Part shown: in pieces, positions 1-64,000 of the stretch
How the letters are laid out: every line of letters begins with the position of its first letter
Numbering within the stretch: the first letter of the stretch is position 1
DNA from: an uncultured Gammaproteobacteria bacterium
GTDB lineage: Bacteria; Pseudomonadota; Gammaproteobacteria; Arenicellales; JAANXG01
Assembly: GCA_947259175.1 (NCBI GenBank)
Contig: CAMYKW010000004.1
Location: 79,403 to 143,402 of the forward strand
Length of the DNA: 64,000 nucleotides
Reading direction: 5' to 3'
The notes under the pieces: model-generated
The model's input: the letters and a program-made list of their open reading frames with translations, nothing else
Told to the model about the DNA's origin: nothing
Databases searched by the model: none
Program-made: the position numbers and the translations under genes

Positions 1-363
1 ATCATCCTGGTAGCGGTAGCCAGCATTGCAGTAGCCGTATTGATGGCCGGCAACCTGATTTACCTGCTCGAGCCGGGGACCGTATCCAACGCCTTCGGCG
101 GCGTGTGGTGGAGCCTGGTGACGATGACGACGGTGGGGTATGGTGACATCGTGCCGCAAACCACCGCCGGAAGATTGCTCGCCGCGCTGTTGATGATCAT
201 GGGCATCGCCATGTTCGCCATGATTACCGGTGTGGTGTCGTATAAGATATCCAGTACCATGAGATCCCGACGTCCCTGTGGCAGCTGCCACCGGTCGATC
301 GAGGCCGGTTTCACCTATTGTCCTAATTGCGGCGCGTTGCAGCGGGCCGCAAAACGGCCATAA
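1..363 (+). CDS. K+ channel family protein, 3' part (gene starts upstream of window) with C-terminal zinc ribbon
   Basis: Frame 1 is open from nt 1. It has the selectivity filter TTVGYGD, the inner helix LLAALLMIMGIAMFAMITGVV and the tail CGSC-x10-CPNC. Confidence 0.75.
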   Translation: MILVAVASIAVAVLMAGNLIYLLEPGTVSNAFGGVWWSLVTMTTVGYGDIVPQTTAGRLLAALLMIMGIAMFAMITGVVSYKISSTMRSRRPCGSCHRSIEAGFTYCPNCGALQRAAKRP

Positions 364-401
364 ACGGTACAGCATTTAGACACGCCGCGCCGATCCCTGC
401 C

Positions 402-878
402 TCAAACTGCGTACAGCGACATCTTGCCCGCGCCGTAACCCTGAATGTCGACCTCGATGTCGGCGCGTTGGCCGGCGGCGTTCAACAGAGCGTTAATGTC
501 ACCTGGAAATTCCGGCGGTGAGGTATGCAATTGGTGGTAGCGGATATGCGGGACGTTGCCCTGATTGAAAAACGCCACCATGATGTTGAAGACTTCCTGA
601 AGGTTCTCGCGGATCTCGTCGGAAAGTTTCCCGGATCGGATATTCGAGGCAGCGGTGTCAGTGGGAATCATCGTCAACGCGGCTCCGGTATAACTGGCCA
701 GCGGGAGATCCACCAGGCCCAGCGCTCCGACATTGCCTTGTTGATCGATATAGGTGCCGACTATTGTAGGTGACGTAGTGATGGGAGATCCTTGGGTCAC
801 CGATACCTGTTTGTTCAACAACAGCGACAGCGTGTCGGACACGTCATCAAGCGCGGGAAAAGAAAATAAAGCACTCAT
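402..878 (-). CDS. CheX/CheC-family CheY-P phosphatase-like protein
   Basis: 158 aa, the last gene of the che operon directly after cheY. ENLQEVFN-x22-P fits the CheC/CheX/FliY active-site pattern (D/S)-x3-E-x2-N-x22-P except for E at the first position. GAGGA lies 8 nt upstream of the ATG. Confidence 0.5.
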   Translation of the reverse strand: MSALFSFPALDDVSDTLSLLLNKQVSVTQGSPITTSPTIVGTYIDQQGNVGALGLVDLPLASYTGAALTMIPTDTAASNIRSGKLSDEIRENLQEVFNIMVAFFNQGNVPHIRYHQLHTSPPEFPGDINALLNAAGQRADIEVDIQGYGAGKMSLYAV

Positions 879-957
879 AACAATGATCCTCGTTACTTAT
901 TTCAGACTCGCATGATCGATTAACCAGCGGGTGGCGTGGACTGACCCCGAACGCGCG

Positions 958-1320
958 CTAGCCGATGATCGGTGTCAGGGTTTTCTCCATGGATTCGGGT
1001 GTGAACGGCTTGGTAATGAAGAAACGGGCGCCCGCTTCGGAGGCCATGGCGCGCATCTCTTCCGAGGCCTCGGTGGTCACGAACCCGAAGTTGACATCGG
1101 TTCCCTGTTCGCGCAGTGATTGCAATAACTGGATGCCGGTCATTTCCGGCATGTTCCAGTCGGAAAGCACCAGATCGGGTTGCTCCGACTGCACCACGCC
1201 GATGGCCTCCGAGCCGTTGGTGGCTTCAATGGTGTCGTGGTCGCCGAAACCGGCCAATCTCAAGGTCCGCTTCACCAGCAGACGCATGGCTTTGCTGTCA
1301 TCAACAATTAGGATCTTCAT
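958..1320 (-). CDS. cheY: CheY-like single-domain response regulator
   Basis: REC motifs ILIVDD, LSDWNMP, FVTTE and ITKPF. A GGGAGA SD favours the ATG at 1320 over the longer ORF start at 1341. Confidence 0.9.
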   Translation of the reverse strand: MKILIVDDSKAMRLLVKRTLRLAGFGDHDTIEATNGSEAIGVVQSEQPDLVLSDWNMPEMTGIQLLQSLREQGTDVNFGFVTTEASEEMRAMASEAGARFFITKPFTPESMEKTLTPIIG

Positions 1321-1444
1321 GGGCTCTCCCGAGTTTCGCAAGTTCCGGTTCAGTTAATGCTATTATCGGTATATACGGCGAAAACTTGACCGAATTGCGT
1401 CTGGCCGGACCGGCACATTGATCCGGGTATCACGAAAATATCCA

Positions 1445-2263
1445 CTAGGAGGGCGTGTGCGTGGCTTTGAAACACACCGTCTTTCCATCGAAGATTCTTA
1501 TGAACTCGCTCGACGCATCGATGCCGGTCTCCGACGCGCCAAGGAAGAGGTATCCGCCTGGCCGCAGTATCCGGTGGATGTCCGTAAGCACGCGACGCCG
1601 ATGTTCCTCGGAGAAATAGATCAGCACATTGCGCAGAAAAACGATATCCATCTTCGGTAGCGTGTCGGGTGGGTCGAGCGCGTTGATCACGCGAAAATCG
1701 ATCATTCGCGCGAGCCGGTGATCGATGCGCCAGCGATTGCCGTACGCATGAAAATATTCGTCCCGTGTTCGCGGTGTTAGTCCGCGTTTGATCTGATACG
1801 CGCTGTAGATGCCGCTGCGCGCAGCCTCCACCATACTTGCGCAGATGTCGCTGGCGAGTATGCGGAACCGCGCTTGCTCGTATACGGGGAGATATTCCAT
1901 TAACAACATGGCAATGCTGTAGGCTTCCTGGCCGGATGCGCACCCGCAAGACCAGATATGCAGCCGACGGTCTTGGGTGCGCGCGAGCAGCGCGGGCAAC
2001 ACCGAAGACGCCAGTAGCTCGAAAGGATAGGTATCGCGAAAGAACGAGGTTTCGTGGTTGGTAAACGCCTCGATGAAGCATTCGAACAGGTCCGCGGGCG
2101 CGTGCGTACGGAGCAGCTGCAGCAGACGGTCGACACTTGGCACCTGGTGACGGCGGCATAGGGATAGCAAGCGTTGATGTATCAGAGATTCGTGCATGTC
2201 GAGCGCGATGCCCGAGCGATCGCGGATGAGTTCGTGTATATATTGGAGGTCACTGGCGAGCAC
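1445..2263 (-). CDS. cheR: Chemotaxis protein methyltransferase CheR
   Basis: CheR N-terminal helical domain plus SAM-MTase core (TSFFRD, LHIWSCGCASGQEAYS). GTG start overlaps the cheB stop. Confidence 0.9.
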   Translation of the reverse strand: MLASDLQYIHELIRDRSGIALDMHESLIHQRLLSLCRRHQVPSVDRLLQLLRTHAPADLFECFIEAFTNHETSFFRDTYPFELLASSVLPALLARTQDRRLHIWSCGCASGQEAYSIAMLLMEYLPVYEQARFRILASDICASMVEAARSGIYSAYQIKRGLTPRTRDEYFHAYGNRWRIDHRLARMIDFRVINALDPPDTLPKMDIVFLRNVLIYFSEEHRRRVLTDIHRILRPGGYLFLGASETGIDASSEFIRIFDGKTVCFKATHTPS

Positions 2264-3377
2264 GACCGCTTACCTGATCCACGCGTCCGCTGGCTGCCGG
2301 AGCGATCCGGCGGATAATCCCCGCCGCCAACTCGTGGAGCGGCAGGATGACGTTGGCGAGACCGGCCTTAGCTACCGCGCCGGGCATGCCCCAAACCGCG
2401 CTACTGGCCTCGTCCTGCACCATCACCTCGCCGCCGGCATCGCGGACGGCCTCGCAGCCGAGCAGGCCATCTTGCCCCATTCCGGTCAACACCACCGCCA
2501 ATACCCGCCGCCCGTACAACCGCGCCGCGGACACAAACAGGGGATCCACCGACGGCCGCGAAAAATTCTGCGGCGCGTGCTTGTTCAGGCGCACCATGAT
2601 CGGCTGTCGATCAGGCGCGGCCAGCTCCATATGGCGGTCACCCGGTGCGATCAGCACATGACCCGGCTGCAGCGGCGCGCCGTCTTCACCCTCGGCGACG
2701 GGAACCACACACGTTTGCGCCAGTCGCTGCGCGAACAAGCGCGTAAACATCGCCGTCATATGTTGCACAACGAGCACCGGCGCCGGGAACGCCGGTGGCA
2801 ACTCAGCGAGCAATTGTGTGAGGGCCTGCGGGCCTCCGGTGGAGGCGCCGATAACCACTACCGACGGCCTCGTCCGGGGAACAAGATCCCGGATCACGGG
2901 CGCGGGCGTCGTGGGCCGAGGCGCCTTGGTTTTTTTGTCGGAGCAACGCCGCCGCAAACTCCTTTTTTGATCGACCAACGCTTTGATTTTCGGTAACAAG
3001 GCGGTGCGTATGACGCGCTTTGCCTCGTCCATGCCGCCGCTCGGTTTGGCAACGTAGTCGCTGGCGCCCCGGGCGAGGGCTTGCAGGGTTTGCACCGCGC
3101 CGCGCTGGGTGAAGGTGCTGAACATCACGACCAGCAGTTGCGGGTGCCGCTCCTGCAGCACCGCGACCGTCTCCAGGCCGTCCATGACCGGCATCTCGAT
3201 GTCCAAAATCACGACATCAGGCTGCGCCTCCGCGATCTTGTCCAACGCTTCCACACCGTTACCGGCAGTGCCTGCGACCACAATTTGCGGATCCTCCGTC
3301 AACAGCATCACGACCAGACGTGTGATTATCCGGTCATCATCCACCACCAGGACTCTGACGGCCTCCATTTGCTTCAA
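2250..3377 (-). CDS. cheB: Chemotaxis response regulator protein-glutamate methylesterase CheB
   Basis: N-terminal REC (VLVVDDD, ILDIEMPVMDG) plus methylesterase domain (VVVIGASTGGPQAL, LTGMGQDG). Confidence 0.92.
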   Translation of the reverse strand: MKQMEAVRVLVVDDDRIITRLVVMLLTEDPQIVVAGTAGNGVEALDKIAEAQPDVVILDIEMPVMDGLETVAVLQERHPQLLVVMFSTFTQRGAVQTLQALARGASDYVAKPSGGMDEAKRVIRTALLPKIKALVDQKRSLRRRCSDKKTKAPRPTTPAPVIRDLVPRTRPSVVVIGASTGGPQALTQLLAELPPAFPAPVLVVQHMTAMFTRLFAQRLAQTCVVPVAEGEDGAPLQPGHVLIAPGDRHMELAAPDRQPIMVRLNKHAPQNFSRPSVDPLFVSAARLYGRRVLAVVLTGMGQDGLLGCEAVRDAGGEVMVQDEASSAVWGMPGAVAKAGLANVILPLHELAAGIIRRIAPAASGRVDQVSGRARQ

Positions 3378-3387
3378 TTACGGCGTA

Positions 3388-5586
3388 TCAAGCCGCATTC
3401 GGATGCGCCAGTTGCGGTGACAGCGCATTGTCCTCCTGGAGATGCGACAGGAATACGTGTTTGATGTCGTTAACGGCATCGACATCCACGTTCGCCTCAC
3501 CCACCAGACACTTTTCGTGCAGTTGTGCGCACGCCGCAGCGAAATTTTCGTGTTCGCGAAGTGTCACGTTTGTGTCCGCCTCAGCGCGCTCGCCGAGCAG
3601 CCGCCGGGTGAAATCCACATGGGATTGAACCTGGTCAGCTATAATGCCCAGGATCACCACCAGCCGGGTTTGCAATTGCCCCGCTCCGGCCGCCTGATTG
3701 AGCTGGTTGATGAGTCCCACCAGCGCCTCATGCTGCTGGTCCAGCGCATTCACCCCGACCGCACATCCCTCGTCCCAAACGATTAGCGGCTCGTAATCCT
3801 CGTGACGCCTGAAATGTGCAATCATCTCCTTCAGTTCGGACGTCATTGTCTTCAAATGATCCGCGGATTCCCGCACTTCCCGCGCCGCGCCCACCGGGCC
3901 CTCCGCGGTTTGGGCCAGGCCGTCCAGGATATTTGGTATGTCTGCGCTGCCTTGCGCGGCGCCGGCGACATCCCGGGAAATCGCTTTGGTGACCGCCATC
4001 TGTTCCTCCAAGGCGCTGGCAATGCCGGTTTCAATGTCGTTGATCTTGGTGATTATTTCGTGAATCACACCGATCGCTTCCACGGCTTTGCCGGTATCGC
4101 TCTGAATCCCGGTAATCTTGAGACCGATTTCTTCGGTGGCGCCTGCGGTCTGCCGGGCCAGCTCTTTAACCTCGTTAGCGACCACGGCGAATCCCTTTCC
4201 GGCGTCTCCGGCGCGCGCGGCTTCAATGGTGGCGTTCAGCGCCAGCAAGTTGGTTTGCCCGGCAATGGCGGTGATCATGTTGACCACGTCGCCGATCTCA
4301 TTACTCCGTTCTCCGAGTTGCCCGATGGTCTTGGAGGTGTCCTCGGCCGCCGACAAAGCGGACACGGCGACAGTCAGGGCCTGCGCCGCGTTCCTGGCAA
4401 TCTCCGAGACGCTTGCGGTCATCTGCTCGGTCGCGGCGGCCACCGACTGGATGCGTTCATTCAGGTCCTGGGTGGTGGCTGACGCGGAATTGACGCCTTC
4501 GTGCACGCCGCTGGAGCTCTTTTTGATCTGCTCGCTTGCGCGAATGAGGTTTCCAGATGACTTGAATACTGCATCGGCGTTTTCGTCGATGGCGGCGATG
4601 CGCTTGCGAATGCCGCCGAGGAGAACGTTTACCTCGTCGGCAAGCTGGCTTATGGCGTCGTCGCCGGGGCACGACAACTGTTTGGTCAGATCCCCGTCGG
4701 TGGCCGATCGCACGACCTCGAGAATACCGCCGACGCGGTTTTGCAGTTCGTCGACGCGTTGCAGGTTTTGTTCGCGTTGAGTGCGCAGCTGCCGCTCGGC
4801 GGCGACCGTATCGGTGATCAAGTCGCAATGTAAGACAGCGGCGATTCCCGGCCTCTCGGCATCGCCGACCGGAGCGGCCGCCACACGTACCGATTCGGGA
4901 CCCCAAGTGACCACCATCTCTTGCGATGCGCCCGGGGGTTGTCCGAACACGCCGCGCACGAATTCGAGTTGCGGATTCAGCTGCGTGAGTGGTTGGTCCA
5001 ACACTTGATCCAGCGGGTGCCCGAGGTGCGGCGCGAGGCGCGACAGCAGCTTGCTTGACCAGGGATTGGCGTAGCGGACGATCAAGTCCCGGTCGACGCC
5101 GATCACTGTCGCCGCCAGGTTGTGTGTCGCCAACATGTGCTGCTGCAGGCGCATCCTCTCCGCCGCAAGTTCCGCCCAATCCACTGTTTCGGTCGCCAGC
5201 GCGCCGCGTATTGCGGCGGTGGCCTGGTGCACGGCTCGAGCGACCGGATGGCGCCGGCCTGACGGTGCGGTCGGGGCATGTACGCTGAGGTCCCCACGCG
5301 CCACCGCATCCAGTGACCGCACCGCGCGCCGAGCGTGCGCCATATTCCGCCTAGCAACGAGGACCCCGCCAAGCCCCATCAACGCGACCAACACCGCCAC
5401 ACCGAGAGCGGCGAAGACGATTGTGTGCGGTTCCGTCAGCAGCTGGGGGTCATCGGCGTGCAGCACCACCCGGCGATACAGTCCGTACAACAGTGCGCTC
5501 AACACCAGGCCCCCACTCGCGGTGATGATCGCAAGACTCGTCGCTAGATCGGGGAGATCCCAATTGCTTATTCGTAGTCTTCTCAT
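3388..5586 (-). CDS. Methyl-accepting chemotaxis protein: 2 TM, HAMP, PAS-like, MCP signalling domain, C-terminal hemerythrin-like domain
   Basis: MCP hairpin core [36 protein letters not shown]-terminal 131 aa start [28 protein letters not shown] (hemerythrin signature). The ATG at 5586 overlaps the cheW stop (TAATG) and is preferred over the ORF-track start at 5739. Confidence 0.88.
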
Positions 5587-6080
5587 TAGCGGTGCTCCAT
5601 GTGGGGCAGCGCGACGGGAGCGGTATGAGCAGACTGCCCGCCGCCGGTCGCTTGGTTCAGGTCTATGGCGCGCGCCAGGTCCAGCATCAACAGCAGCCTG
5701 TCCGGCAATTTGAAGGCACCGCGGATCAGATCGCGCCACACACCCCCGAGATGCTCCGGCGCCGGTTCGTAGGCCTCTTCCGGAACTTCAATGACTTCGC
5801 CGATTTCGTCCACTAGGAGACTCACCATGGCGCCGTTCTTGTGCACGACCACGTTCATCGGCGGGCGGTCTTCCGCTGGTGGCTCCAGATCCAGACGCAG
5901 GCGCAGGTCGATCGCGGTCACGATCTCGCCGCGCAGATTGATCAGTCCGCTCACCGCGGGTGGCGCCAGGGGAACGCGGGTGATGTTCTGGGACCTCAGC
6001 ACCTCGCGCACATGTCCGGTGCTCAGGCCGATAAGATAGCCGTCGACGAGAAATGTGCAGACCTGATGCACGGCGGACAC
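5586..6080 (-). CDS. cheW: Chemotaxis coupling protein CheW
   Basis: Single CheW-like domain ([25 protein letters not shown]). GTG start abuts the cheA stop. Confidence 0.9.
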
Positions 6081-8375
6081 TTATCCCTCCCCAACCGCGG
6101 CGGCGCGTTTCGGCCGTTTGCGCATGGTGGAAACCTCGCGTTGTAAAGCGGCAATATCGAACACTTCGGTGATTTTTCCGTTCACGACGATCGTGCCCAA
6201 AGTGCCTTTGCGTGTCGGCGGGCCTTGCGTGGCGGAACATTGCTCGACGATGTCCTGAATGCGGTCCACGACCACGCCGACTGAGCACTCGTCCACAGAG
6301 TAGACCAGGGCGTGTACCGCATCATTTGTGTGGCTGGTTTTGTCGCTGGTGATCAGCCTTGGTTTTCTGCGCCGTTCCCGCAACAGGTCAGTCAGTTCTA
6401 TCAAAGGCAGAATCTCCCGGCCGTACTGCACCACCGTGCGGTTGCCGGTGTGCTCCAGGGATGTGCGTTTAAATTCCTCCAATCTCACTACCGAGTCCAT
6501 CGGAATGGCGATGCGCCCTCCGTCCGAGGTTGTGGCGATGATCAACGCGCAGCGATCCTCATGGTCATCCAGCGAAGATGCAGCATCAACGTCGCTAAAC
6601 CGTTCCTGATGCTCGGAAAGCAATCTGGCGTGTTTCGCCACACCAAGGACGTCGAGGATCAGGGCGACTTTGCCATCACCGGTGATCGTTGCTCCAGCGT
6701 ATACCGGTAGCGCTTTCAGTAAATCGCACAGCGGCTTGACGACGATCTCGGTGGAATCCTCGATGGCGTCGACAACCAATCCGAATTTTTTGGTGTCGGC
6801 CTGCAACACCACGATGTTCAATGCCTGGTCGCCCTGAGGCGCAGCTCCCAAGTTCAGTTCCTGGTGCAAGTAGATGAGTGGCAACAGCTTCCCGCGCAGC
6901 CGGAATACCGGTACCCCGTGGATCGACTCGATGCCGGAGCCCGGGGTATCGGGATTCATGCGGATCAGTTCCAGAATGCCGCCTTGCGGAATCGCGAAGT
7001 TTTCCTTGCCGCTGCGCACCAGCAACGCGGGGACAATGGCCAGCGTCAAGGGCAGCTGTATGCGGAAGGTGGAGCCGCGGTCCCGTTTCGATTCGAGCTC
7101 GATGAAACCGCCAATCTTTTCCAGGTTGGTCCGCACCACGTCCATGCCGACACCGCGACCGGAAATATTGGTCACTTTTTTCGCAGTCGTCATTCCGGGA
7201 GCGAATATCAACCGGCAGATGTCCTGGTCCGGCATTTGCGTGGCCTGAGCGGTGGTGATCATTCCCAATGCGATGGCCTTTTCACGCAAGCGATCGACGT
7301 CGATGCCGGCGCCGTCATCGGCAATTTCGATGATCACCTGGCCGCCGCCGTGATAAGCCGTGAGAGAGACGCATCCCTCGGCGGATTTTCCTTTGGCGAC
7401 GCGATCATCCGGCGACTCGACACCGTGATCCACCGCATTGCGGATCAAGTGGGTAAGAGGATCTTTGATCGCCTCGATGAGACTCTTGTCCAGTTCCGTC
7501 TCCTTGCCCTCCATTTCGATGCGAACTTGTTTACCGCAGTGTTTCGCCAGGTCGCGGACCACCCGGGGGAACTTGTTCCATATGGTGTTGATCGGCTGCA
7601 TGCGGGTCTTCATTACGTCCTGCTGCAGCTCACCGGTGATCGAATTCAATCGTTGGCAGGCGCCGGTCAACAACGGATCCTGTTGTATGGCGGAATGCGC
7701 CAGGATCTGGTTGCGGGCAAGCACCAACTCACCCACCAGGTTCATCAGGTTGTCCAGGATATCCACATCCACCCGGATGGTGCTCTCGGCGGCAGATAAA
7801 CCCGCCGCGGTGGTGGTGGGATCGGGCGCCGGCGCGGATTTTGCCGCGGCCGCGGACGGCTCGGGAGGGATTTCGGCCGCGGCTTGCGGCTCCCCTTCGG
7901 ACCGCGCTGCCGTCGGCCTCACGGGCGAAGTGCGCTCGCCGTGGGCGGCACCGTCGTCGGCTCGCCCGGGACCTTCGGCCAGGCGTGCCAGGGTCGCCAC
8001 CAGATCCGCGTAGTCTTTTTTACCATCGTTGTTGGCGGATTCGATGGCCGTCAGCATCTCGCGAACCGCATCCCCCAGGCTCAGCAGGACCGTGGCGATC
8101 TCCTGACTGAAATCCAGTTCGCGGTCACGCAGCCGGCTGAGCAGATTTTCACCGGCGTGGGATACCGATTCCAAGCGGGAAAAGCCGAAAAACCCACAAG
8201 TGCCCTTGATGCTGTGAATGGTGCGGAAGATGCTGGCAAGCAGCTCGTGGTTAGCCGGATCCGCCTCGAGGGCAATCAGGTCGTTGTCCATCTGATCCAG
8301 GCCCTCGGCGCTCTCAGCGAGAAACTCCTCGATGACTTCTTCCATTCCCTCCAGAGGGTTGTCTTGTTCCGTCAT
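6081..8375 (-). CDS. cheA: Chemotaxis histidine kinase CheA
   Basis: HPt motif HSIKGTCGFFG, kinase boxes HLIRNAVDHG, DDGAGID and GRGVGMD, and a C-terminal CheW-like domain. Confidence 0.95.
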   Translation of the reverse strand: MTEQDNPLEGMEEVIEEFLAESAEGLDQMDNDLIALEADPANHELLASIFRTIHSIKGTCGFFGFSRLESVSHAGENLLSRLRDRELDFSQEIATVLLSLGDAVREMLTAIESANNDGKKDYADLVATLARLAEGPGRADDGAAHGERTSPVRPTAARSEGEPQAAAEIPPEPSAAAAKSAPAPDPTTTAAGLSAAESTIRVDVDILDNLMNLVGELVLARNQILAHSAIQQDPLLTGACQRLNSITGELQQDVMKTRMQPINTIWNKFPRVVRDLAKHCGKQVRIEMEGKETELDKSLIEAIKDPLTHLIRNAVDHGVESPDDRVAKGKSAEGCVSLTAYHGGGQVIIEIADDGAGIDVDRLREKAIALGMITTAQATQMPDQDICRLIFAPGMTTAKKVTNISGRGVGMDVVRTNLEKIGGFIELESKRDRGSTFRIQLPLTLAIVPALLVRSGKENFAIPQGGILELIRMNPDTPGSGIESIHGVPVFRLRGKLLPLIYLHQELNLGAAPQGDQALNIVVLQADTKKFGLVVDAIEDSTEIVVKPLCDLLKALPVYAGATITGDGKVALILDVLGVAKHARLLSEHQERFSDVDAASSLDDHEDRCALIIATTSDGGRIAIPMDSVVRLEEFKRTSLEHTGNRTVVQYGREILPLIELTDLLRERRRKPRLITSDKTSHTNDAVHALVYSVDECSVGVVVDRIQDIVEQCSATQGPPTRKGTLGTIVVNGKITEVFDIAALQREVSTMRKRPKRAAAVGEG

Positions 8376-8499
8376 TGCCTGTAGCTGTGCTCGTTACTGT
8401 TCGATCCCGGCTTGCCTGTATGGAAACCACGGTTGCGGTGAGCGCGTATGAGTGCACGCCGCCGCACCGGGTGTTGATCACTGCCGCCGTCGTAAGGAG

Positions 8500-8526
8500 T
8501 TATCGTCTCGCGCGTCGGAAAATTTA
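8500..8526 (-). promoter_or_regulatory. sigma-28 (FliA)-type promoter for the cheA operon
   Basis: The minus strand reads TAAATTTT-N11-GACGATAA, against consensus TAAAGTTT-N11-GCCGATAA. It lies about 120 nt upstream of the cheA ATG. Confidence 0.6.
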
Positions 8527-8611
8527 GGCGCGCGGCGAATATTTACCGAATATTCCCCGCAAATCCGCTATCCTGTAACTTGAGTCGAACCAAAAAAACA
8601 GGCGCCAGTCC

Positions 8612-9457
8612 ATGAACAACGACACCGAGCAGCTGGTTCTCAAGCTGCGTGATATTCCTCCACTCTCCGAGATGCAGACGCTGCTGCAGGCGGTGAGCAA
8701 CCAAGACGTCGATTTTCAGGAGCTCGCGAAGATCATCGAATCGAGTCCGCCCACGGCGGCGCGCATCATCAAGGTCGCTAATTCCGCCTTTTACGGGACC
8801 ACCGCGCAGGTCGATTCTGTCAAGGACGCAATAATCCGCGTGCTCGGTTTGGATGTGGTGCGCAGCTTGGTCATGGGGTTGGCGGCAAGTTCGGCCTTCA
8901 ACGCGGAGCGTTGTCCTGCGTTCGACACCCACCGCTACTGGTGCAGCGCCCTGTTGACGGCCAACCTCGCTCGCAGACTCGCGGGTATCGTCACATTAGA
9001 CGATGCCCCGGTACCTGATTTCGCCTATCTGGGTGGCCTGCTGCACAACATCGGGCTGATCGCCCTGGCCCATATCGCACCGACGCAGATGTCGGAGGTG
9101 TTTGCCGCTGCCGAAAGAAACCAACGCCCGCTACACGAAGTGGAATCGCAGGTCCTGGGGCTGGATCACCGCCAGGCCGGTGCATTGATCGTGGCCCAGT
9201 GGGGCATGCCTGAGCAGCTTCACACCGTGATCGTGCATTACCACGAGGATGGCTACCGTGGACCGGAGTGGGTGGCGTGTCGCCTGGTGCGGCTTTGTTC
9301 CGACTGGGCCCAACAGGCCCTCCGGGGTGCGGCGCCAGGCATCGACGGCGATTCGGTCGCCGAGTTGCAAATGGATACGCGCGATCTGAATGCGGTAATC
9401 GGCACCGCCCACCAGGAAGTGCAGTCCATCATCGATCTCGCCCAGCTGTTCCACTGA
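8612..9457 (+). CDS. HDOD domain protein
   Basis: IPPLSEMQTLLQAV..FQELAKIIESSPPTAARIIKVANSAFYG..VKDAIIRVLG..GGLLHNIGLIAL is the typical HDOD layout. Confidence 0.8.
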   Translation: MNNDTEQLVLKLRDIPPLSEMQTLLQAVSNQDVDFQELAKIIESSPPTAARIIKVANSAFYGTTAQVDSVKDAIIRVLGLDVVRSLVMGLAASSAFNAERCPAFDTHRYWCSALLTANLARRLAGIVTLDDAPVPDFAYLGGLLHNIGLIALAHIAPTQMSEVFAAAERNQRPLHEVESQVLGLDHRQAGALIVAQWGMPEQLHTVIVHYHEDGYRGPEWVACRLVRLCSDWAQQALRGAAPGIDGDSVAELQMDTRDLNAVIGTAHQEVQSIIDLAQLFH

Positions 9458-9733
9458 CGGCGTTCCGGGGCCGGGGTCAACGCCGCCCTGGGGGTACGCG
9501 GCCTGGCTTGTCGCCGGTGGTGGCTCGAACGGCCGTGCCCCGGCCTAACCCGCATATTGCACCAGTCGCCCAGCTACTATTCCCGGCAAGCGATCAAAAC
9601 GATGTTCGGCTGAGTATTCATGGAAATGACGTTGTGAGCTCCGCTAAGCTACGGCTATGACTTTCGTTCCAGTCCGGCGTTCAGCCGCCCCTGTCCTGCG
9701 CCAGCTTCCCAGATACTGATGCAATATGCGGGC

Positions 9734-9760
9734 TAAAGATTTCGCCCCGGCTGCCGATAA
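9734..9760 (+). promoter_or_regulatory. sigma-28 (FliA)-type promoter
   Basis: TAAAGATT-N11-GCCGATAA is a near-perfect consensus match, 126 nt upstream of the ATG at 9886. Confidence 0.65.
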
Positions 9761-9885
9761 TAGATCGAAGGTGTGTGTCTCCGGTACCGTGCCGAGATCC
9801 TACGCGGACGCGCGGCGAAGCGATCCAAGGTGTAAACCGGAGGTGTCGCGCGTTACCGCATTTGAACACGAAAGGTGGTATAGCC

Positions 9886-10209
9886 ATGACTACGAAATTA
9901 AAGCATTGCTGGGAAATCAAGGGATGCGGCCGTGAGGTGAATGGCGCGAAGGTGCATGAATTGGGAGAGTGTGTCGCCGCGACCGAGGGACTCGGTCACA
10001 GCTGCTGGGCCATTGCCGGCACCCTGTGCGGTGGCGTGGTGCAGGGCAGTGTGGCGCAGAAGGAACAGAACTGTGTGGCGTGTGAAGTCTACCAGCGCTA
10101 TCACCGAGCCCTGGGATCCGACGGCGAGGCAGTCGTCGAACAATACCCTGACGAAGAGCATCGATACAATCAGATGCTTCTCGCCCGGATGCAGCAAAAC
10201 TCCAAGTAA
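9886..10209 (+). CDS. Small cysteine-rich protein, two-CW-like domain
   Basis: 107 aa from the ATG at 9886, preceded by AAAGGTGG. Seven Cys are arranged as HCWEIKGCG-x14-C-x10-CWAIAGTLCGG-x15-CVAC, with no TM segment. The ORF-track start at 9775 has no SD and is rejected. Confidence 0.6.
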   Translation: MTTKLKHCWEIKGCGREVNGAKVHELGECVAATEGLGHSCWAIAGTLCGGVVQGSVAQKEQNCVACEVYQRYHRALGSDGEAVVEQYPDEEHRYNQMLLARMQQNSK

Positions 10210-10267
10210 TGCTTGCGCCGAGTGCCGCCCGTTGCGGAAGCGGTTTGCGCATGAGAACACCGCGGCG

Positions 10268-10631
10268 ATGACGGATTCCTCCCATTCGGCGGCGGGTTCC
10301 GTGCTCATAGTGGACGATTGCCGCACGACGCGCATGATCCTGCGGCGGGCTCTGGAGGCACTGTCGTTTGTCGTCGACGAAGCCGTGCATGGCCAGGATG
10401 CATTGCAGCGTTGCGACGCCAACGGCGGTTACGATCTGGCGCTGATCGATTGGAATATGCCGGTGATGGACGGGCTCAATCTGGTCTACGCGCTGAACGA
10501 AAAGCCGCAATATCAACAGATGAGCATCCTGATGATCTCCACGCGCAACGAGCGCCACCGACTATCTGACCAAACCGTTCAGTGTGGACGAATTAAAGGA
10601 AAAGCTGGTTGATCTCGGTTTTCCGGTCTGA
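10268..10631 (+). pseudogene. CheY-like receiver gene with internal deletion and frameshift
   Basis: Frame 2 reads VLIVDD..LIDWNMPVMDG..ILMISTRNERH and then nonsense to a stop at 10612. Frame 3 from 10560 reads DYLTKPFSVDELKEKLVDLGFPV*. The T-to-K spacing is about 11 residues instead of about 22. Confidence 0.6.
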
Positions 10632-10678
10632 GGGAATCCATCCTTCCGGTTGTGGCGGCGGCTTTAAGCCGCGACAAG

Positions 10679-11890
10679 TTATCCGGCGCTCAGCAGGTGA
10701 CGCATTTTTTCCACCTGCTGCTTGGTGTTCTCCGCCAGCCGGCGGGCCGAGTCTACACTCAGATCGCCCAAGCCCAATGCCGCCAACGACGGCAGCTCAT
10801 GTAACGGTGGGATGTCCGGGTTGGAGTCATTGCGAATCCTGATCAACAGGTTTGCAAACAGCACCAAACCGCAATAGTCGGGGGCGGTGGTGGGACTGCG
10901 ATAGTAATCCGTTGCGGAGAGGGGCACCAAAGATACCTCGTCGGGAAATCCCCAGCAGCGCAGCATCATGCTGCCGACATGGGCATGCAGTTTGACGATA
11001 ATACGCTCGAGCTCGCCGGGGCGTTGGACGATTTCAGGGTATTTTTCCGCATGCGCAATGACCGCGATGGCGCCGACGTTTTGCAGCAGTCCCGCGAGCA
11101 GCGCGGTTTCGGGTTCGAAATCCTTGATTTTGCCGGCAATGGCAAAGCACGTGGCGGCAATATCGACACTGTGTCGCCACAGCTTCTGCATGTGTCGTTT
11201 GAGCGTGGAGGATTTTGTATTGAACAGCTCACGCATGGCGAAACCGGTGACCAGCTCCCGCGTCGTGGACCAACCCAGCCGCACCAGTGCGTCGGAGGTG
11301 GTGTGCACCGGGTCGTTGCCGCGGTAACGCACGGCGATTTCCGGCAAACTGGGTAATTGCAGCTTGTCGTCCTGACAGCCGACGTACAATTCACGGAAGA
11401 GCAGGTTTTCACGCAATTCAGCACCCGCGTCGACCTCTTCCACCACATAGGCCGACGACGATTGCTCATTCAGGCACCTTTGTAACACGTCACGATCGAC
11501 GCACAGAACTTGCACCGGAGAAGTGGTGGTGACGTTGTAACGGTGAGGCTGCAGCAGGGATACGGCGTATCCAGCTTCGTTGCTGCCGCCTTCCAGGCTG
11601 CGCCGTGCGCCGTTACCGGACTCGATTGTCAGGCGGCCCGTTATAAGATACACCGCGTATTGGCTGCTTGTGCCGATTTGCGCAAGCCGCTCTTCGGCGG
11701 GGAATTCGCGAATCGCGGAATGCCGGGCGATTTCCGTCAACGTCTCCTCTGACAGTGATGCGAACTGCTTGAATCGGCGCAGCGAGTCCATGCCTGGGTG
11801 CGCATCCTCGGCAACGCGTGGGTCTGTCGGGACGTCGTAGGTTTGTTGCGCGGGTGTATGTGCTCTGTGAAACATCTCTGGTCCCCTCAC
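10679..11890 (-). CDS. Cyclic-nucleotide-binding-domain / HDOD-domain protein
   Basis: The N-terminal half is cNMP-binding-like (FPAEERLAQIGTSSQYAVYLITGRLTIE). The C-terminal half is HDOD-like (LPSLPEIAVR, DALVRLG, AGLLQNVGAIAVIAH, KLHAHVG). The start may instead be the ATG at 11875. Confidence 0.65.
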   Translation of the reverse strand: MRGPEMFHRAHTPAQQTYDVPTDPRVAEDAHPGMDSLRRFKQFASLSEETLTEIARHSAIREFPAEERLAQIGTSSQYAVYLITGRLTIESGNGARRSLEGGSNEAGYAVSLLQPHRYNVTTTSPVQVLCVDRDVLQRCLNEQSSSAYVVEEVDAGAELRENLLFRELYVGCQDDKLQLPSLPEIAVRYRGNDPVHTTSDALVRLGWSTTRELVTGFAMRELFNTKSSTLKRHMQKLWRHSVDIAATCFAIAGKIKDFEPETALLAGLLQNVGAIAVIAHAEKYPEIVQRPGELERIIVKLHAHVGSMMLRCWGFPDEVSLVPLSATDYYRSPTTAPDYCGLVLFANLLIRIRNDSNPDIPPLHELPSLAALGLGDLSVDSARRLAENTKQQVEKMRHLLSAG

Positions 11891-12013
11891 TCATCAGGTC
11901 GGTCACTGCCGGATTCGGGTCCTGGTTCGCAGATTATCCGTACCCCGTAACCGGGACCGGAAACATCGCGTGGAGCGCTATTGGCGGTACTTGGCCTCTA
12001 TACATATGTGTGA

Positions 12014-12040
12014 GTATCGGTTCCGACGACGGAATCTTGA
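12014..12040 (-). promoter_or_regulatory. Candidate sigma-28-type promoter (weak match)
   Basis: The minus strand reads TCAAGATT-N11-ACCGATAC, about 120 nt upstream of the cNMP/HDOD gene. Confidence 0.35.
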
Positions 12041-12130
12041 GCGTTGTCGTGGAAATTCGCCGGGTCTACCCGGGCGGCAACGCGCGGACCGCCGGTTCGC
12101 ATCGGCGCGCCCTTGGCATGCGTTGTCGTC

Positions 12131-12157
12131 TAAAGTCTCTCCGATTGCTGCCGATAG
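12131..12157 (+). promoter_or_regulatory. sigma-28 (FliA)-type promoter
   Basis: TAAAGTCT-N11-GCCGATAG, 77 nt upstream of the ATG at 12234. Confidence 0.6.
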
Positions 12158-12175
12158 TCTCAGAAACCAACGCTT

Positions 12176-12196
12176 GGCCAGAGCGGCTCTCTGGCC
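12176..12196 (+). promoter_or_regulatory. Leader hairpin in the 5' UTR of the DOMON-like gene
   Basis: GGCCAGAG-cggct-CTCTGGCC is a perfect 8-bp stem lying between the predicted TSS and the AAGGAGG SD. Confidence 0.3.
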
Positions 12197-12233
12197 CCCG
12201 GCATGAATCAACAGTGAAGGAGGGCGATAAGCC

Positions 12234-13077
12234 ATGGGTAATTCAGGAGCATTTCATTCACTTGTCACGATAATCGGGATGCTGTCGGGAGTGACGCTGT
12301 CGGCCGCGGCCACCGCCACCACCATCACCATGCACAGTCTGGACGCCGCGCCTGTGCTCGATGGACAAGGCCAGGACTGGTCGGGTGTGCCGGTGACCTC
12401 GATCGCGCTCAAACCGAGCCGGTCCGGGATCACTACCGCGGTCGACAGCGTTGACATCAAGGGGGGCGTGCACGGGGACTATATATATTTTCTGGTCGAA
12501 TGGCAGGACAGCACCGAGGATAGTGTGCACAAGCCGTGGGTGTGGGACAAGGACAAAGGTAAGTACGTCAAGGGACCGCAGCGGGAGGATCGTTTTGCGC
12601 TGCAGTTTGCCATGCAAGGCGATTATTCCACCAACTGGTTGTCGGGCAAGGAGTTCATGGCCGACATGTGGCACTGGAAGTCGACGCGTTCCAATCCGCT
12701 GGGCCTGGTGCACGACAAGAGCACGATCATCAGCGCCAAGAAGATGGCCAAGACGCGGGCATTTACCGCGGACGGCGGCGGCAAGGTGTATATCGCGCGT
12801 CCCAGCGATGCCGGGGACAAGCTGTACACGACCAAGCGCTATCACAAATACGACCAGGAGGTGAGAAAACCCACAGGGTTCCACCACCGACGTCGAAGTC
12901 AAGGGCAAGTGGCAGGACGGCAAGTGGTGCCTGGAGATTCGCCGCAAGCGGGATACCGGCCACGCGGACGACGTGGTGTTCCCCACCAGCGGCACGCTGG
13001 TCGGCGGCATCGCGGTGTACGACCATTCCGGTGACGATGATCACACCGTCTCCGACAACCTGGTATTTCAATTCTGA
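12234..13077 (+). pseudogene. Periplasmic DOMON / ethylbenzene-dehydrogenase-like (EB_dh) haem-binding-domain protein, apparent +1 frameshift
   Basis: Signal peptide IIGMLSGVTLSAAATA. Body motifs are DGQGQDW, GDYIYFLVEWQDSTED, DRFALQF and DMWHWKSTRSNPLGLVHD. After YDQEVRK frame 3 turns into Arg-rich nonsense. Frame 1 from 12865 reads ENPQGSTTDVEVKGKWQDGKWCLEIRRKRDTGHADDVVF..GGIAVYDHSGDDDH..LVFQF*. Confidence 0.55.
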
Positions 13078-13092
13078 ACAACGCATCCAGCC

Positions 13093-15585
13093 ATGATCGA
13101 TCGAGCAAAGGCAGAAACCAGAGATGCGGCGATTGTCGCAGCCGAGACAGACGCCGCCACCGGCGGCGCCGACGCGGCGGGTCATGGCGTGACTCGAGAG
13201 ATCGCCGTCACCTGGTCCATCGGCGCCGTGCTTGCGGTAATGCTGTTGATCACCGTCATCGGTGGACTGTATGTCGCCACCAAGCTAAACGTCGCCTCTG
13301 AACGGGCAGGGGAGAATCACGAACTGATCGAGCAGAGCGACGCCAACATACGCAAACTGGATCAGGCGTTGTTGCCGGTGGTGCGGCGTCTGTATCACCT
13401 CGAGCAGGTGGTGCAGCGCCATGGCTTTGAATTCGAAATGCTGGTGCTCGACACCGACCGCGAGACCGGCGCCCTGGCCGCGGCCGCGAGCGGGGTCCAG
13501 GAGGCATTCGCGGCGCTGGGGGACACCGGCGGCGGCATCCTATCCCAGGAGTTGCTGGCGCAGATCGAGGAGCTGGTCGCGGTGATGTCGGCGATGACCG
13601 ATGAGTTGCTGGAGACCGAGGATCGCAACGAGCGCTTCGATCTGCTTTTAGATGCGCAGGACATGCAGCTGCAGTCGCGGACGACGATCAAAACTGCCTC
13701 GGCGCAGTTGGAAGAGGAGAGCAAACGTCTAACCGCCCTGGCGGCGGAGAACACCTCCAAAGCGCACCACCATCTGGAGGAACAGTACGGCACACTGCGG
13801 TCGGTCCAATATGGCGCCGGGTGGAGTTTGGGGGTGAATCTCATTGTGGTCATCGCGGCCATGTTGCTCCTGTACCGGCTGCTCGACCGGCGCCTGGGCC
13901 GGGTGGCCGATTACGCCAACCGGATTGCCGGCGGCGACTTCGACGCCCGCCTCGAGACAACCGCCACGGACAAGATCGCCCAGGTCGCGGCCGCCGTGGG
14001 TACGATGGGTAAGAGCCTCGCTGCATTGGTGCGCGACGGCGAACAGAAAAACGCCCTCGCCGAGGAAGCCAAGGCAAAGGCGGAGCGCGAGAACTGGATG
14101 AACGAGAGCCTGCGCCGGGTGTCCGAGGCGACACAGGGGGAAACCCGGATCGAGCGGCTGCTGGACCAGGCGCTGTCTATCCTGTGTGAGCGGCTGGCAC
14201 TGTCTGGCGCGTGGGTGAGTGAATTCAACCGCGGCGAGGCGCTATTGCTGGCGGCGTGCGGAGATATCGACGAAGCCACGCGAAGCGCCTTGGTTGTTGA
14301 AGGCGGCGCGATGAATAACGTCGCGCGCGACGGCGAGTCTCGATGGCTGGAGTTACCCCATGGGGATACCGCTCACACCTTATACGTCGCTGCGTTGAAC
14401 GAGTCTCGTAACGAACCCATGGTGCTGGCGCTGGTGTTCGCGGACTCGCCGGATGAGATCCAAAAACGCCTGGTAAAACACACCATGGTGAATCTCGGCG
14501 TCAGCGTACGCGCCGCCAACCAGGCGCAGACTTTGGAGCGCAACAACGCCGAGCTACGCCATAAGGTCGACGAAATGCTCGCAGTGGTCAATGCCGCGGC
14601 CAAGGGGGATCTCACCCGGGAGGTGAAAGTCTCGGGTGCGGATGCGATCGGCCAGATGAGCCAGGGATTGAATGGATTCTTCAAGGAACTACGCAGCCAC
14701 ATTGGCACCATCGCGGTGAACGCCCAAAGCTTGACGGCGGCGTCGGAGCAACTGTCCGGGGTGGGCACGCAGATCGGCACCAACGCGGAGCAGACTTCCG
14801 ATCGGGCCACGGCGGTGCTGGCGGTCGCCGAAGACGTGACCAAAGGCGTGGAAACCGTGGCGGCCGCCGCGGAACAGATGAACGCCAGCATCCGCGAGGT
14901 TGCCGACAACGCGAGTTCTGCGTCCGCGGTGGCGACCAACGGCGTCGAGATCGCCACCACCACCAACGCCACGGTGGCCAAACTGGGTGAAAGCAGCAAT
15001 GAGATCGGTAACGTCGTCAAGGTGATCACCACGATCGCCGAGCAGACCAATCTGCTGGCGTTGAACGCCACCATCGAAGCGGCGCGCGCCGGTGAGGCGG
15101 GTAAGGGGTTTGCGGTGGTGGCCAACGAAGTCAAGGATCTGGCCAAGGAAACCAGCCAGGCCACCGAGGATATCAGCAACAAGATCGAGGCCATCCAGGT
15201 GGACACCCGCAGCGCGGTGCAGGCGATCGGGGAGATCGGCGACATTATCGGCAAGATCCATGAGATCCAACAGCGTATCTCCTCCGGCGTTGAAAATCAG
15301 GCCCGCACCACGGATGAGATCACCCGGGTTGTGGCCGGTGCGGCGCAGGGGAGCACGGAGATTTCCCAGAGTGTCGCCAGCGTTAACCAGGCGGCGCAGG
15401 ATACCTTGAGCGGCGCCACCCAGGCGCAGCACGCGGCGCAGGAATTGTCGCGCACCGCCGCCGAGCTGCAGCGCATGGTGGGGCGGTTCACCTACGAACA
15501 GCCGCGGGAGGCCACGCCGTCCGGATTCGGTGATCGGGTGCGGGCCTTGTCTGAAGCCCCTGTGCCACAGCAAAAGGTCGGCTGA
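13093..15585 (+). CDS. Methyl-accepting chemotaxis protein (periplasmic helical sensor, HAMP, GAF-like insert, second HAMP, MCP signalling domain)
   Basis: Two TM segments flank about 190 aa. HAMP motif RIAGGDFDARLE. MCP core [35 protein letters not shown]. The gene starts 16 nt after the DOMON-like stop. Confidence 0.9.
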   Translation: MIDRAKAETRDAAIVAAETDAATGGADAAGHGVTREIAVTWSIGAVLAVMLLITVIGGLYVATKLNVASERAGENHELIEQSDANIRKLDQALLPVVRRLYHLEQVVQRHGFEFEMLVLDTDRETGALAAAASGVQEAFAALGDTGGGILSQELLAQIEELVAVMSAMTDELLETEDRNERFDLLLDAQDMQLQSRTTIKTASAQLEEESKRLTALAAENTSKAHHHLEEQYGTLRSVQYGAGWSLGVNLIVVIAAMLLLYRLLDRRLGRVADYANRIAGGDFDARLETTATDKIAQVAAAVGTMGKSLAALVRDGEQKNALAEEAKAKAERENWMNESLRRVSEATQGETRIERLLDQALSILCERLALSGAWVSEFNRGEALLLAACGDIDEATRSALVVEGGAMNNVARDGESRWLELPHGDTAHTLYVAALNESRNEPMVLALVFADSPDEIQKRLVKHTMVNLGVSVRAANQAQTLERNNAELRHKVDEMLAVVNAAAKGDLTREVKVSGADAIGQMSQGLNGFFKELRSHIGTIAVNAQSLTAASEQLSGVGTQIGTNAEQTSDRATAVLAVAEDVTKGVETVAAAAEQMNASIREVADNASSASAVATNGVEIATTTNATVAKLGESSNEIGNVVKVITTIAEQTNLLALNATIEAARAGEAGKGFAVVANEVKDLAKETSQATEDISNKIEAIQVDTRSAVQAIGEIGDIIGKIHEIQQRISSGVENQARTTDEITRVVAGAAQGSTEISQSVASVNQAAQDTLSGATQAQHAAQELSRTAAELQRMVGRFTYEQPREATPSGFGDRVRALSEAPVPQQKVG

Positions 15586-15652
15586 GCCCGCTCAGCTCCG
15601 GCGGGTCCGGGCCCGCCGCAACTCAAGCCCCACGGGCGCCATAGCTATGGAG

Positions 15653-15683
15653 AAAAACGAAAATCGCACTTTTCGTTTTTTTT
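15653..15683. terminator. Bidirectional hairpin terminator between convergent mcp and glycosyltransferase genes
   Basis: AAAAACGAAAA-tcgcac-TTTTCGTTTTT plus TTT is a perfect 11-bp AT-rich stem with T-runs on both strands. Confidence 0.45.
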
Positions 15684-15783
15684 GAAAATTCAGGGATGAA
15701 TTATTCAGAGCTTCCCTAAATTCGAGGCGTTGGTCTTTTTCGAGTGCGACGCCGGCTTAGCGGCTATCGGCGCAACCGGCGGG

Positions 15784-18700
15784 TCAGGATGACGCTACGG
15801 CGTCTGCGCGCACCGCGGGCGGTTCCTCGCGCAACGCAAACCGCTCGATCACCGCGTCCGATAAAAGCGCCGCGTACCAGCAGCCGAGCCGGTCTTCCAG
15901 CATGTGGTGTGTGTGCACCCAGGCGCGCAGCCGTTCGCCATCCTTGGCCAGTGCGTCGCGGTCATGGATGCGGTCGCGGATGGCGGCGAGCCACGCTTCC
16001 GTGTCGTTGGCCACGCGGGTGATCGGCTGCGCCGCGTAAGGTGGGATATCCGTGGCGATCACCGGCCAGCCCATGGCCCCGTATTCGAGCACACGCAGGT
16101 CGCTCTTGCACTCGTTGAAGGCGTTGATCTCCAGGGGTGCAACGGCAAGGTCCAAGTCCAGTTGTGCGAGTTGTGCCGGATAGTGGCGGTAAACCACCGG
16201 CTGATAATACTCAGCAACATATGGCCGCAGCGCACGCGGGCACATACCCATCATCACCCAGTCCACTTCTCCGGCCAACGCCTCCATCACCGGCGCCAGG
16301 ATGGTGAGATCGCCATCGTGTTGTTGCGCGCCCACCCAGCCGACGCGGGGTCTGGCGGCTCGTCGGCGGCGTATTTCCAGGTGTCCCCAACGCTGGCGCT
16401 CGAGGAGGTTGGGGACCACGCGCACGTCATCGATGAACCCGCGGTACGCTGCGGCCAGTGGCTCCGTGGGAACCACCAGCCGGTGGCAGTGGGCCAGGGC
16501 GTCGCGAAGCCGCTGTTCCAGGTCCGCCGGCATCAGGCCCCGCCGGTCGTTGTCATCGGGCATGGCGAGCAGGTGGTCGTCGAGTCCGAACACCAGCAAC
16601 GCCTCGCCCGACTTCCGGTAGCGGGGCAGCCAGTGCAGGAAGGGATCGGTGAAGCCGTGATGGATTAGCACGGTGTCGGGCGCGGCCCGTTTCAATTCGC
16701 ACAATGTCGGCACCCGCGTGGGTACGGCGCCCTCGTGGTCGGGCAAGAACGCGATTTCGGCGTGTGCTGCACGATCCAGGGCCTGTAACGGTTGGCGCAC
16801 GCGGTATTCGCCGCTGCCCTGCCGGTTCAGGGGAAACGCCCACACCCGGGGCCGGGGGTGCTCCGGCGGCGTCCACGGCACCGCGAGTTCGTCTTCCACA
16901 CGCATGTCGCCGCGGGCGAGGGAAAGGTTCCGATTGTAGGCCGGGTCGTTCGCCAACAGGTCAGGCCAGCGTGCTATCAGCGTCGTGTTATCCGCCGTGG
17001 TCTTGGAGTTCGGATCGGGAGGGGCAGGCGATTGCGGCTCGTGGCTTTCGTGCTTCAGCAAGGTCGCGAACGGTGTCCACACCACCTCGTATCCCGCCTG
17101 GCGGGCGCGCAGACACAAATCCACATCGTGGCCGCACTGCGTGAATCCGGTTTCGTCGAAACCGCCCAGCTGCGCGAAAAGTTCCCGGGAAAGCAGCATA
17201 CAGGCGCCACTGACCGCCGAGAAGTTTTGTGCGACCTGTAGACGGTTGAGGTAACCGGGTGACTGCATCGCGTGTCCGGTAAACGCTCGCCCGGCGCCGT
17301 CGTCTATGCCCAATATCAAACCCGCATGCTGTACCCGTCCGTGCAGGTCAATGAGGCGTGCGCCCACCACCCCGACTTCCGGGCGCTGTACGTTGGCCAC
17401 CATTCGCGTCAGCCATTCGTCATGGATAGCCTGTGCATCAGGTTCGAGCACCAGCAACAGTTCGCCCCGCGATTCGGCGGCGGCGACATGGGTCAACGAT
17501 GCCGATCCCACGGCGCCGGGTGTGCGCAGCACGCGCACTTTGTCGTCATACGTGCGCGCCAGCTCGTCCAGCAGATCCGAATCGCCGCCGCCGCAATCGC
17601 TCAGGACGACCTCAAAGTCGGGGTAGCGGGTTTTCTGCAGCAAGCCTTCGATGCATAGGGGCAGCCATTTATAACGTCTCTCCACTGGAATCAGAATAGA
17701 CACCGAAGGCGGGTCGTGCGCCTGGTAATCGACAAAAAACGTTCCCGCGATCTCATGATGGGTCACTTGGGCGGTGAGACCGTTGCGTTCGAGGTGCGTC
17801 TCGACCGCGATACGGTCGTTTTCGGCGTCCGCGGCACCGATGGGCTCGCGGTCTTTGTCGCGCGGATAGTGGACGAGCACTTCCGGTATGTGGCCGACAG
17901 CGGATTCTCCGGCCGTATCCAGGATGCGCAACACCGCGTCGAAAACACCGGCGCCCGCGCCAAATCCTCCGCAACGGGTGAGCACATCACGCTCCAGCGC
18001 CAGCACGTCACCCATGTATGGCGTCGAACGCAGCAGGTCCAGGTTGAAGTCGGGTTTGAATCGCGGTTGATCGCGAGTCCCGTCTCGCGCAATATGGTCG
18101 TCGTCACAGTAGATTATCCGCCATTGCGGATATCGGTTCATATAGTCGCCCCAGCGCAGCAGGGCGTGGGGCGCGAACTGCACGCCCGATTTGGCGCGGA
18201 TGATCCAGTCGGCCTGGGATTCGCTGACGATCCGATTCAAGGTGTCGACTAGATCCCCGCGGATCTCCACCCACTCCAGATTGGGCAGTCGATGAAAACC
18301 CGCGTCCGGCGCCGGACAGTCCGCTATCACCGACAGGCCCCACCCCGGATACAGCTGTCGACACAGACTGTCGAGGGTGTCGGCCAGCGCGTCGTGCTGA
18401 TTCCCCTGGTGGATGGCAATCAACTGAAAGCTGGGCCGTAGCCGCCATGCGAGCATCATGCGCTCCGCCATGTATTGCGCCTTGTTTTCGGTAAGCGCGT
18501 GCGGCTGTTGCCACCGCGCGTAGCGGTCTGCATCGCTGTGCGCTGATCCTTCGTCGCGCCGCGCGCCTTCGAGTTGTGTCAGCGCCTGCGTCCGTCTCAG
18601 TTCCACCTGCGCATTGCCCGGCAGCGGGTAGCGTGCGTAGATTTTACGGTGCAAGGCTGGAAAGTCGTGCCGCTCGCGCTGACTCATGTTGTCGTCCCTG

Positions 18701-21105
18701 GCCTCGGGCCGCAGGCGGACCTCGGCGGTGATACGCGGCACGTGCACCGGGGCGGTAATCCGCGCAAGGCGCAGTAATAGGTCCCAGTCCTCGAGGGCGT
18801 TGAGCGTCACATCGAAGTCTCCGGTGCAGGCGATCAATTCGCGCCGGTGGGCCCAGGTGTTAACCGGAATGAAATTGCCGACATGCAGTTGTTCCAGGGA
18901 GTATTGGATGTGCGAATACGGCGTGGTGCGCGACAAAACTTGACGTTTACCGCCTGCGAGGCGTTCGCGCACGTACTCCGCTTCGGTATAGACCAGGCCG
19001 GCTTGGTTGCCGCGCATGCCGTCGACGATCGTTTCGAAGTGGTCCGGGCACAACCGGTCATCGTCATCCAGATAACAGAGAATCGCCCCCGCAGACAGGG
19101 AGATGCCGGTATTGCGCGCGGCGGAAAGGCCGCGATTTTGAGCGTGTCGAACGTAGCGAATCCGGCCGTGGGGATCCTTGGCGGTAATCCAGTCGCCGAT
19201 GTCTTCGCCGCCGTCGTTGACGACGATGGCCTCCCAGTTATTGTAACTCTGGGCAAGCACAGAGGCCACCGCATCGCGCAGTAAATCGGGACGGTCGAGG
19301 GTGGGAATGATCACCGACACCAACGGCGTAGCATCGATCGGCGGCAACTCTGGTGCGGATCGGGCATTGTCCGTCTCGGCTAAATCCAAGAACCGGAGCA
19401 GCAAGGTGTTGTGAGGATGAGTGTCACGGGTGCGCGTTAGTTTGGCGTGCTGCGCCGGCGATACGTGTTTGAGGCGTTCCTCCGCGTCGCTGATCTCATG
19501 CGGGTCAAACACACCGGATTGGTGTGGCGCCAATTGCGCGCGCACGTAGTCAAGATTTTCGAGTGTGTCTGCGACCATGCTGTTATCGCGGTTGCGGTAC
19601 AGGAACAGCGGTTGCGATACATGGTGTGATTTGAAACCGCATGCAGCGGCCGCCAGCCAGAATTCCCAGTCCTCGCCTCCCAGGTACATGGCCGGTGAGT
19701 AACCCCCGGTTCGCTCCCACACCTCGCGGCGGTACAGGCTGCAATAGTCGTGGATGTTGTGCCGCTTCAGGGCTTCCAGGGATACGCGGCCCTTGACGTG
19801 GACATGATCCGCAAGGCCGAAATTCTGCTCGTCCACGTAGACGATGGCGATATCCGCATACCGATCGAGCACGGTGACGGTCTGTGTAAGATAGTCCGGG
19901 TGCAGTTTGTCATCGGCATCCAACGGCAGGATGTAGCGGCCCTGGGATGCGTTGATACCGGAATTGCGGGCGCTGGCAAGCCCGGCATTGGCTTGGGAGA
20001 TCAAACGAATTCTACCGTCGCCGCGGGTCGCCGCGAACCGACGCACGACCTGCACACAGTCGTCGGGGCTCCCGTCGTCTACCACTACGCACTCCCAATC
20101 CGTGAAGCGCTGGGCAACGACACTTTCCAGCGCTTCGGTGACGTATTGCGCCTGAAGGTAACAGGGGATGACGATGCTGACCGCCGGCTGGTGATGCACT
20201 GCAACGGCATTATGCGCACGCAAGCCCCGCGACAAGATGCCGCGAACGCGGCGAATGTCCCGGTCCAGCGTCCATGCCGCCGCTCCGCAGGACTCGATAC
20301 GCCGGTCCAGATGCGCCAGGATCTCCAACTCCAATCCGCGCAGTCTCTCCGCCGCCGCGGAGTACGCGGCGCGGGCTACCAGGCGCAGATGTGTCTCGAG
20401 CAGCCCGGAGTCCGCCAGGCACTGCTGCGGGTCACTTCCCGCGTCGAGACGTCGCCGGACGCCCGGCGTGCGTGAGTAGAAGAAGTTCGGATTTTCGATG
20501 GCCAGGCGCGTAACCAGTTCCCATGCTTCGGCGCCGCGGGCCGACGGTTGGAATTCTCCCAACCGTAGCAGATCGCTGCCGCGGTACACGGTGGCGGCGG
20601 GATCGATATGGTTCCCGTGGGTGAGCAGTAAGCCGAGATCGTTGCGGCCTCCGGCGTAGTCTTGCGCCGCCAGTCCCGGGTGAGGGGGAGGCTGCTTGGT
20701 GTCTTCCTGGGTGCCGGCATATTCCGGCGCGGCATAACCCAGGGAGCATTCGGGATGCGCCTCCAGGCCGGCGATGATTCGCGCCAGATGACCGGGCAGC
20801 AGGTGTTCATCCCCCCGCAGCCAAGTGTGATAACGCCCACACCCCGGTTCCAGGGCGTGTGTCTGGAAATGTTGTGGCGTGGGATTTTTCGGCACACGGA
20901 CGCAGTTGATGCGTCCATCGGCGAGGTATGGTGCGACGGCCTCACGCAGACCATCGCTGCGGCCGTCATCCAGGATTATGATCTCCAACGGCGACACGTC
21001 CTGCAGCTGCACGCTTTCAACGCAGCGACCGAAGCTCGACGCATCCTCGTGCGGCCGGATAAAAACCGTGACGAGCACCTCGTTGTTCAATTCCCGAGTA
21101 TTCAC
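15784..21105 (-). CDS. Giant multidomain glycosyltransferase (several GT-A/GT2-like modules plus C-terminal GT-B-like module)
   Basis: 1773 aa. GT2-like starts are VTVFIRP..IIILDDG, VSIVIPCY..VVVDDGSPDD..DADD, VSVIIPTLDR..AQSYNNWEAIVVNDGG..DDDD and VSILIPV..VVLSDCGGGD. The C-terminal 370 aa carry VGWVGAQQHDGD..LDLAVAPLE..NECKSDLRVLEYGAMGWPVIATD. GTG start. Confidence 0.8.
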   Translation of the reverse strand: MNTRELNNEVLVTVFIRPHEDASSFGRCVESVQLQDVSPLEIIILDDGRSDGLREAVAPYLADGRINCVRVPKNPTPQHFQTHALEPGCGRYHTWLRGDEHLLPGHLARIIAGLEAHPECSLGYAAPEYAGTQEDTKQPPPHPGLAAQDYAGGRNDLGLLLTHGNHIDPAATVYRGSDLLRLGEFQPSARGAEAWELVTRLAIENPNFFYSRTPGVRRRLDAGSDPQQCLADSGLLETHLRLVARAAYSAAAERLRGLELEILAHLDRRIESCGAAAWTLDRDIRRVRGILSRGLRAHNAVAVHHQPAVSIVIPCYLQAQYVTEALESVVAQRFTDWECVVVDDGSPDDCVQVVRRFAATRGDGRIRLISQANAGLASARNSGINASQGRYILPLDADDKLHPDYLTQTVTVLDRYADIAIVYVDEQNFGLADHVHVKGRVSLEALKRHNIHDYCSLYRREVWERTGGYSPAMYLGGEDWEFWLAAAACGFKSHHVSQPLFLYRNRDNSMVADTLENLDYVRAQLAPHQSGVFDPHEISDAEERLKHVSPAQHAKLTRTRDTHPHNTLLLRFLDLAETDNARSAPELPPIDATPLVSVIIPTLDRPDLLRDAVASVLAQSYNNWEAIVVNDGGEDIGDWITAKDPHGRIRYVRHAQNRGLSAARNTGISLSAGAILCYLDDDDRLCPDHFETIVDGMRGNQAGLVYTEAEYVRERLAGGKRQVLSRTTPYSHIQYSLEQLHVGNFIPVNTWAHRRELIACTGDFDVTLNALEDWDLLLRLARITAPVHVPRITAEVRLRPEARDDNMSQRERHDFPALHRKIYARYPLPGNAQVELRRTQALTQLEGARRDEGSAHSDADRYARWQQPHALTENKAQYMAERMMLAWRLRPSFQLIAIHQGNQHDALADTLDSLCRQLYPGWGLSVIADCPAPDAGFHRLPNLEWVEIRGDLVDTLNRIVSESQADWIIRAKSGVQFAPHALLRWGDYMNRYPQWRIIYCDDDHIARDGTRDQPRFKPDFNLDLLRSTPYMGDVLALERDVLTRCGGFGAGAGVFDAVLRILDTAGESAVGHIPEVLVHYPRDKDREPIGAADAENDRIAVETHLERNGLTAQVTHHEIAGTFFVDYQAHDPPSVSILIPVERRYKWLPLCIEGLLQKTRYPDFEVVLSDCGGGDSDLLDELARTYDDKVRVLRTPGAVGSASLTHVAAAESRGELLLVLEPDAQAIHDEWLTRMVANVQRPEVGVVGARLIDLHGRVQHAGLILGIDDGAGRAFTGHAMQSPGYLNRLQVAQNFSAVSGACMLLSRELFAQLGGFDETGFTQCGHDVDLCLRARQAGYEVVWTPFATLLKHESHEPQSPAPPDPNSKTTADNTTLIARWPDLLANDPAYNRNLSLARGDMRVEDELAVPWTPPEHPRPRVWAFPLNRQGSGEYRVRQPLQALDRAAHAEIAFLPDHEGAVPTRVPTLCELKRAAPDTVLIHHGFTDPFLHWLPRYRKSGEALLVFGLDDHLLAMPDDNDRRGLMPADLEQRLRDALAHCHRLVVPTEPLAAAYRGFIDDVRVVPNLLERQRWGHLEIRRRRAARPRVGWVGAQQHDGDLTILAPVMEALAGEVDWVMMGMCPRALRPYVAEYYQPVVYRHYPAQLAQLDLDLAVAPLEINAFNECKSDLRVLEYGAMGWPVIATDIPPYAAQPITRVANDTEAWLAAIRDRIHDRDALAKDGERLRAWVHTHHMLEDRLGCWYAALLSDAVIERFALREEPPAVRADAVASS

Positions 21106-21340
21106 CTAATCAATGTTGTGAGGTCGTGTACGCCGTGGGTGTAACTCGATGCCCCGGTTGTGTGCCTGCAAATCGCGGCAACAAAATCTATTTACCCCCC
21201 AGGTTGAACACGTGCGGAGCGCACGCGCCGAGACTCCGCCGACACCGTTGTATTTTGGCGCGTCGAACGACGGATCGCCTGGATCGCGGGCGTTGCCATT
21301 TGTATTCCGGTTTCCGTTCTTTGGTGACTACAAGGGGTTT

Positions 21341-21356
21341 TGCAATTTCCATACCA
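21341..21356 (-). promoter_or_regulatory. Candidate sigma-54 promoter upstream of the giant glycosyltransferase
   Basis: The minus strand reads TGGTAT-GGAAA-TTGCA with GG-N10-GC spacing kept, about 235 nt upstream of the GTG at 21105. Confidence 0.3.
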
Positions 21357-21507
21357 TCGGTGGAAAGCGGGCCTGGATCGGCGAGGCGTCGGGCTTTTGA
21401 CGCTCTGCACCGGCAAGCCTTTGCCCGGCGCGGCAAGTTTTCGGCGTGCGCGGGCTAGATGAGCGCCATGATCACCGTTTCGTAGCGGCGACCGTCAAAC
21501 GCGGTGG

Positions 21508-22077
21508 CTACAGCAGATCGATCAACAGGGGTTTGCAGGTCTCTTTCACCGTCGAGATGGCCAGGATACCGGCCAGAATCACCAGTATCGTCAATAAATC
21601 CCATTCATTCAGGACATATCCCAGCGCCAACGCCGCCGCCGGCGGGTGCTCGGTTTGGGTGATGACCATCGCCAGGATCGCGCTGCCCGTGGCCAGCGCG
21701 CCGCAGACGATGAGCAGCGGCGCCGGACTCGACCAAATTCCCGCGAGCGCGACCACGGAAGCAACCGTCGCCCAGGCGCAACCCACGGCCGTGCCGACGA
21801 TATAACCGCCAATGAGAAAACGTCGCTTCGATGCGTTGACATGCGGCATGGTAAAGGCGATGAATGCGCTCGCGCCCAACGACGCAATCAGCACCGTCTG
21901 GTGCATCGCATCCAGTAATAACAAAACGATCAATATCGTTACGGTTGCGATTCCGCACTGTGCGATATAACGCGTGGGATGCCGGCGGAACTTGGGATCC
22001 ACGAGACGGCCCCAACGCGGCCGGCGCGCGTGCATGGACGTGCTGGATTTCGATGAGAGTTGACTGCCGGATGTCAT
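21508..22077 (-). CDS. HPP family membrane protein
   Basis: Four or five hydrophobic segments and the HPP signature ITQTEHPPAAALALG. Confidence 0.7.
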   Translation of the reverse strand: MTSGSQLSSKSSTSMHARRPRWGRLVDPKFRRHPTRYIAQCGIATVTILIVLLLLDAMHQTVLIASLGASAFIAFTMPHVNASKRRFLIGGYIVGTAVGCAWATVASVVALAGIWSSPAPLLIVCGALATGSAILAMVITQTEHPPAAALALGYVLNEWDLLTILVILAGILAISTVKETCKPLLIDLL

Positions 22078-22191
22078 TGTCTGATTTCGTTTCGCATGGT
22101 GCGAGGTGCCGAATGACGTCCAGTATTCCGCGCAGTCACTGCGCCAACACGGTAAATGTCGACCGATTTAGAAGATAGCTGAGAGCTCGAA

Positions 22192-22485
22192 TTACTCACG
22201 GGCGTCAAATGGGTGTTCGATCGATTGCAGTCGATAAATGAATGCCAACACCTCCGCGACCGCCTGGTAGAGCTGCACCGGGATATCGGCATCGAGATCG
22301 ACCTGCGCGAGCAGACCGACCAATTCGGGATCTTCGTACAGCGGCACGCCTGCTTGTCTTGCAATGCCGATAATCTGTTCGGCGATCAGCCCGCGTCCTT
22401 TCGCCACTACCCGCGGCGCGTGATCGTCGCGTTCATACTTGAGCGCAACGGCATTGCGGTAATCACCGTGTCGTTTAGACTTCAC
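22192..22485 (-). CDS. Free-standing FlhB C-terminal-domain-like protein (EscU/YscU/FlhB family fragment)
   Basis: 97 aa reading AVALKYERDDHAPRVVAKGRGLIAEQIIGIARQAGVPLYEDPELVGLL..VAEVLAFIY. GTG start overlaps the upstream stop (GTGA). Confidence 0.75.
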   Translation of the reverse strand: MKSKRHGDYRNAVALKYERDDHAPRVVAKGRGLIAEQIIGIARQAGVPLYEDPELVGLLAQVDLDADIPVQLYQAVAEVLAFIYRLQSIEHPFDARE

Positions 22486-23648
22486 GCCTGGACGTCCAGC
22501 AGTGGTTGTTGAATACCCGGAAAATCCGCCTCATGGATGCCCGACGCACAGACCACGGATTCCGGAACCAGGCCGATGTTGCGCAGTCGGTCGCATAGAC
22601 CGTCGAGGTGGGATTGGGCGAGTGCTACCGTCGCATCGCGTTCCGCGCGTAACACAACGGAAATCAAGTCGCCGGAGAGGGTTAAGCGCGCCTGCATTGC
22701 GCCGATGGACGGCAGCTCGATTGAGACGACGGTGGAAAATACGCCCCCCCCTTGTCCACCCCGCGACGACGGTCGTTTCTCGATTCTGAATCTCACCATT
22801 TGCACCTCGTCTCCGTCTCGTACCGGCAGCTCCAGATTCCACGCGGATCTCGAACCCTCGACTTCGATCAGCGATGTGAGTTGGTGCAGCTGAATTCGCG
22901 CGAGCGCGCTTTCCACCTGTTGGGACAAAGCGTTTAATGTCTTGACGACCGCGGCGTCGCCAGGCGACGCTGTATTTGTATTGCCATGCGCCTGCTGATT
23001 TGTCGTGGCGGGTGCACTGCGGCTGCGAACCGGGCGCGAACCGCCCGGATTCACCATATCAGCCAGTGCGGTACGCAGCCGCACCAGTCCCGCCTTGAAA
23101 TCCCGTTCCAACGCGCCACGATGGGAGTCCGACAGCAGCCTGAGCAGGCGCTGTTCCAGAAAATGACCGCTGTTCAATATCGCCTGTTTTACAGATTCCC
23201 CGGACAAGGATCCGCTGATCTGGGTCAGACTATCGACGACGTGGCGAGCCAATTGCGTGATCGAGCCGGGTAGTCGCGTACCACCGGACTGGCGCGCGAT
23301 ACGATGTAAATTTGTCAACAACTCGATAATCGATCCCTGTTTCGGCAGTTGTTGCCGAATCGCCTGCACCAGGTTGGACGGATGCAGTTGCTGGTCGAGA
23401 ATCCTGAGCCGAATCTCCGGTCCGATCTTCTCCACCACCAGCGCCAGGGATTGACCGGCGATCAGTGGCAGCGTAGTGCGAGCAGTGAACGTAGCCTGGT
23501 TCAGTTGCAGCGTCACCGTTCCCTGCTGGGCGACGGTGAGGACGGTGCCGGAAAGCTGCTGGCCGACCGCGAGCCCACTGAGCTGCGCGTGATTCGACGC
23601 CACCGTGAGCAACTGCTGGGTGACCAGTGAGGTTGATATGGATTCCAT
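22482..23648 (-). CDS. FliK-like protein (flagellar hook-length control C-terminal-like domain)
   Basis: 388 aa. The C-terminal block WNLELPVRDGDEVQMVRFRIE..VVSIELPSIGAMQARLTLSGDLISVVLRAERDATVALAQSHLDGLCDRLRNIGL follows the Flg_hook-type pattern. It is translationally coupled to the FlhB-like gene. Confidence 0.6.
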   Translation of the reverse strand: MESISTSLVTQQLLTVASNHAQLSGLAVGQQLSGTVLTVAQQGTVTLQLNQATFTARTTLPLIAGQSLALVVEKIGPEIRLRILDQQLHPSNLVQAIRQQLPKQGSIIELLTNLHRIARQSGGTRLPGSITQLARHVVDSLTQISGSLSGESVKQAILNSGHFLEQRLLRLLSDSHRGALERDFKAGLVRLRTALADMVNPGGSRPVRSRSAPATTNQQAHGNTNTASPGDAAVVKTLNALSQQVESALARIQLHQLTSLIEVEGSRSAWNLELPVRDGDEVQMVRFRIEKRPSSRGGQGGGVFSTVVSIELPSIGAMQARLTLSGDLISVVLRAERDATVALAQSHLDGLCDRLRNIGLVPESVVCASGIHEADFPGIQQPLLDVQA

Positions 23649-23781
23649 TGCGGTTGGGTTACTGACTTGCCGTTGGCATCCGGCCGGCTCGAGGCGACGG
23701 ATTTACTGCACAATGACTATGTCGCCTGGTGAATCGGGATGCCGTATGAGTGTGGGCGAAATGCACTGGAATTCATCGATG

Positions 23782-24129
23782 TCAAGCGATGAGCAGTTCA
23801 TCCGACGTCTTCTGTCGCAGCAGCGTCAGGGCAAAACCAATCCGCTTCGAACACATGCGCAACCCAAAGTCACCCGGCGTGAAACTGTGATACGACGCGT
23901 CCTCTTCGAGACGAGGTTCAAGGTTTCGCACGTAGTGACGAACCCAGTGTGGCGCCTGCCGATAAAAAAGGTACGCGACAAAAAAATGCTCGATCTCCCG
24001 GTCGTTCACGCTTCTGTTGAACCAAGCCACGTGTGCAGCCTTGAAGATGTCGAATTCGCTGGCTCCTCGATCGTTTGCGGCGCTCGCCACCAGATCCGTG
24101 TCAGTTTGACAGCGTTGTTTCCGGTTCAT
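23782..24129 (-). CDS. Hypothetical protein (no recognisable domain)
   Basis: The ATG at 24129 has a GGAGG SD 5-6 nt upstream and gives 115 aa. It is on the same strand and upstream of the FliK-like/FlhB-like pair. Confidence 0.5.
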   Translation of the reverse strand: MNRKQRCQTDTDLVASAANDRGASEFDIFKAAHVAWFNRSVNDREIEHFFVAYLFYRQAPHWVRHYVRNLEPRLEEDASYHSFTPGDFGLRMCSKRIGFALTLLRQKTSDELLIA

Positions 24130-24244
24130 CTCGCCTCCCTGTTCGTTCGCTAGAGACGTCACATTGCGGCAGTTATTGATAATAGTCGGCCAATCCGGCG
24201 AAAACTGAAGTCCCAGCCCGCGATCCCCGCGCGTTCTCCGGGGT

Positions 24245-24271
24245 TAAAGATCGATGTCCCACAGCCGTTAT
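24245..24271 (+). promoter_or_regulatory. sigma-28 (FliA)-type promoter
   Basis: TAAAGATC-N11-GCCGTTAT, 33 nt upstream of the ATG at 24304. Confidence 0.55.
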
Positions 24272-24303
24272 TCAAACAAAGGAGTATCTGGGCTGAAGAC
24301 GTT

Positions 24304-25170
24304 ATGCAATCGACGGTAACACCGGTGGACATGGCTCATGGAATCCGGCAACTACGCGAACTTCCCCCGGTTCACGAAAGCCATCAACGTTTGATGAGCG
24401 TCTTGAACGAAGACACCGACGCCAGGGAACTGGCCTCCGCCATCGAGACGTGTCCCGAGATCGCAGCCAGGGTCGTGGGGCTCGCGTGCTCGGCCTATTT
24501 CGCCCAGCGCATCCCGTGCAGGTCGGTGCATGATGCAATCGTGCGTGTGCTGGGTTTTCGATTGGTGAACAGCCTGGTGATCGGCATCGTTATGAGCGGT
24601 GCGTTTCCATCACACCGCTGTCCAGGATTCAATTCCCACACTTTCTGGTCGAGCTCCGTATTGAGCGCCACTGTTGCGCGCTCGCTGGCAAGGATTACTG
24701 CGCCCCACCATAGACCGGATGCGGACGATTGCTTCATGTGCGGTCTGCTGCACAATATCGGGGTGTTGGTCTTATCTCACTTGTACCCGCGGGAAATGTC
24801 CCGGGTGTTCACCGAGGCGGCGCAACATCCGGAATGCACGCTGATGGAAACGGAAGCCAGGATTCTGCAGTACGATCACACCCAGGGCGGGGCGACATTG
24901 GCCCAACGCTGGCAGCTCCCGCCGGCGGTATATACGGTGATCGCCAGGCACCGGGATGCCGACTATCGCGGGGAATTTTGGCAGTCCTGTATGCTGGTGA
25001 ACGCGGCAGCACAGATTGCGGCCCAGATGCTTACCTCCGATATCGAGGGCGAACTGCAATTCCCCGACGTGACGATGCTGGGTATAGCCGCGGAGGATTT
25101 TGCGGCGGTTGTGCAAAGGACGGGTAAGTCGCTGCAGGGCGTCTTGGAACTAGCCGGCATGTTTGCGTAA
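24304..25170 (+). CDS. HDOD domain protein
   Basis: LRELPPVHESHQRLMSVL..ELASAIETCPEIAARVVGLACSAYF..VHDAIVRVLG..CGLLHNIGVLVLSHL. Confidence 0.8.
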   Translation: MQSTVTPVDMAHGIRQLRELPPVHESHQRLMSVLNEDTDARELASAIETCPEIAARVVGLACSAYFAQRIPCRSVHDAIVRVLGFRLVNSLVIGIVMSGAFPSHRCPGFNSHTFWSSSVLSATVARSLARITAPHHRPDADDCFMCGLLHNIGVLVLSHLYPREMSRVFTEAAQHPECTLMETEARILQYDHTQGGATLAQRWQLPPAVYTVIARHRDADYRGEFWQSCMLVNAAAQIAAQMLTSDIEGELQFPDVTMLGIAAEDFAAVVQRTGKSLQGVLELAGMFA

Positions 25171-25173
25171 ACC

Positions 25174-27549
25174 ATGACCAAGACGCACAAACCCGGATTA
25201 TTGGTCCCCCTCGACGCGGCGCGTCGTCTACGCGACGAATACTACAGTCTGGTCGAGGCGCTTTCGGCGATCAGAATGCTGTCTGATATCGATCTGCGAT
25301 CGGTTACCGAGGGTGAACTGTTGTCCCACGCCGCCACCGCTTTGGTGCGATGCCTGGATTTCGAAAACTGCAGGATCATATTGCTGCGTGACCGACGGAT
25401 CGACACGGATGTCCGTGCCCAGTGTTCGAGCGCCGAAGGCTCCGCCCCATCGGACCGGAAGCAGCGGACGGAGAGCGCCCGCACCGGGTGTTTCGAGGAT
25501 ATCGAGCTTTCGTCGCGCTGCGGCAACTGTTTGATCGAGCCGCCGGTGGCGAATGCCGATTGCCCCCACGAGGCCGATGATCCGGCGTGCGTCGCCATGC
25601 GCATCTTCGATGGTGAGGTCGTAGTCGTCCAGGGTTACAGTCGCGAGTCGGGGGAACTGCAGGTGTCGCGTCGGCGCACCCTCGTTGTGATCAGCAGCTT
25701 TTTGGGACAGCTCATGAAGAGCCACAGACTGTTCAACGACATGGAAACCCTTGTTGACGCCAAGGTTCGAGAGATCGCCAACACCAATAATCGGTTGCGC
25801 CAGGAAATCGACATACGCAAACAGGTGGAAGCCCAGGTTCACGACGCCAAGGAGAGATTCAAGGATTTCGCCGAGGTCGCCGCGGACTGGTTCTGGGAAA
25901 CCGGACCCGATCTGTCGGTGACCTACGTTTCCGAGCGCTATCAACAAGTCACCGGTGTCGATCCGCGGACCGTCATCGGAGAGTCCTATTTGCGCATGCC
26001 GCATAACGAGGCCATAGACGGCTGGGAGCAGCACATCGCTGACCTGGAAATGCAACGCGAATTCAGGAACTTCCAGTTTGTCGTCCCATGGCCTGAAGGG
26101 GAGTCGCGGATAATGAGCGTCAACGGCAAGCCGGTGTATGACGACAACGGAAAATTTCGTGGATACCGCGGCGCGGGCCAAGATATTACCCAGGCCCAGA
26201 AGTTGAGTGATGAGCTCGCCTATAACGCCACCCACGACCCCCTAACCGGGCTGATCAACAGGCAGCAGTTTGAGCTCAATGTGCAGCAGCTCATAGTGGA
26301 GTCTAAAACCCACCACTCCGAGCATTACCTCTGCTATCTCGATCTGGATCAATTCAAAGTCATCAATGACACATGCGGGCACGAGGCGGGCGACGAGTTG
26401 TTATGCCAGCTCGCGCAGCTGCTGCCGCAACAGGTGCGTAAAGATGATGTGTTCGCGCGCTTGGGGGGGGACGAGTTCGGATTACTGATAAAAAATTGTT
26501 CTACCGGTGACGCCACACGTATCGCCAATGCGTTGTATCAATCAATTCAGAAATTCCGGTTCTCCTGGGGTTCCTCCATGTTCAGCCTCGGTATCAGCAT
26601 CGGTGTTGTGCCTATCAATCAACGCACCACCAGCGTCGCCAGTGTGCTGAGCGCCGCGGACACCGCCTGCTACGTGGCAAAAAGCGAGGGACGAAACCGC
26701 ATCCACGTCAACGACGAAAATGGTGTTCAGCTGGTTCGCTGGAAGCGTGAAATGCAGTGGGTGTCGGAGATAACCCGTGCTCTGGAGGAGAACCGGCTGA
26801 CCCTCTTTTTTCAACCCATCGTCGGCGTTCTCCAAGATCACAGCTACGGGGTCAGGTACGAACTCCTGGTGAGGATGCTGGACGACGCCGGCAATCTAAT
26901 AATGCCCGGTGAATTCCTGCCCGCCGCCGAACGCTATTCCATGTCACCCAGGATTGATCGCTGGGTGGTGAACGCCGGCCTGGAGTGGCTGTCAGCGCAT
27001 CCCGGGCATGTTCAACAGCTGGCGTCCTGTTCGATCAATTTGTCCGGGCATTCAATCGGCGACCGTGAATTCTTGAAGTATTTGAACGAGCGCTTCGATG
27101 AAAAACACGTCCCGGCAGACAAGATCTGCTTCGAAATTACGGAAACCGCGGCGGTCGCCGATCTTGAAAACACACAGTCGTTTATGCAGGATTTCCGCGC
27201 CCGCGGCTTCCGGTTCGCTCTCGACGACTTCGGCAGCGGGCTGTCTTCGTTTGCGTATCTCAAGACATTGCCGGTCGATTACGTAAAAATCGACGGTTTG
27301 TTCATCAGAAATATCACCGAAAACCCCATCGAGTTTGCTATGGTCAGATCGATTAATGAAATCAGCCACCTGATGGGCAAGCAAACCATAGCGGAATATG
27401 TGGAGAGCGAACAGGCGTTGGACATGTTGCGCCGAATCGGCGTCAACTATGCGCAGGGCTTTGGCATCAGCCGCCCGTTACCGTTAACGGAAAAAGGAAT
27501 AAACGCGTTCAGGGAGCGTGCCGGCGCGAGCTGGCAATGTCCGTTTTAG
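25174..27549 (+). CDS. Sensor (N-terminal GAF-like region, PAS) GGDEF-EAL protein
   Basis: PAS region FAEVAADWFWETGPDL. I-site RKDD lies 5 residues before an intact GGDEF (ARLGGDEFGLL). EAL-domain motifs are YELLVRM, EITETA, ALDDFGSG, VKIDG and AQGFG. Confidence 0.9.
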   Translation: MTKTHKPGLLVPLDAARRLRDEYYSLVEALSAIRMLSDIDLRSVTEGELLSHAATALVRCLDFENCRIILLRDRRIDTDVRAQCSSAEGSAPSDRKQRTESARTGCFEDIELSSRCGNCLIEPPVANADCPHEADDPACVAMRIFDGEVVVVQGYSRESGELQVSRRRTLVVISSFLGQLMKSHRLFNDMETLVDAKVREIANTNNRLRQEIDIRKQVEAQVHDAKERFKDFAEVAADWFWETGPDLSVTYVSERYQQVTGVDPRTVIGESYLRMPHNEAIDGWEQHIADLEMQREFRNFQFVVPWPEGESRIMSVNGKPVYDDNGKFRGYRGAGQDITQAQKLSDELAYNATHDPLTGLINRQQFELNVQQLIVESKTHHSEHYLCYLDLDQFKVINDTCGHEAGDELLCQLAQLLPQQVRKDDVFARLGGDEFGLLIKNCSTGDATRIANALYQSIQKFRFSWGSSMFSLGISIGVVPINQRTTSVASVLSAADTACYVAKSEGRNRIHVNDENGVQLVRWKREMQWVSEITRALEENRLTLFFQPIVGVLQDHSYGVRYELLVRMLDDAGNLIMPGEFLPAAERYSMSPRIDRWVVNAGLEWLSAHPGHVQQLASCSINLSGHSIGDREFLKYLNERFDEKHVPADKICFEITETAAVADLENTQSFMQDFRARGFRFALDDFGSGLSSFAYLKTLPVDYVKIDGLFIRNITENPIEFAMVRSINEISHLMGKQTIAEYVESEQALDMLRRIGVNYAQGFGISRPLPLTEKGINAFRERAGASWQCPF

Positions 27550-28052
27550 GCGCGCGCCAGCGCCTTCGAATCGGGTGTGGCAACCGCCCCGTTTCGGTCG
27601 TAGACTTCGGGTCGGGATTGTTCACCGCGAAGATGCGCCAGCATCTGCTTGATCATGCGTTGCGCCGTGGCATTGAGTTGGGCGCTATGACTGTTGGCGT
27701 CGAGGCAACGGGCGGACAGCGAACGCACCGTCTCCCAGTCCTCTTTCAACGGCGTCTGTTGCGCGGCGTCGCAGGCGTCGAGGAATCGTTCGAAGTCGGC
27801 GGACTCCGCGGAGAAACCGGCGTCGGCGAGCTGCGAGCGGCGCTGCCGATCGAGCTGAAGCAGTGTGTCCAGGCAGCGGTCTTTCTCGTGGATGGCGTGT
27901 TCGAGCGCGGCGATATCGTTGCCCTGAAGGGCGCGCAACTCGTTATTGATGTGTCCGAGCAGGGACTGCAGGATTTCGCGCTCCTGCCGAATCACGCCCA
28001 GCAAAGACTCCGCACAGGCGGCGGCCCTTGCAGCGGCGGGCTCAGTTTCCAC
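27546..28052 (-). CDS. flgN: Flagellar chaperone FlgN
   Basis: 168-aa helical protein directly downstream of flgM and overlapping it by 11 nt. It has an FlgN-like LLGVIRQEREILQSLL..ALEHAIHEKDRCLDTLLQLD region. Confidence 0.7.
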   Translation of the reverse strand: METEPAAARAAACAESLLGVIRQEREILQSLLGHINNELRALQGNDIAALEHAIHEKDRCLDTLLQLDRQRRSQLADAGFSAESADFERFLDACDAAQQTPLKEDWETVRSLSARCLDANSHSAQLNATAQRMIKQMLAHLRGEQSRPEVYDRNGAVATPDSKALARA

Positions 28053-28380
28053 TGCGCTGCATGGCGGTGTCGAAGGCGATCAGTTTTTCCGCGACGCGAT
28101 TCGCATCGATATCGAAGCTGCCATTTTCCAGCGCCTGCTTGACTGCGGTAACACGCCGGGTGTCGACATCCGGCAGTCTTGCCAATTGTTCCTCGATTTG
28201 TTGCAGCGCGGACGCCGCCGAGGTGATGCTGACGCGGTCGTCGCGGCCGGCGGCGGAACTATCGCCCGACACCGTATGCTGTGATTCGGGTTTGGCCTCC
28301 GTGCGCTGATCGGCGCTGACGCCGCCCCCGACTCGCACGTTGTTCGGCGCCGTGGGGGAACCAATATCGTTGACTGACAT
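28042..28380 (-). CDS. flgM: Anti-sigma-28 factor FlgM
   Basis: 112 aa. C-terminal signature VDTRRVTAVKQALENGSFDIDANRVAEKLIAF. GGAGA SD. Confidence 0.88.
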   Translation of the reverse strand: MSVNDIGSPTAPNNVRVGGGVSADQRTEAKPESQHTVSGDSSAAGRDDRVSITSAASALQQIEEQLARLPDVDTRRVTAVKQALENGSFDIDANRVAEKLIAFDTAMQRSGN

Positions 28381-28409
28381 GGCTGAGTTCTCCTACCTGT
28401 TCACGCTTA

Positions 28410-28436
28410 ATAACGGCCGCAGCGACGAAAACTTTA
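28410..28436 (-). promoter_or_regulatory. sigma-28 (FliA)-type promoter for flgMN
   Basis: The minus strand reads TAAAGTTT-N11-GCCGTTAT, about 30 nt upstream of the flgM ATG. Confidence 0.65.
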
Positions 28437-28561
28437 GCGGCGCGTACATCCGCTGCGGCCCGCCGCCCGCGGCGACGCTGTCCGTGGTTCCATCGTAACT
28501 ATAAAAAGACCTATAAACAATAGGTTGCAAATTTAAGTTAATGCTAAATATCATTGCGTTG

Positions 28562-29401
28562 TCAATGATTGACGTAGATCACGCCGGCTGCGGACACCGT
28601 GCCCTCGACAATGCGACCGGAGCTCAGGTTCTTAACCCGCACGCGGTCTCCGGATGCACCATCCATCAGCGCCTTGCCTTTCATCTGCACCGCGAGCCGG
28701 CCCGCGTTCGCCAGTATGGTGACGCGCTCGCCGCGGCGCACCAGGCGTCGGTTTTCCAACGCCGATGGATCGATAATCATGCCGATGGCGAGGGGACGCC
28801 TGGCTACGCGCCCCAGGGCCTTGGACGGCGACTCCAGATAACCGGCAGTGAGGCCGGACACGTCGCGCTGCTCGAGCCTGATATGCTGGTTTCCAAGCAA
28901 GACATTGCGCGGCACCGCGCGCGTCGTGACCACCACATCGCGGTACAGTTTGACTCGAGCCGGAACATAAATCAGCCATGGCGAGGGACCCAGGCAACGT
29001 ACACCAACGGTTGTATTCCCCGACCGCGCGCCGCCCGGGGAATAAAACATCTTGAGTGGCTCGCCGCAACGCGCCAACCGCAGTCGTGGATCTATGACGC
29101 CCACTTCCACGTGGTCCGGTGACGACAGCATGCCGTTGGCGGCGCGCAGGAACTCACCCACGGCCCGGCGTATCTCGGCCACTTCCTGCACCGCATAGGC
29201 GCCCGCGGATGGCTGGGGCGCCATGCCGGCAGCCACCGCCAACGTCAACATCAAGGCGTCCGACCAGCGCCGGAACAATGACCGTGTTACCGCCCCGGCA
29301 TGACAGATACCGGGTGTGATTGAATTCGCCACTTGAGACACAAGCATACTCCTGTTATCACCGCCACCTTTCGCCACGCGCGTACTTGTCGTGGCGATCA
29401 T
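28562..29401 (-). CDS. flgA: Flagellar basal-body P-ring formation chaperone FlgA
   Basis: The C-terminal half reads GERVTILANAGRLAVQMKGKALMDGASGDRVRVKNLSSGRIVEGTV. The signal-like segment is ALMLTLAVAAGMAPQPSAGA. The start is uncertain (29401, 29347 or 29251). Confidence 0.8.
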   Translation of the reverse strand: MIATTSTRVAKGGGDNRSMLVSQVANSITPGICHAGAVTRSLFRRWSDALMLTLAVAAGMAPQPSAGAYAVQEVAEIRRAVGEFLRAANGMLSSPDHVEVGVIDPRLRLARCGEPLKMFYSPGGARSGNTTVGVRCLGPSPWLIYVPARVKLYRDVVVTTRAVPRNVLLGNQHIRLEQRDVSGLTAGYLESPSKALGRVARRPLAIGMIIDPSALENRRLVRRGERVTILANAGRLAVQMKGKALMDGASGDRVRVKNLSSGRIVEGTVSAAGVIYVNH

Positions 29402-29500
29402 CGATTACCGCTGGCGGTGTCGAATTTCCGTCGTTGCCGCCGCTACGGGTATCTGCAGCAAGAACTGTGCCGTGAACACCGGCCCATCGGCGGCGGTCAG

Positions 29501-30421
29501 CTACGCCTGGTTGTCGCCAAGGCCCGGCGCAAGGTCGCTGATGATGCGGCTCAACGCCGCGTCCCGTTGCGCGGCATAGGAGGCAATCAATTCGTCAGCG
29601 CGTCCAGGGGTGACGACCCCCGGTGCGCCCTGGGGCGCACCGACCTCGAGACCTGCGAGGGCCAAGCCCTTTTCACTCAACGCGTGCTCAATATCCGCTC
29701 TTGCGGCCTCCAGCGCGGCGCGCAGTCCCGGATCCTGGACGCCGAACGCCAGCTCCACGGTATCGTCACGGATATCGACCTGCGCTTCGATACGGCCGTA
29801 AACAGGATGGTCGACTGCGAATTCGCCATTGGGTACTTCCGCGTGCGACATATTGGCGAGCGCTTGGCCGATTTTTTCACCCAGATAGCCTGGATCCTGC
29901 AGCTTGTCTAGGGGCGGTGTTTCGTGTTTCACCGCCTCGGCGTCTGCGGCCTGGTTGTCCGCGGGCGGGGCCGGCACCTGGGCGACATCGTTGATCGCGG
30001 GTTGCTCCGTCGGCGCGCCGATGTTCGCCAGCATTTCGGCGAGGGCGTGTTGCGGTTGTTCGTCAGCGCCGCCGTGGAGGGTGTTGAATATCTCGTTGCC
30101 GTTGATCGTGATCCGTGAATAGGTCACCGATTCCAAGGTGACGCCCGACGGCGGCAGCACGCCGGCGGGTGCAAACGGAAAATTTCCGCCACCCATGGCA
30201 AGGGATTGCCACGGCGAACAACACCCGGACTGAGGCGCGGCGGCGGCAGCCAACCCCGCCTGATGGGGTGGTTGCAACTGCTGAAGCTGCTGGTTGAAAA
30301 GTGCGTGAAAAGGCGATTGACCGTCGGCGATAGCGGCGTTATGCGGGTTCGACGGCGACGCTGCGACCGGTAATCCGGTGGCGCCGTTCGGTCCAAGCAG
30401 CGATGCGAGTAGCTGTGTCAT
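29501..30421 (-). CDS. FliK-like protein (Pro/Gln/Ala-rich N-terminal part, Flg_hook-like C-terminal part)
   Basis: 306 aa with a GGAGGA SD. The C-terminal block reads EFAVDHPVYGRIEAQVDIRDDTVELAFGVQDPGLRAALEAARADIEHALSEKGLALAGLEVG. Confidence 0.5.
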   Translation of the reverse strand: MTQLLASLLGPNGATGLPVAASPSNPHNAAIADGQSPFHALFNQQLQQLQPPHQAGLAAAAAPQSGCCSPWQSLAMGGGNFPFAPAGVLPPSGVTLESVTYSRITINGNEIFNTLHGGADEQPQHALAEMLANIGAPTEQPAINDVAQVPAPPADNQAADAEAVKHETPPLDKLQDPGYLGEKIGQALANMSHAEVPNGEFAVDHPVYGRIEAQVDIRDDTVELAFGVQDPGLRAALEAARADIEHALSEKGLALAGLEVGAPQGAPGVVTPGRADELIASYAAQRDAALSRIISDLAPGLGDNQA

Positions 30422-30468
30422 GAAATCCTCCAGATCCGCAGTTTGAACAAGTAGATGGATCTGGAATC

Positions 30469-30484
30469 AGCAATGTTCGTGCCA
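30469..30484 (-). promoter_or_regulatory. sigma-54 promoter for the FliK-like gene and flgA
   Basis: The minus strand reads TGGCAC-GAACA-TTGCT, a perfect -24/-12 consensus, about 50 nt upstream of the ATG at 30421. Confidence 0.7.
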
Positions 30485-30519
30485 GATTCCACCGCAATCC
30501 GCCGGCGCCGGATACAGGC

Positions 30520-30547
30520 TAAAGAATCTCCGCGTTGCTCCCGATAA
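30520..30547 (+). promoter_or_regulatory. sigma-28 (FliA)-type promoter for motA-motB-pilZ
   Basis: TAAAGAAT-N12-CCCGATAA, about 130 nt upstream of the motA GTG. Confidence 0.5.
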
Positions 30548-30678
30548 CTAACTACGAGGTCAGAGGCTCACCGCCGCATAACGGTACCGTACCTAGCTTG
30601 AGTCACGCTATCCGGTCGGGCGGCGTGACCAAGGTGACGGTGAGGTGGTGGTTTTTCGGTTGTCTGCTGGAGAAACGT

Positions 30679-31440
30679 GTGGATGTTGCAACGTTAATTG
30701 GTCTGATCGGTTGTTTGTCAATCATCGGCGCCGCGATTGTGATTGGGCCGAACGCCCTGATATTCGTCAACGTGCCGGGATTGTTGATCGTGCTGGGCGG
30801 CACCTTCATGGCAACCCTGGTCAAATTTCCCCTGGCTACCACACTCGGCGCGTTCAAGGTTGCGGTGAAAGCGTTTTTTCACAAGTCGGAGAAACCCGAC
30901 GAATTGATCAAAACCGGGGTGGAGCTGGCGGGCATCGCGCGCAAGGGCGGTTTACTGGCATTGGAGGACACCAAGGTCAACAACGACTTCCTGCGCCAGG
31001 GCATTCAGTTGTGTGTTGACGGCCACGACCCGAAACTGGTGCGTCGCCTGTTGGTCAAGGATATCAATCTCACCATCGAACGCCACGACGAGGGGCAGGC
31101 GATCTTCAGGGCCATCGCCGATGTCGCGCCCGCGATGGGCATGATCGGCACCCTGGTCGGCCTGGTGCAAATGCTGTCCAACATGGACGATCCGAAAAAA
31201 ATCGGGCCGGCCATGGCCGTGGCGCTGCTGACCACGCTCTACGGTGCCGTCATTGCCAACGCCATCGCCATCCCCATCGCCGCCAAATTGGCGCATCGCA
31301 GCAAGGAGGAGCGGACCAACCGCTCGCTGATCCTGGAAACCATCGCCTCGATTCAGGAGGGTCTCAATCCGCATGTGATGGAGGATCTTCTCAAGACCTA
31401 CCTGCCGGGGAGCCAGCGCAAACCGAAGAAGGCCGCGTGA
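30679..31440 (+). CDS. motA: Flagellar stator protein MotA/PomA
   Basis: The GTG at 30679 with a GGAGA SD gives MDVATLIGLIGCLSIIGAAIVIG, the canonical MotA/PomA N-terminus. MotA/ExbB core reads APAMGMIGTLVGLVQML..ALLTTLYGAV. The ORF-track start at 30535 is rejected. Confidence 0.9.
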   Translation: MDVATLIGLIGCLSIIGAAIVIGPNALIFVNVPGLLIVLGGTFMATLVKFPLATTLGAFKVAVKAFFHKSEKPDELIKTGVELAGIARKGGLLALEDTKVNNDFLRQGIQLCVDGHDPKLVRRLLVKDINLTIERHDEGQAIFRAIADVAPAMGMIGTLVGLVQMLSNMDDPKKIGPAMAVALLTTLYGAVIANAIAIPIAAKLAHRSKEERTNRSLILETIASIQEGLNPHVMEDLLKTYLPGSQRKPKKAA

Positions 31441-31479
31441 GCGTATGCCGCTCCCGAACGCCAAATCCTGATTCGACCT

Positions 31480-32490
31480 ATGGACGACGCACCGTTACCA
31501 CCGAAGTCGGAACCAGAGGGCGGCGCGCCGATGTGGATGGTGACATTCGCCGATCTGGCCACCTTGCTGATGTGCTTTTTCGTCTTGATTCTAAGCTTTT
31601 CGGAGATGGACCTCATCAAGTATAAGCAGATCGCCGGTTCCATGAGCGAGGCATTCGGTTTGCAGCGGGAGGTGAAGACCAAGGAGCCGCCACGGGGTAT
31701 CAACGTGATTGCGCGTGAATTCAGCGCCGGACGACCCGAACCGACGCTGCTGAACCGCGTCGAGCAGAAGACTGTGGACCGTCTGAAACACTATCTGGAT
31801 GTGCCCGAGCCGAAGAACCTTGGCGCCGCAGACAAGATAGAATCAGGATCAAAGCAATTCGACGCGCACGGGGAAATCCCGCAACCGGCGGAAATCGAAC
31901 GCATCGAGGAAGCGCTTCGGCAGGAGATCGAGGCAGGGCTGATCGAGGTCGGGAACGAAGATAAGAAACTCGTCATCCGCATCCTGGAAAAGGGTTCATT
32001 CGCGTCCGGCGGCGCCCATATGATGTCGGAGTTCAAACCTGCGCTGGCCAAGATTGCGGCTATCCTCGAGTACACCCCGGGCGCCGTAACTGTCGCCGGT
32101 CATAGCGACGATGTACCCATCAACACGGCGCACTATCGATCCAACTGGGAGCTGTCGGCGGCCCGCTCGGCCAGTGTGCTACACGAGCTCCTCAAGCACG
32201 GCGAGCTGGACGCCACGCGTTTTCAGGTCGTCGGATTCGCCGACACCCGGCCGATAGCCGCGAATGCCACCGCTGCCGGGCGAGCGCAAAATCGCCGCGT
32301 CGAACTGATGATCATACGCGGCGACGACCGGGATGGTGCGATATTTTCGACGCGCCCACGTGCGGAGCCGGAGGTCAACACCCTGGGGATACTGGAAGCG
32401 AACACCAGGATTCTCGATGACATGATTCGATCGGTGGACCGTGGCACTGAAGCGGCACCGCGCGCCGCCGCGCCCGCCGACGGGCCGTAA
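31480..32490 (+). CDS. motB: Flagellar stator protein MotB/PomB (OmpA-like C-terminal domain)
   Basis: Plug/TM segment PMWMVTFADLATLLMCFFVLILS. OmpA-like region VAGHSDDVPI..SNWELSAARSASV..NRRVELMI. Confidence 0.9.
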   Translation: MDDAPLPPKSEPEGGAPMWMVTFADLATLLMCFFVLILSFSEMDLIKYKQIAGSMSEAFGLQREVKTKEPPRGINVIAREFSAGRPEPTLLNRVEQKTVDRLKHYLDVPEPKNLGAADKIESGSKQFDAHGEIPQPAEIERIEEALRQEIEAGLIEVGNEDKKLVIRILEKGSFASGGAHMMSEFKPALAKIAAILEYTPGAVTVAGHSDDVPINTAHYRSNWELSAARSASVLHELLKHGELDATRFQVVGFADTRPIAANATAAGRAQNRRVELMIIRGDDRDGAIFSTRPRAEPEVNTLGILEANTRILDDMIRSVDRGTEAAPRAAAPADGP

Positions 32491-32508
32491 AACGCAGGTC
32501 GACATCCG

Positions 32509-33117
32509 ATGAAGGTCAAACCCGACAAATCATCAGAGGTCCCCAGCGGGACGCCAAGCGAAAGACGCAGTTACTTTCGCATCAACGACGATGTCATTGT
32601 GAAGTACAGCGTGATCCACAGTCGCGGCGACGGCCGAAACAAGGTTGTCGACTTGCATGGACGCGACGGTATCGACCCGGTGATGGGCAACGCCGGGTTG
32701 ATGCTGAGCCGGATATCCCAGAGCGATCCTGATGTGGCGCAGTATCTGAGCTATCTCGAGTCCCGCCTGAACCAGATGTTCCGGCTGTTGCTCGCGCAGG
32801 AATTGGAATTGAGCGAATCCCGGGTCATGGAAGCAAGTCTCAGCGGCGGTGGGTTGGCGTTCTACGCCGGCGAACACCTGGCGCCACGCACCTGCCTGCA
32901 AATCAAACTGCTGCTGGTGTCCTCCTGCGTGGCGATACTCACACCGGCGCGCGTCATCCGCAGCGAGCGACGTTCCCGCTACCTTCCCACACACCCCTAC
33001 CGAATAGCGGTCGAGTTCGACGCCATCGACGAGGTTGACCGCGACGTCTTGATCAAACACATACTGAAGCGGCAAGCCGAGAAATTGCGGCATGCACCAC
33101 CGGCAGGGCCGCCGTAG
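32509..33117 (+). CDS. PilZ-domain protein with long insertion between the two c-di-GMP-binding motifs
   Basis: RRSYFR (RRxxxR) at aa 19-24 and EASLSG ((D/N)xSxxG-like) at aa 108-113. It starts 18 nt downstream of motB. Confidence 0.65.
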   Translation: MKVKPDKSSEVPSGTPSERRSYFRINDDVIVKYSVIHSRGDGRNKVVDLHGRDGIDPVMGNAGLMLSRISQSDPDVAQYLSYLESRLNQMFRLLLAQELELSESRVMEASLSGGGLAFYAGEHLAPRTCLQIKLLLVSSCVAILTPARVIRSERRSRYLPTHPYRIAVEFDAIDEVDRDVLIKHILKRQAEKLRHAPPAGPP

Positions 33118-33235
33118 CGCCACGGCCCGGGCGATGCGGCGACTTTGCCGCGGCGGCGGCAGAAGATTGCCGCGCACCGCAGCGGACGGCGCCGTCACCG
33201 CCGCGTATTGGCGGCCATCGCCACACGCGTCTCGT

Positions 33236-33251
33236 TGGCACGAAGCTTGCT
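33236..33251 (+). promoter_or_regulatory. sigma-54 promoter for flgBCDE...
   Basis: TGGCAC-GAAGC-TTGCT, a perfect consensus, 38 nt upstream of the flgB ATG. Confidence 0.75.
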
Positions 33252-33288
33252 GTTGTACTGGGGGACAGCAATTAAATCGGAGACCACA

Positions 33289-33696
33289 ATGGGATTGAGC
33301 GTGGACCACGCACTGGGCATTCACGACGACGCCTTGCTCATCAGAGCCAGGCGTGCGGCGATCTTGGCGTCCAATCTCGCCAATGCCGACACGCCGCATT
33401 TCAAGTCCCGCGACATCGATTTCAAAGACACCCTGCGGCAAATGGCTCCGGACAGCCCATCTTCGAGTGCGCGTCTGATTCGTACCCATGCCGGTCATCT
33501 GGGTGGCGCGCAAAACGCGTTATTTGTGACCGATGCCCTGTATCGCATACCGAGCCAGCCGTCACTGGATGGAAATACCGTAGATGCGGACACCGAACGG
33601 GTGGAGTTCACCAAGAATTCCATGGCCTACCTGGTCAGCCTGCGGTTGTTGAGCGGCCGTATACGCTCGGTGCTCAGCGCATTGAAAGGAGAGTAA
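33289..33696 (+). CDS. flgB: Flagellar basal-body rod protein FlgB
   Basis: ILASNLANADTPHFKSRDIDF with the ATG at 33289 downstream of the sigma-54 promoter. Confidence 0.92.
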   Translation: MGLSVDHALGIHDDALLIRARRAAILASNLANADTPHFKSRDIDFKDTLRQMAPDSPSSSARLIRTHAGHLGGAQNALFVTDALYRIPSQPSLDGNTVDADTERVEFTKNSMAYLVSLRLLSGRIRSVLSALKGE

Positions 33697-33698
33697 CC

Positions 33699-34130
33699 AT
33701 GTCTTTATTGAATGTATTCGATGTCGCCGGTTCCGGGATGAGCGCCCAGGCGCTGCGGCTGAATGTGATCGCCAGCAATCTGGCCAACGTCGATGCCGTC
33801 GCCGGCAACGCCGGTCAGGTGTATCGTGCGCGACAGCCGGTTTTCGCCACGCAGACGCCGCGCTTCGCCGCGGTGCTGGATGATTTCACCGCGCAGTCTT
33901 CGGTTGGCGTGCGGGTGGCGGGCATCGTGGAAAGCGGCGCGCCGCCAATCCGGCAATACCAACCGGGTCACCCGTTCGCGGATGAACAGGGCTATGTCCT
34001 GCATCCGAACGTCAATCCGGTGGAAGAGATGGCCAATATGATTTCCGCGTCGCGCTCTTACCAGACCAACGTGGAATTGATGAACACCTCGAAGCAACTG
34101 TTGCTGCGCACGCTTTCCCTCGGGCAGTAA
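33699..34130 (+). CDS. flgC: Flagellar basal-body rod protein FlgC
   Basis: VIASNLANVD at the N-terminus and SASRSYQTNVELMNTSKQLLLRTL at the C-terminus. Confidence 0.93.
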   Translation: MSLLNVFDVAGSGMSAQALRLNVIASNLANVDAVAGNAGQVYRARQPVFATQTPRFAAVLDDFTAQSSVGVRVAGIVESGAPPIRQYQPGHPFADEQGYVLHPNVNPVEEMANMISASRSYQTNVELMNTSKQLLLRTLSLGQ

Positions 34131-34159
34131 TCGATGAAACTTAAAACAGAGTTCGCGCC

Positions 34160-34846
34160 ATGGTAAACCCGGTTGACAAAAGCCCTTCCTCGCCGTTTGA
34201 GAGTCTCGGCATCGGGCTGCAAAAGACGGAAGCCGAGCCGCATAACAAGCTGGGACAAGAGGATTTCCTGCAGCTGATGCTCGCCCAGCTCCGCCATCAG
34301 GACCCGTTGAAACCGTTGGAGAACGGCGAATTCATCGGCCAGATGGCGCAGTTCAGCACGGTCAGCGGTATCCAGGACTTGAGCACCGCGTTTAATGATT
34401 TCGCCAACTCGCTGCAATCCAACCGCGCGCTGCAGGCGTCGAGCCTGGTGGGTCGCTCGGTGATGGTGCCCGCCGACCAGGTGAGGCTGGATTCCGGCGG
34501 CGTCGTGCACGGCATGGCGGAATTGCCCGCAGCGGCAACCGCGGTGACGGTAAACGTCGAGGATGCCACCGGTCAGACTGTGCGCAGCTTTGAACTCGGG
34601 CCGCAATCGCCGGGGCAGGTCAAATTCACCTGGGACGGGCTGAGCGGCACCGGCCAGGCATTACCGCCGGGGGAGTACCGGATTCGTGTCGATGCCCTGA
34701 TTGACGGGGAAGTATCGGCGCTGACCACCTCGCTCGCGTCCAAGGTCGAGAGTGTCAGCCTCGACCAGGGCGGCGGCAAGGACATCACTCTGAACGTTGC
34801 GGGAGTCGGTCCGGTTCCGTTGTCCCGTGTGAATGAAATCCTATGA
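34160..34846 (+). CDS. flgD: Flagellar hook capping/assembly protein FlgD
   Basis: LGQEDFLQLMLAQLRHQDPLKPLENGEFIGQMAQFSTV plus a FlgD Ig-like C-terminal part. Confidence 0.92.
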   Translation: MVNPVDKSPSSPFESLGIGLQKTEAEPHNKLGQEDFLQLMLAQLRHQDPLKPLENGEFIGQMAQFSTVSGIQDLSTAFNDFANSLQSNRALQASSLVGRSVMVPADQVRLDSGGVVHGMAELPAAATAVTVNVEDATGQTVRSFELGPQSPGQVKFTWDGLSGTGQALPPGEYRIRVDALIDGEVSALTTSLASKVESVSLDQGGGKDITLNVAGVGPVPLSRVNEIL

Positions 34847-34887
34847 CCCGCGTTTGACGCAGTCGCCACTTAACATAGGGGGTAAAC

Positions 34888-36177
34888 ATGCCTTTTCGAA
34901 CCGCAGTAAGTGGACTGAATGCTTCCCAGTCCGACCTCAAGGTCATCAGCAACAACGTCGCCAACAGCAATACCACCGGATTCAAGTCGTCCCGGGCCGA
35001 ATTCGCCGATGTGTTCCCAGCCAGCCAGTTCGGCGGGAACTCCCTGGCGATCGGCGGCGGCGTGCGATTGTCCAACGTGCGTCAACAGTACACCCAAGGC
35101 ACGGTCAGCTTCACTAACAACAATATGGATCTGGCGATCAACGGCAACGGTTTTTTCCGCGTCAATAACGGCGGCGAGACCGTGTATACGCGAGCCGGCG
35201 CGTTCGGCGTTGACGACGAGGGGTATATAGTCAATTCGGCGGGCATGCGCCTGACCGGTTTCGGCGCCAATGACGGCGAAGTCAGCGGCGTACTGGAAGA
35301 TATGCGCATCTCCGCCGCCGACAATCCACCGCGTACCACCAGCGATGTCGAATTCCTCGCCAATCTGGACGCAGGGGAACTGGCCAAGACGCCCGCGGAT
35401 CCGCCGCTGGTGCTGGGTCCTGCGATGCTTGATGACAACGGCAACCCGTTCGTACCGCCGCGTTTCGAGCCGCCGGACCCGGACAGCTACAACCATACCG
35501 CGTCGTTCCAGATATTCGACAGTCTCGGCGTGGCCCACAGCACCACCATGTATTTCCGTAAGGTCGCGGACAACGATTGGGAGGTGCAAATGTCGGTGGA
35601 CAACCAGGCGTTCTCGGTCCCCGCGGAAGGCACCAATATTCAATTTGACAACAACGGCAACATCATCGCCCCCGCCGGACCACCGCTCGGGGTATTGACC
35701 CATGCAGCTATTCCGGTGGGCACCGGAGCCGCCGACCTGGCGTTTACCATCGACCTTGCGCAGACCACGCAGTTCGGCAGTCCGTTCGGAGTCAATGCAT
35801 TGATCCAGGACGGATTTACCACCGGCCGTTTGAGCGGAGTCGAGGTCGATGACGAAGGCAAGCTGATCGGCCGCTACACCAATGGCGAATTGCAGACCTT
35901 GGGGCAGGTGGCGCTGGCCAACTTCTCCAACCAGGAGGGTCTGCGGCCGCTCAGCGACACGGTATGGGCGGAATCCCCGGATTCCGGTGCCGCGCTGCTT
36001 GGCGCGCCGGGAACCGCGAGCCTGGGTGTGATTCAGTCCGGCGCCCTGGAGGACTCGAACGTCGAACTCACCGCGGAGCTGGTGAAACTGATCGTGGCGC
36101 AACGCAACTTCCAGGCCAATGCCCAGGTAATCCGCACCGCGGACGATGTCACCCAAACCATCGTCAATCTTCGCTAA
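34888..36177 (+). CDS. flgE: Flagellar hook protein FlgE
   Basis: ISNNVANSNTTGFK at the N-terminus and LVKLIVAQRNFQANAQVIRTADDV at the C-terminus. Confidence 0.95.
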   Translation: MPFRTAVSGLNASQSDLKVISNNVANSNTTGFKSSRAEFADVFPASQFGGNSLAIGGGVRLSNVRQQYTQGTVSFTNNNMDLAINGNGFFRVNNGGETVYTRAGAFGVDDEGYIVNSAGMRLTGFGANDGEVSGVLEDMRISAADNPPRTTSDVEFLANLDAGELAKTPADPPLVLGPAMLDDNGNPFVPPRFEPPDPDSYNHTASFQIFDSLGVAHSTTMYFRKVADNDWEVQMSVDNQAFSVPAEGTNIQFDNNGNIIAPAGPPLGVLTHAAIPVGTGAADLAFTIDLAQTTQFGSPFGVNALIQDGFTTGRLSGVEVDDEGKLIGRYTNGELQTLGQVALANFSNQEGLRPLSDTVWAESPDSGAALLGAPGTASLGVIQSGALEDSNVELTAELVKLIVAQRNFQANAQVIRTADDVTQTIVNLR

Positions 36178-36206
36178 CTCATCGAGCGCATTGAGAGGTT
36201 AACGGT

Positions 36207-36947
36207 ATGGATCGCATGTTGTACGTCGCCATGACCGGAGCCGGCGAGGCGATGCTGAATCAGGCGGTTACCAGTCACAATCTGGCAAACGTGAACACGT
36301 CGGGATTTCGCGCCGATTTCACTGCGATTCGCAGTCAAGCGGTTGTCGGCCCCGGTTACCCGTCTCGCGTGTACGGCGTGATGGATCAACCCGGGGCGAA
36401 TCTTGCAGCGGGAGGAATTCAGCGCACCGGTCGCGATCTCGACGTCGCCGTGCAGGGTGATGGATGGCTGGCGGTGCAAGGCCCGGACGGCAACGAAGCG
36501 TACACCCGCGCGGGCGATCTGCGTTTGACTCCCAACGGCGTGCTGCAAACCGGCGCCGGGCATCCGCTGCTCGGCGACGCCGGGCCCATCGCCCTGCCAC
36601 CCGCGGAGAAGCTCGAAATCGGGCCTGACGGGACCATATCGGTTCAGCCGCTCGGCCAGAGCCCGCAGAATATTGCGGTAGTCAATCGCATCAAGCTGAC
36701 GCGGCCGGCGCCGGACAGCCTGGAGAAAGGCAAGGATGGCTTGATGCGAATTGCCGGCGGCGGGATCGCGCCGGCGGATGGCGCGGTGCGCCTGGAAGTC
36801 GGCGCGCTCGAGGGCAGCAATGTGAACGCGGTGGACGCGATGGTCAGTCTCATTGAGCGATCGCGGCAATTCGAGATGAACGTCAAGCTCATGAAGATCG
36901 CCGAAGTAAACGACCGAGCATCGACTCAATTGATGTCCATCAGTTAA
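36207..36947 (+). CDS. flgF: Flagellar basal-body rod protein FlgF
   Basis: [14 protein letters not shown] at the N-terminus and [19 protein letters not shown] at the C-terminus. Confidence 0.93.
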
Positions 36948-36984
36948 CGATCGAAGCGAAAAAACTCGCGAACAGGAGCAACCC

Positions 36985-37770
36985 ATGAATCCAGCATTAT
37001 GGATCGCCAAAACCGGGCTCGATGCGCAACAGACGCGCATGTCCGTCATCTCCAATAACCTCGCCAACGTCAACAGCACGGGATTCAAGCGCAGTCGCGC
37101 GGTGTTCGAAGATCTCCTGTATCAGAATATCCGCCAGGTAGGCGCTCAGTCCTCGCAGGACACGCAGCTTCCGTCCGGTCTGGCGCTCGGCACCGGCGTG
37201 CGCGCGGTCGCCACCGAAAAGCTGTATACCCAGGGCAATATCGAGCAGACGGACAATCCCCTGGATATGGCGATCCAGGGGCGCGGTTTCTTCCAGATTC
37301 TTTTGCCTGACGGCAATCTCTCTTATACCCGCGACGGGTCGTTTCAGATCAGTGCCGACGGCGAAATGGTTACCGCCGGCGGTTATCAATTGCAGCCGGG
37401 TATCTCCATTCCGGAAAACGCGATCACCGTGACCATTGGTTCCGACGGCATCGTATCGGTGCTGACCCCGGGATCCGCCGCGCCCACCCAGGTCGGCAAC
37501 GTACAGCTCGCCGATTTCATTAATCCCACCGGACTGCAGGCGATGGGACAGAACCTGTTCTTGGAGTCGGCGGCCAGCGGATCACCGCAGACCGGCACCC
37601 CCGGATTGAACGGATTAGGCACCCTCGTCCAGGGATCGGTGGAGAGTTCCAACGTCAATGTGGTGGAAGAGCTGGTCAACATGATCGAGACCCAGAGGGC
37701 TTACGAGATGAACTCCAAGGCAATCTCGGCGACCGATCAGATGCTGGCTTACGTGAACAACAATCTGTGA
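36985..37770 (+). CDS. flgG: Flagellar distal rod protein FlgG
   Basis: [14 protein letters not shown] at the N-terminus and [25 protein letters not shown] at the C-terminus. Confidence 0.95.
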
Positions 37771-37789
37771 TCGTCGACGGGCCAATGAC

Positions 37790-38476
37790 ATGAACATCGA
37801 CCGATTGTTTCGTTTGCCGTTGCTGGGCATCGTCCTGATGGCGACCGGGTGCGCGACCTATTACGAACCCAGGCCCGGATATGAGGTTACCTACCCGCCG
37901 TCGGTGACCCCGCCGCGCCAGCACAACGGCTCGATCTACCAGGAGGGTTACGTGAGCCTGCCGCTGTTCGAGGATCGCCGGGCGCGACAGGTCGGGGACG
38001 TGCTCACCATCGTTCTCAACGAAGAGATCAGCGCGGACAACGAATCCGAGGCCAACACCAGCAAGGAAAACGACATCGACATCGACAGCCCCAAGTTGTT
38101 CGGTTACACGCTGCCCCGCGGCAACGGGACGTTTACCCTCGATCAGGAGCTCAAGTCGTCCCAGGAATTCAGCGGCAGGGGCGCCCGCAAGCAGGGGAAT
38201 TCCATGACCGGCACGATCAGCGTCACCGTGGCCCACGTATTCCCGAACGGTAATTTGATGGTGCGCGGCCAGAAGTGGATCCGCCTCAATCAGGACAACG
38301 AGTACATCCAGATATCCGGCATCGTCCGACCCGAGGATATCGATGCGGACAACATCGTTTTGTCGACCCAAGTCGCCGATGCGCGGATCGTATACCAAGG
38401 CAAGGGTCCGGTCGCAAGCGCCAGTAAGCTGGGGTGGCTGGCACGGTTTTTCCTGGCGCCGATATGGCCGTATTGA
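37790..38476 (+). CDS. flgH: Flagellar L-ring lipoprotein FlgH
   Basis: Lipobox LMATGC. Body motifs are DRRARQVGDVLTIVL and GNLMVRGQKWIRLNQDNEYIQISGIVRPEDI. Confidence 0.93.
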   Translation: MNIDRLFRLPLLGIVLMATGCATYYEPRPGYEVTYPPSVTPPRQHNGSIYQEGYVSLPLFEDRRARQVGDVLTIVLNEEISADNESEANTSKENDIDIDSPKLFGYTLPRGNGTFTLDQELKSSQEFSGRGARKQGNSMTGTISVTVAHVFPNGNLMVRGQKWIRLNQDNEYIQISGIVRPEDIDADNIVLSTQVADARIVYQGKGPVASASKLGWLARFFLAPIWPY

Positions 38477-38509
38477 GCAGGCATCGGCGTGTCGCGAATA
38501 GGTGAAACG

Positions 38510-39619
38510 ATGAATAGACTATGCAAACAATCTCTTTGCGCGGCTGCGGCGCTGGTGATGATGGTCGGCGCGGCGCATGGCGAACGCATCAAGGACCTCG
38601 CCAGTATCGCCGGAGTGCGTAACAATCAACTGATTGGATACGGGCTGGTGGTGGGATTGGACCAGAGCGGCGATCAGACCAGTCAGGTACCGTTTACCAC
38701 ACAGAGCCTGAAGAGCTTGTTGAAGCAGTTCGGCGTCAACCTGCCGTCGCGGACGAATCTACAGACTAAAAACGTCGCCGCGGTGATAGTGCACGCGACG
38801 CTGCCGCCTTTTGTCCGGTCCGGTCAGACCATCGATGTCACGGTATCGTCGCTGGGTAATGCCAAGAGCTTGCGCGGCGGCAGTCTGTTGCTGACTCCGC
38901 TGAAGGGCGTAGACGGTCGAGTGTACGCTGTCGCCCAAGGGGACTTGATCGTAAGCGGTTTCGGCGCCGAGGCCGACGGGTCCAGCATTACCGTCAACGT
39001 GCCCAGCGCCGGGCGGATTCCCAATGGCGCAATCGTGGAACGCGGCGTGCCGAGTCCTTTTGCGTACAGCGACCGGCTCGTGTTTCAACTCCACGATATG
39101 GATTTCACCACGGCCAAGCGCATGACCGACACCATTAACGCCATCGCCGGGCCGAATCAGGCGCGTGCGATAGACGGATCGACCGTTGAGGTCATCACTC
39201 CAGTGGACCCGGCGAGCCGCGTCGAGTTTGTGTCGGTACTCGAAAACCTCACCATAGAGCCTGGTGAGTCTCCGGCCAAGGTGATCATCAACGCGCGTAC
39301 CGGCACCGTGGTCATCGGGCAGCACGTGCGCGTGATGCCGGCCGCGGTGTCCCACGGAAACCTGACGGTGACCATTACCAGCGATCCGATTGTCAGCCAG
39401 CCGCTCCCGTTCTCAGACGGCGACACGGTCGTGGTCCCGCGCAGCGACATCGAAATCAGCGAGGAAGGCAACCGTATGTTCCTGTTTGAACCGGGCGTCA
39501 CCCTGGACGAAATTGTGCGCGCGGTCAATGAAGTCGGAGCCGCCCCCGGAGATCTCGTCGCCATCATGGAGGCATTGAAGGAAGCCGGCGCGCTGCGCGC
39601 CAGGCTGGTGGTCATGTGA
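38510..39619 (+). CDS. flgI: Flagellar P-ring protein FlgI
   Basis: The signal peptide ends AAHG. The mature start is [39 protein letters not shown] precedes the ATG at 38510. Confidence 0.93.
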
Positions 39620-39644
39620 GGCGCGCGGAGCGGGGTGTGAGCAG

Positions 39645-40670
39645 ATGATCGAGGGCGAAGCCACCACACGTTTTTCTCTGGATTTCTCGCGATTCAACGG
39701 ACTGCGCAGCGCGGCGCGCGCCGGATCGGGCGTGGCGCTGGAGGAGGCCGCAGCGCAATTCGAGTCCCTGTTCGTGCAATTCGCGCTTCAGGCCATGCGC
39801 GAGGCGACCCTGGGCGACGGCCTGTTGGACAGTGAACAGAGCAAATTCTATCAAGGCCTGCTTGATCAACAATTCGCCTTGTCGCTGACCTCGGGCCACA
39901 GATCCCTGGGTTTGAAGCGTATGCTCACCGATCAACTCGGTAAGCATCAGGAACCGGCTGCGGCCGCCAAGGACGCGCGTGAAGGCTCTTCGCCAGGTGC
40001 GGATATCCCGCGGTTAAAGAAAACATCCCCCGCGGCCGCTAATTTCTACAAGGCGGTGCACGACGCGTTGGATCAAGAAGTGCCCGCTGCATCGGATGCC
40101 GGCGCCGGCGCTACGACCTCGGACGGTCAAAGGATTGCGCCATCGCCGGACACAGGGGCCTCGGCGGCGGACATCGGACGTTCGCGCGAGGCGTTTGTTC
40201 GCGGTCTTTGGCCGTTGGCCGAGGAGGCGGGCCGCCATCTCGGAGTATCGCCGCGGGTATTGGTTGCGCAGGCGGCGCTCGAGACCGGCTGGGGTAGATA
40301 CATTCCCCAACGCGCGGATGGCACCCATGGCCACAATCTGTTCGGCATCAAGGCGGGCGGCGGCTGGCGGGGCGAGCGTGTTGCGGCACATACCTGGGAG
40401 GTCGAGGACGGGCAACGGGTGCCCGCCCGCGCCGAGTTCCGCGGCTACGATTCGTTTGCCGAGAGTTTCAACGACTACGTGAACTTTCTGCAGACCAATC
40501 CACGCTATGCCGGTGCGTTGCGCGCCGCCGCCGATCCGGAGGCGTTTGTGGACGCATTGCAGCGGGCGGGATTCGCTACCGATCCGCAATATGCACAAAA
40601 GATCAGAGCCATCATGGACAGCAGGATAGGCGCGTACGAACCCGACGCGGCCGGCGGGAAGTTTGGGTGA
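39645..40670 (+). CDS. flgJ: Flagellar rod assembly protein / peptidoglycan hydrolase FlgJ
   Basis: N-terminal FlgJ rod-binding part (AAAQFESLFVQFALQAMRE) and C-terminal glucosaminidase part (AQAALETGWG, HNLFGIKAGGGWRGE). Confidence 0.9.
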   Translation: MIEGEATTRFSLDFSRFNGLRSAARAGSGVALEEAAAQFESLFVQFALQAMREATLGDGLLDSEQSKFYQGLLDQQFALSLTSGHRSLGLKRMLTDQLGKHQEPAAAAKDAREGSSPGADIPRLKKTSPAAANFYKAVHDALDQEVPAASDAGAGATTSDGQRIAPSPDTGASAADIGRSREAFVRGLWPLAEEAGRHLGVSPRVLVAQAALETGWGRYIPQRADGTHGHNLFGIKAGGGWRGERVAAHTWEVEDGQRVPARAEFRGYDSFAESFNDYVNFLQTNPRYAGALRAAADPEAFVDALQRAGFATDPQYAQKIRAIMDSRIGAYEPDAAGGKFG

Positions 40671-40724
40671 GCACCGCACATTCGGCGGCGATGCACGAGG
40701 TGATATCAAAGACGGGGTAACGAA

Positions 40725-42683
40725 ATGGCGGTAGGCGACATACTTGGAAACAGCATCTCGGCGCTAATGGCGTTTCAACGCGCGATCGCCACTACCAGCC
40801 ACAACATCAGCAATGTGGGCACCGAGGGTTACAGCCTGCAACGCACGGAACTGGCGACGCGTCCCGCACAGGAGTCATCGGTGGGGTTTATCGGCAACGG
40901 GGTCGAAGTTGCCACGGTGCGGCGGATGCGTAATGCGTTCCTCGAAGTGCAAATGCGCGAGAGCAGCAGCACCTTCGAGTACTTCGATGTGCTGCACGGC
41001 TTCGCCGGCCGGATTGATTCCCTGCTGGGCGACGCGGACACCGGGCTCAACCCGTCTATCAACGAATTTTTCGTGGCGGTGGAGGGTGTAGCCGCCGATC
41101 CTACGTCCATCGCCGCCCGTGGGGTGCTGATCGGAAGCGCGCAGTCGCTGGTGAGCAAGTTCAATCTCATTGACAAGAACGTGGTGCAGCTGCAAGCTCA
41201 GTTGGATGGAGAGCTGCGCAATGTGGTCTCCGAAATAAACAGCCTCGGCGGCGCCATCGCCGACCTCAACCGGGAAATTGTCTTCGCCCGCAGTCAGGCT
41301 TCGGGACAGCCGCCCAACGATCTGCTGGATCGCCGCGATCAGTTGATTCTGGACCTCGCGGAACGCGTCGGCGTATCGACCATCGCCATGCAGGACGGTT
41401 CCATCTCCGTCGCCATCGGCGATGGACAGCCGTTGGTTAACGGATTTCAGGCGCGCACGCTGTCGGTGAACACAGACCCGTTTGACGCGTCGCGGCTCGA
41501 AGTCGCCTTCGATGACGGGGTGGCGATCTCCGACACGCTGACCGGCGGGCGCATCGGCGGATTGCTGGGCACCCGGGATCTGGTGCTGGATCCGGCGTTG
41601 AACGGCTTGGGCCGCGTCGCCCTCGGGCTGGCGGAGACATTCAACCAGCAGCACCGTCTGGGTCTCGACCTGGAGGGTTTGCTGGGCCAGGCTTTCTTCA
41701 CCACCGCCCGACCCGCGGTCTCTTCGCACCCCGATAACACCACCAGCAATGCGCCGGATGTGATGATTCAGGATGTCAGCGGATTAACGGCATCCGATTA
41801 TCTGCTGCGCTTCGACGGCGCCGCGTGGAGTCTGACTGATCGCGCTATGGGACAAACCGTCGCTATGACGGGAACCGGCACCGCTGCCGATCCGTTCATC
41901 GCCGACGGATTGAGTATCAGCGTGCAGCCGATCGGCGCCGTGGCGGGTGATGACTACCGATTCGTGATACAGCCGACGCGCCACGGCGCGCGGCAGCTGG
42001 GCGTCGGCATTAGTGACCCGACCCGGGTGGCCGCGGCGGCTCCGTTACGCGCGGCGTCCGCGGCCGGCAACTTGGGAGATGCGGGCGTCGACGTGGTTGC
42101 AGTCAGCGACGCCGCGTCGCTGCCGCTGTCGGTGAATGGCGGCGACATTACCCTGACTTTCGACGTCGACGCCCTGGGGCCGGGTGTGCCGGGTTTCACC
42201 GTGAGTGGAGGCCCCGGCGGCGTGCTGGCCTACGATCCCGCGATGGAGAGCGCAGGCAAGACATTCGTGTTGGCGCCGCCGTTCGACGGGATATCGTTCG
42301 CGGTGACCGGGTCTCCACAAGACGGAGATTCGTTTGTGATCACGGATAACGGCAACGGCGTCGGAGACAACCGCAACGCCATTAAGATCGGCGAACTGCG
42401 GGATGCCCTGAGTTTGCTCGACGGGAACGCCACGATCCAGGACGCGTATAACCGGCTGGTTGGCGACGTCGGTATCACCACCCGCCAGGCGGAGATCGGA
42501 CGCGACACCCAGGAAAGCGCACGCAGCCTGGTAGCCGCCACCCGCGAGTCGTTCTCCGGGGTCAATCTTGATGAGGAAGCCGCCAACCTGATGCGTTTCC
42601 AACAGGCCTATCAAGCCTCCGCTCGGGTCATCTCTGTTGCCAATGACTTATTTCAGGAACTGATCGGTGCGGTAAGGAGATAA
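40725..42683 (+). CDS. flgK: Flagellar hook-filament junction protein FlgK
   Basis: TSHNISNVGTEGYS at the N-terminus and EEAANLMRFQQAYQASARVISVANDLFQELI at the C-terminus. Confidence 0.93.
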   Translation: MAVGDILGNSISALMAFQRAIATTSHNISNVGTEGYSLQRTELATRPAQESSVGFIGNGVEVATVRRMRNAFLEVQMRESSSTFEYFDVLHGFAGRIDSLLGDADTGLNPSINEFFVAVEGVAADPTSIAARGVLIGSAQSLVSKFNLIDKNVVQLQAQLDGELRNVVSEINSLGGAIADLNREIVFARSQASGQPPNDLLDRRDQLILDLAERVGVSTIAMQDGSISVAIGDGQPLVNGFQARTLSVNTDPFDASRLEVAFDDGVAISDTLTGGRIGGLLGTRDLVLDPALNGLGRVALGLAETFNQQHRLGLDLEGLLGQAFFTTARPAVSSHPDNTTSNAPDVMIQDVSGLTASDYLLRFDGAAWSLTDRAMGQTVAMTGTGTAADPFIADGLSISVQPIGAVAGDDYRFVIQPTRHGARQLGVGISDPTRVAAAAPLRAASAAGNLGDAGVDVVAVSDAASLPLSVNGGDITLTFDVDALGPGVPGFTVSGGPGGVLAYDPAMESAGKTFVLAPPFDGISFAVTGSPQDGDSFVITDNGNGVGDNRNAIKIGELRDALSLLDGNATIQDAYNRLVGDVGITTRQAEIGRDTQESARSLVAATRESFSGVNLDEEAANLMRFQQAYQASARVISVANDLFQELIGAVRR

Positions 42684-42686
42684 TCG

Positions 42687-43883
42687 ATGCGTATTTCTAC
42701 CTCGCTGCTGTTTTCCCGTGGGTTGGATGTGATACTCAACCAGCAGGCCACCGTGGCGCGCACCCAACTCGAGGTCGCGACCGGAAAGCGGATTCAAAGT
42801 CCTTCAGAGGATCCCGCGGCGGCGACCCGGGCGCTGGGCATTCGCGATGCGCTCGCTGAGACGAAGCAGTTCGCGGCGAACATTGACAGCGCCCGCAGTT
42901 ATTTGTCTATCGAGGAAGCGGTGCTGACCAACACCGTGGATGTGCTGCAACGCGTGCGCGAACTGGCGGTGCGCGCCAACAACGGCACGCTGAGCGACGA
43001 CGAACGGCTCGCCATTGCCGCCGAGGTGGAGGAGCGCGGCAAGGAACTGCTCGGCCTCGCCAACACCCGCGGCAGCAACGGCGAATACCTGTTTTCCGGA
43101 TTCCAGAGCCGTACCCGGCCGTTCACGCCCAATGCCGCCGGCGACTTCGACTACCACGGCGACGAGGGTCAGCGCCACCTGCGTGTTTCCTCGTCTTTGC
43201 AGATTCCGGTGAGCGATTCCGGTGCCGAGATATTTCGCGACATTCGCACCGGGAACGGGACCTTTGCTGTCAATGCATCGCCCGGCAACACCGGCTCCGG
43301 CGTCATCGACAACGGCAGCGTCACGAATCCGTCGCTGTGGTTGCCGGATACCTACGCAATCAATTTCGTCGCCGCCGGTGCGTACGAAGTGCGCGACAGC
43401 GGCGGCGCCCTGGTGACCAGCGGCGCATACGTCGATGGCGGCGCGATCAGCTTCAACGGCGTCGAAGCGCGCATCGGCGGAGCGCCGGCGGCGGGCGACA
43501 GTTTCGTCGTCGAACCGAGTCGCAATCAAGATGTTTTCTCCACCGTTTCCGATTTCGTCGACGCGTTGAATATTCCCGTCACCGACGCGGCCTCCGAGGC
43601 GGCAATGAACCAGGGCATAAACAACGCACTCGCCAATCTCGACCAGGCGTTGAACAACGTTCTAGAAGTGCGTTCGCGGATCGGCGCCAGGATGAATACC
43701 GCCGACGATGAAGCGCGCGCCAATGCCGGCATCGATACGCAACTGCAGCAGGCGATATCGGATATCGAGAATGTGGACCTGGCGGAAGCGGTCAGCCGCT
43801 TGAATCGTCAATTGTTCGCGTTGGAAGCGGCGCAGCAGAGTTTCGCGACCATCCAGAATCTTTCCCTGTTCCGCTATCTATAA
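42687..43883 (+). CDS. flgL: Flagellar hook-filament junction protein FlgL
   Basis: Flagellin-like termini (SGKRIQSPSEDPAAA at the N-terminus, EAAQQSFATIQNLSLFRYL at the C-terminus), positioned after flgK. Confidence 0.9.
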   Translation: MRISTSLLFSRGLDVILNQQATVARTQLEVATGKRIQSPSEDPAAATRALGIRDALAETKQFAANIDSARSYLSIEEAVLTNTVDVLQRVRELAVRANNGTLSDDERLAIAAEVEERGKELLGLANTRGSNGEYLFSGFQSRTRPFTPNAAGDFDYHGDEGQRHLRVSSSLQIPVSDSGAEIFRDIRTGNGTFAVNASPGNTGSGVIDNGSVTNPSLWLPDTYAINFVAAGAYEVRDSGGALVTSGAYVDGGAISFNGVEARIGGAPAAGDSFVVEPSRNQDVFSTVSDFVDALNIPVTDAASEAAMNQGINNALANLDQALNNVLEVRSRIGARMNTADDEARANAGIDTQLQQAISDIENVDLAEAVSRLNRQLFALEAAQQSFATIQNLSLFRYL

Positions 43884-44055
43884 GGCACCACGTCCTCCGG
43901 TGGATCAGTGTTTCAGTGATTCTCAGCGGCGACGCCGGCCGAACAACCCGCAACGCCGATGCCGCTTATTCGCCAACCAGCGCCGGTATTGCGAAAAAAC
44001 GTAACGGTAAACGGCGTGGCCGTATAACGCCGGCGCCGTTGGGAGGAGTACGCAT

Positions 44056-47000
44056 ATGAACAACAACGCCGGTGAGCAGCGCGACGTCGCGCAGTTGAAT
44101 CGAGAAGGCGAAAACCTGTTCCAGGACGGCGATATCGCCGGCGCAATGGCCAAATTCGAGCTGGCGCTGACGGTGGATGATGCACATCCGGAGACTTTGA
44201 ATAACCTCGGCGTCGGCCATCTGCACCTCGGCGATACCGAGCGCGCGCTGCAGTGTCTGGCGCGGGGGTTGGAATCGCACCCGCAAAATCGCGAGCTGCT
44301 GACCAATGCTTGCACCGTACTCCGCGAGCTGGGGTATGACCGGGATGCGGAGATACTCGAGCTTGGTGTCGAGGCCCTCAGCCGTGGAGATACGGACACA
44401 TGTTGGGCGCCCGGCGAACAGGCACGGGACTTCGTGGCCGGTTTGGCGCCCCTGGGCGCACGGCCGTTGGTGTCGGTGGTCGTCATTGCCGACAGCGGTT
44501 TGGCGGCCATGCAAAGCGCCTTGGGTACACTGGCCGCGCAGAGCTATGACAACTGGGAGGCGGTGATTATTTCCAGTCACCGTGAGGCAGCCGCGCTGCG
44601 GGACCGTCGTCACGCCCCGGACGCGCGAATTCGTTACCATGAGACGCGTGCCGACAACCCCGCCGGCGCCCGCAACGACGCCTTGCGCGCGGCGCAGGGG
44701 GAGGTGATCTGTTATCTCAACGATACCGAATTGTTCCTGCCCCACCATCTGTCCACGGTCGTCGCTGCGTTGCGGGAGCGTGCAGTCCCGTTTGTTTACA
44801 CCGATGCGCAGGTGGTGCACGGTGTGGCCGCAGACGGAGCGTGCGAAGCGCTGTTCACCGATCAGGTGTCGAGCGACGCGGAGTTTTGTCGGGACCGGAT
44901 TCTGGTCGACAACCCGATATCCATCGCGACCTGGGCGCACCGAGCCGGATTTGTCGAAAGCCTGGGCGGTTTCGATGAGTCGCTGCGGGCGTGCGAGGAT
45001 TGGGATCTACTGCTGCGATTCAGCGGCCACCGCCCACCGGTGCACGTCCCCCGCGTGAGCGTGCAGATCCGGCGTCAAGGCGGCGCGGTGGACCTGGCGC
45101 GGACCGCCCTCCCAGGGCATCTCGCGGACGGCGTCGTCGATATCCTGTACCGACGCTATCCGGTGACCGCGCCGGCGTTACAGCGGGCGAGGAATGCCCG
45201 GTTACGGCAGTTGGCGCACGAGCGGCGGCGCCAAAGCGCGGACTCGCCGTACGTGCGCATGGACGAATTGTACCCGTTATGGGTCGAGAAACATCAGCTG
45301 TCCGAGGCGGACGGAGAGATTCTCGCTGAACGGATGATGACCGACTGGAGTCACCAGCCGACCATTGAGATTTTGATGGTTGCCGAACCGGGCGATGAGT
45401 CCCGCATGTGCGACACCGCGGTTAGCCTGCGTCGTCAGTTATATGGCCAGTGGCGTTTGACGGTGATTTGCCCCGAACCGATGACCCCATGCCCTGGGCT
45501 GCCTCAAGCCCGGTTCCGCGCGATCGTCCATCGCGGCGATCCAACGGCGGCGTTGAACAGCGTGGCCAAGGGCACCGCGCGGGACTGGATCGCGCTCATC
45601 GACCCCGGCGACCTCCTGCCGCCCCACGCGCTGTTTGCCTGCGCCGACTACATCAGACTCCATCCAAACTGGCGGTTGCTGTACACCGACGAGGACTGTA
45701 TCGACCCGGCGGGCAATCGTTTTGATCCTAAATTCAGACCGGATATCAATATGGACTTGTTGCGGTCCACCGCCTACACCGGACCTTTCTGCTTGGTGCG
45801 TGCCGATGCGTGGCGGGCGTTGGCGGGCGTCACCACGGTCGATGACAGTAAGACTTACGACTTGACGCTAAAGGTCGTGGATCGGTTTGGGGAGGACGGC
45901 GTCGGGCACATCGCCGATGTGCTGTATCACCGCCGGCGCGGTAAACGCACAAACGACGACGGCGAGATCCGCCGCGGCGAGCTGCGCGCGCTCAAAAATC
46001 ATTTCGAGCGCAATGGGATTGGCGCCGACGTCGAACCCGGCTATCTGCAGGGCACCCATTTCATCACCTACCGGCACGATCAATCCCAGCCGCTGGTGTC
46101 CATCATCGTCCCGACGCGCGACAAATTGGAGTACCTGCGTCCCTGTGTCACCAGCGTCTTGGATAAGACCCGTTATGAGTCGTACGAGCTGATCATCGTC
46201 GACAACGGCAGCGACGATCCGCAAACCCTCGAATTTCTTGATGAACTGGAGGGCGCGCATCGACACGTTCGCGTGCTTCGCTATCCACATCCGTTCAATT
46301 ACGCCGAGATCACCAATTGGGCGGCGGTTCAGGCCCGGGGTGATTACCTGTTGCTGCTGAACAACGATACCCATGTAGTGCACGACAACTGGCTCGGGCG
46401 GATGGTGAACCAGGGAATGCGTAGCGAGGTGGGTGTGGTCGGCGCGCGCCTGGTATTCGCGGATATGCGCTTACAGCATGCCGGGGTGGTGACCGGCATA
46501 CATGATATTGCCGACCATGTGTTTCTCAAACTGCCCATGGATGAACCCGGTCACTTGGGCCGGGCGCAGTGCGTACAGAATTACTCGGCGGTAACCGCGG
46601 CTTGCATGCTGGTGCGCAAATCGGTATTCCTTGAGGTCGGGGGGATGGACCAAGCCGAACTTGCGGTGCTGTACAACGATGTGGACCTGTGCCTGAAGAT
46701 CGGCGCGCGGGGGTTGAAAGTGGTGTGGACGCCCTACGCGACTCTGATACACCACGGTTCGCGCAGTATCCGCGAATACAACGACAAATCGGATCTTCTG
46801 CAGCGTAAATCGGAGGCCCACTGCATGGTGCGCAGGTGGTTGCCGCGGCTTGCCCGGGATCCTGCGTACAACCGCAACCTGACGCTGAAGCACTGCGATG
46901 CGCGTGTGGAAACCCAGGTCGACGTGAGCTGGGACCCGAGTTTCCACGACCGGCCGCGGGTGATGGCGTTTCCGTTTCATCGCTGGGGTTCGGGTGAATA

Positions 47001-47976
47001 CCGGGTACGCGCGCCGGTGCGCGCGCTGCACGATGCCGGTCGCATTCAATATGCGTTGATGCCCTTGAACAACACGCGACGGGCGCCCCATCTGTGCGAG
47101 CTGGAGCGGGTGGCGCCGGATGTCCTGCTGATGCACAACACCCTGCATGACGAGTACCTGAAACTTCTGCCGCTGTACAAGCAATACAATTCCGCTTACC
47201 GCGTGTTGGGTCAGGATGATCTGATAAGTGCATTGCCCCCGAAAAATCCTTATCGGAAAACGGTGTATCCGGACATAGAGCAACGCATCCAACGCGCCTT
47301 GGAATGCTGCGATCGTCTGCTGGTTAGCACGGAACCGTTGGCGCAGGCGTTCGCAGGGATGATTGAAGACATTGTGGTGTTGCCGAATTACCTCGAGCGT
47401 GCGCGATGGGGCCGGTTGCGCTCCGCGAGGCGTCGCGGCGCGCGGCCGCGCATCGGTTGGGCGGGTGCGCAGCAGCATCAAGGTGATCTGGAGTTGCTGA
47501 TCGAAGTCGTGCGGGCCACCCGCGACGAAGCGGATTGGGTGTTCATGGGCATGTGCCCGGAACAGATCCGGCCGTGGTGTGCGGAGTATCATGACGGTGT
47601 GACTATCGACCGCTATCCACAGGTGCTTGCGTCTCTGGATCTCGATCTCGCCGTGGCGCCGCTCGAGGTCAACGCGTTCAACGAGGCGAAAAGCAACCTG
47701 CGGCTGCTGGAGTACGGCATCCTGGGATGGCCGGTGGTGTGCACCGACATCTTTCCCTATCGCGACGCACCGGTGTGCCGCGTCGCCAACACCCCCGGCG
47801 CGTGGATCGACGCGCTGCGCGAGCGCATCCACGATCTCGAGGCCGCGGCGCGGGAGGGCGATGCGCTCAGGCGCTGGGTTCGCGAGCGCTGGATGCTGGA
47901 CGATCACCTCGATGAATGGATGGCGGCGCTGCTGCCGGGGCAGGGCATGGCCTGTGCTCGGGATGTGCGCGGCTAA
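44056..47976 (+). CDS. TPR-containing multidomain glycosyltransferase, likely flagellin glycosyltransferase; paralog of 15784-21105
   Basis: 1306 aa. TPR-like N-terminus (AMAKFELALTVDDAHPETLNNLGVGH). GT2-like modules are AAQSYDNWEAVII and VSIIVPTRDK..LIIVDNGSDD..LLLNNDT. The C-terminal module reads IGWAGAQQHQGD..LDLAVAPLE..NEAKSNLRLLEYGILGWPVVCTD. It is located between flgL and fliC. Confidence 0.8.
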   Translation: MNNNAGEQRDVAQLNREGENLFQDGDIAGAMAKFELALTVDDAHPETLNNLGVGHLHLGDTERALQCLARGLESHPQNRELLTNACTVLRELGYDRDAEILELGVEALSRGDTDTCWAPGEQARDFVAGLAPLGARPLVSVVVIADSGLAAMQSALGTLAAQSYDNWEAVIISSHREAAALRDRRHAPDARIRYHETRADNPAGARNDALRAAQGEVICYLNDTELFLPHHLSTVVAALRERAVPFVYTDAQVVHGVAADGACEALFTDQVSSDAEFCRDRILVDNPISIATWAHRAGFVESLGGFDESLRACEDWDLLLRFSGHRPPVHVPRVSVQIRRQGGAVDLARTALPGHLADGVVDILYRRYPVTAPALQRARNARLRQLAHERRRQSADSPYVRMDELYPLWVEKHQLSEADGEILAERMMTDWSHQPTIEILMVAEPGDESRMCDTAVSLRRQLYGQWRLTVICPEPMTPCPGLPQARFRAIVHRGDPTAALNSVAKGTARDWIALIDPGDLLPPHALFACADYIRLHPNWRLLYTDEDCIDPAGNRFDPKFRPDINMDLLRSTAYTGPFCLVRADAWRALAGVTTVDDSKTYDLTLKVVDRFGEDGVGHIADVLYHRRRGKRTNDDGEIRRGELRALKNHFERNGIGADVEPGYLQGTHFITYRHDQSQPLVSIIVPTRDKLEYLRPCVTSVLDKTRYESYELIIVDNGSDDPQTLEFLDELEGAHRHVRVLRYPHPFNYAEITNWAAVQARGDYLLLLNNDTHVVHDNWLGRMVNQGMRSEVGVVGARLVFADMRLQHAGVVTGIHDIADHVFLKLPMDEPGHLGRAQCVQNYSAVTAACMLVRKSVFLEVGGMDQAELAVLYNDVDLCLKIGARGLKVVWTPYATLIHHGSRSIREYNDKSDLLQRKSEAHCMVRRWLPRLARDPAYNRNLTLKHCDARVETQVDVSWDPSFHDRPRVMAFPFHRWGSGEYRVRAPVRALHDAGRIQYALMPLNNTRRAPHLCELERVAPDVLLMHNTLHDEYLKLLPLYKQYNSAYRVLGQDDLISALPPKNPYRKTVYPDIEQRIQRALECCDRLLVSTEPLAQAFAGMIEDIVVLPNYLERARWGRLRSARRRGARPRIGWAGAQQHQGDLELLIEVVRATRDEADWVFMGMCPEQIRPWCAEYHDGVTIDRYPQVLASLDLDLAVAPLEVNAFNEAKSNLRLLEYGILGWPVVCTDIFPYRDAPVCRVANTPGAWIDALRERIHDLEAAAREGDALRRWVRERWMLDDHLDEWMAALLPGQGMACARDVRG

Positions 47977-48131
47977 AAGCCGCTCCCACAAAAGACCCTT
48001 AAAAAGTTTTTCGCAGACTAAATCGAGGAAGAATTTCCGGGACCATCGCTTACCGGGAAGTATCCACGGCGTGTCCCGGATATTCTCCCTTGATTCAGCC
48101 CCGCCTTGGATCGATTCCGCCAGCAAACCGC

Positions 48132-48158
48132 TAAAGTTTCCACCGCTCGTGCCGATGA
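48132..48158 (+). promoter_or_regulatory. sigma-28 (FliA) promoter for fliC
   Basis: TAAAGTTT-N11-GCCGATGA, about 115 nt upstream of the fliC ATG. Confidence 0.75.
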
Positions 48159-48273
48159 TGTATTCGAGGGCGGACGATTGCGATGGGAAACGAGTTATCC
48201 GTTGGTCGATCCGCATGGGTGTTGAAAGTGGATGTTATCCATTTTTGAATTTTAAACTTTGGGAGAATTTAGA

Positions 48274-49122
48274 ATGGCTTTAGTGATCAACTCAAACCTA
48301 GCATCGCTGAATGCCCAGCGGAATCTGGTCAACACGCAGATGGATTTGAGCCGTTCCCTGCAACGACTCTCTTCTGGGCTTCGTATCAACAGCGCGCGCG
48401 ACGATGCCGCCGGACTGTACGCCGTGGAAAAGATGTCAGCAGACATCCGCGGCATCAATCAGGCGGTGCGCAACGCCGCAGACGGCATCTCGCTGGCCCA
48501 GACCGCGGAAGGCGCGTTGGCGCAGATCGCCAACAACCTGCAGCGGATTCGGGAGATCGCCGTGCAGGCGGCGAACGACACGGTGGAGGACCGCACCGGT
48601 CTGCAAAAAGAGGTGGATCAGTTGACGCAGGAAATCTCGCGCATCGTCAAGACCACCGAGTTCAACAAAAAGGAGTTGCTAACCAACACCACCGCGTTGA
48701 AATTCCAGGTGGGTCAGGACGGCGATGCGGACAATCAGATCAGCGTCAAAGGCGTGGAATTGGATGTCGCGGGCTCTGGCGGCTTGCACGCCTATAACGG
48801 CACCCTGAGCGCGACCGGTGTGGTTGACGTGGATGATGCGGCCGGGGCGTCGGCGGCGCTGGCGAACATCGAGGACGACATCGAGAAGGTTGCCGAATCC
48901 CGCGCGACTTTCGGTGCGGTGCAGAACCGTTTCGACGCGGTGATTGCCAACTTGCAGAACTATTCCGAGAATCTCAATGCTGCGCGCAGCCGTGTCCAAG
49001 ACGCGGATTTCGCACAGGAAACAGCCAACCTCACGCGGGCGCAGATCCTGCAACAGGCCGGTGTGGCGATGCTTGCGCAAGCAAATTTCCAGCCGCAGTC
49101 GGTGTTGGCGTTGCTGCAGTAG
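48274..49122 (+). CDS. fliC: Flagellin (short, 282 aa)
   Basis: MALVINSNLASLNAQRNL at the N-terminus and LTRAQILQQAGVAMLAQANFQPQSVLALLQ at the C-terminus. GGGAGA SD. The ORF-track TTG start at 48259 is rejected. Confidence 0.95.
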   Translation: MALVINSNLASLNAQRNLVNTQMDLSRSLQRLSSGLRINSARDDAAGLYAVEKMSADIRGINQAVRNAADGISLAQTAEGALAQIANNLQRIREIAVQAANDTVEDRTGLQKEVDQLTQEISRIVKTTEFNKKELLTNTTALKFQVGQDGDADNQISVKGVELDVAGSGGLHAYNGTLSATGVVDVDDAAGASAALANIEDDIEKVAESRATFGAVQNRFDAVIANLQNYSENLNAARSRVQDADFAQETANLTRAQILQQAGVAMLAQANFQPQSVLALLQ

Positions 49123-49144
49123 TGAACCTGGTGGGTGATGAAAA

Positions 49145-49170
49145 GCGTCCGAGGCAGGGGCCTCGGACGC
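49145..49170 (+). terminator. Hairpin after fliC (attenuator/terminator)
   Basis: GCGTCCGAGGC-aggg-GCCTCGGACGC is a perfect 11-bp GC-rich stem 23 nt after the stop, with no clear U-tract. Confidence 0.5.
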
Positions 49171-49199
49171 CGAATCCACCCTCAAGAATGTAGGTGCCT

Positions 49200-49574
49200 A
49201 TGATGCCCATTCAAGGTCTAAATGGTGTCGGCGGTCCAAGCGTAACAAAGCTGGAGAACCGCCCCGAGGCGTCTGCGGCTGAACGGAAAGCGGCTGCAGA
49301 CGATCATGTGGCCATGGCGCAGAACAAGGAGAGTCAGAAGGCGCCAGTGGACGGTGATCGAGTGGATCGTGTCGTCGAGTCGCTGAACAATCTTGCGCAG
49401 TCGCTCAAGCGCAAGATCGAGTTCAGCATCAACGACGACACGGGTCAGACGGTGATCCGAATCGTCGATTCGGAGAATGATCAGGTGATCCGGCAGATAC
49501 CGCCCGAGGAAATGCTCCGCCTGGCGGAACACCTCAAAGACGCCCAGGGTCTCATTGTGGATTCCAAGGCGTGA
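49200..49574 (+). CDS. flaG: Flagellar protein FlaG
   Basis: IEFSINDDTGQTVIRIVDSENDQVIRQIPPEEMLRLAEHL is the typical FlaG C-terminus, positioned between fliC and fliD. Confidence 0.8.
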   Translation: MMPIQGLNGVGGPSVTKLENRPEASAAERKAAADDHVAMAQNKESQKAPVDGDRVDRVVESLNNLAQSLKRKIEFSINDDTGQTVIRIVDSENDQVIRQIPPEEMLRLAEHLKDAQGLIVDSKA

Positions 49575-49604
49575 TGATTACACTGCACGATCGGAGCATG
49601 ACCC

Positions 49605-50930
49605 ATGATTAGCGCACCCGGCGTTGGATCCGGTCTCGACGTAAACTCGATCATCAATCAATTGATGGCCATCGAGAGCCGGCCGCTGCTGCAGATCGAC
49701 AGCCGCGAGGGGGAATACAACGCCGAACTGAGTGCTTTGGGTCAGGTGAAGGGCGCCTTGTCATCATTCCAGGACGCGATGAGCGGCCTCGCGGACACCG
49801 CGAAATTCAACGTGTATTCGGCACTGAGCTCCGACGAAGACGTGCTCACCGCCAGCGCCACGAATTCAGCAGCCCCGGGCTCGTTCGCAATTCAGGTAAC
49901 GCAACTCGCACAGCACCACAAGATGGCGTCCAATCCGTTCGCCGACGAGGACACGGTGGTCACCGCCATCGCCGGCGCAAAGGCGACGATTGAAGTGGAC
50001 AGCGATAGTTTTGACGTCGTAATCCAGGACAAGACCCTGGCCGAGATACGCGACGCCATCAATCAGGCGGCCGACAATACCGGAGTGACCGCCACCATCA
50101 TCAACGAGGACCTGGGTACACGGCTGATCGTGACCGCCAATCAAACCGGCACGGCCAATGCCGTATCCATGTCGTTCACGGATGGTAACGATGCGCCGAT
50201 AGCCGACCCCCTGGGCATGGCCACCATCGCCGGCTCTGAAGCCCAGGATGCGCAACTGACCGTGGACGGTTTCAACGTCACGCGTTCGTCTAATGTCATT
50301 GACGACGTCATCGAAGGCGTCACGCTCAATCTGCACGATGAGGGTTCGGGACCGGTGACGTTGAACCTGGCCCGGGACAATGACGCCATCGTCGAGTCGG
50401 TGCAGGCGTTTGTCGACGCATACAACAACCTGCAGAACGTACTTTCCGATGTCGGTGCCGGTACGTTGTCCGGTGACGGTATTTTGCTGACCATTCAATC
50501 GCGCATATTGTCTGAATTCAACACACCCGCCGGCGGCGTGAGCAGCAGCTTCTCATACCTTTCGGAGGTCGGCGTTTCGATCCAGAAGGATGGGAAACTC
50601 GGGTTGGATAACGACAAAGTAAGCACGGCTCTGATTGATGACTTCAACGGCTTTGCGCAGCTGTTCGCGGACAGCAACGAGGGATTTGCGGTGCGCCTGG
50701 AGAGCCTCGCCGGGGCGATGATCGATGACGACGGGCTGCTCGACGTCCGCACGGATTCCCTCAATGACCGCATCGACGGCCTCGCCGACGACCGCGACGC
50801 CGTCGAGCGGCGATTGGATTCCACTGAGCAACGACTGCGCGCGCAGTTTGCGGCTCTCGACAGCTTACTGGGTCAGATGCAGGCGACCAGCAGTTTCCTG
50901 ACGCAGCAGCTATTCGGGCTGACGGGTTGA
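49605..50930 (+). CDS. fliD: Flagellar filament cap protein FliD
   Basis: ISAPGVGSGLDVNSIINQLMAIESRPL at the N-terminus and RLRAQFAALDSLLGQMQATSSFL at the C-terminus. Confidence 0.93.
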   Translation: MISAPGVGSGLDVNSIINQLMAIESRPLLQIDSREGEYNAELSALGQVKGALSSFQDAMSGLADTAKFNVYSALSSDEDVLTASATNSAAPGSFAIQVTQLAQHHKMASNPFADEDTVVTAIAGAKATIEVDSDSFDVVIQDKTLAEIRDAINQAADNTGVTATIINEDLGTRLIVTANQTGTANAVSMSFTDGNDAPIADPLGMATIAGSEAQDAQLTVDGFNVTRSSNVIDDVIEGVTLNLHDEGSGPVTLNLARDNDAIVESVQAFVDAYNNLQNVLSDVGAGTLSGDGILLTIQSRILSEFNTPAGGVSSSFSYLSEVGVSIQKDGKLGLDNDKVSTALIDDFNGFAQLFADSNEGFAVRLESLAGAMIDDDGLLDVRTDSLNDRIDGLADDRDAVERRLDSTEQRLRAQFAALDSLLGQMQATSSFLTQQLFGLTG

Positions 50931-51001
50931 GTGCGCGATCGTCGATGACGACATGATTGTTAATCTTTGAATGAATACAGTTTAGAGAAGAGGATGGCAC
51001 G

Positions 51002-51442
51002 ATGAATAACGCTTACGCAGCCGGTGTGGTCAAACAATACGAGCAAGTAGCCAAGCAGACAGCCGCCGTGTGCGACGACCCGCACCGTCTGGTGACCTTG
51101 CTGTTGGAGGGCGCCTTAGACCGCTTGTCGCTAGCCAAAGGGCATGCCGCGCAGAACGTGTTCCACGAAAAAGGCCGCCATATCCAGTCGGTGATGGCGA
51201 TCATCGACGGGTTGCGCATGAATCTGAATAAACAGGCCGGAGGCGAAATCGCTCAGAATCTGGACCAATTGTACGACTACATGAACCGCCGGTTACTCGA
51301 GGCGAATTTGAAAAACGATGTGTCGATGATGGACGAAGTGATCGGTCTTTTGAATGAGATCAAGGCCGGATGGATCGCCATTGGAAAGGGAAACGCGGTA
51401 AGCGGTGAAACTGCTTCCCGCGCAGAGGGTATCTCGCCGTGA
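51002..51442 (+). CDS. fliS: Flagellin chaperone FliS
   Basis: 146 aa reading PHRLVTLLLEGALDRLSLAKG..IQSVMAIIDGLRMNLN..AQNLDQLYDYMNRRL. Confidence 0.9.
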   Translation: MNNAYAAGVVKQYEQVAKQTAAVCDDPHRLVTLLLEGALDRLSLAKGHAAQNVFHEKGRHIQSVMAIIDGLRMNLNKQAGGEIAQNLDQLYDYMNRRLLEANLKNDVSMMDEVIGLLNEIKAGWIAIGKGNAVSGETASRAEGISP

Positions 51443-51789
51443 GCACAGAGGCAATCAACGAATCCGCCGGCGCGGCGCCTTACCAGTCCGCGTCATGGGA
51501 GGATGTATTGGCGATGACTCAAGAGATGCTGCATGCTGCGAAATCGGAGCTTTGGGAACGTGTCGGTGAATTGGAAGCGGCCCGCCATCCACTGTTACAC
51601 GCCGTCATGGATCGGCCGGTGACCGCCGCGGATGCGCGGACCGTCGCAGACAACATCCATTCCGTCGTCGACGCCGATAACGAGATCCAACAACTCGTTC
51701 GGGAGCGGCTCAGCGGCCTGCAGACGCAACTGACAGGTATGAGGAAGACCCGGCGCGCCAGCCTGGCGTACGCCCGCGGGAGCGTGTGA
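51439..51789 (+). CDS. fliT: FliT-like flagellar chaperone (putative)
   Basis: 116-aa helical protein overlapping the fliS stop by 4 nt. The call rests on position and size; motif support is weak. Confidence 0.45.
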   Translation: MSTEAINESAGAAPYQSASWEDVLAMTQEMLHAAKSELWERVGELEAARHPLLHAVMDRPVTAADARTVADNIHSVVDADNEIQQLVRERLSGLQTQLTGMRKTRRASLAYARGSV

Positions 51790-51805
51790 CGACGGTTGTT
51801 CTTTT

Positions 51806-53308
51806 TTATCCGGGATCGCCGTTGCCGGTGGAAGAATGCGCGTCACGCCCGGCAAGCGGTCGGGCCGCCGACGCGGCCTTGGATTCCCAGATCGTGATGC
51901 GCATGTCGTTTCCCGAGGTTGCCAGCCATCGGCCGTCGCGGGAAAACGCCACCGAGACCACCGATACCGTGTCACTATCGAGGTTCTGCATGAGCGCACC
52001 GGTTGCCGCATCCCAGACCCGCGCCTGTCCGTCTTCGGAACACGAGACCAGATAACGTCCATCCGGCGAGTAAGCAAGCGAGCGTATCGTAGCCGTATGC
52101 CCCGGAATACTGCGTTCCACGCGGCGCTGCGCTAGAGACCAGATACGAATGACTCGATCCGTTCCCGCCGAGGCGACGTAGCGCCCCTCGGGTGAGAACG
52201 TGACCGCGTTAACCGCACCGCTATGTCCTTTCAAGGCGGAGAGTTCCCGTCGATTGGGTGCGTGCCACAGGCGAATGGCGGCATCCTGTCCCCCGGAGAC
52301 CAGCATCTCGCCTCCGGGAGCGAACGCCAGCGCGCGTAATCGATGCTCGGCGGCCGGGAGTTGTGCGATACGAACGCCCGAAAACGGGTCCCATAAATTC
52401 ACCTGATTATCGGCGTCCAGGGAGGCAAGACTCAGACCGTCCGGGGAGAAGTGCACCTGGGCGACGCGATCCCGATGACCGAGAAAGGTCCGCACCTGTG
52501 CGCCGGTCTGCGGCTGCCACAACTTGATCGTGCGGTCCCAGCTCGACGACGCCAACCACATTCCGTCCGGGGAAAAGCTGATATCCGAGATGCGGTCGCT
52601 GTGACCGGTGAGGGTGTGCAGCACCTTCCCGGTTGCGGCATCCCACAGTCTGATCGTATGGTCGGCGCCGCCGGATGCGAGCCGGTCGCCGGCCGGGGAA
52701 AAGGCGACCGACAGGATCTCGCCTTTGTGTCCGGAAAGCGTGCGCGCCGGCGTGAAAATCGCGACTCGCGGTTTAGTTTGCTTCGCCGGCGCCGGCGTCG
52801 GCGGCTGCCGACGACCCGCGATGTCCTTGGCCGGCTGCTGCATCGTGCCGATGCGTGACCCGAGGTGCTCGACGCGGAAACTCAATTGGTCGAGGTGTCC
52901 GCTGAGCCGTTTGATTTCTTTGATGATCAGTTTTCGCTCTTCGGCGAGCAGTTGCAATCTTTCGATCAACGCGACCTCACTACCGCCCAACATGGCCTCG
53001 CCATCCCCGTTTCCGGCGGCGGCCCGTTCATTGATGCGCGTGCTCAAGGCCTCGAATTCGGTGTGTAGCGCGGCGACCACGGTGTTGTGTTCGTCCAGTT
53101 GTGCGCGCAGCAAGTTGTCCGTGGCGCGGCCGCGTATCGCCAGGGTAATCAGTATCGCCAGTATCGCGGCCACCGCCACCGATACCGCGATCGTAATCCA
53201 CGGAATGTCGGGCGCCGGTGGCACCGGTGGCGCGGGTTGCTCTTCGGATGTCAACGGTAAGTCCCCCAAGCTTGGTGATACTGACCCATCATCGCGCGAC
53301 ACCGTCAA
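51806..53308 (-). CDS. Membrane-anchored coiled-coil / seven-bladed WD40 repeat protein
   Basis: One TM segment WITIAVSVAVAAILAILITLAI followed by RGR, then about 90 aa of heptad-like sequence. Seven repeats follow, of the type GH..V.SVAFSPDG..LAS.S.D.TI.LWD. The start is TTG at 53308 or GTG at 53302, with no ATG available. Confidence 0.8.
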   Translation of the reverse strand: MTVSRDDGSVSPSLGDLPLTSEEQPAPPVPPAPDIPWITIAVSVAVAAILAILITLAIRGRATDNLLRAQLDEHNTVVAALHTEFEALSTRINERAAAGNGDGEAMLGGSEVALIERLQLLAEERKLIIKEIKRLSGHLDQLSFRVEHLGSRIGTMQQPAKDIAGRRQPPTPAPAKQTKPRVAIFTPARTLSGHKGEILSVAFSPAGDRLASGGADHTIRLWDAATGKVLHTLTGHSDRISDISFSPDGMWLASSSWDRTIKLWQPQTGAQVRTFLGHRDRVAQVHFSPDGLSLASLDADNQVNLWDPFSGVRIAQLPAAEHRLRALAFAPGGEMLVSGGQDAAIRLWHAPNRRELSALKGHSGAVNAVTFSPEGRYVASAGTDRVIRIWSLAQRRVERSIPGHTATIRSLAYSPDGRYLVSCSEDGQARVWDAATGALMQNLDSDTVSVVSVAFSRDGRWLATSGNDMRITIWESKAASAARPLAGRDAHSSTGNGDPG

Positions 53309-53344
53309 AAATACGGCGTTGCGCGGCGAAACGTAATAGAAATA

Positions 53345-53360
53345 TGCAAGTTTCAGACCA
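53345..53360 (-). promoter_or_regulatory. Candidate sigma-54 promoter for the WD40 gene
   Basis: The minus strand reads TGGTCT-GAAAC-TTGCA with GG-N10-GC spacing kept, about 38 nt upstream of the TTG at 53308. Confidence 0.35.
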
Positions 53361-53443
53361 GGAAAATATGATCTGGATCAAGTCCCGGCGCAACACGCGA
53401 ACGCGGTCGCCCCGGTGCACCGGCCTGCGGCCGGCGCGGTGGT

Positions 53444-53472
53444 TTGACACTTTTACATTCCCTTGCTATTAC
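53444..53472 (+). promoter_or_regulatory. sigma-70-type promoter for fleQ
   Basis: TTGACA-N17-TATTAC, leaving a leader of about 200 nt before the fleQ ATG. Confidence 0.55.
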
Positions 53473-53491
53473 AGAGTGTAGTGCGAAGTTT

Positions 53492-53505
53492 TTCAATTAA
53501 TTGAC
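53492..53505. promoter_or_regulatory. Palindromic FleQ-box-like operator/UAS
   Basis: TTCAATTAATTGAC has a perfect 12-bp palindromic core TCAATTAATTGA. It matches 12 of 14 positions of the P. aeruginosa FleQ consensus GTCaNTAAAtTGAC as I recall it. Confidence 0.4.
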
Positions 53506-53681
53506 GACAAAAATTCTGGTTCCGGTTCTACGCAAAGGGGGAGGCGCTTGTCGCTAATTCACGCAAGACTCATTGGGTCGCGGATACGCTGGTAATTGTG
53601 ATTGCGCGGCCGCAAAGACGATCCGTTAACGGCCCGCAGGCTCGCGGCGCGGCGTCGGCGGTTTAGGACGAGGCGAGTGCG

Positions 53682-54968
53682 ATGACTGAGCGCGGTATTG
53701 TCATTGTTGAAGGTGACAGCGAACAACGAAAACAGATTGAATGCCTGCTTGCGGCGATCAGTGAACGGATCGTGGCCACCGACTTTGACCATTTACGCCG
53801 TATTACGGATCAGGATCAGGGCAAATCCCCGCTGTGGGCGGAGGTTCAGGGGTTGATTAGGGCCTCCAGGCAGCAGGCCGGGCCATCGAAAACGGACTGC
53901 TCCGCCAAGGATCAGCGATCCCCGGAATTGTTTCGCTGTCTGGTGGGTTCCAGCCCCGGTCTGATGCGGGTCAAGAAGGCGATCATGCAAGTGGCGGACT
54001 CCGACACCAACGTGATGTTGCTCGGCGAATCAGGTACCGGTAAGGAGGTGGTCGCACGCAACATTCATTATCACTCCCGGCGCCGGGGAAAGCCGTTCGT
54101 CCCTATCAATTGCGGGGCAATTCCCGCTGAGTTGCTGGAAAGCGAATTGTTCGGCCACGAAAAAGGTGCGTTCACCGGCGCGATCTCCAGCCGCCGCGGA
54201 CGGTTCGAAATGGCGCAGGGCGGCACTTTATTCCTGGACGAGATCGGGGACATGCCCACCGCGATGCAGGTTAAACTGCTGCGCGTTCTGCAGGAACGCA
54301 ACTTCGAACGCGTGGGAAGTGAAAAAACCGTTCAGTCGAACGTTCGCATCATCGCCGCCACGCATCGCGATTTGGAGAGCCAAATCGAAGCGGGAAACTT
54401 TCGCGAGGATCTTTACTACCGGTTATGCGTGTTTCCTATCAACATTCCACCGCTGCGGGAACGTATCGAGGATTTGTCCGCATTGATCGAGTGCGTGCTC
54501 GATCGTTTGAAGAACGAAAGACAGGCGAAGATCAGCTTGACCAAGGGCGCAACGACTATCCTGCGCCGCTATGCCTGGCCCGGCAACGTACGCGAATTGG
54601 CCAATCTCATCGAGCGTTTGTTGATCATGTATCCCAACCAACGCGTAGATATTGCGGACCTGCCCGAACGCTACCGGCGAAACGTCGAAATCGAGGAGAT
54701 GGAATTCGATCCCCCGGCGGACGCCGGAGGTCAGCAGACGTCGACTGCCACACTGCCCGCCGGCGGAATCGATCTCAAACAGCACCTCTCCGACGTCGAG
54801 CGATCACTGATTGAACAGGCGTTGCTTCAAGCCGACGGCGTGGTGGCGCGGGCCGCGGAAATTCTTAAAACGCGGCGCACGACTCTGGTGGAAAAGATCC
54901 GCAAATACAAACTCGAAACGACCCCGCCGCGACGGGAATTTGACGGCTGCGAGGCCGTTAATTCCTAA
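53682..54968 (+). CDS. fleQ: sigma-54-dependent flagellar master regulator FleQ/FlrA-type (short N-terminal domain)
   Basis: The AAA+ core is close to my recollection of Pseudomonas FleQ ([66 protein letters not shown]). C-terminal [23 protein letters not shown]. An in-frame stop at 53664 excludes a longer N-terminus. Confidence 0.88.
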
Positions 54969-54996
54969 CCCGCTGTTCTTATTGCGATTTCATATT

Positions 54997-55012
54997 CGGC
55001 ATTGTTTTTGCT
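54997..55012 (+). promoter_or_regulatory. sigma-54 promoter for fleS-fleR
   Basis: CGGCAT-TGTTT-TTGCT, located between the fleQ stop and fleS. Confidence 0.6.
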
Positions 55013-55028
55013 TTGCTAACGCTAGGGG

Positions 55029-56345
55029 GTGCGATCATGCGCCGCTAGCACCAACCGTCGCGGCCTCAATCGTGCTTCGGCAGGTTGGTCCGGGATCCGA
55101 TATGACACAGTGCAACGAATCAGGGTGGACAAACAGCAAACCGTGAAGCACGGCGTTTCGCAAAGCACACAGCGTCTGGAGCGGGCATTCGCTACATTCA
55201 ACAACGCGTCGCACGCGTTGGCTGACAGTTACTCGCAGTTGATGACCCAACTGGCCAGGCTGGAGAACAGGGCGGGGGGTGATGCCGATGGTGAACAGCG
55301 CGATGCATCGGTGCACGCCGGATTGGCTTTGTGGCTATCCAATCTGGTCAATGCGCTGCCAATCGCATTGGTGGTGGTCGGGGGCGATGGTTACGTGCAA
55401 CTCGCCAATCCCATCGCCGAACACTGGCTTGGTCCGGATCTGAGCGGCCAGCCGTGGCGGGATCTGTTGCGCCGGAATTTTCGCACCCTCGATGTCGAAG
55501 ATCCGGATATTTACCTGGCAGATGGACGCATCGTCAACATCTCCACTTGCCCCCTTGGAGGTGAACCGGGACAGATTGTCCTGATACAGGATGTGACGGA
55601 AAACCGGCAACTACAGGAACGGATCAGTCGTTATCAGCGATTGTCCGCGATGGGGGATATGGCGGCGCGCTTGGCGCATCAGATTCGTACCCCGTTATCC
55701 GCGGTGATGCTGTATTTGTCACAACTATCGGGACAGGGTGAAGTTGCTGATCCTCCGGGACTTATCCGCAAGAGCCTGGATCGTCTGCATTATCTGAATC
55801 AGATCCTGGATGACATGCTGTTGTTTTCCAGGGGCGGCACACAGACCACCGAAAATATCCGGGTTGGCGATCTGTTCACGGACATCGTCAAACATTGCAA
55901 AACACTTGCAAGCAAGTATGAGTGTCGGATAACGGTTCAGGATGACGCAACCGGTGCGGTGATCCGAGGAAACCGAACGCTCCTCGTTAGTATGTTTGAG
56001 AATGTAATCAATAATGCCGCACAAGCCTGTGGCGCCGGCGGCGTACTTGAATTGAACAGCCGCAATGACGGCGCGCATCACGTGATTCTCTCGTTGGCGG
56101 ACAATGGTCCCGGAATCCCGCAACAGGCCAGGCGACAGGTGTTTGAGCCTTTTTATACCACGCGTGCCGGGGGTACCGGGTTGGGATTGGCCATTGTGCA
56201 GGCCATTGCGCAGGATCATCGCGCGGATGTCGATCTCGACAGCGTCCCCGGCGACGGCACGACCATTCATTTCCGGTTTCCCCGCTGCGCGCCGCATGCC
56301 GGTGAGGTTGCGGGGTTGGAGGACGGCCGCTGTGCCGGCGCGTGA
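55029..56345 (+). CDS. fleS: Flagellar two-component sensor kinase FleS/FlrB-type
   Basis: PAS-like region, H-box MAARLAHQIRTPLSAV, and N/G boxes NVINNAAQA, DNGPGIP and GGTGLGLAIV. The start is uncertain: there is no in-frame ATG, and the GTG candidates are 55029, 55122 and 55143. Confidence 0.85.
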   Translation: MRSCAASTNRRGLNRASAGWSGIRYDTVQRIRVDKQQTVKHGVSQSTQRLERAFATFNNASHALADSYSQLMTQLARLENRAGGDADGEQRDASVHAGLALWLSNLVNALPIALVVVGGDGYVQLANPIAEHWLGPDLSGQPWRDLLRRNFRTLDVEDPDIYLADGRIVNISTCPLGGEPGQIVLIQDVTENRQLQERISRYQRLSAMGDMAARLAHQIRTPLSAVMLYLSQLSGQGEVADPPGLIRKSLDRLHYLNQILDDMLLFSRGGTQTTENIRVGDLFTDIVKHCKTLASKYECRITVQDDATGAVIRGNRTLLVSMFENVINNAAQACGAGGVLELNSRNDGAHHVILSLADNGPGIPQQARRQVFEPFYTTRAGGTGLGLAIVQAIAQDHRADVDLDSVPGDGTTIHFRFPRCAPHAGEVAGLEDGRCAGA

Positions 56346-56370
56346 AATTGACAGCGATACAGGCGCCCCT

Positions 56371-57720
56371 ATGAGCGAATCGAAAATTATGATTGTCGAG
56401 GACGACGCGGATCTGCGCGAAGCGCTGTGTGACACCCTGGACATGGCCGGATTTAATGTCGTTGCCGCCGCGGACGGACCCGCGGCGTTGCGCATCATGG
56501 ACCAGCAAGCGCTGCGAATGGTCATCAGCGACATCAAGATGGAGCCCATGGATGGGCATCACTTGCTTGCCGAAATCCGCCGCCGCGCGCAGCTGCCGGT
56601 GTTGCTGATGACGGCGTTTGGAGACATCCAACAGGCGGTGCGCGCGATGCAGGAGGGAGCGGTCGACTATTTGGTCAAACCGTTCGAGGTCGACGTGCTC
56701 ATCAGCAGCATCAACCGTTACCTCCACACCGGCAACACCGATGCCGGCGATGCGATCGCGGAAGATGACGGCAGCAAGCGTTTGTTGGCCTTGGCCGATA
56801 GGGTGGCTGACAGTGAGGCGACGGTGTTGATCACCGGAGACAGCGGCACCGGCAAGGAAGTGCTGGCACAGTATATTCACCAGCGCTCGGCGAGAAAGGA
56901 TGGTCCTTTCGTGGCCGTCAATTGCGCCGCGATCCCGGAAACCATGCTGGAGGCTACCTTGTTCGGTTACCAGAAGGGTGCGTTCACCGGGGCCTATCAG
57001 ACCAGTCCAGGGAAATTTGAGCGCGCCCAGGGTGGCACGCTGCTTTTGGATGAGATCTCGGAGATGGACCTGGGATTGCAGGCGAAGTTGCTGCGCGTGC
57101 TCCAGGAGCGTGAGGTGGAACGCCTGGGTGGCGCGCGGGTGATCGCGCTCGACGTCCGTGTGCTGGCGACTTCCAATCGCTCGTTGCCCGTGGAAGTCGA
57201 GAACGGTCGCTTTCGGGAAGACCTGTACTACCGCCTGAATGTGTTTCCGCTGCATTTGCCGCCACTGCGCGATCGACCCGGGGATATCCTGCCGCTGGCG
57301 AAATATTTCCTGACGCGCCACGCGCAGGCCACGGGGCAGGTGGCTACACCCGAGCTGTCCGAAGCCGCCGCGCGGCGACTACTCACGGCTTACTGGCCGG
57401 GAAATGTGCGCGAGCTGGAGAATCTCATGCACCGCGCATTGATACTTTCCAATCGCCGCTGCATCGAGCCCGGCGATCTGCAGGCTGAATTTGGCGCGGA
57501 CCCTGTGCTCGGGCGCGAGCGCGGCGTCGACAACGACGCGTCACCGGAAAGTCTCGACGATTACCTGAAATCCCACGAGGAGGCGCGCATTATGGAGACC
57601 TTGAAATCGGTAAACGGCAGCCGGGACGAGGCGGCCAAGCGCCTGGGTATCAGCGCGCGCACCTTGCGCTACAAGCTTGCGAAGATGCGCGCGGCGGGTG
57701 TGCCGTTAGCCACCAGTTGA
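56371..57720 (+). CDS. fleR: sigma-54-dependent response regulator FleR/FlrC-type
   Basis: REC (IMIVEDD, VISDIKMEPMDG, LVKPF) plus AAA+ (GDSGTGKE, GAFTGA, GGTLLLDEI) plus HTH AAKRLGISARTLRYKL. The ATG at 56371 is preferred over the ORF-track start at 56104. Confidence 0.92.
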   Translation: MSESKIMIVEDDADLREALCDTLDMAGFNVVAAADGPAALRIMDQQALRMVISDIKMEPMDGHHLLAEIRRRAQLPVLLMTAFGDIQQAVRAMQEGAVDYLVKPFEVDVLISSINRYLHTGNTDAGDAIAEDDGSKRLLALADRVADSEATVLITGDSGTGKEVLAQYIHQRSARKDGPFVAVNCAAIPETMLEATLFGYQKGAFTGAYQTSPGKFERAQGGTLLLDEISEMDLGLQAKLLRVLQEREVERLGGARVIALDVRVLATSNRSLPVEVENGRFREDLYYRLNVFPLHLPPLRDRPGDILPLAKYFLTRHAQATGQVATPELSEAAARRLLTAYWPGNVRELENLMHRALILSNRRCIEPGDLQAEFGADPVLGRERGVDNDASPESLDDYLKSHEEARIMETLKSVNGSRDEAAKRLGISARTLRYKLAKMRAAGVPLATS

Positions 57721-57745
57721 AGTCAAACGATTCGCGAGGTGAAAA

Positions 57746-58066
57746 ATGTCGGACATCGATGTATCAAGCTTGCTCACCCAGATGCGGACGATGGCCGCAG
57801 CCGCCCACAACGGTTCCGCCACACCGGCCGGTGCGGCGGATTCCGGAGAGTTCGCCAAGCTGTTGAATCAAGCGATCGATCAAGTGAACAACACGCAAAA
57901 AGCGGCGGCCAACATGGCCACTGCTTTTGAGTTGGGAGATGAGCGCGTCGATATGGCGGAACTCATGGTCGCGCTGCAAAAGGCGAACGTTTCTTTTCAG
58001 GCCATGCTCCAGGTGCGAAACAAGCTGGTTTCGGCGTACCAGGAAATAATGAGCATGCAAATCTAG
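57746..58066 (+). CDS. fliE: Flagellar hook-basal body protein FliE
   Basis: 106 aa reading FAKLLNQAIDQVNNTQKAA..MVALQKANVSFQAMLQVRNKLVSAYQEIMSMQI. Confidence 0.92.
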   Translation: MSDIDVSSLLTQMRTMAAAAHNGSATPAGAADSGEFAKLLNQAIDQVNNTQKAAANMATAFELGDERVDMAELMVALQKANVSFQAMLQVRNKLVSAYQEIMSMQI

Positions 58067-58139
58067 ATGACAATCACATATCCAATCGACTGCGATTACG
58101 GAGGGCGGAAGATCGTACAAGGTCTCCGATTGAATCACG

Positions 58140-59798
58140 ATGGCACAAGTAACACCTGAAATTGTCACGGTCCCGGCTCGGGGATTCGCGCAATTACCCG
58201 CGTTGCGACAGATCGGAATGATGGCGGGGCTGGCCGCGAGCGTGGCGCTCGGATTCTGGATAGTGTTGTGGTCGCGCACGCCATCCTACCAACCCCTGTA
58301 CGGGAGTTTGTCCCAGCAGGAGGCGGGGGAGGTCATCGAGGTGCTGCAAACAGCCGACATTCCATATCGGGTCGATGAATTGTCCGGTAGCGTGATGGTT
58401 CCGGGAGCGGTGGTGCACAGCGCGCGTATCAAGCTGGCCACGGAGGGTCTGCCGCGCGGATCCGCGACCGGATTTGAATTAATGGAAAAATCCAACGGTT
58501 TCGGCGCCAGCCAGTTCATGGAATCGGCCCGTTATCAGCGCGCTATCGAGGGCGAACTTGCGCGGTCCATCGCGAGTTTGCAGAATGTAAAAACGGCCCG
58601 CGTCCATCTGGCGATTCCCAAGCAGTCTTCATTCGTGCGCGCGCGCAGGAGCCCGAGCGCGTCGGTGGTCATCAGCTTTTACGCGGGGCGGCAGTTGAAC
58701 GATGAACAGCTGGCCGGCGTTGTGCACTTGGTCAGTTCCAGTATTCCCGAGCTCAGTCCGGACCGCGTTTCGGTCATCGACCAGCGGGGGCGCCTGTTGA
58801 CCGCGGCGGACGGGAACAAGGCGCTCGGGCTCAATCATAACCAGCTGTCCTACGCCCACCGACTGGAACAGAGCTATGTTTCACGTATCGAAAACATTCT
58901 CGCGCCCATCGTAGGAGTCGGCGGCGTGCGCGCCCAGGTGGTTGCGGATATCGATTTCACAGTCACCGAAAAGACCTCGGAGACGTTTGATCCTAAAAAG
59001 CGCCAGGTCAGAAGTGAGGCGATCCAAAAAGAGGAACGCATCGGCATGGATCTGGCCATGGGCGTACCCGGGGCGTTGAGTAATCAACCGCCGCCCGCGG
59101 GAGTCGCCGCCGGCGCGGATGTCGCGGCGGACGCCTCTTCGGAGAACGCGGATGGGTCGGCGAGCGGCGGCGGCGCGGCGGTGGAAAGGCCCAAGAGCAG
59201 CAGCGAGCGCGCCACCCACAACTACGAGCTCGATAAGACCATCAGTCACGTAAGAATGTCCAGCGGTGAGATCCGGCGCCTGTCCGTGGCAGTGGTGATT
59301 GATGACCGATCTCAGGACAACAAAACGAAGCCACAGGCGGGCGCCTCGAACATGGAGCGCTTGACCGAACTGGTGAAGCAGGCGGTCGGTTTCAATGAAG
59401 CGCGCGGCGATGCTGTATCCCTGGTGAGCATTCCGTTTACCACCCCGGACACCCCCGAACCGCTGCCGGATACCCCGTTGTGGGAGCGTACCTGGTTGAT
59501 GGATCTGGTCAAGCACCTGATCGCCGCAGCGGCGGTATTGGCGCTCATATTCTTCGTGTTGCGGCCGACCATGCGCCAACTGGCGGCGCGTGGCGGCCAA
59601 CTTCAGGTATTGCCCGGACAGGGCGGTGCGCAGGGCGAGGCCGCCGGCGGGCAGTTGTCCGGGCCCATGGGATTGCTCGGCCAGTCCGCGGGCGCGGGCA
59701 ATTATGAACAGGACATCGAATCGGCCAGGACGATGGTGGCCAAAGATCCGCAGCGTGTGGCGCAGGTGGTCAAAGTCTGGGTAGGTGAAGATGGTTGA
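58140..59798 (+). CDS. fliF: Flagellar MS-ring protein FliF
   Basis: 552 aa. N-terminal TM, YscJ/FliF core (LYGSLSQQEAGEVIEVLQ, ARVHLAIPKQSSF), second TM, and C-terminal VAQVVKVWVGED. Confidence 0.93.
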   Translation: MAQVTPEIVTVPARGFAQLPALRQIGMMAGLAASVALGFWIVLWSRTPSYQPLYGSLSQQEAGEVIEVLQTADIPYRVDELSGSVMVPGAVVHSARIKLATEGLPRGSATGFELMEKSNGFGASQFMESARYQRAIEGELARSIASLQNVKTARVHLAIPKQSSFVRARRSPSASVVISFYAGRQLNDEQLAGVVHLVSSSIPELSPDRVSVIDQRGRLLTAADGNKALGLNHNQLSYAHRLEQSYVSRIENILAPIVGVGGVRAQVVADIDFTVTEKTSETFDPKKRQVRSEAIQKEERIGMDLAMGVPGALSNQPPPAGVAAGADVAADASSENADGSASGGGAAVERPKSSSERATHNYELDKTISHVRMSSGEIRRLSVAVVIDDRSQDNKTKPQAGASNMERLTELVKQAVGFNEARGDAVSLVSIPFTTPDTPEPLPDTPLWERTWLMDLVKHLIAAAAVLALIFFVLRPTMRQLAARGGQLQVLPGQGGAQGEAAGGQLSGPMGLLGQSAGAGNYEQDIESARTMVAKDPQRVAQVVKVWVGEDG

Positions 59799-60801
59799 CG
59801 CCGCGACGGAAACCGGTGTCCGTCGCGCCGCCATCTTGTTGCGCGCGATCGGCGAGGAACACGCCTCCAAGGTACTTCAACACATGGGCGTCAAGGAGGT
59901 GCAGATGATCAGTAAGGCGATGGTGGAGCTCGAATCCATTGCCCCGGAGAATGTAACAAACGTGTTGGGAAATCTGCAGGAGAGCCTGGTTGGTCACACC
60001 GCGTTGGGTATCGGCACGGATTCCTACATCAAGCGGGTGCTGGAAAACGCCCTCGGTCCGGAGCGCGCCAAAGGTCTGCTGGAAAATGTGCTCGACAATA
60101 AGGTCAACAGCATAGAAGAACTCAACGTGCTGGATCCCGAATCCATTGCCGACCTGTTACGCAACGAGCACCCGCAGATCATCGCCTTGGTCCTCAGTTC
60201 GCTGGACAGCGCCCAGGCGGCGAGGGTGCTGAGCGAACTTCCCGAAGACGTGCGCGGCGACGTATTCGTACGCATCGCCAAACTCGAGACCGTGCAACCC
60301 GGAGCACTCGAGCAGCTCAAACGCAGCCTGTTGGCGCATTTCAAGGGCCAGGCGTCTTCAAAATTCAAAAAATCCCACGTCGGCGGCGCTAAATGTGCCG
60401 CCGACGTTTTGAACGAGCTGTCACCCGGTCAGCAGGACGAAATACAGGAAACGATCCGCGCAATCGACCAGGAGCTTGCGCAATCCGTGGAAGACCTCAT
60501 GTTTACGTTCGAAAATCTAAACGATGTGGATGACCGCGGCATGCAGACTTTGTTGCGCGAAATCGAAATGGATCAACTGGTCATCGCCCTTAAGGGCGCA
60601 TCGGATAAATTGAAACAAAAGATATACAAAAACATGTCGCGGCGCGCCGCGGAGCTGTTGAAGGACGATCTGGAAGCCAAGGGTCCGGTGAAACTGAGTG
60701 ACGTGGAGGCGGCGCAGAAAGCGATTATCACCCAGGCGCGGCAAATGGCTGAGGACGGAACGATCATGATGAGTGGCCGCGGTGGCGAAACCTATGTCTA
60801 A
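59785..60801 (+). CDS. fliG: Flagellar motor switch protein FliG
   Basis: RRAAILLRAIGEEHASKVLQHM..MSRRAAELLKDDLEAKGPVKLSDVEAAQKAII. The start is the GTG at 59785 or the ATG at 59791. Confidence 0.93.
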   Translation: MKMVDAATETGVRRAAILLRAIGEEHASKVLQHMGVKEVQMISKAMVELESIAPENVTNVLGNLQESLVGHTALGIGTDSYIKRVLENALGPERAKGLLENVLDNKVNSIEELNVLDPESIADLLRNEHPQIIALVLSSLDSAQAARVLSELPEDVRGDVFVRIAKLETVQPGALEQLKRSLLAHFKGQASSKFKKSHVGGAKCAADVLNELSPGQQDEIQETIRAIDQELAQSVEDLMFTFENLNDVDDRGMQTLLREIEMDQLVIALKGASDKLKQKIYKNMSRRAAELLKDDLEAKGPVKLSDVEAAQKAIITQARQMAEDGTIMMSGRGGETYV

Positions 60802-61426
60802 GATCATCGACGGAAACAGTTTGGCGGAATACGAACCGTGGAACGCGCCGCAGGTGGACGATGTGTCTGCAGTGAACCGATCCGCTGACGGCGCCGCGCG
60901 TGTTACGGTTCGTGATATAGAGGAGATACAACAGCGCGCCTACGAAGATGGCTTTAGCCGCGGTCATCAAGAGGGTTTGTGCGCGGCAAGAGAAGAGGTG
61001 CGGCATCTCGGTCTGGTCCTGACACGGTTGCAAGAGCCGCTCGCTGACATGGACGAACAAGTGTTGCAGGAACTCGTGAGTCTGGTGAAATCGACGACGC
61101 GACAACTCGTTCGCCGGGAGATAAGGATCGCCCCGGAGGGGATCGTCGCGATTCTGCGCGAGGCGATCAACGTGCTGCCCAGCAGTGCGCGGGAAATTGA
61201 AATCCACATGCATCCGGATGACGTCAAGCTGGTGCGCAACATCTTGTCCATTGATGACGATCATCCCACCTGGACGTTGACCGAAGACCCGGTTCTGACG
61301 CAAGGCGACTGCCGGGTGGTCACGGAAAACTCTCAAATTGACGCTACCCTTGAGGGGCGGTTGAACGCGGTAATTTCCGCTTTACTGGGCGGGGAGCGTG
61401 ATGACGACGAAGATATCGTACCCTGA
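60794..61426 (+). CDS. fliH: Flagellar export apparatus protein FliH
   Basis: The ATG at 60794 overlaps the fliG stop. FliH-like region [32 protein letters not shown]. Confidence 0.85.
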
Positions 61427-62771
61427 CCCCGACCGTGGTCCGATCTGGGCGCGGCGCTTGCGCGGCATGCGCCGGGGCCTGAATAAGGCGCGGCCGCTGG
61501 TGGTGGAGGGGAAGCTCACGCGCATCGTAGGTTTAACCCTGGAGGCGGTCGGATGCCGCGCCGCGGTGGGCGCACGCTGTATCGTGTCCGGCAACCGCGA
61601 CACCCGGGTAGACTCCGAAGTAGTCGGTTTCGCCGGTGAAAAACTCTATCTCATGCCGACGGGCAATATCCGCGGGCTCGCCCCGGGCGCGCGGGTGACG
61701 CCCACCGGCGAGGACACCCGGGTGTCGGTCGGGCCGGGATTACTCGGACGCGTCATCGACGGCGCCGGGCAGCCTCTGGACGGAAAAGCTCCGGTGCATG
61801 GCGTAACCCGGGTTCCGCTGCACGGCCACACCACCAACCCCCTGCAGCGCGCATTGATCACCGAGCAGCTCGACGTCGGGGTGCGGGCGATCAACTCATT
61901 GCTTACCATAGGTCGCGGCCAACGCGCCGGCATATTCGCGGCCAGCGGCGCCGGCAAGAGCGTGCTGTTGGGCATGATGACGCGGTTCACGGAAGCCGAC
62001 GTAATCGTCGTGGGGCTCATCGGCGAGCGCAGCCGCGAGGTGAAGGAATTCATCGAGAACAATCTCGGGCGCGAGGGTCTGTCCCGCGCCATCGTGGTCG
62101 CCACCCCGGCGGACCGTCCGCCGTTGCTGCGCCAGCACGGCGCGATGCTGGCGACCGCGATCGCCGAGTATTTTCGTGACCAGGGCAAGCATGTGTTGCT
62201 GCTCATGGATTCCTTGACCCGGTACGCGCAGGCGCAACGCGAAATCGCCCTGGCGGTGGGTGAACCGCCGGCGACGCGCGGTTTTCCGCCGTCGGTGTTT
62301 GCCAATATTCCGCTGCTGGTGGAGCGCGCCGGGACCGGACCGCAGGACTCGGGCACCATCACCGCTTTCTACACCGTGCTCACCGAAGGTGACGGCGAAT
62401 ACGACCCGTTGGCCGAGTGCGCGCGGGCGGTGCTCGATGCGCACATCGTGTTGTCCCCCCGGCTCGCCGAGTCGGGACATTATCCCGCGATAGACATCGA
62501 GGCATCGATCAGCCGCATCATGACCGAAATCGTATCGACGGAGCATCTCGATGCGGTGCGCCGGTTCCGACAACTGTACTCGATGTACGAGCAGAACCGG
62601 GATCTGATCAATGTCGGTGCTTATGCGCGGGGCAGCGATCCGCGGGTCGATGAGGCGATCAGCTATCACCCGCGGCTCACCGGTTTTCTGCAACAGAACA
62701 TGCGCGAGGCGGTCAATATGGCCGACAGCATCGAAACGCTGCTGGCGACCCTTAAAACGAGGGCTAAATGA
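61401..62771 (+). CDS. fliI: Flagellum-specific ATPase FliI
   Basis: Walker [18 protein letters not shown], Walker [15 protein letters not shown], and [12 protein letters not shown]. Confidence 0.95.
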
Positions 62772-63232
62772 AAAAAAGTAAACGTCTGACGAAGATTCTT
62801 GATCTGGCGGTGGACGATGAGAACGACGCCGCCCGGGCGCTCGCCGAGAGCCGGCAGCAACTCGACACCGGCAGGGCGCAGCTCGACGAACTGCGCGCCT
62901 TGCACGACGAATACGCGGAGCTGATCAGGGTACAGGGCGAGAACGGGATCCATGCCGGAAAACTCAGGCACCGATGGGCGTTTGTCAATCGACTGGCGAC
63001 GGCGGTCAGCCAGCAGCTGCAGTCGGTCAACCAGTCGCAACGCTTGGTTGACTCCAAGCGCGACGAGTGGACAAAACGCCGCGCCCGGTCCCGCGCGATG
63101 GCGGAGCTCGTGGATCGCCACCGCCACCGGGAAAGGCGTGACGAAGCCCGCAAGCTGGAAATCGATGTCGAGGATCCGCTGAATGGGCGGCGCGGGGATT
63201 CCCGCCACAAGCTTGACAATCCCGAGACGTGA
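62768..63232 (+). CDS. fliJ: Flagellar export chaperone FliJ
   Basis: 154-aa coiled-coil protein with an ATGA overlap with fliI. It reads [28 protein letters not shown]. Confidence 0.85.
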
Positions 63233-63353
63233 ACCGCCGAGCGCTGTAGTGCCGTTATCGGCCCGGCGGGGTGACGTCTCCGCCGCTGCGCCGGTCCGCC
63301 GCTGTCAGCGCCCGGGGCGTCCGCTGGTTCCGGGCTGGTTCCAACCGTCCCCC

Positions 63354-63369
63354 CGGCACGAGTCTTGCA
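63354..63369 (+). promoter_or_regulatory. sigma-54 promoter for fliK
   Basis: CGGCAC-GAGTC-TTGCA, 41 nt upstream of the GTG at 63410. Confidence 0.65.
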
Positions 63370-63409
63370 CGTATATCAGGTATCCAATCACCCCGGGGAG
63401 TCCCTATCA

Positions 63410-64000
63410 GTGTCTGAGGCGTTGCCGGTGATCGATATTCCAGTTGCGTCGTCCGGCAGCGGCGGAATCGCGCCGGTCAGCGGTGCGTCGCCGTCGCCGT
63501 CGCCGTCGCCGAACTCGCCGCCGCCGGGCAGCGCCGCATCACCGGACCCGCCGTCGCCGGCGAATTTCCAGCAGCTGTTCGCCCAGCTCCAAGGCGCACC
63601 GCTGATCGCCGCCGGCCCCGGGGCGCACGACGTGTCGCCGGCGGGCAAACCTCCGCCGCAGCCCGGCAGTCCGTTGCCGCCTGCCGACCCCGCACAGACG
63701 CCGACGCCCGCCGGTCTGCCGACGCTCCCGCAGCCCGCTGTTATGCCGCCACCACCGCCGGCCTCGACCGCTCAGGCGCCGCTGGTGCAGCCGTGGAAGC
63801 CGACGCCCGACGCCGCTGCGCCGCCGACACCGGATGCCGCCGCGCCCCCGGCGACCCCCGGCGAGCCGGGTACCGTCGCCGGCCCCGTGGCGGTGTCGGC
63901 CGTCCCGGCGCCTGGGGCGCCGGGTTCTGAGATCCTGCCGTCGGCGGTGGTCGTCCCCGCGACGCCGCCTGCGACCGGCCTGCGGCCGATGGCCGCGCCG
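63410..64000 (+). CDS. fliK: Flagellar hook-length control protein FliK, 5' part (runs off window)
   Basis: A GTG with a GGGGAG SD 9 nt upstream opens a frame that stays open for 197 codons to the window end. The product is Pro/Ala/Ser-rich (SPSPSPSPNSPPPG..PPPPPAST..) and sits after fliJ. It is absent from the ORF track because it has no stop. Confidence 0.7.
   Translation, partial: MSEALPVIDIPVASSGSGGIAPVSGASPSPSPSPNSPPPGSAASPDPPSPANFQQLFAQLQGAPLIAAGPGAHDVSPAGKPPPQPGSPLPPADPAQTPTPAGLPTLPQPAVMPPPPPASTAQAPLVQPWKPTPDAAAPPTPDAAAPPATPGEPGTVAGPVAVSAVPAPGAPGSEILPSAVVVPATPPATGLRPMAAP

Follow-up and report, generated by a model that had tools for sequence, protein, structure and literature searches.

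Comparative sequence evidence indicates that the late-flagellar promoters (sigma-28/FliA-type) of the flagellar gene cluster examined here are genuine and number at least nine, four of them before little-known sensor genes. The cluster is part of a 64-kb window, the whole stretch of DNA analysed, from an uncultured marine gammaproteobacterium. A preliminary description of this DNA had listed eight promoter sites and proposed that four non-canonical operons belong to the late flagellar regulon. Its eight sigma-28-type strings are all exact in position and strand and the eight sites are genuine, but a strong ninth, 5′ of cheY, had been overlooked. The proposal about the four operons is supported by evidence that is comparative throughout: the scores of held-out sites on a promoter matrix, conserved islands in three to six lineages per operon, the lack of a sigma-70 consensus match in the sensor intergenic regions, the presence of flgM in the window and sigma-54 sites at the earlier tiers.

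Sigma-28-type sites in the window

Measured against the consensus TAAAGTTT-N11-GCCGATAA, the nine sites differ by one to four mismatches, have a spacer of 11 (rarely 12) nt and score 18.3–27.3 bits on a matrix of classical promoters. The CGA core of the −10 element is present in seven of the nine, with CGT in its place at flgM and HDOD, and six of the nine carry an additional C before TAAAG, the same as in the Pseudomonas aeruginosa −35 element TCTAAAG (PMC12784957). [quoted passage not shown]

Among the classical genes, cheY has its promoter between cheR and cheY (1363–1389, minus strand), where TCAAGTTT-N11-ACCGATAA, with two mismatches and 25.8 bits, ends 42 nt before the ATG at 1320. The cheA-cheW-MCP(hemerythrin)-cheB-cheR operon is preceded at 8500–8526 (minus) by a site, verified as a string and with the matrix, that leaves a leader of 124 nt between the end of the −10 box and the start codon; its boxes, TAAATTTT-N11-G(A/T)CGATAA, are identical in the related loci L001, L002 and L003, and the spacers differ. 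For flgM-flgN, the verified string lies at 28410–28436 (minus), 29 nt before the start codon, with an orthologous site at 14077–14103 of L006. The motA-motB-pilZ promoter, with an N12 spacer (30520–30547, plus), ends 131 nt before the GTG at 30679, and L006 retains TAAAGAAA-N12-CCCGATAA. At the flagellin gene fliC, the verified string at 48132–48158 (plus) ends 115 nt before the ATG at 48274.

We scanned both strands of the window for the N11 consensus and compared the counts with those from 300 dinucleotide shuffles. Sites with at most two mismatches numbered 6 against 0.01 expected from shuffles of the window, and those with at most four mismatches 13 against 1.67; with an N12 spacer and three mismatches, the class of the motA site, the count was 1 and the expectation 0.16. 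The sites at 12014 and 24245 are the weakest, with four mismatches each; chance would be expected to give about 1.5 matches in that class. We accepted them despite the mismatch count because of their matrix scores (18.4 and 18.3 bits, respectively) and the conservation upstream of their orthologues. The matrix was trained on the classical promoters alone with the four sensor-operon sites held out, and the held-out sites nevertheless score level with the classical promoters. Across the window, 10 matches reach at least 18 bits against 0.047 expected from shuffles, and 9 of the 10 fall between genes and point towards the gene that follows. The sole match at this threshold within a gene, an uncertain candidate of 19.4 bits at 40015–40042 (plus), falls in a flgJ-like gene, with flgK some 680 nt further downstream.

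The setting of these sites fits a hierarchy in which a FleQ/sigma-54 stage would precede a FliA stage. The anti-sigma-28 factor gene flgM is encoded at 28042–28380 (minus; Pfam FlgM, E = 5.2e-18), which points to a probable FliA/FlgM checkpoint in the genome, whereas no fliA gene was found within the 64-kb window. fleQ, fleS and fleR are all encoded in the window, and perfect sigma-54 consensus sites at 30469–30484 (minus) and 33236–33251 (plus) mark the earlier flagellar tiers; it is these sites, together with flgM, that agree with such an order.

The four sensor operons

The highest-scoring held-out site (27.3 bits) lies at 9734–9760 (plus), 125 nt before the ATG at 9886 of an operon encoding a two-CW protein and a CheY-like receiver, and has orthologous sites in L001, L002 and L003. 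The two-CW protein (9886–10209, plus) is a Cys-rich polypeptide of 107 aa that matches NCBIfam NF045718 with E = 8.9e-20 and 70.9 bits, above the curated cutoff of 35, and is 72–77% identical in relatives; a literature search found no paper on this small protein. The gene that follows (10268–10612, plus) does encode a CheY-like receiver, as had been described, but it is frameshifted compared with its orthologues, with the C-terminal ‘ATDYLTKPF’ motif in another reading frame. We rejected a general link of the two-CW family to motility, as three distant homologues (L011–L013) occur in unrelated contexts from which the motif is absent; the association suggested by these sequences is specific to the lineage under study.

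On the opposite strand, the site that is weakest by mismatch count (12014–12040, minus; 18.4 bits, held out) precedes a gene for a cNMP-binding/HDOD protein (10679–11875, minus; Pfam HDOD, 7.9e-26; cNMP_binding, 4.1e-6, slightly under the cutoff), with a leader of 138 nt to the ATG at 11875 or 123 nt to a GTG at 11890. Sites with an identical ACCGATA(C/T) −10 box precede the orthologues in L002 and L003 and a relocated copy of the gene, L014, which retains TAAAGTTT-N11-ACCGATAT. The orthologue in a cultured relative, Hahella aquimaris (33% identity), was set aside as support because it has a −10-like GCCGATAC alone, without a −35 box, and a search of metagenome contigs with the cNMP-HDOD alignment returned no matches. 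The window’s protein is missing around 38 aa of the HDOD N terminus relative to its orthologues. From their sequences, this gene, with its internal deletion, and the frameshifted receiver gene both look damaged in the window’s genome.

Divergently from the cNMP-HDOD site, a held-out site of 18.3 bits at 12131–12157 (plus) ends 76 nt before an operon of two genes (12234–15585, plus) identified with Pfam: one for a periplasmic protein of the EB_dh (DOMON-like) family (12234–13034), then one for a HAMP-MCP chemoreceptor (13093–15585). The gene pair is kept in L001–L004 and L010, and the promoter is conserved in L001, L002, L003, L010 and L009, including one locus outside any flagellar cluster (L010) and one in which the EB_dh gene stands beside a GGDEF-EAL partner (L009).

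The remaining operon (24304–27549, plus) consists of an HDOD gene (24304–25170) and a PAS-GGDEF-EAL gene (25174–27549) separated by 3 nt, assigned with Pfam and syntenic in L002 and L006. Its site at 24245–24271 (plus; 18.3 bits, held out) ends 32 nt before the start codon, and T(A/C)AAGA-N13-(G/A)CCG(T/C)TA(A/T) is conserved at an equal distance from the start codon in L006, L007 and L008. A search of genome contigs with the HDOD alignment returned four loci. Another HDOD gene, at 8612 and divergent from cheA, was considered as a fifth accessory target and rejected, being without a site in all four genomes; it served as a negative control. On the minus strand, a bipartite element, TTCAGTTT-N11-GCCGACTA (24183–24209), lies 5′ of an operon encoding an unknown protein of 126 aa, a FliK-like protein and an FlhB-C-like protein. 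Both boxes are preserved in L006, L007 and L008, and the element is possibly a sigma-28 promoter in divergent orientation, but it scores just 7 bits on the classical matrix, and we keep it as a candidate instead of a full member of the regulon.

Conservation across relatives

The relatives used are MAGs, one of them labelled Arenicellales. Upstream of the orthologues of all four sensor operons the DNA has diverged, but the −35 and −10 boxes are kept at N11 in three to six lineages per operon. When these regions are aligned with MAFFT, the blocks that stand out as conserved are T(A/C)AAG and CCGATA, a constant distance apart, with spacers of varying sequence between them, and within a single operon family the −35 element alternates between TAAAG and TCAAG from one lineage to another. 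Of 17 orthologous regions given individual shuffle tests, 16 had P values of 0.002 to 0.01. The remaining one belongs to the cNMP-HDOD gene of L003, where the site lies 243 nt upstream and falls beyond the 250-nt span under test. Because the relatives form a narrow clade, this conservation could partly reflect shared ancestry; spacers and flanks have nonetheless diverged freely. In the loci compared, the putative promoter travels with its gene on relocation, as for cNMP-HDOD in L014 and EB_dh in L010 and L009.

Alternative explanations

If only the classical promoters were real, the four non-canonical matches would be chance resemblances to an A/T-rich consensus in A/T-richer intergenic DNA. 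The four mismatches at 12014 and 24245, in a class with about 1.5 chance matches per window, leave room for this, as does real DNA, which gives more high scorers than shuffles do: 199 kb of related loci contain 3 unexplained matches of at least 18 bits, a background of about 1 per 65 kb or about 0.002 per 250-nt upstream region. Yet the G+C content of the intergenic fraction, 58.9%, hardly differs from the whole-window value, shuffled intergenic DNA is expected to give 0.022 matches of at least 18 bits, the four held-out sites reach 18.3–27.3 bits and their position, spacing and orientation are conserved in three to six lineages despite diverged spacers, so that coincidence is scarcely credible. 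Some bacteria carry two FliA paralogues, and the motif might instead be read by a different sigma factor of like specificity, for example a further sigma-28 paralogue or group 3 member, which would make the sensory operons a separate regulon. The −35 boxes of the sensor operons do tend to TCAAGA or TAAAGA, and one −10 box is ACCGATA, whereas fliC and flgM have TAAAGTTT; but classical promoters show these variants too (cheY, TCAAGTTT/ACCGATAA; motA, TAAAGAAT), the switch between TAAAG and TCAAG takes place across lineages inside one operon family, and the window shows a single flagellar system and a single flgM. We regard a different sigma factor as very unlikely.

The sites could also be real but modest contributors, with other promoters or activators accounting for most expression of the sensor operons, which would then not be truly late flagellar. 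Precedents exist: activity of the Pseudomonas putida bifA promoter is down just 2-fold in a fliA mutant (PMC5300878); 30 of 52 FliA sites in Escherichia coli are intragenic and mostly silent, and most FliA-bound sites there are without a detectable transcript (PMC4183435); and the E. coli aer sigma-28 promoter is reported to require CRP (PMC2859248). The long 5′ leaders of 123–138 nt have space for other elements. Given the silent E. coli sites and the partial dependence of bifA, a good motif is no guarantee of strong or exclusive control, and exclusive FliA dependence of the sensor operons cannot be claimed. Against a minor role, a crude consensus scan of the four sensor intergenic regions found no sigma-70 match and a crude sigma-54 scan of the same regions found none with zero or one mismatch; the lone sigma-54 match with two mismatches, at 9720–9735 (minus) beside the two-CW site, is at the chance rate, and on these scans we set aside a sigma-54 or sigma-70 origin for these operons. 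Moreover, the sigma-28 boxes are the sole conserved blocks 5′ of the genes, and the promoter is kept after a gene moves to a new context. We consider a merely modest contribution unlikely.

Proposed model

FliA/FlgM-controlled late expression of flagellin, FlgMN, the stator, the che genes and four accessory signalling operons is, on this evidence, the probable arrangement. The window is a polar-flagellum and chemotaxis supercluster with a hierarchy in the style of Pseudomonas and Vibrio, in which FleQ and FleS/FleR, with sigma-54 promoters, would drive the structural genes. FlgM would restrain FliA until the hook–basal body is complete, and export of FlgM would then free FliA. Free FliA would bind and initiate transcripts some 8 nt beyond each GCCGATAA-like box, with predicted start sites near 1355, 8492, 9768, 12006, 12165, 24279, 28402, 30555 and 48166. 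It would thereby turn on flagellin, FlgMN, the stator and PilZ protein, the che operon and cheY, and at the same late stage the Cys-rich two-CW protein with its CheY-like receiver, the cNMP-binding HDOD protein, the haem-type EB_dh/DOMON-like protein of the periplasm and the chemoreceptor paired with it, and the HDOD protein with the PAS-GGDEF-EAL enzyme. The motif itself, its statistics, its orientation and its conservation across lineages are demonstrated here, whereas FliA binding, the start sites, the timing and any influence on motility are inferred.

A more speculative possibility, which we advance tentatively, concerns two adjacent elements: the EB_dh/DOMON-like protein and, encoded immediately downstream, a helical periplasmic-TM-HAMP region. 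These may constitute a two-protein sensor that is portable, probably relies on haem and responds to redox state or a gas. In the course of evolution it would have been coupled to either a chemoreceptor (window, L001–L003 and L010) or a GGDEF-EAL enzyme (L009) as output; always expressed from a sigma-28 promoter, it would be a sensor reserved for the swimming state. Along with the Cys-rich two-CW protein, it could give flagellar behaviour in marine gammaproteobacteria new sensory inputs.

With these sites, the ‘hypothetical signalling proteins’ of this lineage become a testable set of motility-linked genes. The two-CW small protein gains a first functional context, and the periplasmic EB_dh-type protein that pairs with chemoreceptors and c-di-GMP enzymes is also placed in context. 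A sigma-28 promoter that stays with a relocated sensor gene offers a comparative-genomic marker for motility-associated sensors in uncultured bacteria.

Comparison with known systems

The E. coli and Salmonella class 3 genes (fliC, flgMN, flgKL, motAB-cheAW, tar-tap-cheRBYZ, aer, tsr, trg, yhjH and ycgR) share with the window the consensus given above (PMC4183435) and the core targets flagellin, flgMN, stator and che genes. The E. coli FliA regulon includes aer, tsr, trg, yhjH (pdeH) and ycgR (PMC4183435), and the filament is made there alongside chemoreceptors, a c-di-GMP phosphodiesterase and a PilZ brake, a principle that would apply to the window as well. Their hierarchy is headed by FlhDC, in contrast to the FleQ/sigma-54 type of the window, whose accessory families are also different (two-CW, cNMP-HDOD, EB_dh with MCP, and HDOD with PAS-GGDEF-EAL) and whose PilZ gene lies within the motAB operon.

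Pseudomonas class IV genes resemble the window in belonging to a system with a polar flagellum, a four-tier FleQ/FleSR/FliA architecture and −35 CTAAAG and −10 GCCGATAA elements (PMC12784957). There, flgZ encodes a PilZ protein inside a FliA-dependent flagellar operon (PMC3913639), and P. putida bifA, a GGDEF-EAL enzyme that acts as a phosphodiesterase, stands behind a sigma-28-like promoter with a partial, approximately 2-fold, dependence on FliA (PMC5300878), whereas the window’s GGDEF-EAL gene is second in an HDOD-led operon adjoining flgMN. HDOD proteins have been tied genetically to swimming and flagellar synthesis elsewhere, namely Xanthomonas campestris GsmR, Campylobacter jejuni CJ0248, Pseudomonas SadB and Pseudomonas protegens PFL_0554 and PFL_5871 (PMC11004494). 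Those links come from mutant phenotypes instead of sigma-28 promoters, and the window’s three HDOD genes, two of which have the promoter, have other partner domains. Chemoreceptors, PilZ proteins and c-di-GMP enzymes are already established in the FliA tier of E. coli and Pseudomonas; the window extends this pattern and leaves the concept of the FliA regulon unchanged, and what it adds is a hint of function for the unstudied two-CW protein and EB_dh sensor module.

Gene content and sigma-28-type sites

ORF lists, codon-position G+C and Pfam/NCBIfam scans show the window (60.8% G+C) to be a single large flagellar and chemotaxis supercluster. Its first section runs from cheY (958–1320, minus strand) through cheR, cheB, an MCP gene with a hemerythrin domain and cheW to cheA (6081–8375, −), followed by an HDOD gene divergent from cheA (8612–9457, +), a two-CW gene (9886–10209, +), a CheY-like receiver gene (10268–10612, +), a cNMP-HDOD gene (10679–11875, −), a gene of the EB_dh family (12234–13034, +) and an MCP gene (13093–15585, +). 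Beyond these lie a 1773-aa glycosyltransferase with four GT2 domains (15784–21105, −), an HPP protein gene, an operon for FlhB-C-like, FliK-like and unknown 126-aa proteins (22192–24162, −), HDOD (24304–25170, +) and PAS-GGDEF-EAL (25174–27549, +) genes, and, on the minus strand, flgN, flgM, flgA and a second FliK-like gene. A PilZ-domain protein (32509–33117, +) is encoded in third place, after motA (GTG start at 30679) and motB in the same operon, and may be a YcgR/FlgZ-like c-di-GMP brake co-encoded with the stator; the order recurs in the homologous locus L006 (PilZ gene 18067–18681). The remainder comprises flgB to flgL, a 1306-aa protein with TPR repeats and GT2 domains (44056–47976, +), fliC (ATG at 48274) with flaG, fliD, fliS and fliT, and fleQ, fleS, fleR and fliE to fliJ. 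An odd resident for a flagellar cluster, a 500-aa WD40 beta-propeller protein (51806–53308, −), sits between fliT and fleQ. The two very large glycosyltransferases probably serve flagellin glycosylation; the 1773-aa protein is kept in the related locus L003, beside aminotransferase and methyltransferase genes.

The preliminary description had listed eight sigma-28-type sites, upstream of cheA, flgM, motA, fliC and four accessory sensor operons (two-CW/REC, cNMP-HDOD, EB_dh/MCP and HDOD/GGDEF-EAL), and had assigned these four to the FliA late flagellar regulon. All eight strings were recovered at the same coordinates and strands, each intergenic and oriented with the next gene; measured to the likeliest start codons, their distances are 29–138 nt, close to the 25–130 nt given there. 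To that list we add a strong ninth site and two candidates. The strong site falls outside the stretch described earlier (8500–48158), between cheR and cheY (1363–1389, −; TCAAGTTT-N11-ACCGATAA, 25.8 bits), 42 nt before the cheY ATG, and would supply cheY with its own late promoter within the che gene string. A C precedes TAAAG in six of the nine sites, as it does in the −35 element TCTAAAG of P. aeruginosa. One candidate is inside a flgJ-like gene (40015–40042, +; TAAAGAAA-N12-GCCGCTAA, 19.4 bits), ~680 nt upstream of flgK; it could serve as a class-3-type promoter for flgKL, or be silent, like many intragenic sites in E. coli. The other (24183–24209, −; TTCAGTTT-N11-GCCGACTA) is a bipartite element upstream of the 126-aa/FliK-like/FlhB-C-like operon, divergent from the HDOD/GGDEF-EAL promoter. 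It is kept in L006 (9861–9887, −), L007 and L008, that is, in four lineages including the window (consensus T(T/A)(C/T)AGTT(T/A)-N11-(G/A)CCGACTA), yet despite this conservation scores just 7 bits on the classical matrix described below; its −10 box resembles that of the E. coli aer promoter, GCCGACAT.

Departure from chance

Scanning both strands against TAAAGTTT-N11-GCCGATAA, with 300 dinucleotide-preserving shuffles as the null, gave 6 window matches with at most two mismatches versus 0.01 expected, and 13 with at most four versus 1.67 expected, so that the weakest sites, at 12014 and 24245 (four mismatches each), are insecure on this measure. With an N12 spacer and at most three mismatches there was one match, the motA site, versus 0.16 expected. 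We also trained a weight matrix, limited to classical promoters to avoid circularity (cheA, cheY, flgM, motA and fliC of the window, with orthologues down-weighted). The sensor-operon sites, all outside the training set, scored 27.3 (two-CW), 18.4 (cNMP-HDOD), 18.3 (EB_dh/MCP) and 18.3 bits (HDOD/GGDEF-EAL). Ten matches in the window reach at least 18 bits, the next best elsewhere in it scoring 14.5, against expectations of 0.047 from whole-window shuffles and 0.022 from shuffled intergenic DNA (5.9 kb, 58.9% G+C). A harsher control on real DNA found three such matches away from orthologous targets in 199 kb of related loci, or ~1 per 65 kb and ~0.002 per 250-nt upstream region; the sole intragenic match among the ten, at 40015–40042, agrees with this rate. 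For practical purposes, chance is excluded as the origin of the four sensor-operon sites.

Conservation among relatives

Syntenic loci were reached through homologues of the EB_dh, two-CW and HDOD proteins in a narrow clade of uncultured gammaproteobacterial MAGs, one labelled Arenicellales. In loci L001, L002 and L003 the cheA site reads TAAATTTT-N11-G(A/T)CGATAA with unrelated spacers, and the two-CW site reads TCAAGAAT-N11-GCCGATAA, TCAAGTTT-N11-GCCGAATA and TCAAGTTT-N11-GTCGATAA, respectively. The cNMP-HDOD site is TAAAGTTT-N11-ACCGATAC in L002 and TCAAGTTT-N11-ACCGATAT in L003; in the L001 MAG the gene has gone from the cluster, and a copy elsewhere (L014), beside a toxin–antitoxin pair, retains TAAAGTTT-N11-ACCGATAT 94 nt before its start. 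The EB_dh site is found in the close relatives L001 (TAAAGTCT-N11-GCCGATAG), L002 (TAAAGTCC-N11-GCCGATAC) and L003 (TAAAGTTA-N11-GCCGATAG), in the distant L010 (TAAAGATT-N11-GCCGCTAT; protein 48% identical), where metabolic genes surround the EB_dh–MCP pair, and in L009 (TCAAGAAA-N11-CCCGATAA), where the output is swapped and the next gene encodes a GGDEF-EAL enzyme. The HDOD/GGDEF-EAL site reads TCAAGATC-N11-GCCGCTAA, TCAAGACA-N11-GCCGTTAA and TAAAGAAA-N11-ACCGTTAT in L006, L007 and L008, ending 30–32 nt before the start codon in L006 and L008, as in the window; L006 also retains the sites of flgM and, with its N12 spacer, of motA.

MAFFT alignments of orthologous upstream regions leave little invariant apart from the T-AAG box, the CCG-TA box and the start codon. 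Per-region shuffle tests gave p of 0.002 to 0.01 in 16 of 17 regions, the exception being cNMP-HDOD of L003, whose site, 243 nt upstream, falls just beyond the 250-nt test window. The HDOD gene divergent from cheA served as the negative control: none of the four genomes compared carries a site upstream of it (best 1–5 bits, p > 0.27). Motif, statistics and conservation are direct observations, and comparative genomics supports the proposed placement of the sensor operons in a sigma-28 regulon.

The position of this control gene is itself conserved in the four genomes (window and L001–L003). Extra sigma-28-type sites in the relatives precede sensory genes that the window lacks: a periplasmic-binding-protein and MCP operon in L001 (20195–20221, −; TCAAGTTC-N11-ACCGATAA) and an additional MCP in L003 (6963–6989, −; TAAAGGCT-N11-GCCGATAT). 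Separately, the 3-kb contig L005 (CAMYIN010000089.1), binned with the L002 MAG, is 99% identical to the HDOD region of the window, against just ~50% for the syntenic copy in that MAG, which suggests that L005 comes from the species of the window and was placed in the wrong bin.

Labile genes and a portable sensor module

The accessory genes are evolutionarily labile. The receiver gene after two-CW is frameshifted in the window (10268–10680, +), with its conserved C-terminal 'ATDYLTKPF...' segment in the +1 frame, and its product is ~11 residues short relative to the L001 and L003 orthologues; this points to either a pseudogene or an error in the MAG assembly. In L002 the receiver gene is absent altogether. 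The cNMP-HDOD protein has 398 aa versus 433–436 aa in orthologues, its HDOD domain missing ~38 residues from the N-terminal end; its promoter is the weakest in its orthologue set, and the gene is lost or moved in L001. Unless assembly errors account for the defects, some accessory genes may be undergoing decay in the window's genome. We found no literature on the two-CW protein and no link to motility among its homologues in distant taxa (L011–L013).

The EB_dh module is the more interesting new element. The periplasmic/TM/HAMP sensor region of its MCP (residues 53–299; 13093–13992, +) is homologous to the N terminus of the L009 GGDEF-EAL protein (10966–13170; 29% identity, E 1e-24), and hence one sensor module has different outputs. 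The pattern suggests that EB_dh plus the sensor region form a portable module whose outputs can be exchanged and which keeps its sigma-28 promoter each time.

Regulatory model and comparison with known regulons

The window contains fleQ, fleS and fleR as well as flgM, which encodes the anti-sigma-28 factor. Sites for sigma-54 (TGGCAC-N5-TTGCW) are perfect upstream of the FliK-like gene (30469–30484, −) and flgB (33236–33251, +), have one mismatch upstream of flgA (29457–29472, −) and after fliJ (63354–63369, +), and two upstream of fleS (54997–55012, +), which fits FleQ/FleR-driven early tiers; the true start of the ORF listed at 33145–33696 is probably downstream of that last flgB site. On completion of the hook-basal body, FlgM would be exported and FliA become active, and we infer that it would then bind and transcribe the flagellin gene, the flgMN, motAB-pilZ and che operons, cheY and the four accessory sensor operons in the same class IV (FliA/FlgM-gated) regulon. 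Start sites are predicted ~8 nt past each box, since GCCGATAA spans −15 to −8 in a P. aeruginosa promoter (PMC12784957).

The main realistic rival is that the sensor operons depend on FliA only in part. It has precedents in P. putida bifA, with 2-fold dependence (PMC5300878), and in E. coli aer, which is CRP-dependent (PMC2859248). A sigma-70 consensus scan of the intergenic regions of the four sensor operons gave no match. Membership in the class IV regulon is the best-supported reading.

The E. coli FliA regulon includes the chemoreceptors tsr, trg and aer, the c-di-GMP phosphodiesterase yhjH and the PilZ brake ycgR (PMC4183435), that of Pseudomonas takes in bifA and flgZ (PMC5300878, PMC3913639), and motility phenotypes are documented for HDOD proteins of several species (PMC11004494). 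Receptors, c-di-GMP enzymes and PilZ proteins are therefore already present in the E. coli and Pseudomonas regulons, and the novelty here is modest, lying in the identities of the targets.

Follow-up and report, generated by a model that had tools for sequence, protein, structure and literature searches.

The EB_dh-family gene and the adjacent gene for a methyl-accepting chemotaxis protein (MCP), located in the 64,000-nucleotide stretch of DNA analyzed here (the window), would correspond, with reasonable probability, to a conserved two-part periplasmic sensor having a remodelled haem pocket and, in this genome, a chemotaxis output and a broken co-receptor gene. In this model, which is built from sequence comparisons, a Sec-exported β-sandwich protein of the EB_dh/DOMON type would be the co-receptor of a membrane transducer, whose cognate helical periplasmic domain would signal through HAMP to an exchangeable output. 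For the present lineage, the output would be an MCP encoded in a sigma-28-driven operon, and the combination of this output with a sigma-28 promoter suggests that the module feeds chemotaxis here. In other lineages, the output would mostly be c-di-GMP turnover or a histidine kinase.

Promoter, fold and reading frame of the EB_dh-family gene

The locus lies within a chemotaxis/flagellar neighborhood and is orthologous to three other loci (L001, L002, and L019). Upstream of the EB_dh gene, the plus-strand sequence at 12131-12157 (TAAAGTCT-N11-GCCGATAG) corresponds to a predicted promoter of the sigma-28 (FliA) class, as judged by the consensus TAAA(GTTT)-N11-GCCGATAA, a suitable distance, and conservation in orthologues. 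No other match occurs in the window, and shuffled sequences give an expectation of 0. The three orthologous loci have both boxes as well, at 104-120 nt before the start codon, with CTAAAGT and GCCGATA unchanged despite the diverged flanks, and the promoter is kept in the MCP-type clade only. The sigma-28 match that the first-pass annotation had placed before this gene is then borne out. The leader hairpin described along with it does exist (12176-12196, plus strand, GGCCAGAG-CGGCT-CTCTGGCC with an 8-bp stem, read from the sequence), but the leader is not more stably folded than its shuffled versions (z = -0.62, 53 of 200 shuffles folding as well) and the hairpin has no visible conservation in L001, L002, and L019, being probably not meaningful. 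A Shine-Dalgarno sequence, AAGGAGG, is read at 12217-12223 of the plus strand, 10 nt before the ATG, and its GAGG is conserved in the orthologues.

The repaired protein matches the Pfam EB_dh family (PF09459) over residues 48-267 with 82.9 bits, above the cut-off of 33.3, and the same family is present in all of its homologues. Moreover, the AF2 model of the intact orthologue P0001 (pLDDT 94.9) has as its best PDB matches in Foldseek the subunits NxrC (7b04_C, E = 1.8e-10) and EbdC (2ivf_C, E = 1.6e-9, TM 0.71). Profile and model together assign the window protein to the EB_dh (PF09459)/DOMON superfamily, with a predicted β-sandwich like those of EbdC and NxrC, and the membership proposed from motifs alone is upheld by the HMM search. 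The model TIGR03477, for haem-b γ subunits of type II DMSO-reductase enzymes, gives 23.5 bits, well below its cut-off of 169.85. Also, some relatives are fused to lectin-like 3-keto-disaccharide-hydrolase domains.

In this genome, the EB_dh gene is not intact, its coding sequence being divided between two reading frames. Its N-terminal part (12234-12864, plus strand) comprises the signal peptide and native residues 1-210 up to the deletion junction and shares 69-76% identity with P0001, P0004, and P0005, which are intact orthologues. At the junction (12864/12865, plus strand), 20 nt present in L001 as TGCCCAAGTACATCCTTGCC are lost and the frame shifts by +1; in the DNA alignment with L001, L002, and L019, the lesion reads GAGGTGA[TGCCCAAGTACATCCTTGCC]GAAAAC after 12864, and the deletion is absent from all three orthologues. 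According to the protein and DNA alignments, it removes seven conserved residues (MPKYILA). The C-terminal part (12865-13077, plus strand, frame +1), translated as ENPQGS...DDHTVSDNLVFQF up to the TGA at 13075-13077, is otherwise intact and keeps all the invariant family residues, among them the DDH His (H270 when the repaired window protein is numbered). Programmed frameshifting was considered and rejected, given the loss of the conserved MPKYILA residues and the uninterrupted frame of the orthologues.

A practical consequence for this genome is that the annotated 266-aa protein (P0003) is a frameshifted product, its ORF running past the junction in the wrong frame until the stop at 13034. 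The best reading is that the gene is inactivated in this genome or else misassembled. Since there is a single lesion and the other invariant residues are intact, any decay of the gene would have begun only very recently or would be artefactual. The EB_dh/MCP pair cannot work here as proposed, and the MCP would be left without its EB_dh partner, except if the assembly introduced the deletion in error. From the gene with a signal peptide that the first-pass annotation had described, the family and the motifs remain (all five quoted peptides are found in the translations), but its intactness does not; the lesion had been hinted at there only by the word "repaired".

The MCP and the conservation of the gene pair

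The MCP gene (13093-15585, plus strand) starts 15 nt past the TGA of the EB_dh gene, one less than the sixteen counted previously, and neither a promoter nor a terminator was found between the two genes on this strand. It encodes a protein of 830 aa arranged as TM1, a helical periplasmic domain, TM2, HAMP, a region of ~170 aa, a second HAMP, and the MCP signalling domain. Its assignment as a methyl-accepting chemotaxis protein follows from the Pfam matches to MCPsignal (PF00015, 115.9 bits) and HAMP (PF00672, 46.8 bits), from the two transmembrane helices (~aa 38-63 and 243-262, taken from the sequence and from the helical model), and from the presence of a periplasmic domain. The latter spans aa 64-242 (13282-13818, plus strand), close to the ~190 aa estimated in the first reading, and carries the motif EFExxVLDxDR ... 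ELLET, while the signalling domain spans aa 605-769 (14905-15399, plus strand, PF00015 with E = 2.3e-33). The protein is full length, and so are its orthologues in L001, L002, and L019, with which it aligns over the entire length.

At lenient thresholds, Pfam gives no family for the periplasmic domain and nothing for the ~170 aa that separate the two HAMP domains, for which a GAF assignment was dropped. The AF2 single-sequence model of the periplasmic domain contains four helices (pLDDT 70), and its best fold matches, weak in all cases (E > 0.02), are the four-helix bundles of Tsr, NarQ, and Adeh_2942. This suggests that the partner domain is probably a four-helix bundle.

The pairing of the two genes was evaluated in 59 genome loci, sampled through EB_dh only and many of them from MAGs, of which 47 are close relatives. 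In these 47, wherever the flank suffices, the next gene on the same strand encodes a transmembrane signalling protein, the exceptions being L012, where the partner is found 4.5 kb downstream of the EB_dh gene, and L027, the only locus with enough flank and no signalling partner; five contigs end too early to show one. The outputs are GGDEF-EAL in 22 loci (plus one truncated), histidine kinase in 9, MCP in 8 (7 and the window), and GAF only in 1. With the pairing conserved in ~45 other loci and with MCP, GGDEF-EAL, and histidine kinase outputs, the co-occurrence that had been suggested as a check on the first-pass proposal is present.

The periplasmic domains of the partners (~180 aa, helical) are homologous across output types. 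For example, a profile made from the GGDEF-EAL partners only matches the periplasmic domain of the window MCP with E = 2.3e-20 and 0 false hits in 1663 ORFs. In the reciprocal direction, a small metagenome scan that started from the partner domain found EB_dh directly upstream in 3 of 3 loci, and it is on these 3 loci that both the reciprocal co-occurrence and the family size rest. Moreover, the nearest neighbors of the EB_dh proteins and those of the partner domains mostly coincide, and only EB_dh and its partner are conserved in the neighborhoods, with no third conserved gene family found in them. The module is carried by marine Gammaproteobacteria, Desulfobacterota, Magnetococcales, and SAR324, the adjacency spanning dozens of genomes and several phyla. 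Among the cultured bacteria that have it are Amphritea sp. HPY, Marinobacterium jannaschii, and Motiliproteus.

A co-oriented adjacency with a transducer across taxa, whatever the output type, supports that the gene pair is a functional unit, and it is very probable that the two genes form a two-part sensor module. With respect to the two-part receptor put forward by the first-pass annotation, the conserved pair stands, but its operability in this genome is contradicted by the frameshifting deletion, provided that this is not an assembly error. The comparison yields a compact module of two genes, each clearly recognizable by its sequence: the secreted protein by H99, W135, H147, M211, H277, and S280, and the partner domain by EFExxVLDxDR. 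Three different outputs from one module are the hallmark of a portable sensor.

Haem-ligand positions and alternative readings

By alignment, the position of the axial Met in the haem-b subunits (EbdC Met108, NxrC Met155) is occupied by Trp in the sensor clade and in the window protein, and the position of the axial Lys (EbdC Lys201, NxrC Lys305) by an invariant His in the sensor clade. Trp135 of the sensor clade is aligned with the axial Met by hhalign; in the relatives, the Met aligns with NxrC Met155 and the Lys or His with EbdC Lys201, and the haloarchaeal Nar γ subunit gives an identical mapping. An earlier ungapped mapping (Met to Leu136 and Lys to Ser280) was superseded by these profile alignments, in which Met-type relatives were used. 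Of 112 close homologues, 110 have the Trp/His pair, as do all 47 partner-linked loci; among the wider relatives, 61 have Met/His and 16 have Met/Lys, the gene context of these Met-type relatives having been checked for one only. Also, His99 covaries with the axial His/Lys position in the relatives and is kept in the sensor clade. The sensor-clade protein is, as judged by these alignments, not a canonical haem-b EB_dh, only the Lys-equivalent position surviving, as His. The description "haem-binding type" given in the first reading is then correct as a family link to haem-b subunits but not as to the axial Met, which is replaced by the invariant Trp.

We infer that the co-receptor would descend from Met/His- or Met/Lys-ligated haem-b proteins in which the Met was changed to an invariant Trp and the His was kept. 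This His could ligate haem, and the missing axial Met may just as well indicate that haem was lost. For the signal step, our best guess is a His-ligated haem b with its sixth site open or capped by the Trp. Such a site would take up a small molecule (for example O2, NO, or sulfide) or would report the redox state, and the docking on the transducer would be altered in this way. Retention of haem with such an open site appears quite possible, at somewhat less than an even chance. A further step, which we put forward tentatively, is that the protein could be a stand-alone periplasmic counterpart of H-NOX, in which haem b is ligated by His, the sixth site is free or gated by the Trp and accepts O2, NO, CO, or sulfide, and docking takes place on a dedicated four-helix bundle. 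If this were true, one docking domain would have been coupled by evolution to chemotaxis, c-di-GMP, and two-component outputs.

Alternatively, haem could have been lost and the remodelled pocket, with the Trp as a stacking platform, would bind a glycan or another organic ligand and show it to the transducer. We regard this as rather doubtful. It would fit with the many invariant Trp, Asp, and Arg residues and with the fold matches of the P0001 model to the CBM9 structures 7nwo and 1i82; also, PghK shows that a DOMON/CBM9-like fold can be used as a periplasmic sensor (bioRxiv 10.1101/2023.05.05.539549). Nonetheless, the TM-scores of these matches are only 0.33-0.37, which does not allow a CBM9 assignment, no CBM9_1 Pfam hit was obtained for the window protein at E < 0.01, and both the invariant axial-position His and the covarying His99 are kept. 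The lectin-like fusions were also weighed as a sign of sugar binding, but the fused proteins have retained the Met/His pair and therefore give no argument for sugar binding by the EB_dh domain.

A chaperone-like or inhibitory partner, too, could come to lie in conserved adjacency, and the EB_dh/transducer synteny would also fit with a ligand-free periplasmic regulator that inhibits or stabilizes the transducer in the manner of YfiR-YfiN or CpxP-CpxA and that envelope or redox stress would free or break down. With identities of 45-90%, the EB_dh protein varies far less than the partner domain (20-88%), and this would agree with a rigid docking module. However, strict conservation of pocket residues that match the haem ligands of the relatives is not expected in such a regulator, which makes this scenario unlikely.

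Very unlikely is the haem version of the first-pass proposal when read as a canonical six-coordinate haem-b EB_dh/DOMON cytochrome that reports redox to the MCP. The Pfam EB_dh match, the closeness of the fold to the haem-b subunits NxrC and EbdC, and the Met/His or Met/Lys pair retained by the nearest non-sensor relatives would agree with it, but every partner-linked member has Trp at the axial Met position, the CX3CH motif of the c-type relatives is absent from the sensor-linked protein, and neither the window nor the 47 loci were found to contain genes for a Mo-bisPGD α subunit or an FeS β subunit. A contrast case for Mo-enzyme gene context is given by the haloarchaeal Nar cluster in L063. 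Finally, a chance adjacency in this genome, with the EB_dh gene as a decaying remnant and the MCP sensing its own ligand directly, is barely plausible. The frameshift beside a full-length MCP might suggest it, but the lesion is single, all other invariant residues are intact, and the pairing recurs in the other loci.

Comparison with known systems

The best reading is that the EB_dh/transducer module would be an uncharacterized accessory-protein-dependent sensor with a remodelled haem pocket, in which an open-site haem is possible. A literature search on DOMON or EB_dh with a chemoreceptor, GGDEF, or kinase found no description of the pair among the papers available, in agreement with the earlier remark that no characterized case was known.

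With EbdC (PDB 2IVF chain C) and NxrC (PDB 7B04 chain C), γ subunits of type II DMSO-reductase-family enzymes, the window protein has in common the EB_dh family, the β-sandwich, a W-H/Y-W-K strand, and a [K/H]-x-x-S segment. The differences are that here Met is changed to Trp and Lys to His and that the gene is found alongside one for a signalling protein, without Mo-enzyme α or β genes.

Transducers that depend on an accessory periplasmic protein include those of the LuxP-LuxQ, TorT-TorS, and MBP-Tar pairs. The same dependence is described for NspS-MbaA, in which the transducer is a GGDEF-EAL protein and the signals are polyamines (PMC8079147), for PruR-DcpA, with a DGC-PDE transducer and a pterin (PMC11194511), and for YfiR-YfiN (PMC3375315). 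In these systems, a soluble periplasmic protein is likewise encoded beside the transducer, on which docking is presumed here, and their outputs also include GGDEF-EAL proteins, kinases, and chemoreceptors. However, the accessory protein has here an EB_dh/DOMON fold rather than a periplasmic-binding-protein, SUOX-like, or YfiR fold, and one module is combined with three output classes.

The known bacterial haem sensors (H-NOX, globin-coupled, and PAS-haem) are mostly cytoplasmic, and for this reason extracytoplasmic gas and redox sensing in bacteria is poorly understood. H-NOX and NosP are encoded beside kinases or diguanylate cyclases or are fused to MCPs (PMC9814294, PMC12329717). The likeness to H-NOX lies in a stand-alone sensor in an operon with histidine kinase, GGDEF-EAL, or MCP outputs and, if haem is retained here, in a His-ligated haem with an open site. 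In contrast, the folds are unrelated, H-NOX is cytoplasmic whereas the EB_dh protein has a signal peptide, and the haem is putative in the present case.

Finally, the histidine kinase PghK from Shewanella oneidensis has a CBM9/DOMON-like periplasmic sensor domain (bioRxiv 10.1101/2023.05.05.539549) and shares with the module the use of a DOMON-superfamily fold as a periplasmic sensor in bacterial signal transduction. In PghK, this domain is fused into the kinase and the proposed ligands are glycan fragments of peptidoglycan, whereas here a separate protein of the EB_dh branch is encoded together with a helical partner domain.

Family, fold and conserved pairing

The first gene of the pair (12234-13077, +) is read here with its two frames rejoined across a 20-nt deletion. 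The repaired protein scores 82.9 bits on Pfam EB_dh (cut-off 33.3), in agreement with the first-pass annotation, whose five quoted motifs are all found in the product. The match to TIGR03477, the haem-b gamma-subunit model, is weak (23.5 bits versus 169.85). The AF2 model of P0001, an intact orthologue with 76% identity, is confident (pLDDT 94.9), being its top solved-structure matches NxrC (7b04_C) and EbdC (2ivf_C, TM 0.71), and those to CBM9 modules and to the DOMON domain of dopamine beta-hydroxylase are far lower scoring.

Two EB_dh peptide patterns were searched for in one genome per species, without regard to the neighbouring genes, which yielded 59 loci; in 47 of them, the close relatives, the protein shares at least 40% identity with the query. 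Among these 47, the next same-strand gene, usually 5-90 nt downstream, encodes a large membrane signalling protein; this partner is displaced 4.5 kb downstream in L012 and is absent solely in L027. Pfam on 20 representatives, followed by classification of all loci, assigns the partner output to GGDEF-EAL (22 loci and one truncated), histidine kinase, often hybrid (9 loci), MCP (7 loci and the window) and GAF only (1 locus); five contigs end before the output is visible. The L012 locus also holds a cytoplasmic REC-GGDEF-EAL gene convergent to the EB_dh gene (features at L012:7434-9224, -, and L012:11384-12517, +).

The periplasmic N-terminal parts of the partners form a single BLAST cluster of 45, with the common motifs EFExxVLDxDR and ELLET...N.R.QL..D. 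Moreover, a profile derived solely from the 22 GGDEF-EAL partners' periplasmic segments matches the window MCP (E = 2.3e-20) and every other partner, and nothing else among 1663 ORFs, the window's other MCP being unmatched. By these comparisons, partners with different outputs have homologous periplasmic N-terminal parts. No Pfam family was found for this domain; its single-sequence AF2 model (pLDDT 70) consists of four helices, and the best fold matches, which are weak, are the four-helix-bundle sensors Tsr, NarQ and Adeh_2942. Clustering of all neighbourhood ORFs leaves EB_dh and partner as the only conserved families, and nearest neighbours by EB_dh identity mostly coincide with those by partner-domain identity, as would be expected if both genes move together. 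Also, a reciprocal scan from the partner domain shows an EB_dh gene directly upstream in 3/3 metagenome loci, one of them probably the same contig as L044. A separate protein, P0111 (329 aa, 1555-nt contig), joins the N-terminal half of an EB_dh member to a response-regulator receiver domain, and is probably not a genuine fusion but a chimeric or frameshifted short-contig call.

Positions equivalent to the haem ligands of relatives

In NxrC, haem b is ligated by Met155 and Lys305, and EbdC likewise uses Met and Lys (PMC8387239). Met and Lys also stand at the equivalent offsets in a haloarchaeal Nar gamma subunit, whose plasmid-borne gene adjoins those of NarG, NarH and a TorD-type chaperone. 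For EbdC, the axial residues are Met108 and Lys201, numbers that the alignment offsets fit. An exhaustive profile search returned 1958 representatives at E <= 0.001 (194 at E <= 1e-30), from which 147 wider relatives (P0113-P0259) were drawn. Most of them carry C/N-M-L-S-G N-terminal to the WHWK strand and, close to the C-terminus, H-S-x-S or K-S-x-S; their profile aligns the Met to NxrC Met155, the Lys/His to EbdC Lys201, and both to the corresponding residues of the haloarchaeal subunit. The ligand pair is Met/His in 61 and Met/Lys in 16. Among relatives that keep the Met, residue 99 varies together with the second ligand (His99 with His277, Tyr99 with Lys277), which suggests a contact within the haem pocket.

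The sensor-linked clade aligns with these wider relatives without gaps (hhalign probability 100%). Its residues at the Met and Lys/His positions are Trp and His, respectively, in 110/112 close homologues, 47/47 partner-linked loci and the window protein, and the remainder of the pocket (His99, His277 and Ser280) is retained. On this alignment, the clade-defining change is the replacement of the axial Met by an invariant Trp. The first-pass annotation had raised a possible two-part receptor with a haem-type co-sensor: the two-part sensor is supported by the conserved pairing and the homologous partner domains, whereas a canonical haem protein is not supported, given the Trp/His pair. The remodelled pocket would fit a His-ligated haem b with the sixth position open or Trp-gated; a His-ligated haem with an open sixth position is the usual design of gas-binding haem sensors. 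The substitution also agrees with a scenario in which haem was lost and the pocket was taken over by another ligand. Sugar binding by the EB_dh domain is not favored by the lectin-like fusions of some relatives, discounted here because the fused proteins keep Met/His.

In the more distant relatives L048-L058 (e.g. L050:5932-6960, L056:4750-5856), an inserted loop that precedes the ADMWHWK strand, and is absent from the sensor clade, contains a haem-c motif of the CX3CH type (GC[AMT]V[LA]CH). Only at L056 among these does a HAMP histidine kinase gene come next, and the N-terminus of this kinase groups with the partner family. In the one Met-type relative with visible context, the Met/His protein P0112 (L064:1225-2091), no partner or signalling gene is adjacent, the gene lying between a Fe-superoxide-dismutase-like gene and a TonB-dependent-receptor-like gene that follows it.

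The locus in this lineage

L001, L002 and L019 are orthologous to the window locus in order and sequence; their EB_dh genes are intact and their MCPs have the same architecture. The sigma-28-type promoter TAAAGTCT-N11-GCCGATAG (12131-12157, +) noted previously is the sole match to this pattern in the window, with 0 in 100 shuffles. Its boxes are also present in the three orthologous loci, 104-120 nt 5' of the start codon, and are invariant within sequence otherwise 64% identical. Because the boxes are kept there and absent from the other 43 loci (0/43), and the surroundings include CheA, CheB and FliK, the predicted sigma-28 assignment is well supported. The only other sigma-28-like site in the window (TAAAGATT...GCCGATA; 9734-9759, +) is located 5' of the CheY-like gene region, whose likely start is about 500 nt away.

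Downstream of the promoter, a 77-nt leader and a strong Shine-Dalgarno sequence, AAGGAGG (12217-12223, +), are read before the ATG at 12234 (+). The leader hairpin reported earlier (12176-12196, +) exists as sequence but is not counted as a feature, the leader folding no better than shuffled sequence (z = -0.62) and the hairpin not being conserved in orthologues. The 830-aa MCP (13093-15585, +), with HAMP and MCPsignal domains by Pfam, starts 15 nt after the EB_dh stop, with no promoter-like or terminator-like site found between the genes on the + strand. Its ~170 aa between two HAMP stretches (aa 321-490; 14053-14562, +) have no Pfam match even at lenient thresholds; this region is kept in L001, L002 and L019, and in L017 and L020 the corresponding position holds a GAF domain.

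The first gene, to whose damage the first-pass annotation alluded only by the word "repaired", has all the quoted motifs but is not in one frame. The ORF from 12234 is native through codon 210 and then runs out of frame until a stop at 13034, the annotated public product (P0003, 266 aa) being this frameshifted ORF, while the native C-terminus (ENPQGS...GKWQDGKW...DDHTVSDNLVFQF) lies in frame +1, ending at 13077. Seven residues (MPKYILA) are absent relative to 18 aligned homologues, and DNA alignment against the three closest loci reveals a clean 20-nt deletion after 12864. Programmed frameshifting was rejected, since the gene lacks conserved residues and its orthologues show no frameshift. The remainder of the gene is undamaged and keeps every invariant family residue, so the lesion is either very recent or an assembly artefact. 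In this assembly, the EB_dh-MCP pair is not functional as such.

The gene order shared with the orthologous loci is CheA, HDOD, CheY-like, (in L002 and L019 also cNMP-HDOD), EB_dh, MCP and a giant glycosyltransferase, and the surrounding window genes comprise CheB (2250-3377), a hemerythrin-domain MCP, CheA (6081-8375), HDOD proteins, a CheY-like protein and FliK. The hemerythrin-domain MCP (783 aa, C-terminal PF01814; 3388-5739, -), in the same chemotaxis cluster as CheB and CheA, is a putative second O2/redox-type receptor near the locus. Three HDOD-domain proteins are encoded within 17 kb (8612-9457, +; 10679-11890, -; 24304-25170, +), one of them fused to a cyclic-nucleotide-binding domain and transcribed divergently from the operon. 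The giant protein (1773 aa, four GT2 glycosyltransferase stretches; 15784-21105, -) is convergent with the MCP, near a FliK-like gene (22482-23648), and syntenic in L001 and L019; it may have a role in flagellin or surface glycosylation.

Proposed mechanism and relation to known sensors

We infer that the secreted EB_dh-like protein would bind a signal in the remodelled pocket, possibly with haem retained, and would dock on the transducer encoded by the adjacent gene, at its helical periplasmic domain. The HAMP domain would pass the change on to the output, which in this lineage would be MCP control of CheA, with FliA-dependent expression alongside the late flagellar genes. A stand-alone EB_dh protein paired with a transducer was not found in the literature searched, which includes few subscription journals. 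At the family level, this is a well-defined sensor module that appears to be undescribed and can be tested, and the change at its ligand site is suggestive.

With docking as proposed, the pair would operate as do NspS-MbaA, PruR-DcpA and YfiR-YfiN, periplasmic sensors that depend on an accessory protein; LuxP-LuxQ, TorT-TorS and MBP-Tar are further systems of this kind. The resemblance to H-NOX proteins paired with kinases, cyclases and MCPs is one of operon logic, and the pair belongs to none of these families. With the haem-b gamma subunits the sensor protein shares Pfam EB_dh, but not their defining Met ligand or genomic context. For a DOMON-type fold used in bacterial sensing, the closest precedent is the Shewanella kinase PghK, in which a CBM9-like periplasmic domain is fused into the kinase.

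Follow-up and report, generated by a model that had tools for sequence, protein, structure and literature searches.

The 1773-aa protein encoded in the 64-kb stretch of DNA analysed here (called the window below) is probably a soluble cytoplasmic enzyme of the FgtA (PA1091) family, which helps to build the O-linked glycan on FliC, its presumed acceptor, before export. Since homology to FgtA extends over its C-terminal half, it is most likely a flagellar-glycan builder, unusually large but not unprecedented. The flagellar link that an earlier note on this DNA had suggested is supported by the homology to FgtA, by 42% identity to the product of a gene in the flgL-fliC island, by relatives encoded next to fliC and by a conserved sigma-54 element.

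A single large gene in a chemotaxis and flagellar supercluster

The earlier note described one uninterrupted ORF without giving its strand. The ORF is indeed intact and lies on the minus strand (Table 1). Its product has a full-length identity of 59-65% to three proteins from metagenome-assembled genomes (MAGs), and its close relatives were found only in MAGs of uncultured Gammaproteobacteria. The highest mean hydropathy in 19-residue Kyte-Doolittle windows was 1.24, and therefore no membrane segment is predicted for the protein. A Pfam search of it returned no TPR.

The gene had been placed inside a flagellar locus. This holds in so far as it belongs to a chemotaxis and flagellar supercluster, where it is flanked by an MCP gene and, at its opposite end, by HPP, FlhB-C-like and FliK-like genes, but it lies about 27 kb from fliC and outside the flgL-fliC island, whose position in the window is held by a paralog and not by the 1773-aa gene. 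In three related MAGs, the ortholog likewise adjoins FliK-like, FlhB-like and flgN genes. The gene is thus linked to flagellar genes or the flagellar regulon, as is expected of the FgtA type. Among the window ORFs scanned, none encoded Wzx/Wzy, ABC-transporter or initiating-transferase domains or polysaccharide export functions. An Rfam scan of positions 15500-22600 gave no match, and no intrinsic terminator or sigma-70 promoter near the gene was convincing.

Table 1. Positions of the gene, its encoded modules and related features in the window
Feature	Position	Strand	Description
1773-aa glycosyltransferase gene	15784..21105	minus	GTG start; six modules; soluble
Module 1, aa 1-210	20476..21105	minus	divergent GT2; LDDG and GDE; PF00535 36.4 bits
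Module 2, aa 301-530	19516..20205	minus	canonical GT2; VVDDGSPDD and LDADD; PF00535 114.6 bits
Module 3, aa 591-810	18676..19335	minus	canonical GT2; VNDGG and LDDDD; PF00535 93.6 bits
Module 4, aa 886-1095	17821..18450	minus	GT-A fold; no Pfam match; non-canonical
Module 5, aa 1131-1360	17026..17715	minus	GT2; variant SDCGG and LEPDA; PF00535 55.1 bits
GT-B domain, aa 1416-1750	15856..16860	minus	GT4-like; motifs RVGWxG..HxGD and FNxxKSxLRxLEYG
Sigma-54-type -24/-12 element TGGTATGGAAATTGCA	21341..21356	minus	236 nt upstream of the GTG
110-bp non-coding conserved block	21340..21449	minus	71-73% identity with three related genomes (blastn); holds the sigma-54 element
Paralog, 1306 aa	44056..47976	plus	N-terminal TPR, modules 3-4-5, GT-B; between flgL and fliC
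fliC, short flagellin, 282 aa	48274..49122	plus	Pfam Flagellin_N and Flagellin_C; presumed acceptor
FleQ-like sigma-54 activator	53682..54968	plus	Pfam Sigma54_activat and HTH_8
FleS-like kinase	55029-56345		Pfam HisKA/HATPase_c; downstream of the FleQ-like gene
FleR-like sigma-54 response regulator	within 56104-57720		Pfam Response_reg and Sigma54_activat

Five GT-A folds of unequal motif content

Five GT-A-like modules and one GT-B-like module had been counted in the protein, an inventory that Pfam, profile comparison and structure models together upheld; all the motifs quoted for it were found in the translated ORF. Domain annotation, which the earlier note had proposed as a check, gave a GT-A fold for module 4, a GT-B fold for the C-terminus and, when Pfam was scored segment by segment, PF00535 matches above the gathering threshold of 23.3 bits in four modules (aa 22-121, a partial match, 310-463, 597-751 and 1136-1313; scores in Table 1).

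The DDG-type and DXD motifs take their canonical form in modules 2 and 3. They read LDDG and GDE in module 1 and SDCGG and EPD in module 5, and module 4 has neither at the aligned positions. Module 1, which is followed by a helical linker up to aa 300, was matched to module 2 by hhalign with a probability of 99.3%; its GDE reads GDD in close relatives. The VVDDGSPDD and LDADD motifs of module 2 are kept in homologs, and the LDDDD of module 3 is present in 79 of the 101 family modules of this type. All family motifs are kept in modules 2 and 3 and in the GT-B domain, which are 65-76% identical to their relatives.

Module 4 corresponds to the segment (residues ~886-1095) that had been called a degenerate GT-A-like module. 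Pfam gave no match to it. Profile comparison and a structure model gave the GT-A assignment: hhalign aligned it with modules 2 and 3 (probability 96.6%, E 6e-10), AlphaFold2 modelled it with a pLDDT of 87.7, and Foldseek matched the model to K4 chondroitin polymerase, heparosan synthase 2, SpsA, WrtF, TarS and TarP (E 1e-14 to 1e-10). The positions aligned with DDG and DXD are occupied by IADCP and RAKSG, and the canonical motifs are absent. The module has instead the near-invariant motifs Y-x-D-x-D, about 30 residues past the aligned positions, and FKPDFNLDLLRS. The canonical nucleotide- and metal-binding motifs are missing from this fourth GT-A module throughout the family; therefore, five GT-A folds do not amount to five canonical active sites.

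In module 5, the family norm is VDN and LNNDT. We verified the earlier observation that the target has LEPDA where the paralog has LNNDT. Among 162 family sequences, LNNDT occurs in 98 and LEPDA in the target only, and the motif at this position is eroded within the clade (DPE, DPG, DIA and SPG). QHAG and DVDLCLR are retained in the target. Given the LEPDA of module 5 and the divergence of module 1, some of the modules may be inactive, as judged from their motifs. The best NCBIfam matches to the 1773-aa protein were the polysaccharide enzymes TuaG, EpsD, WcaA and PgaC; these matches are generic and sub-threshold, so that sugar specificity cannot be inferred from them.

A GT4-like domain at the C-terminus

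The GT-B-like C-terminus that had been read from the sequence was supported by structure prediction. The AlphaFold2 model (pLDDT 91.9, pTM 0.90) matched the GT4 enzymes PglA, PimB', SenB, GlgM, MshA and BshA in a Foldseek search of the PDB (E 1e-12 to 1e-9), and when PDB sequences were queried with a profile from the GT-B alignment, nothing significant was returned. Pfam scored Glyco_trans_1_4 in the C-terminal ~350 aa at 20.1 bits, below the cut-off of 27, and the E-x7-E motif is absent, the two glutamates of FNE-CKSDLRVL-EYG being spaced by eight residues instead of seven. We therefore term the domain GT4-like, not a GT4 member. Its motifs are 98-100% conserved among 160 family representatives, and distant sequence relatives of the domain carry PF00534.

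We also considered the identity of this domain as a TagF/CD0244-like phosphotransferase, as reported for PA1091, and rejected it, since GT4 enzymes are what its fold resembles and since its counterpart in FgtA is the C-terminus and not the N-terminal part.

Homology to FgtA and the extent of the family

BLASTP aligned residues 904-1750 of the target with residues 861-1685 of FgtA at 38.9% identity over 861 columns (E 1e-118), and HMMs of module 4, module 5 and the GT-B domain placed these at FgtA 839-1685 (E 9e-36, 2e-71 and 7e-108, respectively); single-residue errors are possible in the FgtA sequence, which we transcribed from the supplementary PDF of PMC11833859. By these alignments, the 1773-aa protein is homologous to FgtA over its C-terminal three-module region. 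FgtA is PA1091, the b-type flagellin glycosyltransferase of Pseudomonas aeruginosa PAO1, and the flagellin of the pa1091 mutant is non-glycosylated (PMC11833859). Like the target, FgtA is encoded within a flagellar gene region and has a C-terminal non-canonical GT-A module followed by a GT2 module and a GT-B domain, in which the motifs RVGWAG..HGGD and NECKSNLRLLEYG are common to the two proteins. They differ in that FgtA, as transcribed, has an N-terminus of about 840 residues, said to include a CD0244-like phosphotransferase (PMC11833859), where the target has three GT2 modules; in that the FgtA gene and PA1088-PA1090 belong to the flgL-fliC island, from which the target gene is 27 kb distant; and in that the GT2 module of FgtA lacks the VDN, NND and QH motifs, whereas the target retains acidic residues there.

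An exhaustive HMMER scan defined the family by this C-terminal unit of non-canonical GT-A, GT2 and GT-B. The 160 representatives have 2 to 6 GT-A modules each, and 17 have at least five. Thus, the module count that had been called unusually high does fall in about the top tenth, but it lies on a continuum; five GT-A modules are many without being exceptional. The exact six-module order of the target was found only in a few uncultured Gammaproteobacteria, and rarity is a property of this order and not of the three-module core. Word-indexed searches had pointed to a very rare family of ~13-25 proteins, which the exhaustive scan exposed as an artefact of candidate pre-selection. The domains fused N-terminally to the family unit are extra GT2 modules in varying number, or methyltransferase, radical-SAM, TPR or phosphotransferase domains, and different paralogs have lost catalytic motifs in different modules. 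The case shows a fixed three-module C-terminal unit common to FgtA-like enzymes, with variable domains in front. In some sources, relatives are named 'O-antigen biosynthesis protein'.

Several family genes (X), on unrelated contigs, lie near flagellin or other flagellar genes, in the orders flgL-X-fliC (L005), fliE-X-fliC-flaG-fliD (L039), DegT-X-fliC (L040), flgK-flgL-...-GT-X (L041) and X...TPR-fliC-fliD (L003). In L001, one of the related MAGs, the gene directly downstream of the target ortholog codes for a protein of 775 aa that matches Flagellin_IN faintly and of which the window contains no homolog.

The paralog of the flgL-fliC island

The paralog, with Pfam matches to TPR and GT2, is 42% identical to residues 587-1748 of the target over 1175 columns (BLASTP), and its orthologs share contigs with target orthologs in all three related MAGs. 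It differs from the target by its N-terminal TPR and by the absence of modules 1 and 2. In the paralog, module 3 is degenerate (IISSHR and LNDTE, with DDG and DXD lost) and module 5 has the canonical LNNDT, a pattern opposite to that of the target.

A conserved sigma-54 element and missing operon genes

A sigma-54-like element had been noted upstream of the gene, and it is present, reading TGGTATGGAAATTGCA. The pattern TGGYAY-N5-TTGCW occurs three times in the window, against 0.17 occurrences expected by chance, and the other two matches precede flgB and a FliK-like gene (then flgA). The element is conserved in three related genomes: in an alignment, the homologous site of L001, L002 and L008 reads TGGTACGGAACTTGCA. 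The window also encodes FleQ-, FleS- and FleR-like regulators (Table 1).

In the relatives, four genes follow the conserved block that holds the element and form an operon: an unknown gene, a methyltransferase gene, a DegT aminotransferase gene and the glycosyltransferase gene. The DegT and methyltransferase genes are absent throughout the 64-kb window, and no remnants of these two or of the unknown gene were detected upstream of the 1773-aa ORF; a weak tblastn match (E 4e-4) that might have been such a remnant was traced to the DNA of the conserved promoter, translated as though it were coding. Without the upstream DegT and methyltransferase genes, the 1773-aa enzyme could be partly redundant in this genome.

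A proposed role and its alternatives

The earlier note had imagined a processive glycan builder. We found no support for the word 'processive': the protein has no predicted membrane segments, and its layout fits stepwise addition by separate active sites. With no transmembrane helices predicted, it stands outside the class of processive membrane-embedded GT2 synthases (cellulose, chitin or hyaluronan type). We propose that the TPR-bearing paralog of the flgL-fliC island would dock on flagellin and start the glycan, and that the 1773-aa enzyme, having no TPR, would then add several sugars stepwise from separate active sites, which may be those of modules 2 and 3, the GT-B domain and possibly modules 1 and 5. 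It would be transcribed from the sigma-54 promoter alongside other flagellar genes. We infer the split between priming by the paralog and elongation by the 1773-aa enzyme only from the TPR being present in one and absent from the other; likewise putative are the acceptor, the sugars added, the sequence of steps and the set of active modules.

The enzyme might instead glycosylate another flagellar or secreted protein, such as a cap, hook-associated or FliK-like protein or a large surface protein like the 775-aa one of L001, which we consider unlikely. Its gene adjoins the FliK-like and FlhB-C-like genes and not fliC, the canonical island slot is already taken by the paralog, and the 775-aa protein with its faint Flagellin_IN match is encoded directly after the L001 ortholog; yet the window has no homolog of that protein, more distant family members are encoded directly beside fliC, and FgtA acts on flagellin (PMC11833859). 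The recurrent linkage of the family to fliC also argues against the synthesis of a cell-surface polysaccharide of the O-antigen, capsule or EPS type, for which the motility-gene setting would be incidental, as do the homology to FgtA and the sigma-54 element common to the target and the flagellar operons. Such a role would accord with the generic GT2/GT4 content, the sub-threshold NCBIfam matches to TuaG, EpsD, WcaA and PgaC, the O-antigen name given to some relatives and the two-domain polymerases K4CP and PmHS2 as the best structural matches of module 4, but the protein has no predicted membrane segment and the window ORFs scanned have no Wzx/Wzy, ABC-transporter or initiating-transferase domain, and we regard the role as improbable.

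We also see little chance that the gene is a decaying or largely redundant copy, drifting after its sugar donor disappeared with the loss of the upstream sugar-modification genes. Its 5.3-kb ORF runs without interruption, modules 2 and 3 and the GT-B domain keep every family motif at 65-76% identity to relatives, and the promoter element is kept. In favour of decay are the missing DegT, methyltransferase and unknown genes, of which the promoter block alone is left, the unique LEPDA at a position that is also eroded in the clade (DPE, DPG, DIA and SPG), and the module 1 motifs that differ from those of relatives.

Implications of the modular design

Flagellin glycans affect motility, filament stability and host and phage recognition, and to our knowledge, domain-level dissection of the large Pseudomonas-type flagellin glycosyltransferases is scarce. 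Returning to our preferred role in flagellar glycan assembly, we put forward, as a tentative and rather doubtful extension, that the invariant unit of non-canonical GT-A, GT2 and GT-B might be a flagellin-directed machine, in which the near-invariant GT-B domain would be the true protein O-glycosyltransferase and the variable N-terminal GT2 modules (0 to 4) would be swappable elongation units. The GT2 module of FgtA lacks all catalytic motifs, although FgtA is filed as GT2. This raises a question that can be tested directly in PAO1, a tractable organism, namely, whether the first sugar is placed on flagellin by the GT-B domain rather than by the GT2 module. If the idea is true, each giant protein would be an assembly line in a single chain, with the flagellar glycan encoded by the modules that it contains, and the target would be among the longest. 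Should glycan structure be predictable from module content, it could become possible to read flagellar glycans from genomes and to re-engineer them.

Comparison with other glycosyltransferases

Several active sites of the GT-A type in one polypeptide are also found in K4 chondroitin polymerase and Pasteurella heparosan synthase 2. These have two domains and polymerise free polysaccharide, whereas the target has six modules, a GT-B domain and a flagellar linkage. FlmG of Caulobacter crescentus is modular, with a TPR domain for flagellin binding and a GT-B domain for sugar transfer (PMC7591256). The window paralog resembles FlmG in combining TPR with GT-B, a likeness of design for which we claim no homology. 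The target is not of the FlmG type, defined by an N-terminal TPR and one GT-B: FlmG has 596 aa and one catalytic domain and transfers pseudaminic acid, whereas the target has five GT-A modules and no TPR.

Pseudomonas syringae Fgt1, Fgt2 and VioT and P. aeruginosa PAK OrfN are, like the target, large cytoplasmic flagellin glycosyltransferases, a comparison that we made by size and gene order. The gene for VioT (1173 aa) does not lie by fliC; it shares an island with the aminotransferase gene vioA and the methyltransferase gene vioM (PMC3927599). The target is 600 aa longer than VioT, and in this genome its gene lacks neighbours like vioA and vioM. The length of VioT is close to that of the 1160-aa stretch of the target from module 3 to the GT-B domain, and the layout of its island mirrors the DegT-methyltransferase-glycosyltransferase operon of the target orthologs.

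Architecture of the glycosyltransferase

The target glycosyltransferase has an N-terminus as long as those of its three closest homologs, and its GTG start is therefore right to within about ten codons. We searched the protein against Pfam in six pieces. Modules 1, 2, 3 and 5 all matched PF00535 above its gathering score of 23.3 bits, residues 901–1135 gave no Pfam match, and the C-terminus matched Glyco_trans_1_4 at only 20.1 bits, below the cut-off of 27. No membrane segment was predicted in the target.

For profile-profile comparison, module alignments were made from the target, its TPR-bearing paralog and eleven homologs. Module 4 (m4; residues ~886–1095), which had been called degenerate, proved homologous to modules 2, 3 and 5 (hhalign probability 96.6%, 96.6% and 93.3%, respectively; E 6e-10 to 3e-7 over ~197 columns). 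Its AlphaFold2 model was confident (pLDDT 87.7, pTM 0.87), with GT-A enzymes as the top PDB matches: K4 chondroitin polymerase, heparosan synthase 2, SpsA, WrtF, TarS and TarP. The C-terminal 373 residues were modelled as a two-Rossmann GT-B fold (pLDDT 91.9, pTM 0.90), whose top matches were the GT4 enzymes PglA, PimB', SenB, GlgM, MshA and BshA (E 1e-12 to 1e-9), ruling out a TagF-like identity; distant sequence relatives of this domain bear PF00534. Thus, the inventory of the earlier note, five GT-A-like modules and one GT-B-like module, was correct (four GT2 modules by Pfam, m4 by hhalign and its model, GT-B by its model), and every motif quoted there was found in the protein. The family GT-B domain also occurs as stand-alone proteins of ~330–340 residues, for example from Acidithiobacillus.

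Features of the target and of its surroundings in the window
Feature	Position	Strand	Description
Target ORF	21105–15784	minus	1773 aa, GTG start, uninterrupted
Module 1	aa 22–121		PF00535 (GT2), 36.4 bits, partial
Module 2	aa 310–463		PF00535 (GT2), 114.6 bits
Module 3	aa 597–751		PF00535 (GT2), 93.6 bits
Module 5	aa 1136–1313		PF00535 (GT2), 55.1 bits
Sigma-54-like element	21356–21341	minus	236 nt upstream of the target GTG
Paralog	44056–47976	plus	1306 aa; TPR, then modules 3-4-5 and GT-B; flgL-fliC island
Chemoreceptor	3388–5739	minus	C-terminal hemerythrin domain
HDOD and PAS-GGDEF-EAL genes	8612–9457, 10679–11890, 24304–25170, 25174–27549		Three HDOD proteins (one with a cNMP-binding domain), one PAS-GGDEF-EAL protein
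EB_dh and HAMP-MCP pair	12234–15585	plus	EB_dh (ethylbenzene-dehydrogenase-like, haem-binding) gene directly upstream of 830-aa MCP
MCP	13093–15585	plus	Convergent with target
FliK-like (Flg_hook) gene	22192–23648	minus	Translationally coupled to 97-aa FlhB C-terminal-domain protein
126-aa ORF	23782–24162	minus	Adjoins FliK-like gene
FliK-like (Flg_hook) gene	29501–30421	minus	Upstream of flgA
Sigma-54-like site	30469–30484		Precedes second FliK-like gene
WD40 gene	51806–53308	minus	500-aa beta-propeller

Family size and relation to FgtA

Two word-indexed searches had suggested a tiny family, which was corrected when 1.84 billion cluster representatives were scanned exhaustively with HMMER, using target residues 587–1773 as the query. 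The best 150 matches all had E ≤ 1e-204, were 830 to 3292 residues long, and aligned from module 3 or module 4 through to GT-B. We annotated them, together with the earlier homologs, using our own module HMMs. Throughout this set the C-terminal unit m4-m5-GT-B was invariant and sometimes duplicated, with 0 to 4 additional GT-A modules in front of it; proteins with two, three, four, five and six GT-A modules numbered 39, 47, 57, 15 and 2, respectively. The exact order m1-m2-m3-m4-m5-GT-B was found in five proteins, all close relatives of the target. By this distribution, the module count, previously considered unusually high, falls in about the top tenth, high without being exceptional. Some giant family proteins hold GT-B twice, in the order GT-B, m4, m5, GT-B.

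In the published description, P. aeruginosa PAO1 FgtA (PA1091) combines a GT2 glycosyltransferase and a CD0244-like phosphotransferase in one fusion protein, and flagellin of the pa1091 mutant is non-glycosylated (PMC11833859). Its sequence, printed in the supplement of that paper, was machine-read from the PDF (1685 residues as transcribed). Target residues 904–1750 aligned with FgtA 861–1685 at 38.9% identity (BLASTP, E 1e-118), and our module HMMs located m4, m5 and GT-B at FgtA residues 839–1080, 1081–1359 and 1362–1685, respectively. These matches place the target, by sequence, in the FgtA family, with a different N-terminal half; the type of enzyme is known, this architectural variant of it new.

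Conservation of catalytic motifs

Modules 2 (VVDDGSPDD, LDADD) and 3 (VNDGG, LDDDD) have canonical motifs, and module 1 has LDDG with GDE, the latter being GDD in close relatives. In m4, IADCP and RAKSG align to VNDGG and LDDDD of module 3; no family member has acidic motifs at these positions, where the common form is x-E/P-P/A-G. Across 162 sequences, Y-x-D-x-D (D 100% and 90%), FKPDFNLDLLRS and a GH motif are near-invariant in m4. Judged by this conservation, m4 is a constrained, non-canonical GT-A module rather than a drifting one, and it may serve in catalysis or in acceptor binding.

Module 5 keeps QHAG and DVDLCLR and reads SDCGG and LEPDA. The last is unique to the target, LNNDT being present in 98 of the 162 family sequences; the closest relatives have DPE, DPG, DIA or SPG at this position, and the motif is thus eroding in the target's clade. 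GT-B is the best-conserved part, with RVGWxG..HxGD and FNxxKSxLRxLEYG 98–100% conserved in 160 representatives. In the machine-read FgtA sequence, m5 lacks the VDN, NND and QH motifs conserved in most family members and reads VASGP, LGLAG and REAG, whereas the GT-B motifs are intact. This raises the possibility that the first sugar is transferred to flagellin by the GT-B domain, not by a GT2 module.

The paralog is 42% identical to target residues 587–1748, corresponding to modules 3, 4, 5 and GT-B (BLASTP). Its module 3 motifs are lost (IISSHR, LNDTE) and its module 5 is canonical, the mirror image of the target. Orthologs of the two genes share contigs in related MAGs.

Gene neighbourhood and promoter

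On the low-coordinate side of the target lie, in order, genes for CheB, an MCP with a hemerythrin domain, CheA, HDOD and response-regulator proteins, an EB_dh-like protein and an MCP. On the other side, a 400-bp gap is followed by genes for an HPP membrane protein, the 97-aa FlhB-C-like protein and a FliK-like protein, all on the minus strand. Further out are HDOD and GGDEF-EAL genes, then flgA, a second FliK-like gene, motAB and a PilZ gene, and then flgB through flgL, the paralog, fliC, fliD, a WD40 gene, FleQ-, FleS- and FleR-like regulator genes and fliF.

Full-length relatives of the target (59–65% identity) were found in only 3 of the 185,579 species-representative genomes scanned, all MAGs of uncultured Gammaproteobacteria. 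In the two of them compared for gene order (the third is a short contig), the ortholog sits in the same place, behind flgN, GGDEF-EAL, HDOD, FliK-like and FlhB-like genes, and closes an apparent operon (an unknown 401–462-aa gene, methyltransferase, DegT aminotransferase, glycosyltransferase). No homolog of the first three genes was found across the whole window. More distant relatives (X; 40–50% identity) adjoin or neighbour flagellin genes in five loci: flgL-X-fliC (L005), fliE-X-fliC-flaG-fliD (L039), DegT-X-fliC (L040), flgK-flgL-sulfotransferase-GT-X (L041), and X, three genes, a TPR protein and fliC-fliD (L003). In the L038 and L042 contexts, no flagellar gene was within reach of the family member.

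The sigma-54-like element reported upstream of the target is present as TGGTATGGAAATTGCA. Its GG-N10-GC spacing is that of sigma-54 promoters, and it lies within a 110-bp block that shares 71–73% identity with the DNA preceding the operon in L001, L002 and L008, loci of three related genomes. Its conserved counterpart there reads TGGTACGGAACTTGCA, and in L002 the first gene of the operon starts ~40 nt downstream of it. The window has three copies of TGGYAY-N5-TTGCW, where 0.17 would be expected; besides the one at the target, there is one before flgB and one before the FliK-like gene that is followed by flgA. The window also encodes sigma-54 activators of the FleQ and FleR types. Co-regulation of the target with flagellar genes is a well-supported prediction.

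Possible function

The target is best explained as a cytoplasmic enzyme of the FgtA family, a flagellin O-glycan transferase whose single chain carries several active sites. For the earlier proposal of a flagellar glycan builder, the observation held and the interpretation is supported in part, by the FgtA homology, the fliC-adjacent relatives and the conserved sigma-54 element. Beside this evidence, there is less support for an acceptor that is another flagellar or secreted protein, or for assembly of a surface polysaccharide. The same is true of the reading of the target as a redundant, decaying copy.

In FlmG, the flagellin-binding part is the TPR domain (PMC7591256). By this analogy, if the target is a flagellin glycosyltransferase, the TPR paralog might dock on flagellin and start a glycan that the TPR-less target would extend. 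A close parallel in logic, likened by gene setting and role only, is P. syringae VioT, a 1173-aa protein that adds the terminal sugar and whose gene lies away from fliC, beside aminotransferase and methyltransferase genes (PMC3927599). The target shows that FgtA-like flagellin glycosyltransferases are modular and combinatorial in design, and it raises a testable question: which domain primes flagellin.

Other features of the loci

A tandem pair of giant glycosyltransferases (1579 and 1895 aa, the larger bearing a radical-SAM domain) follows flgL in L041 (3072–13688). In L001, the target's ortholog is followed by a 775-aa protein (15905–18232) with a faint Flagellin_IN match. The window has two separate FliK-like genes; the one coupled to the FlhB-like gene recurs as a pair near fliC in L039. 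The hemerythrin-domain chemoreceptor may sense oxygen or iron, and the EB_dh and HAMP-MCP pair is kept beside the glycosyltransferase in L002. HDOD and PAS-GGDEF-EAL genes are interspersed among the flagellar and chemotaxis genes. The WD40 gene is an odd insert for a flagellar cluster; it separates the fliD region from the gene of the FleQ-like regulator. The 126-aa ORF has no Pfam domain but is a conserved gene, sharing 53% identity with a 115-aa ORF in the corresponding place in L002.
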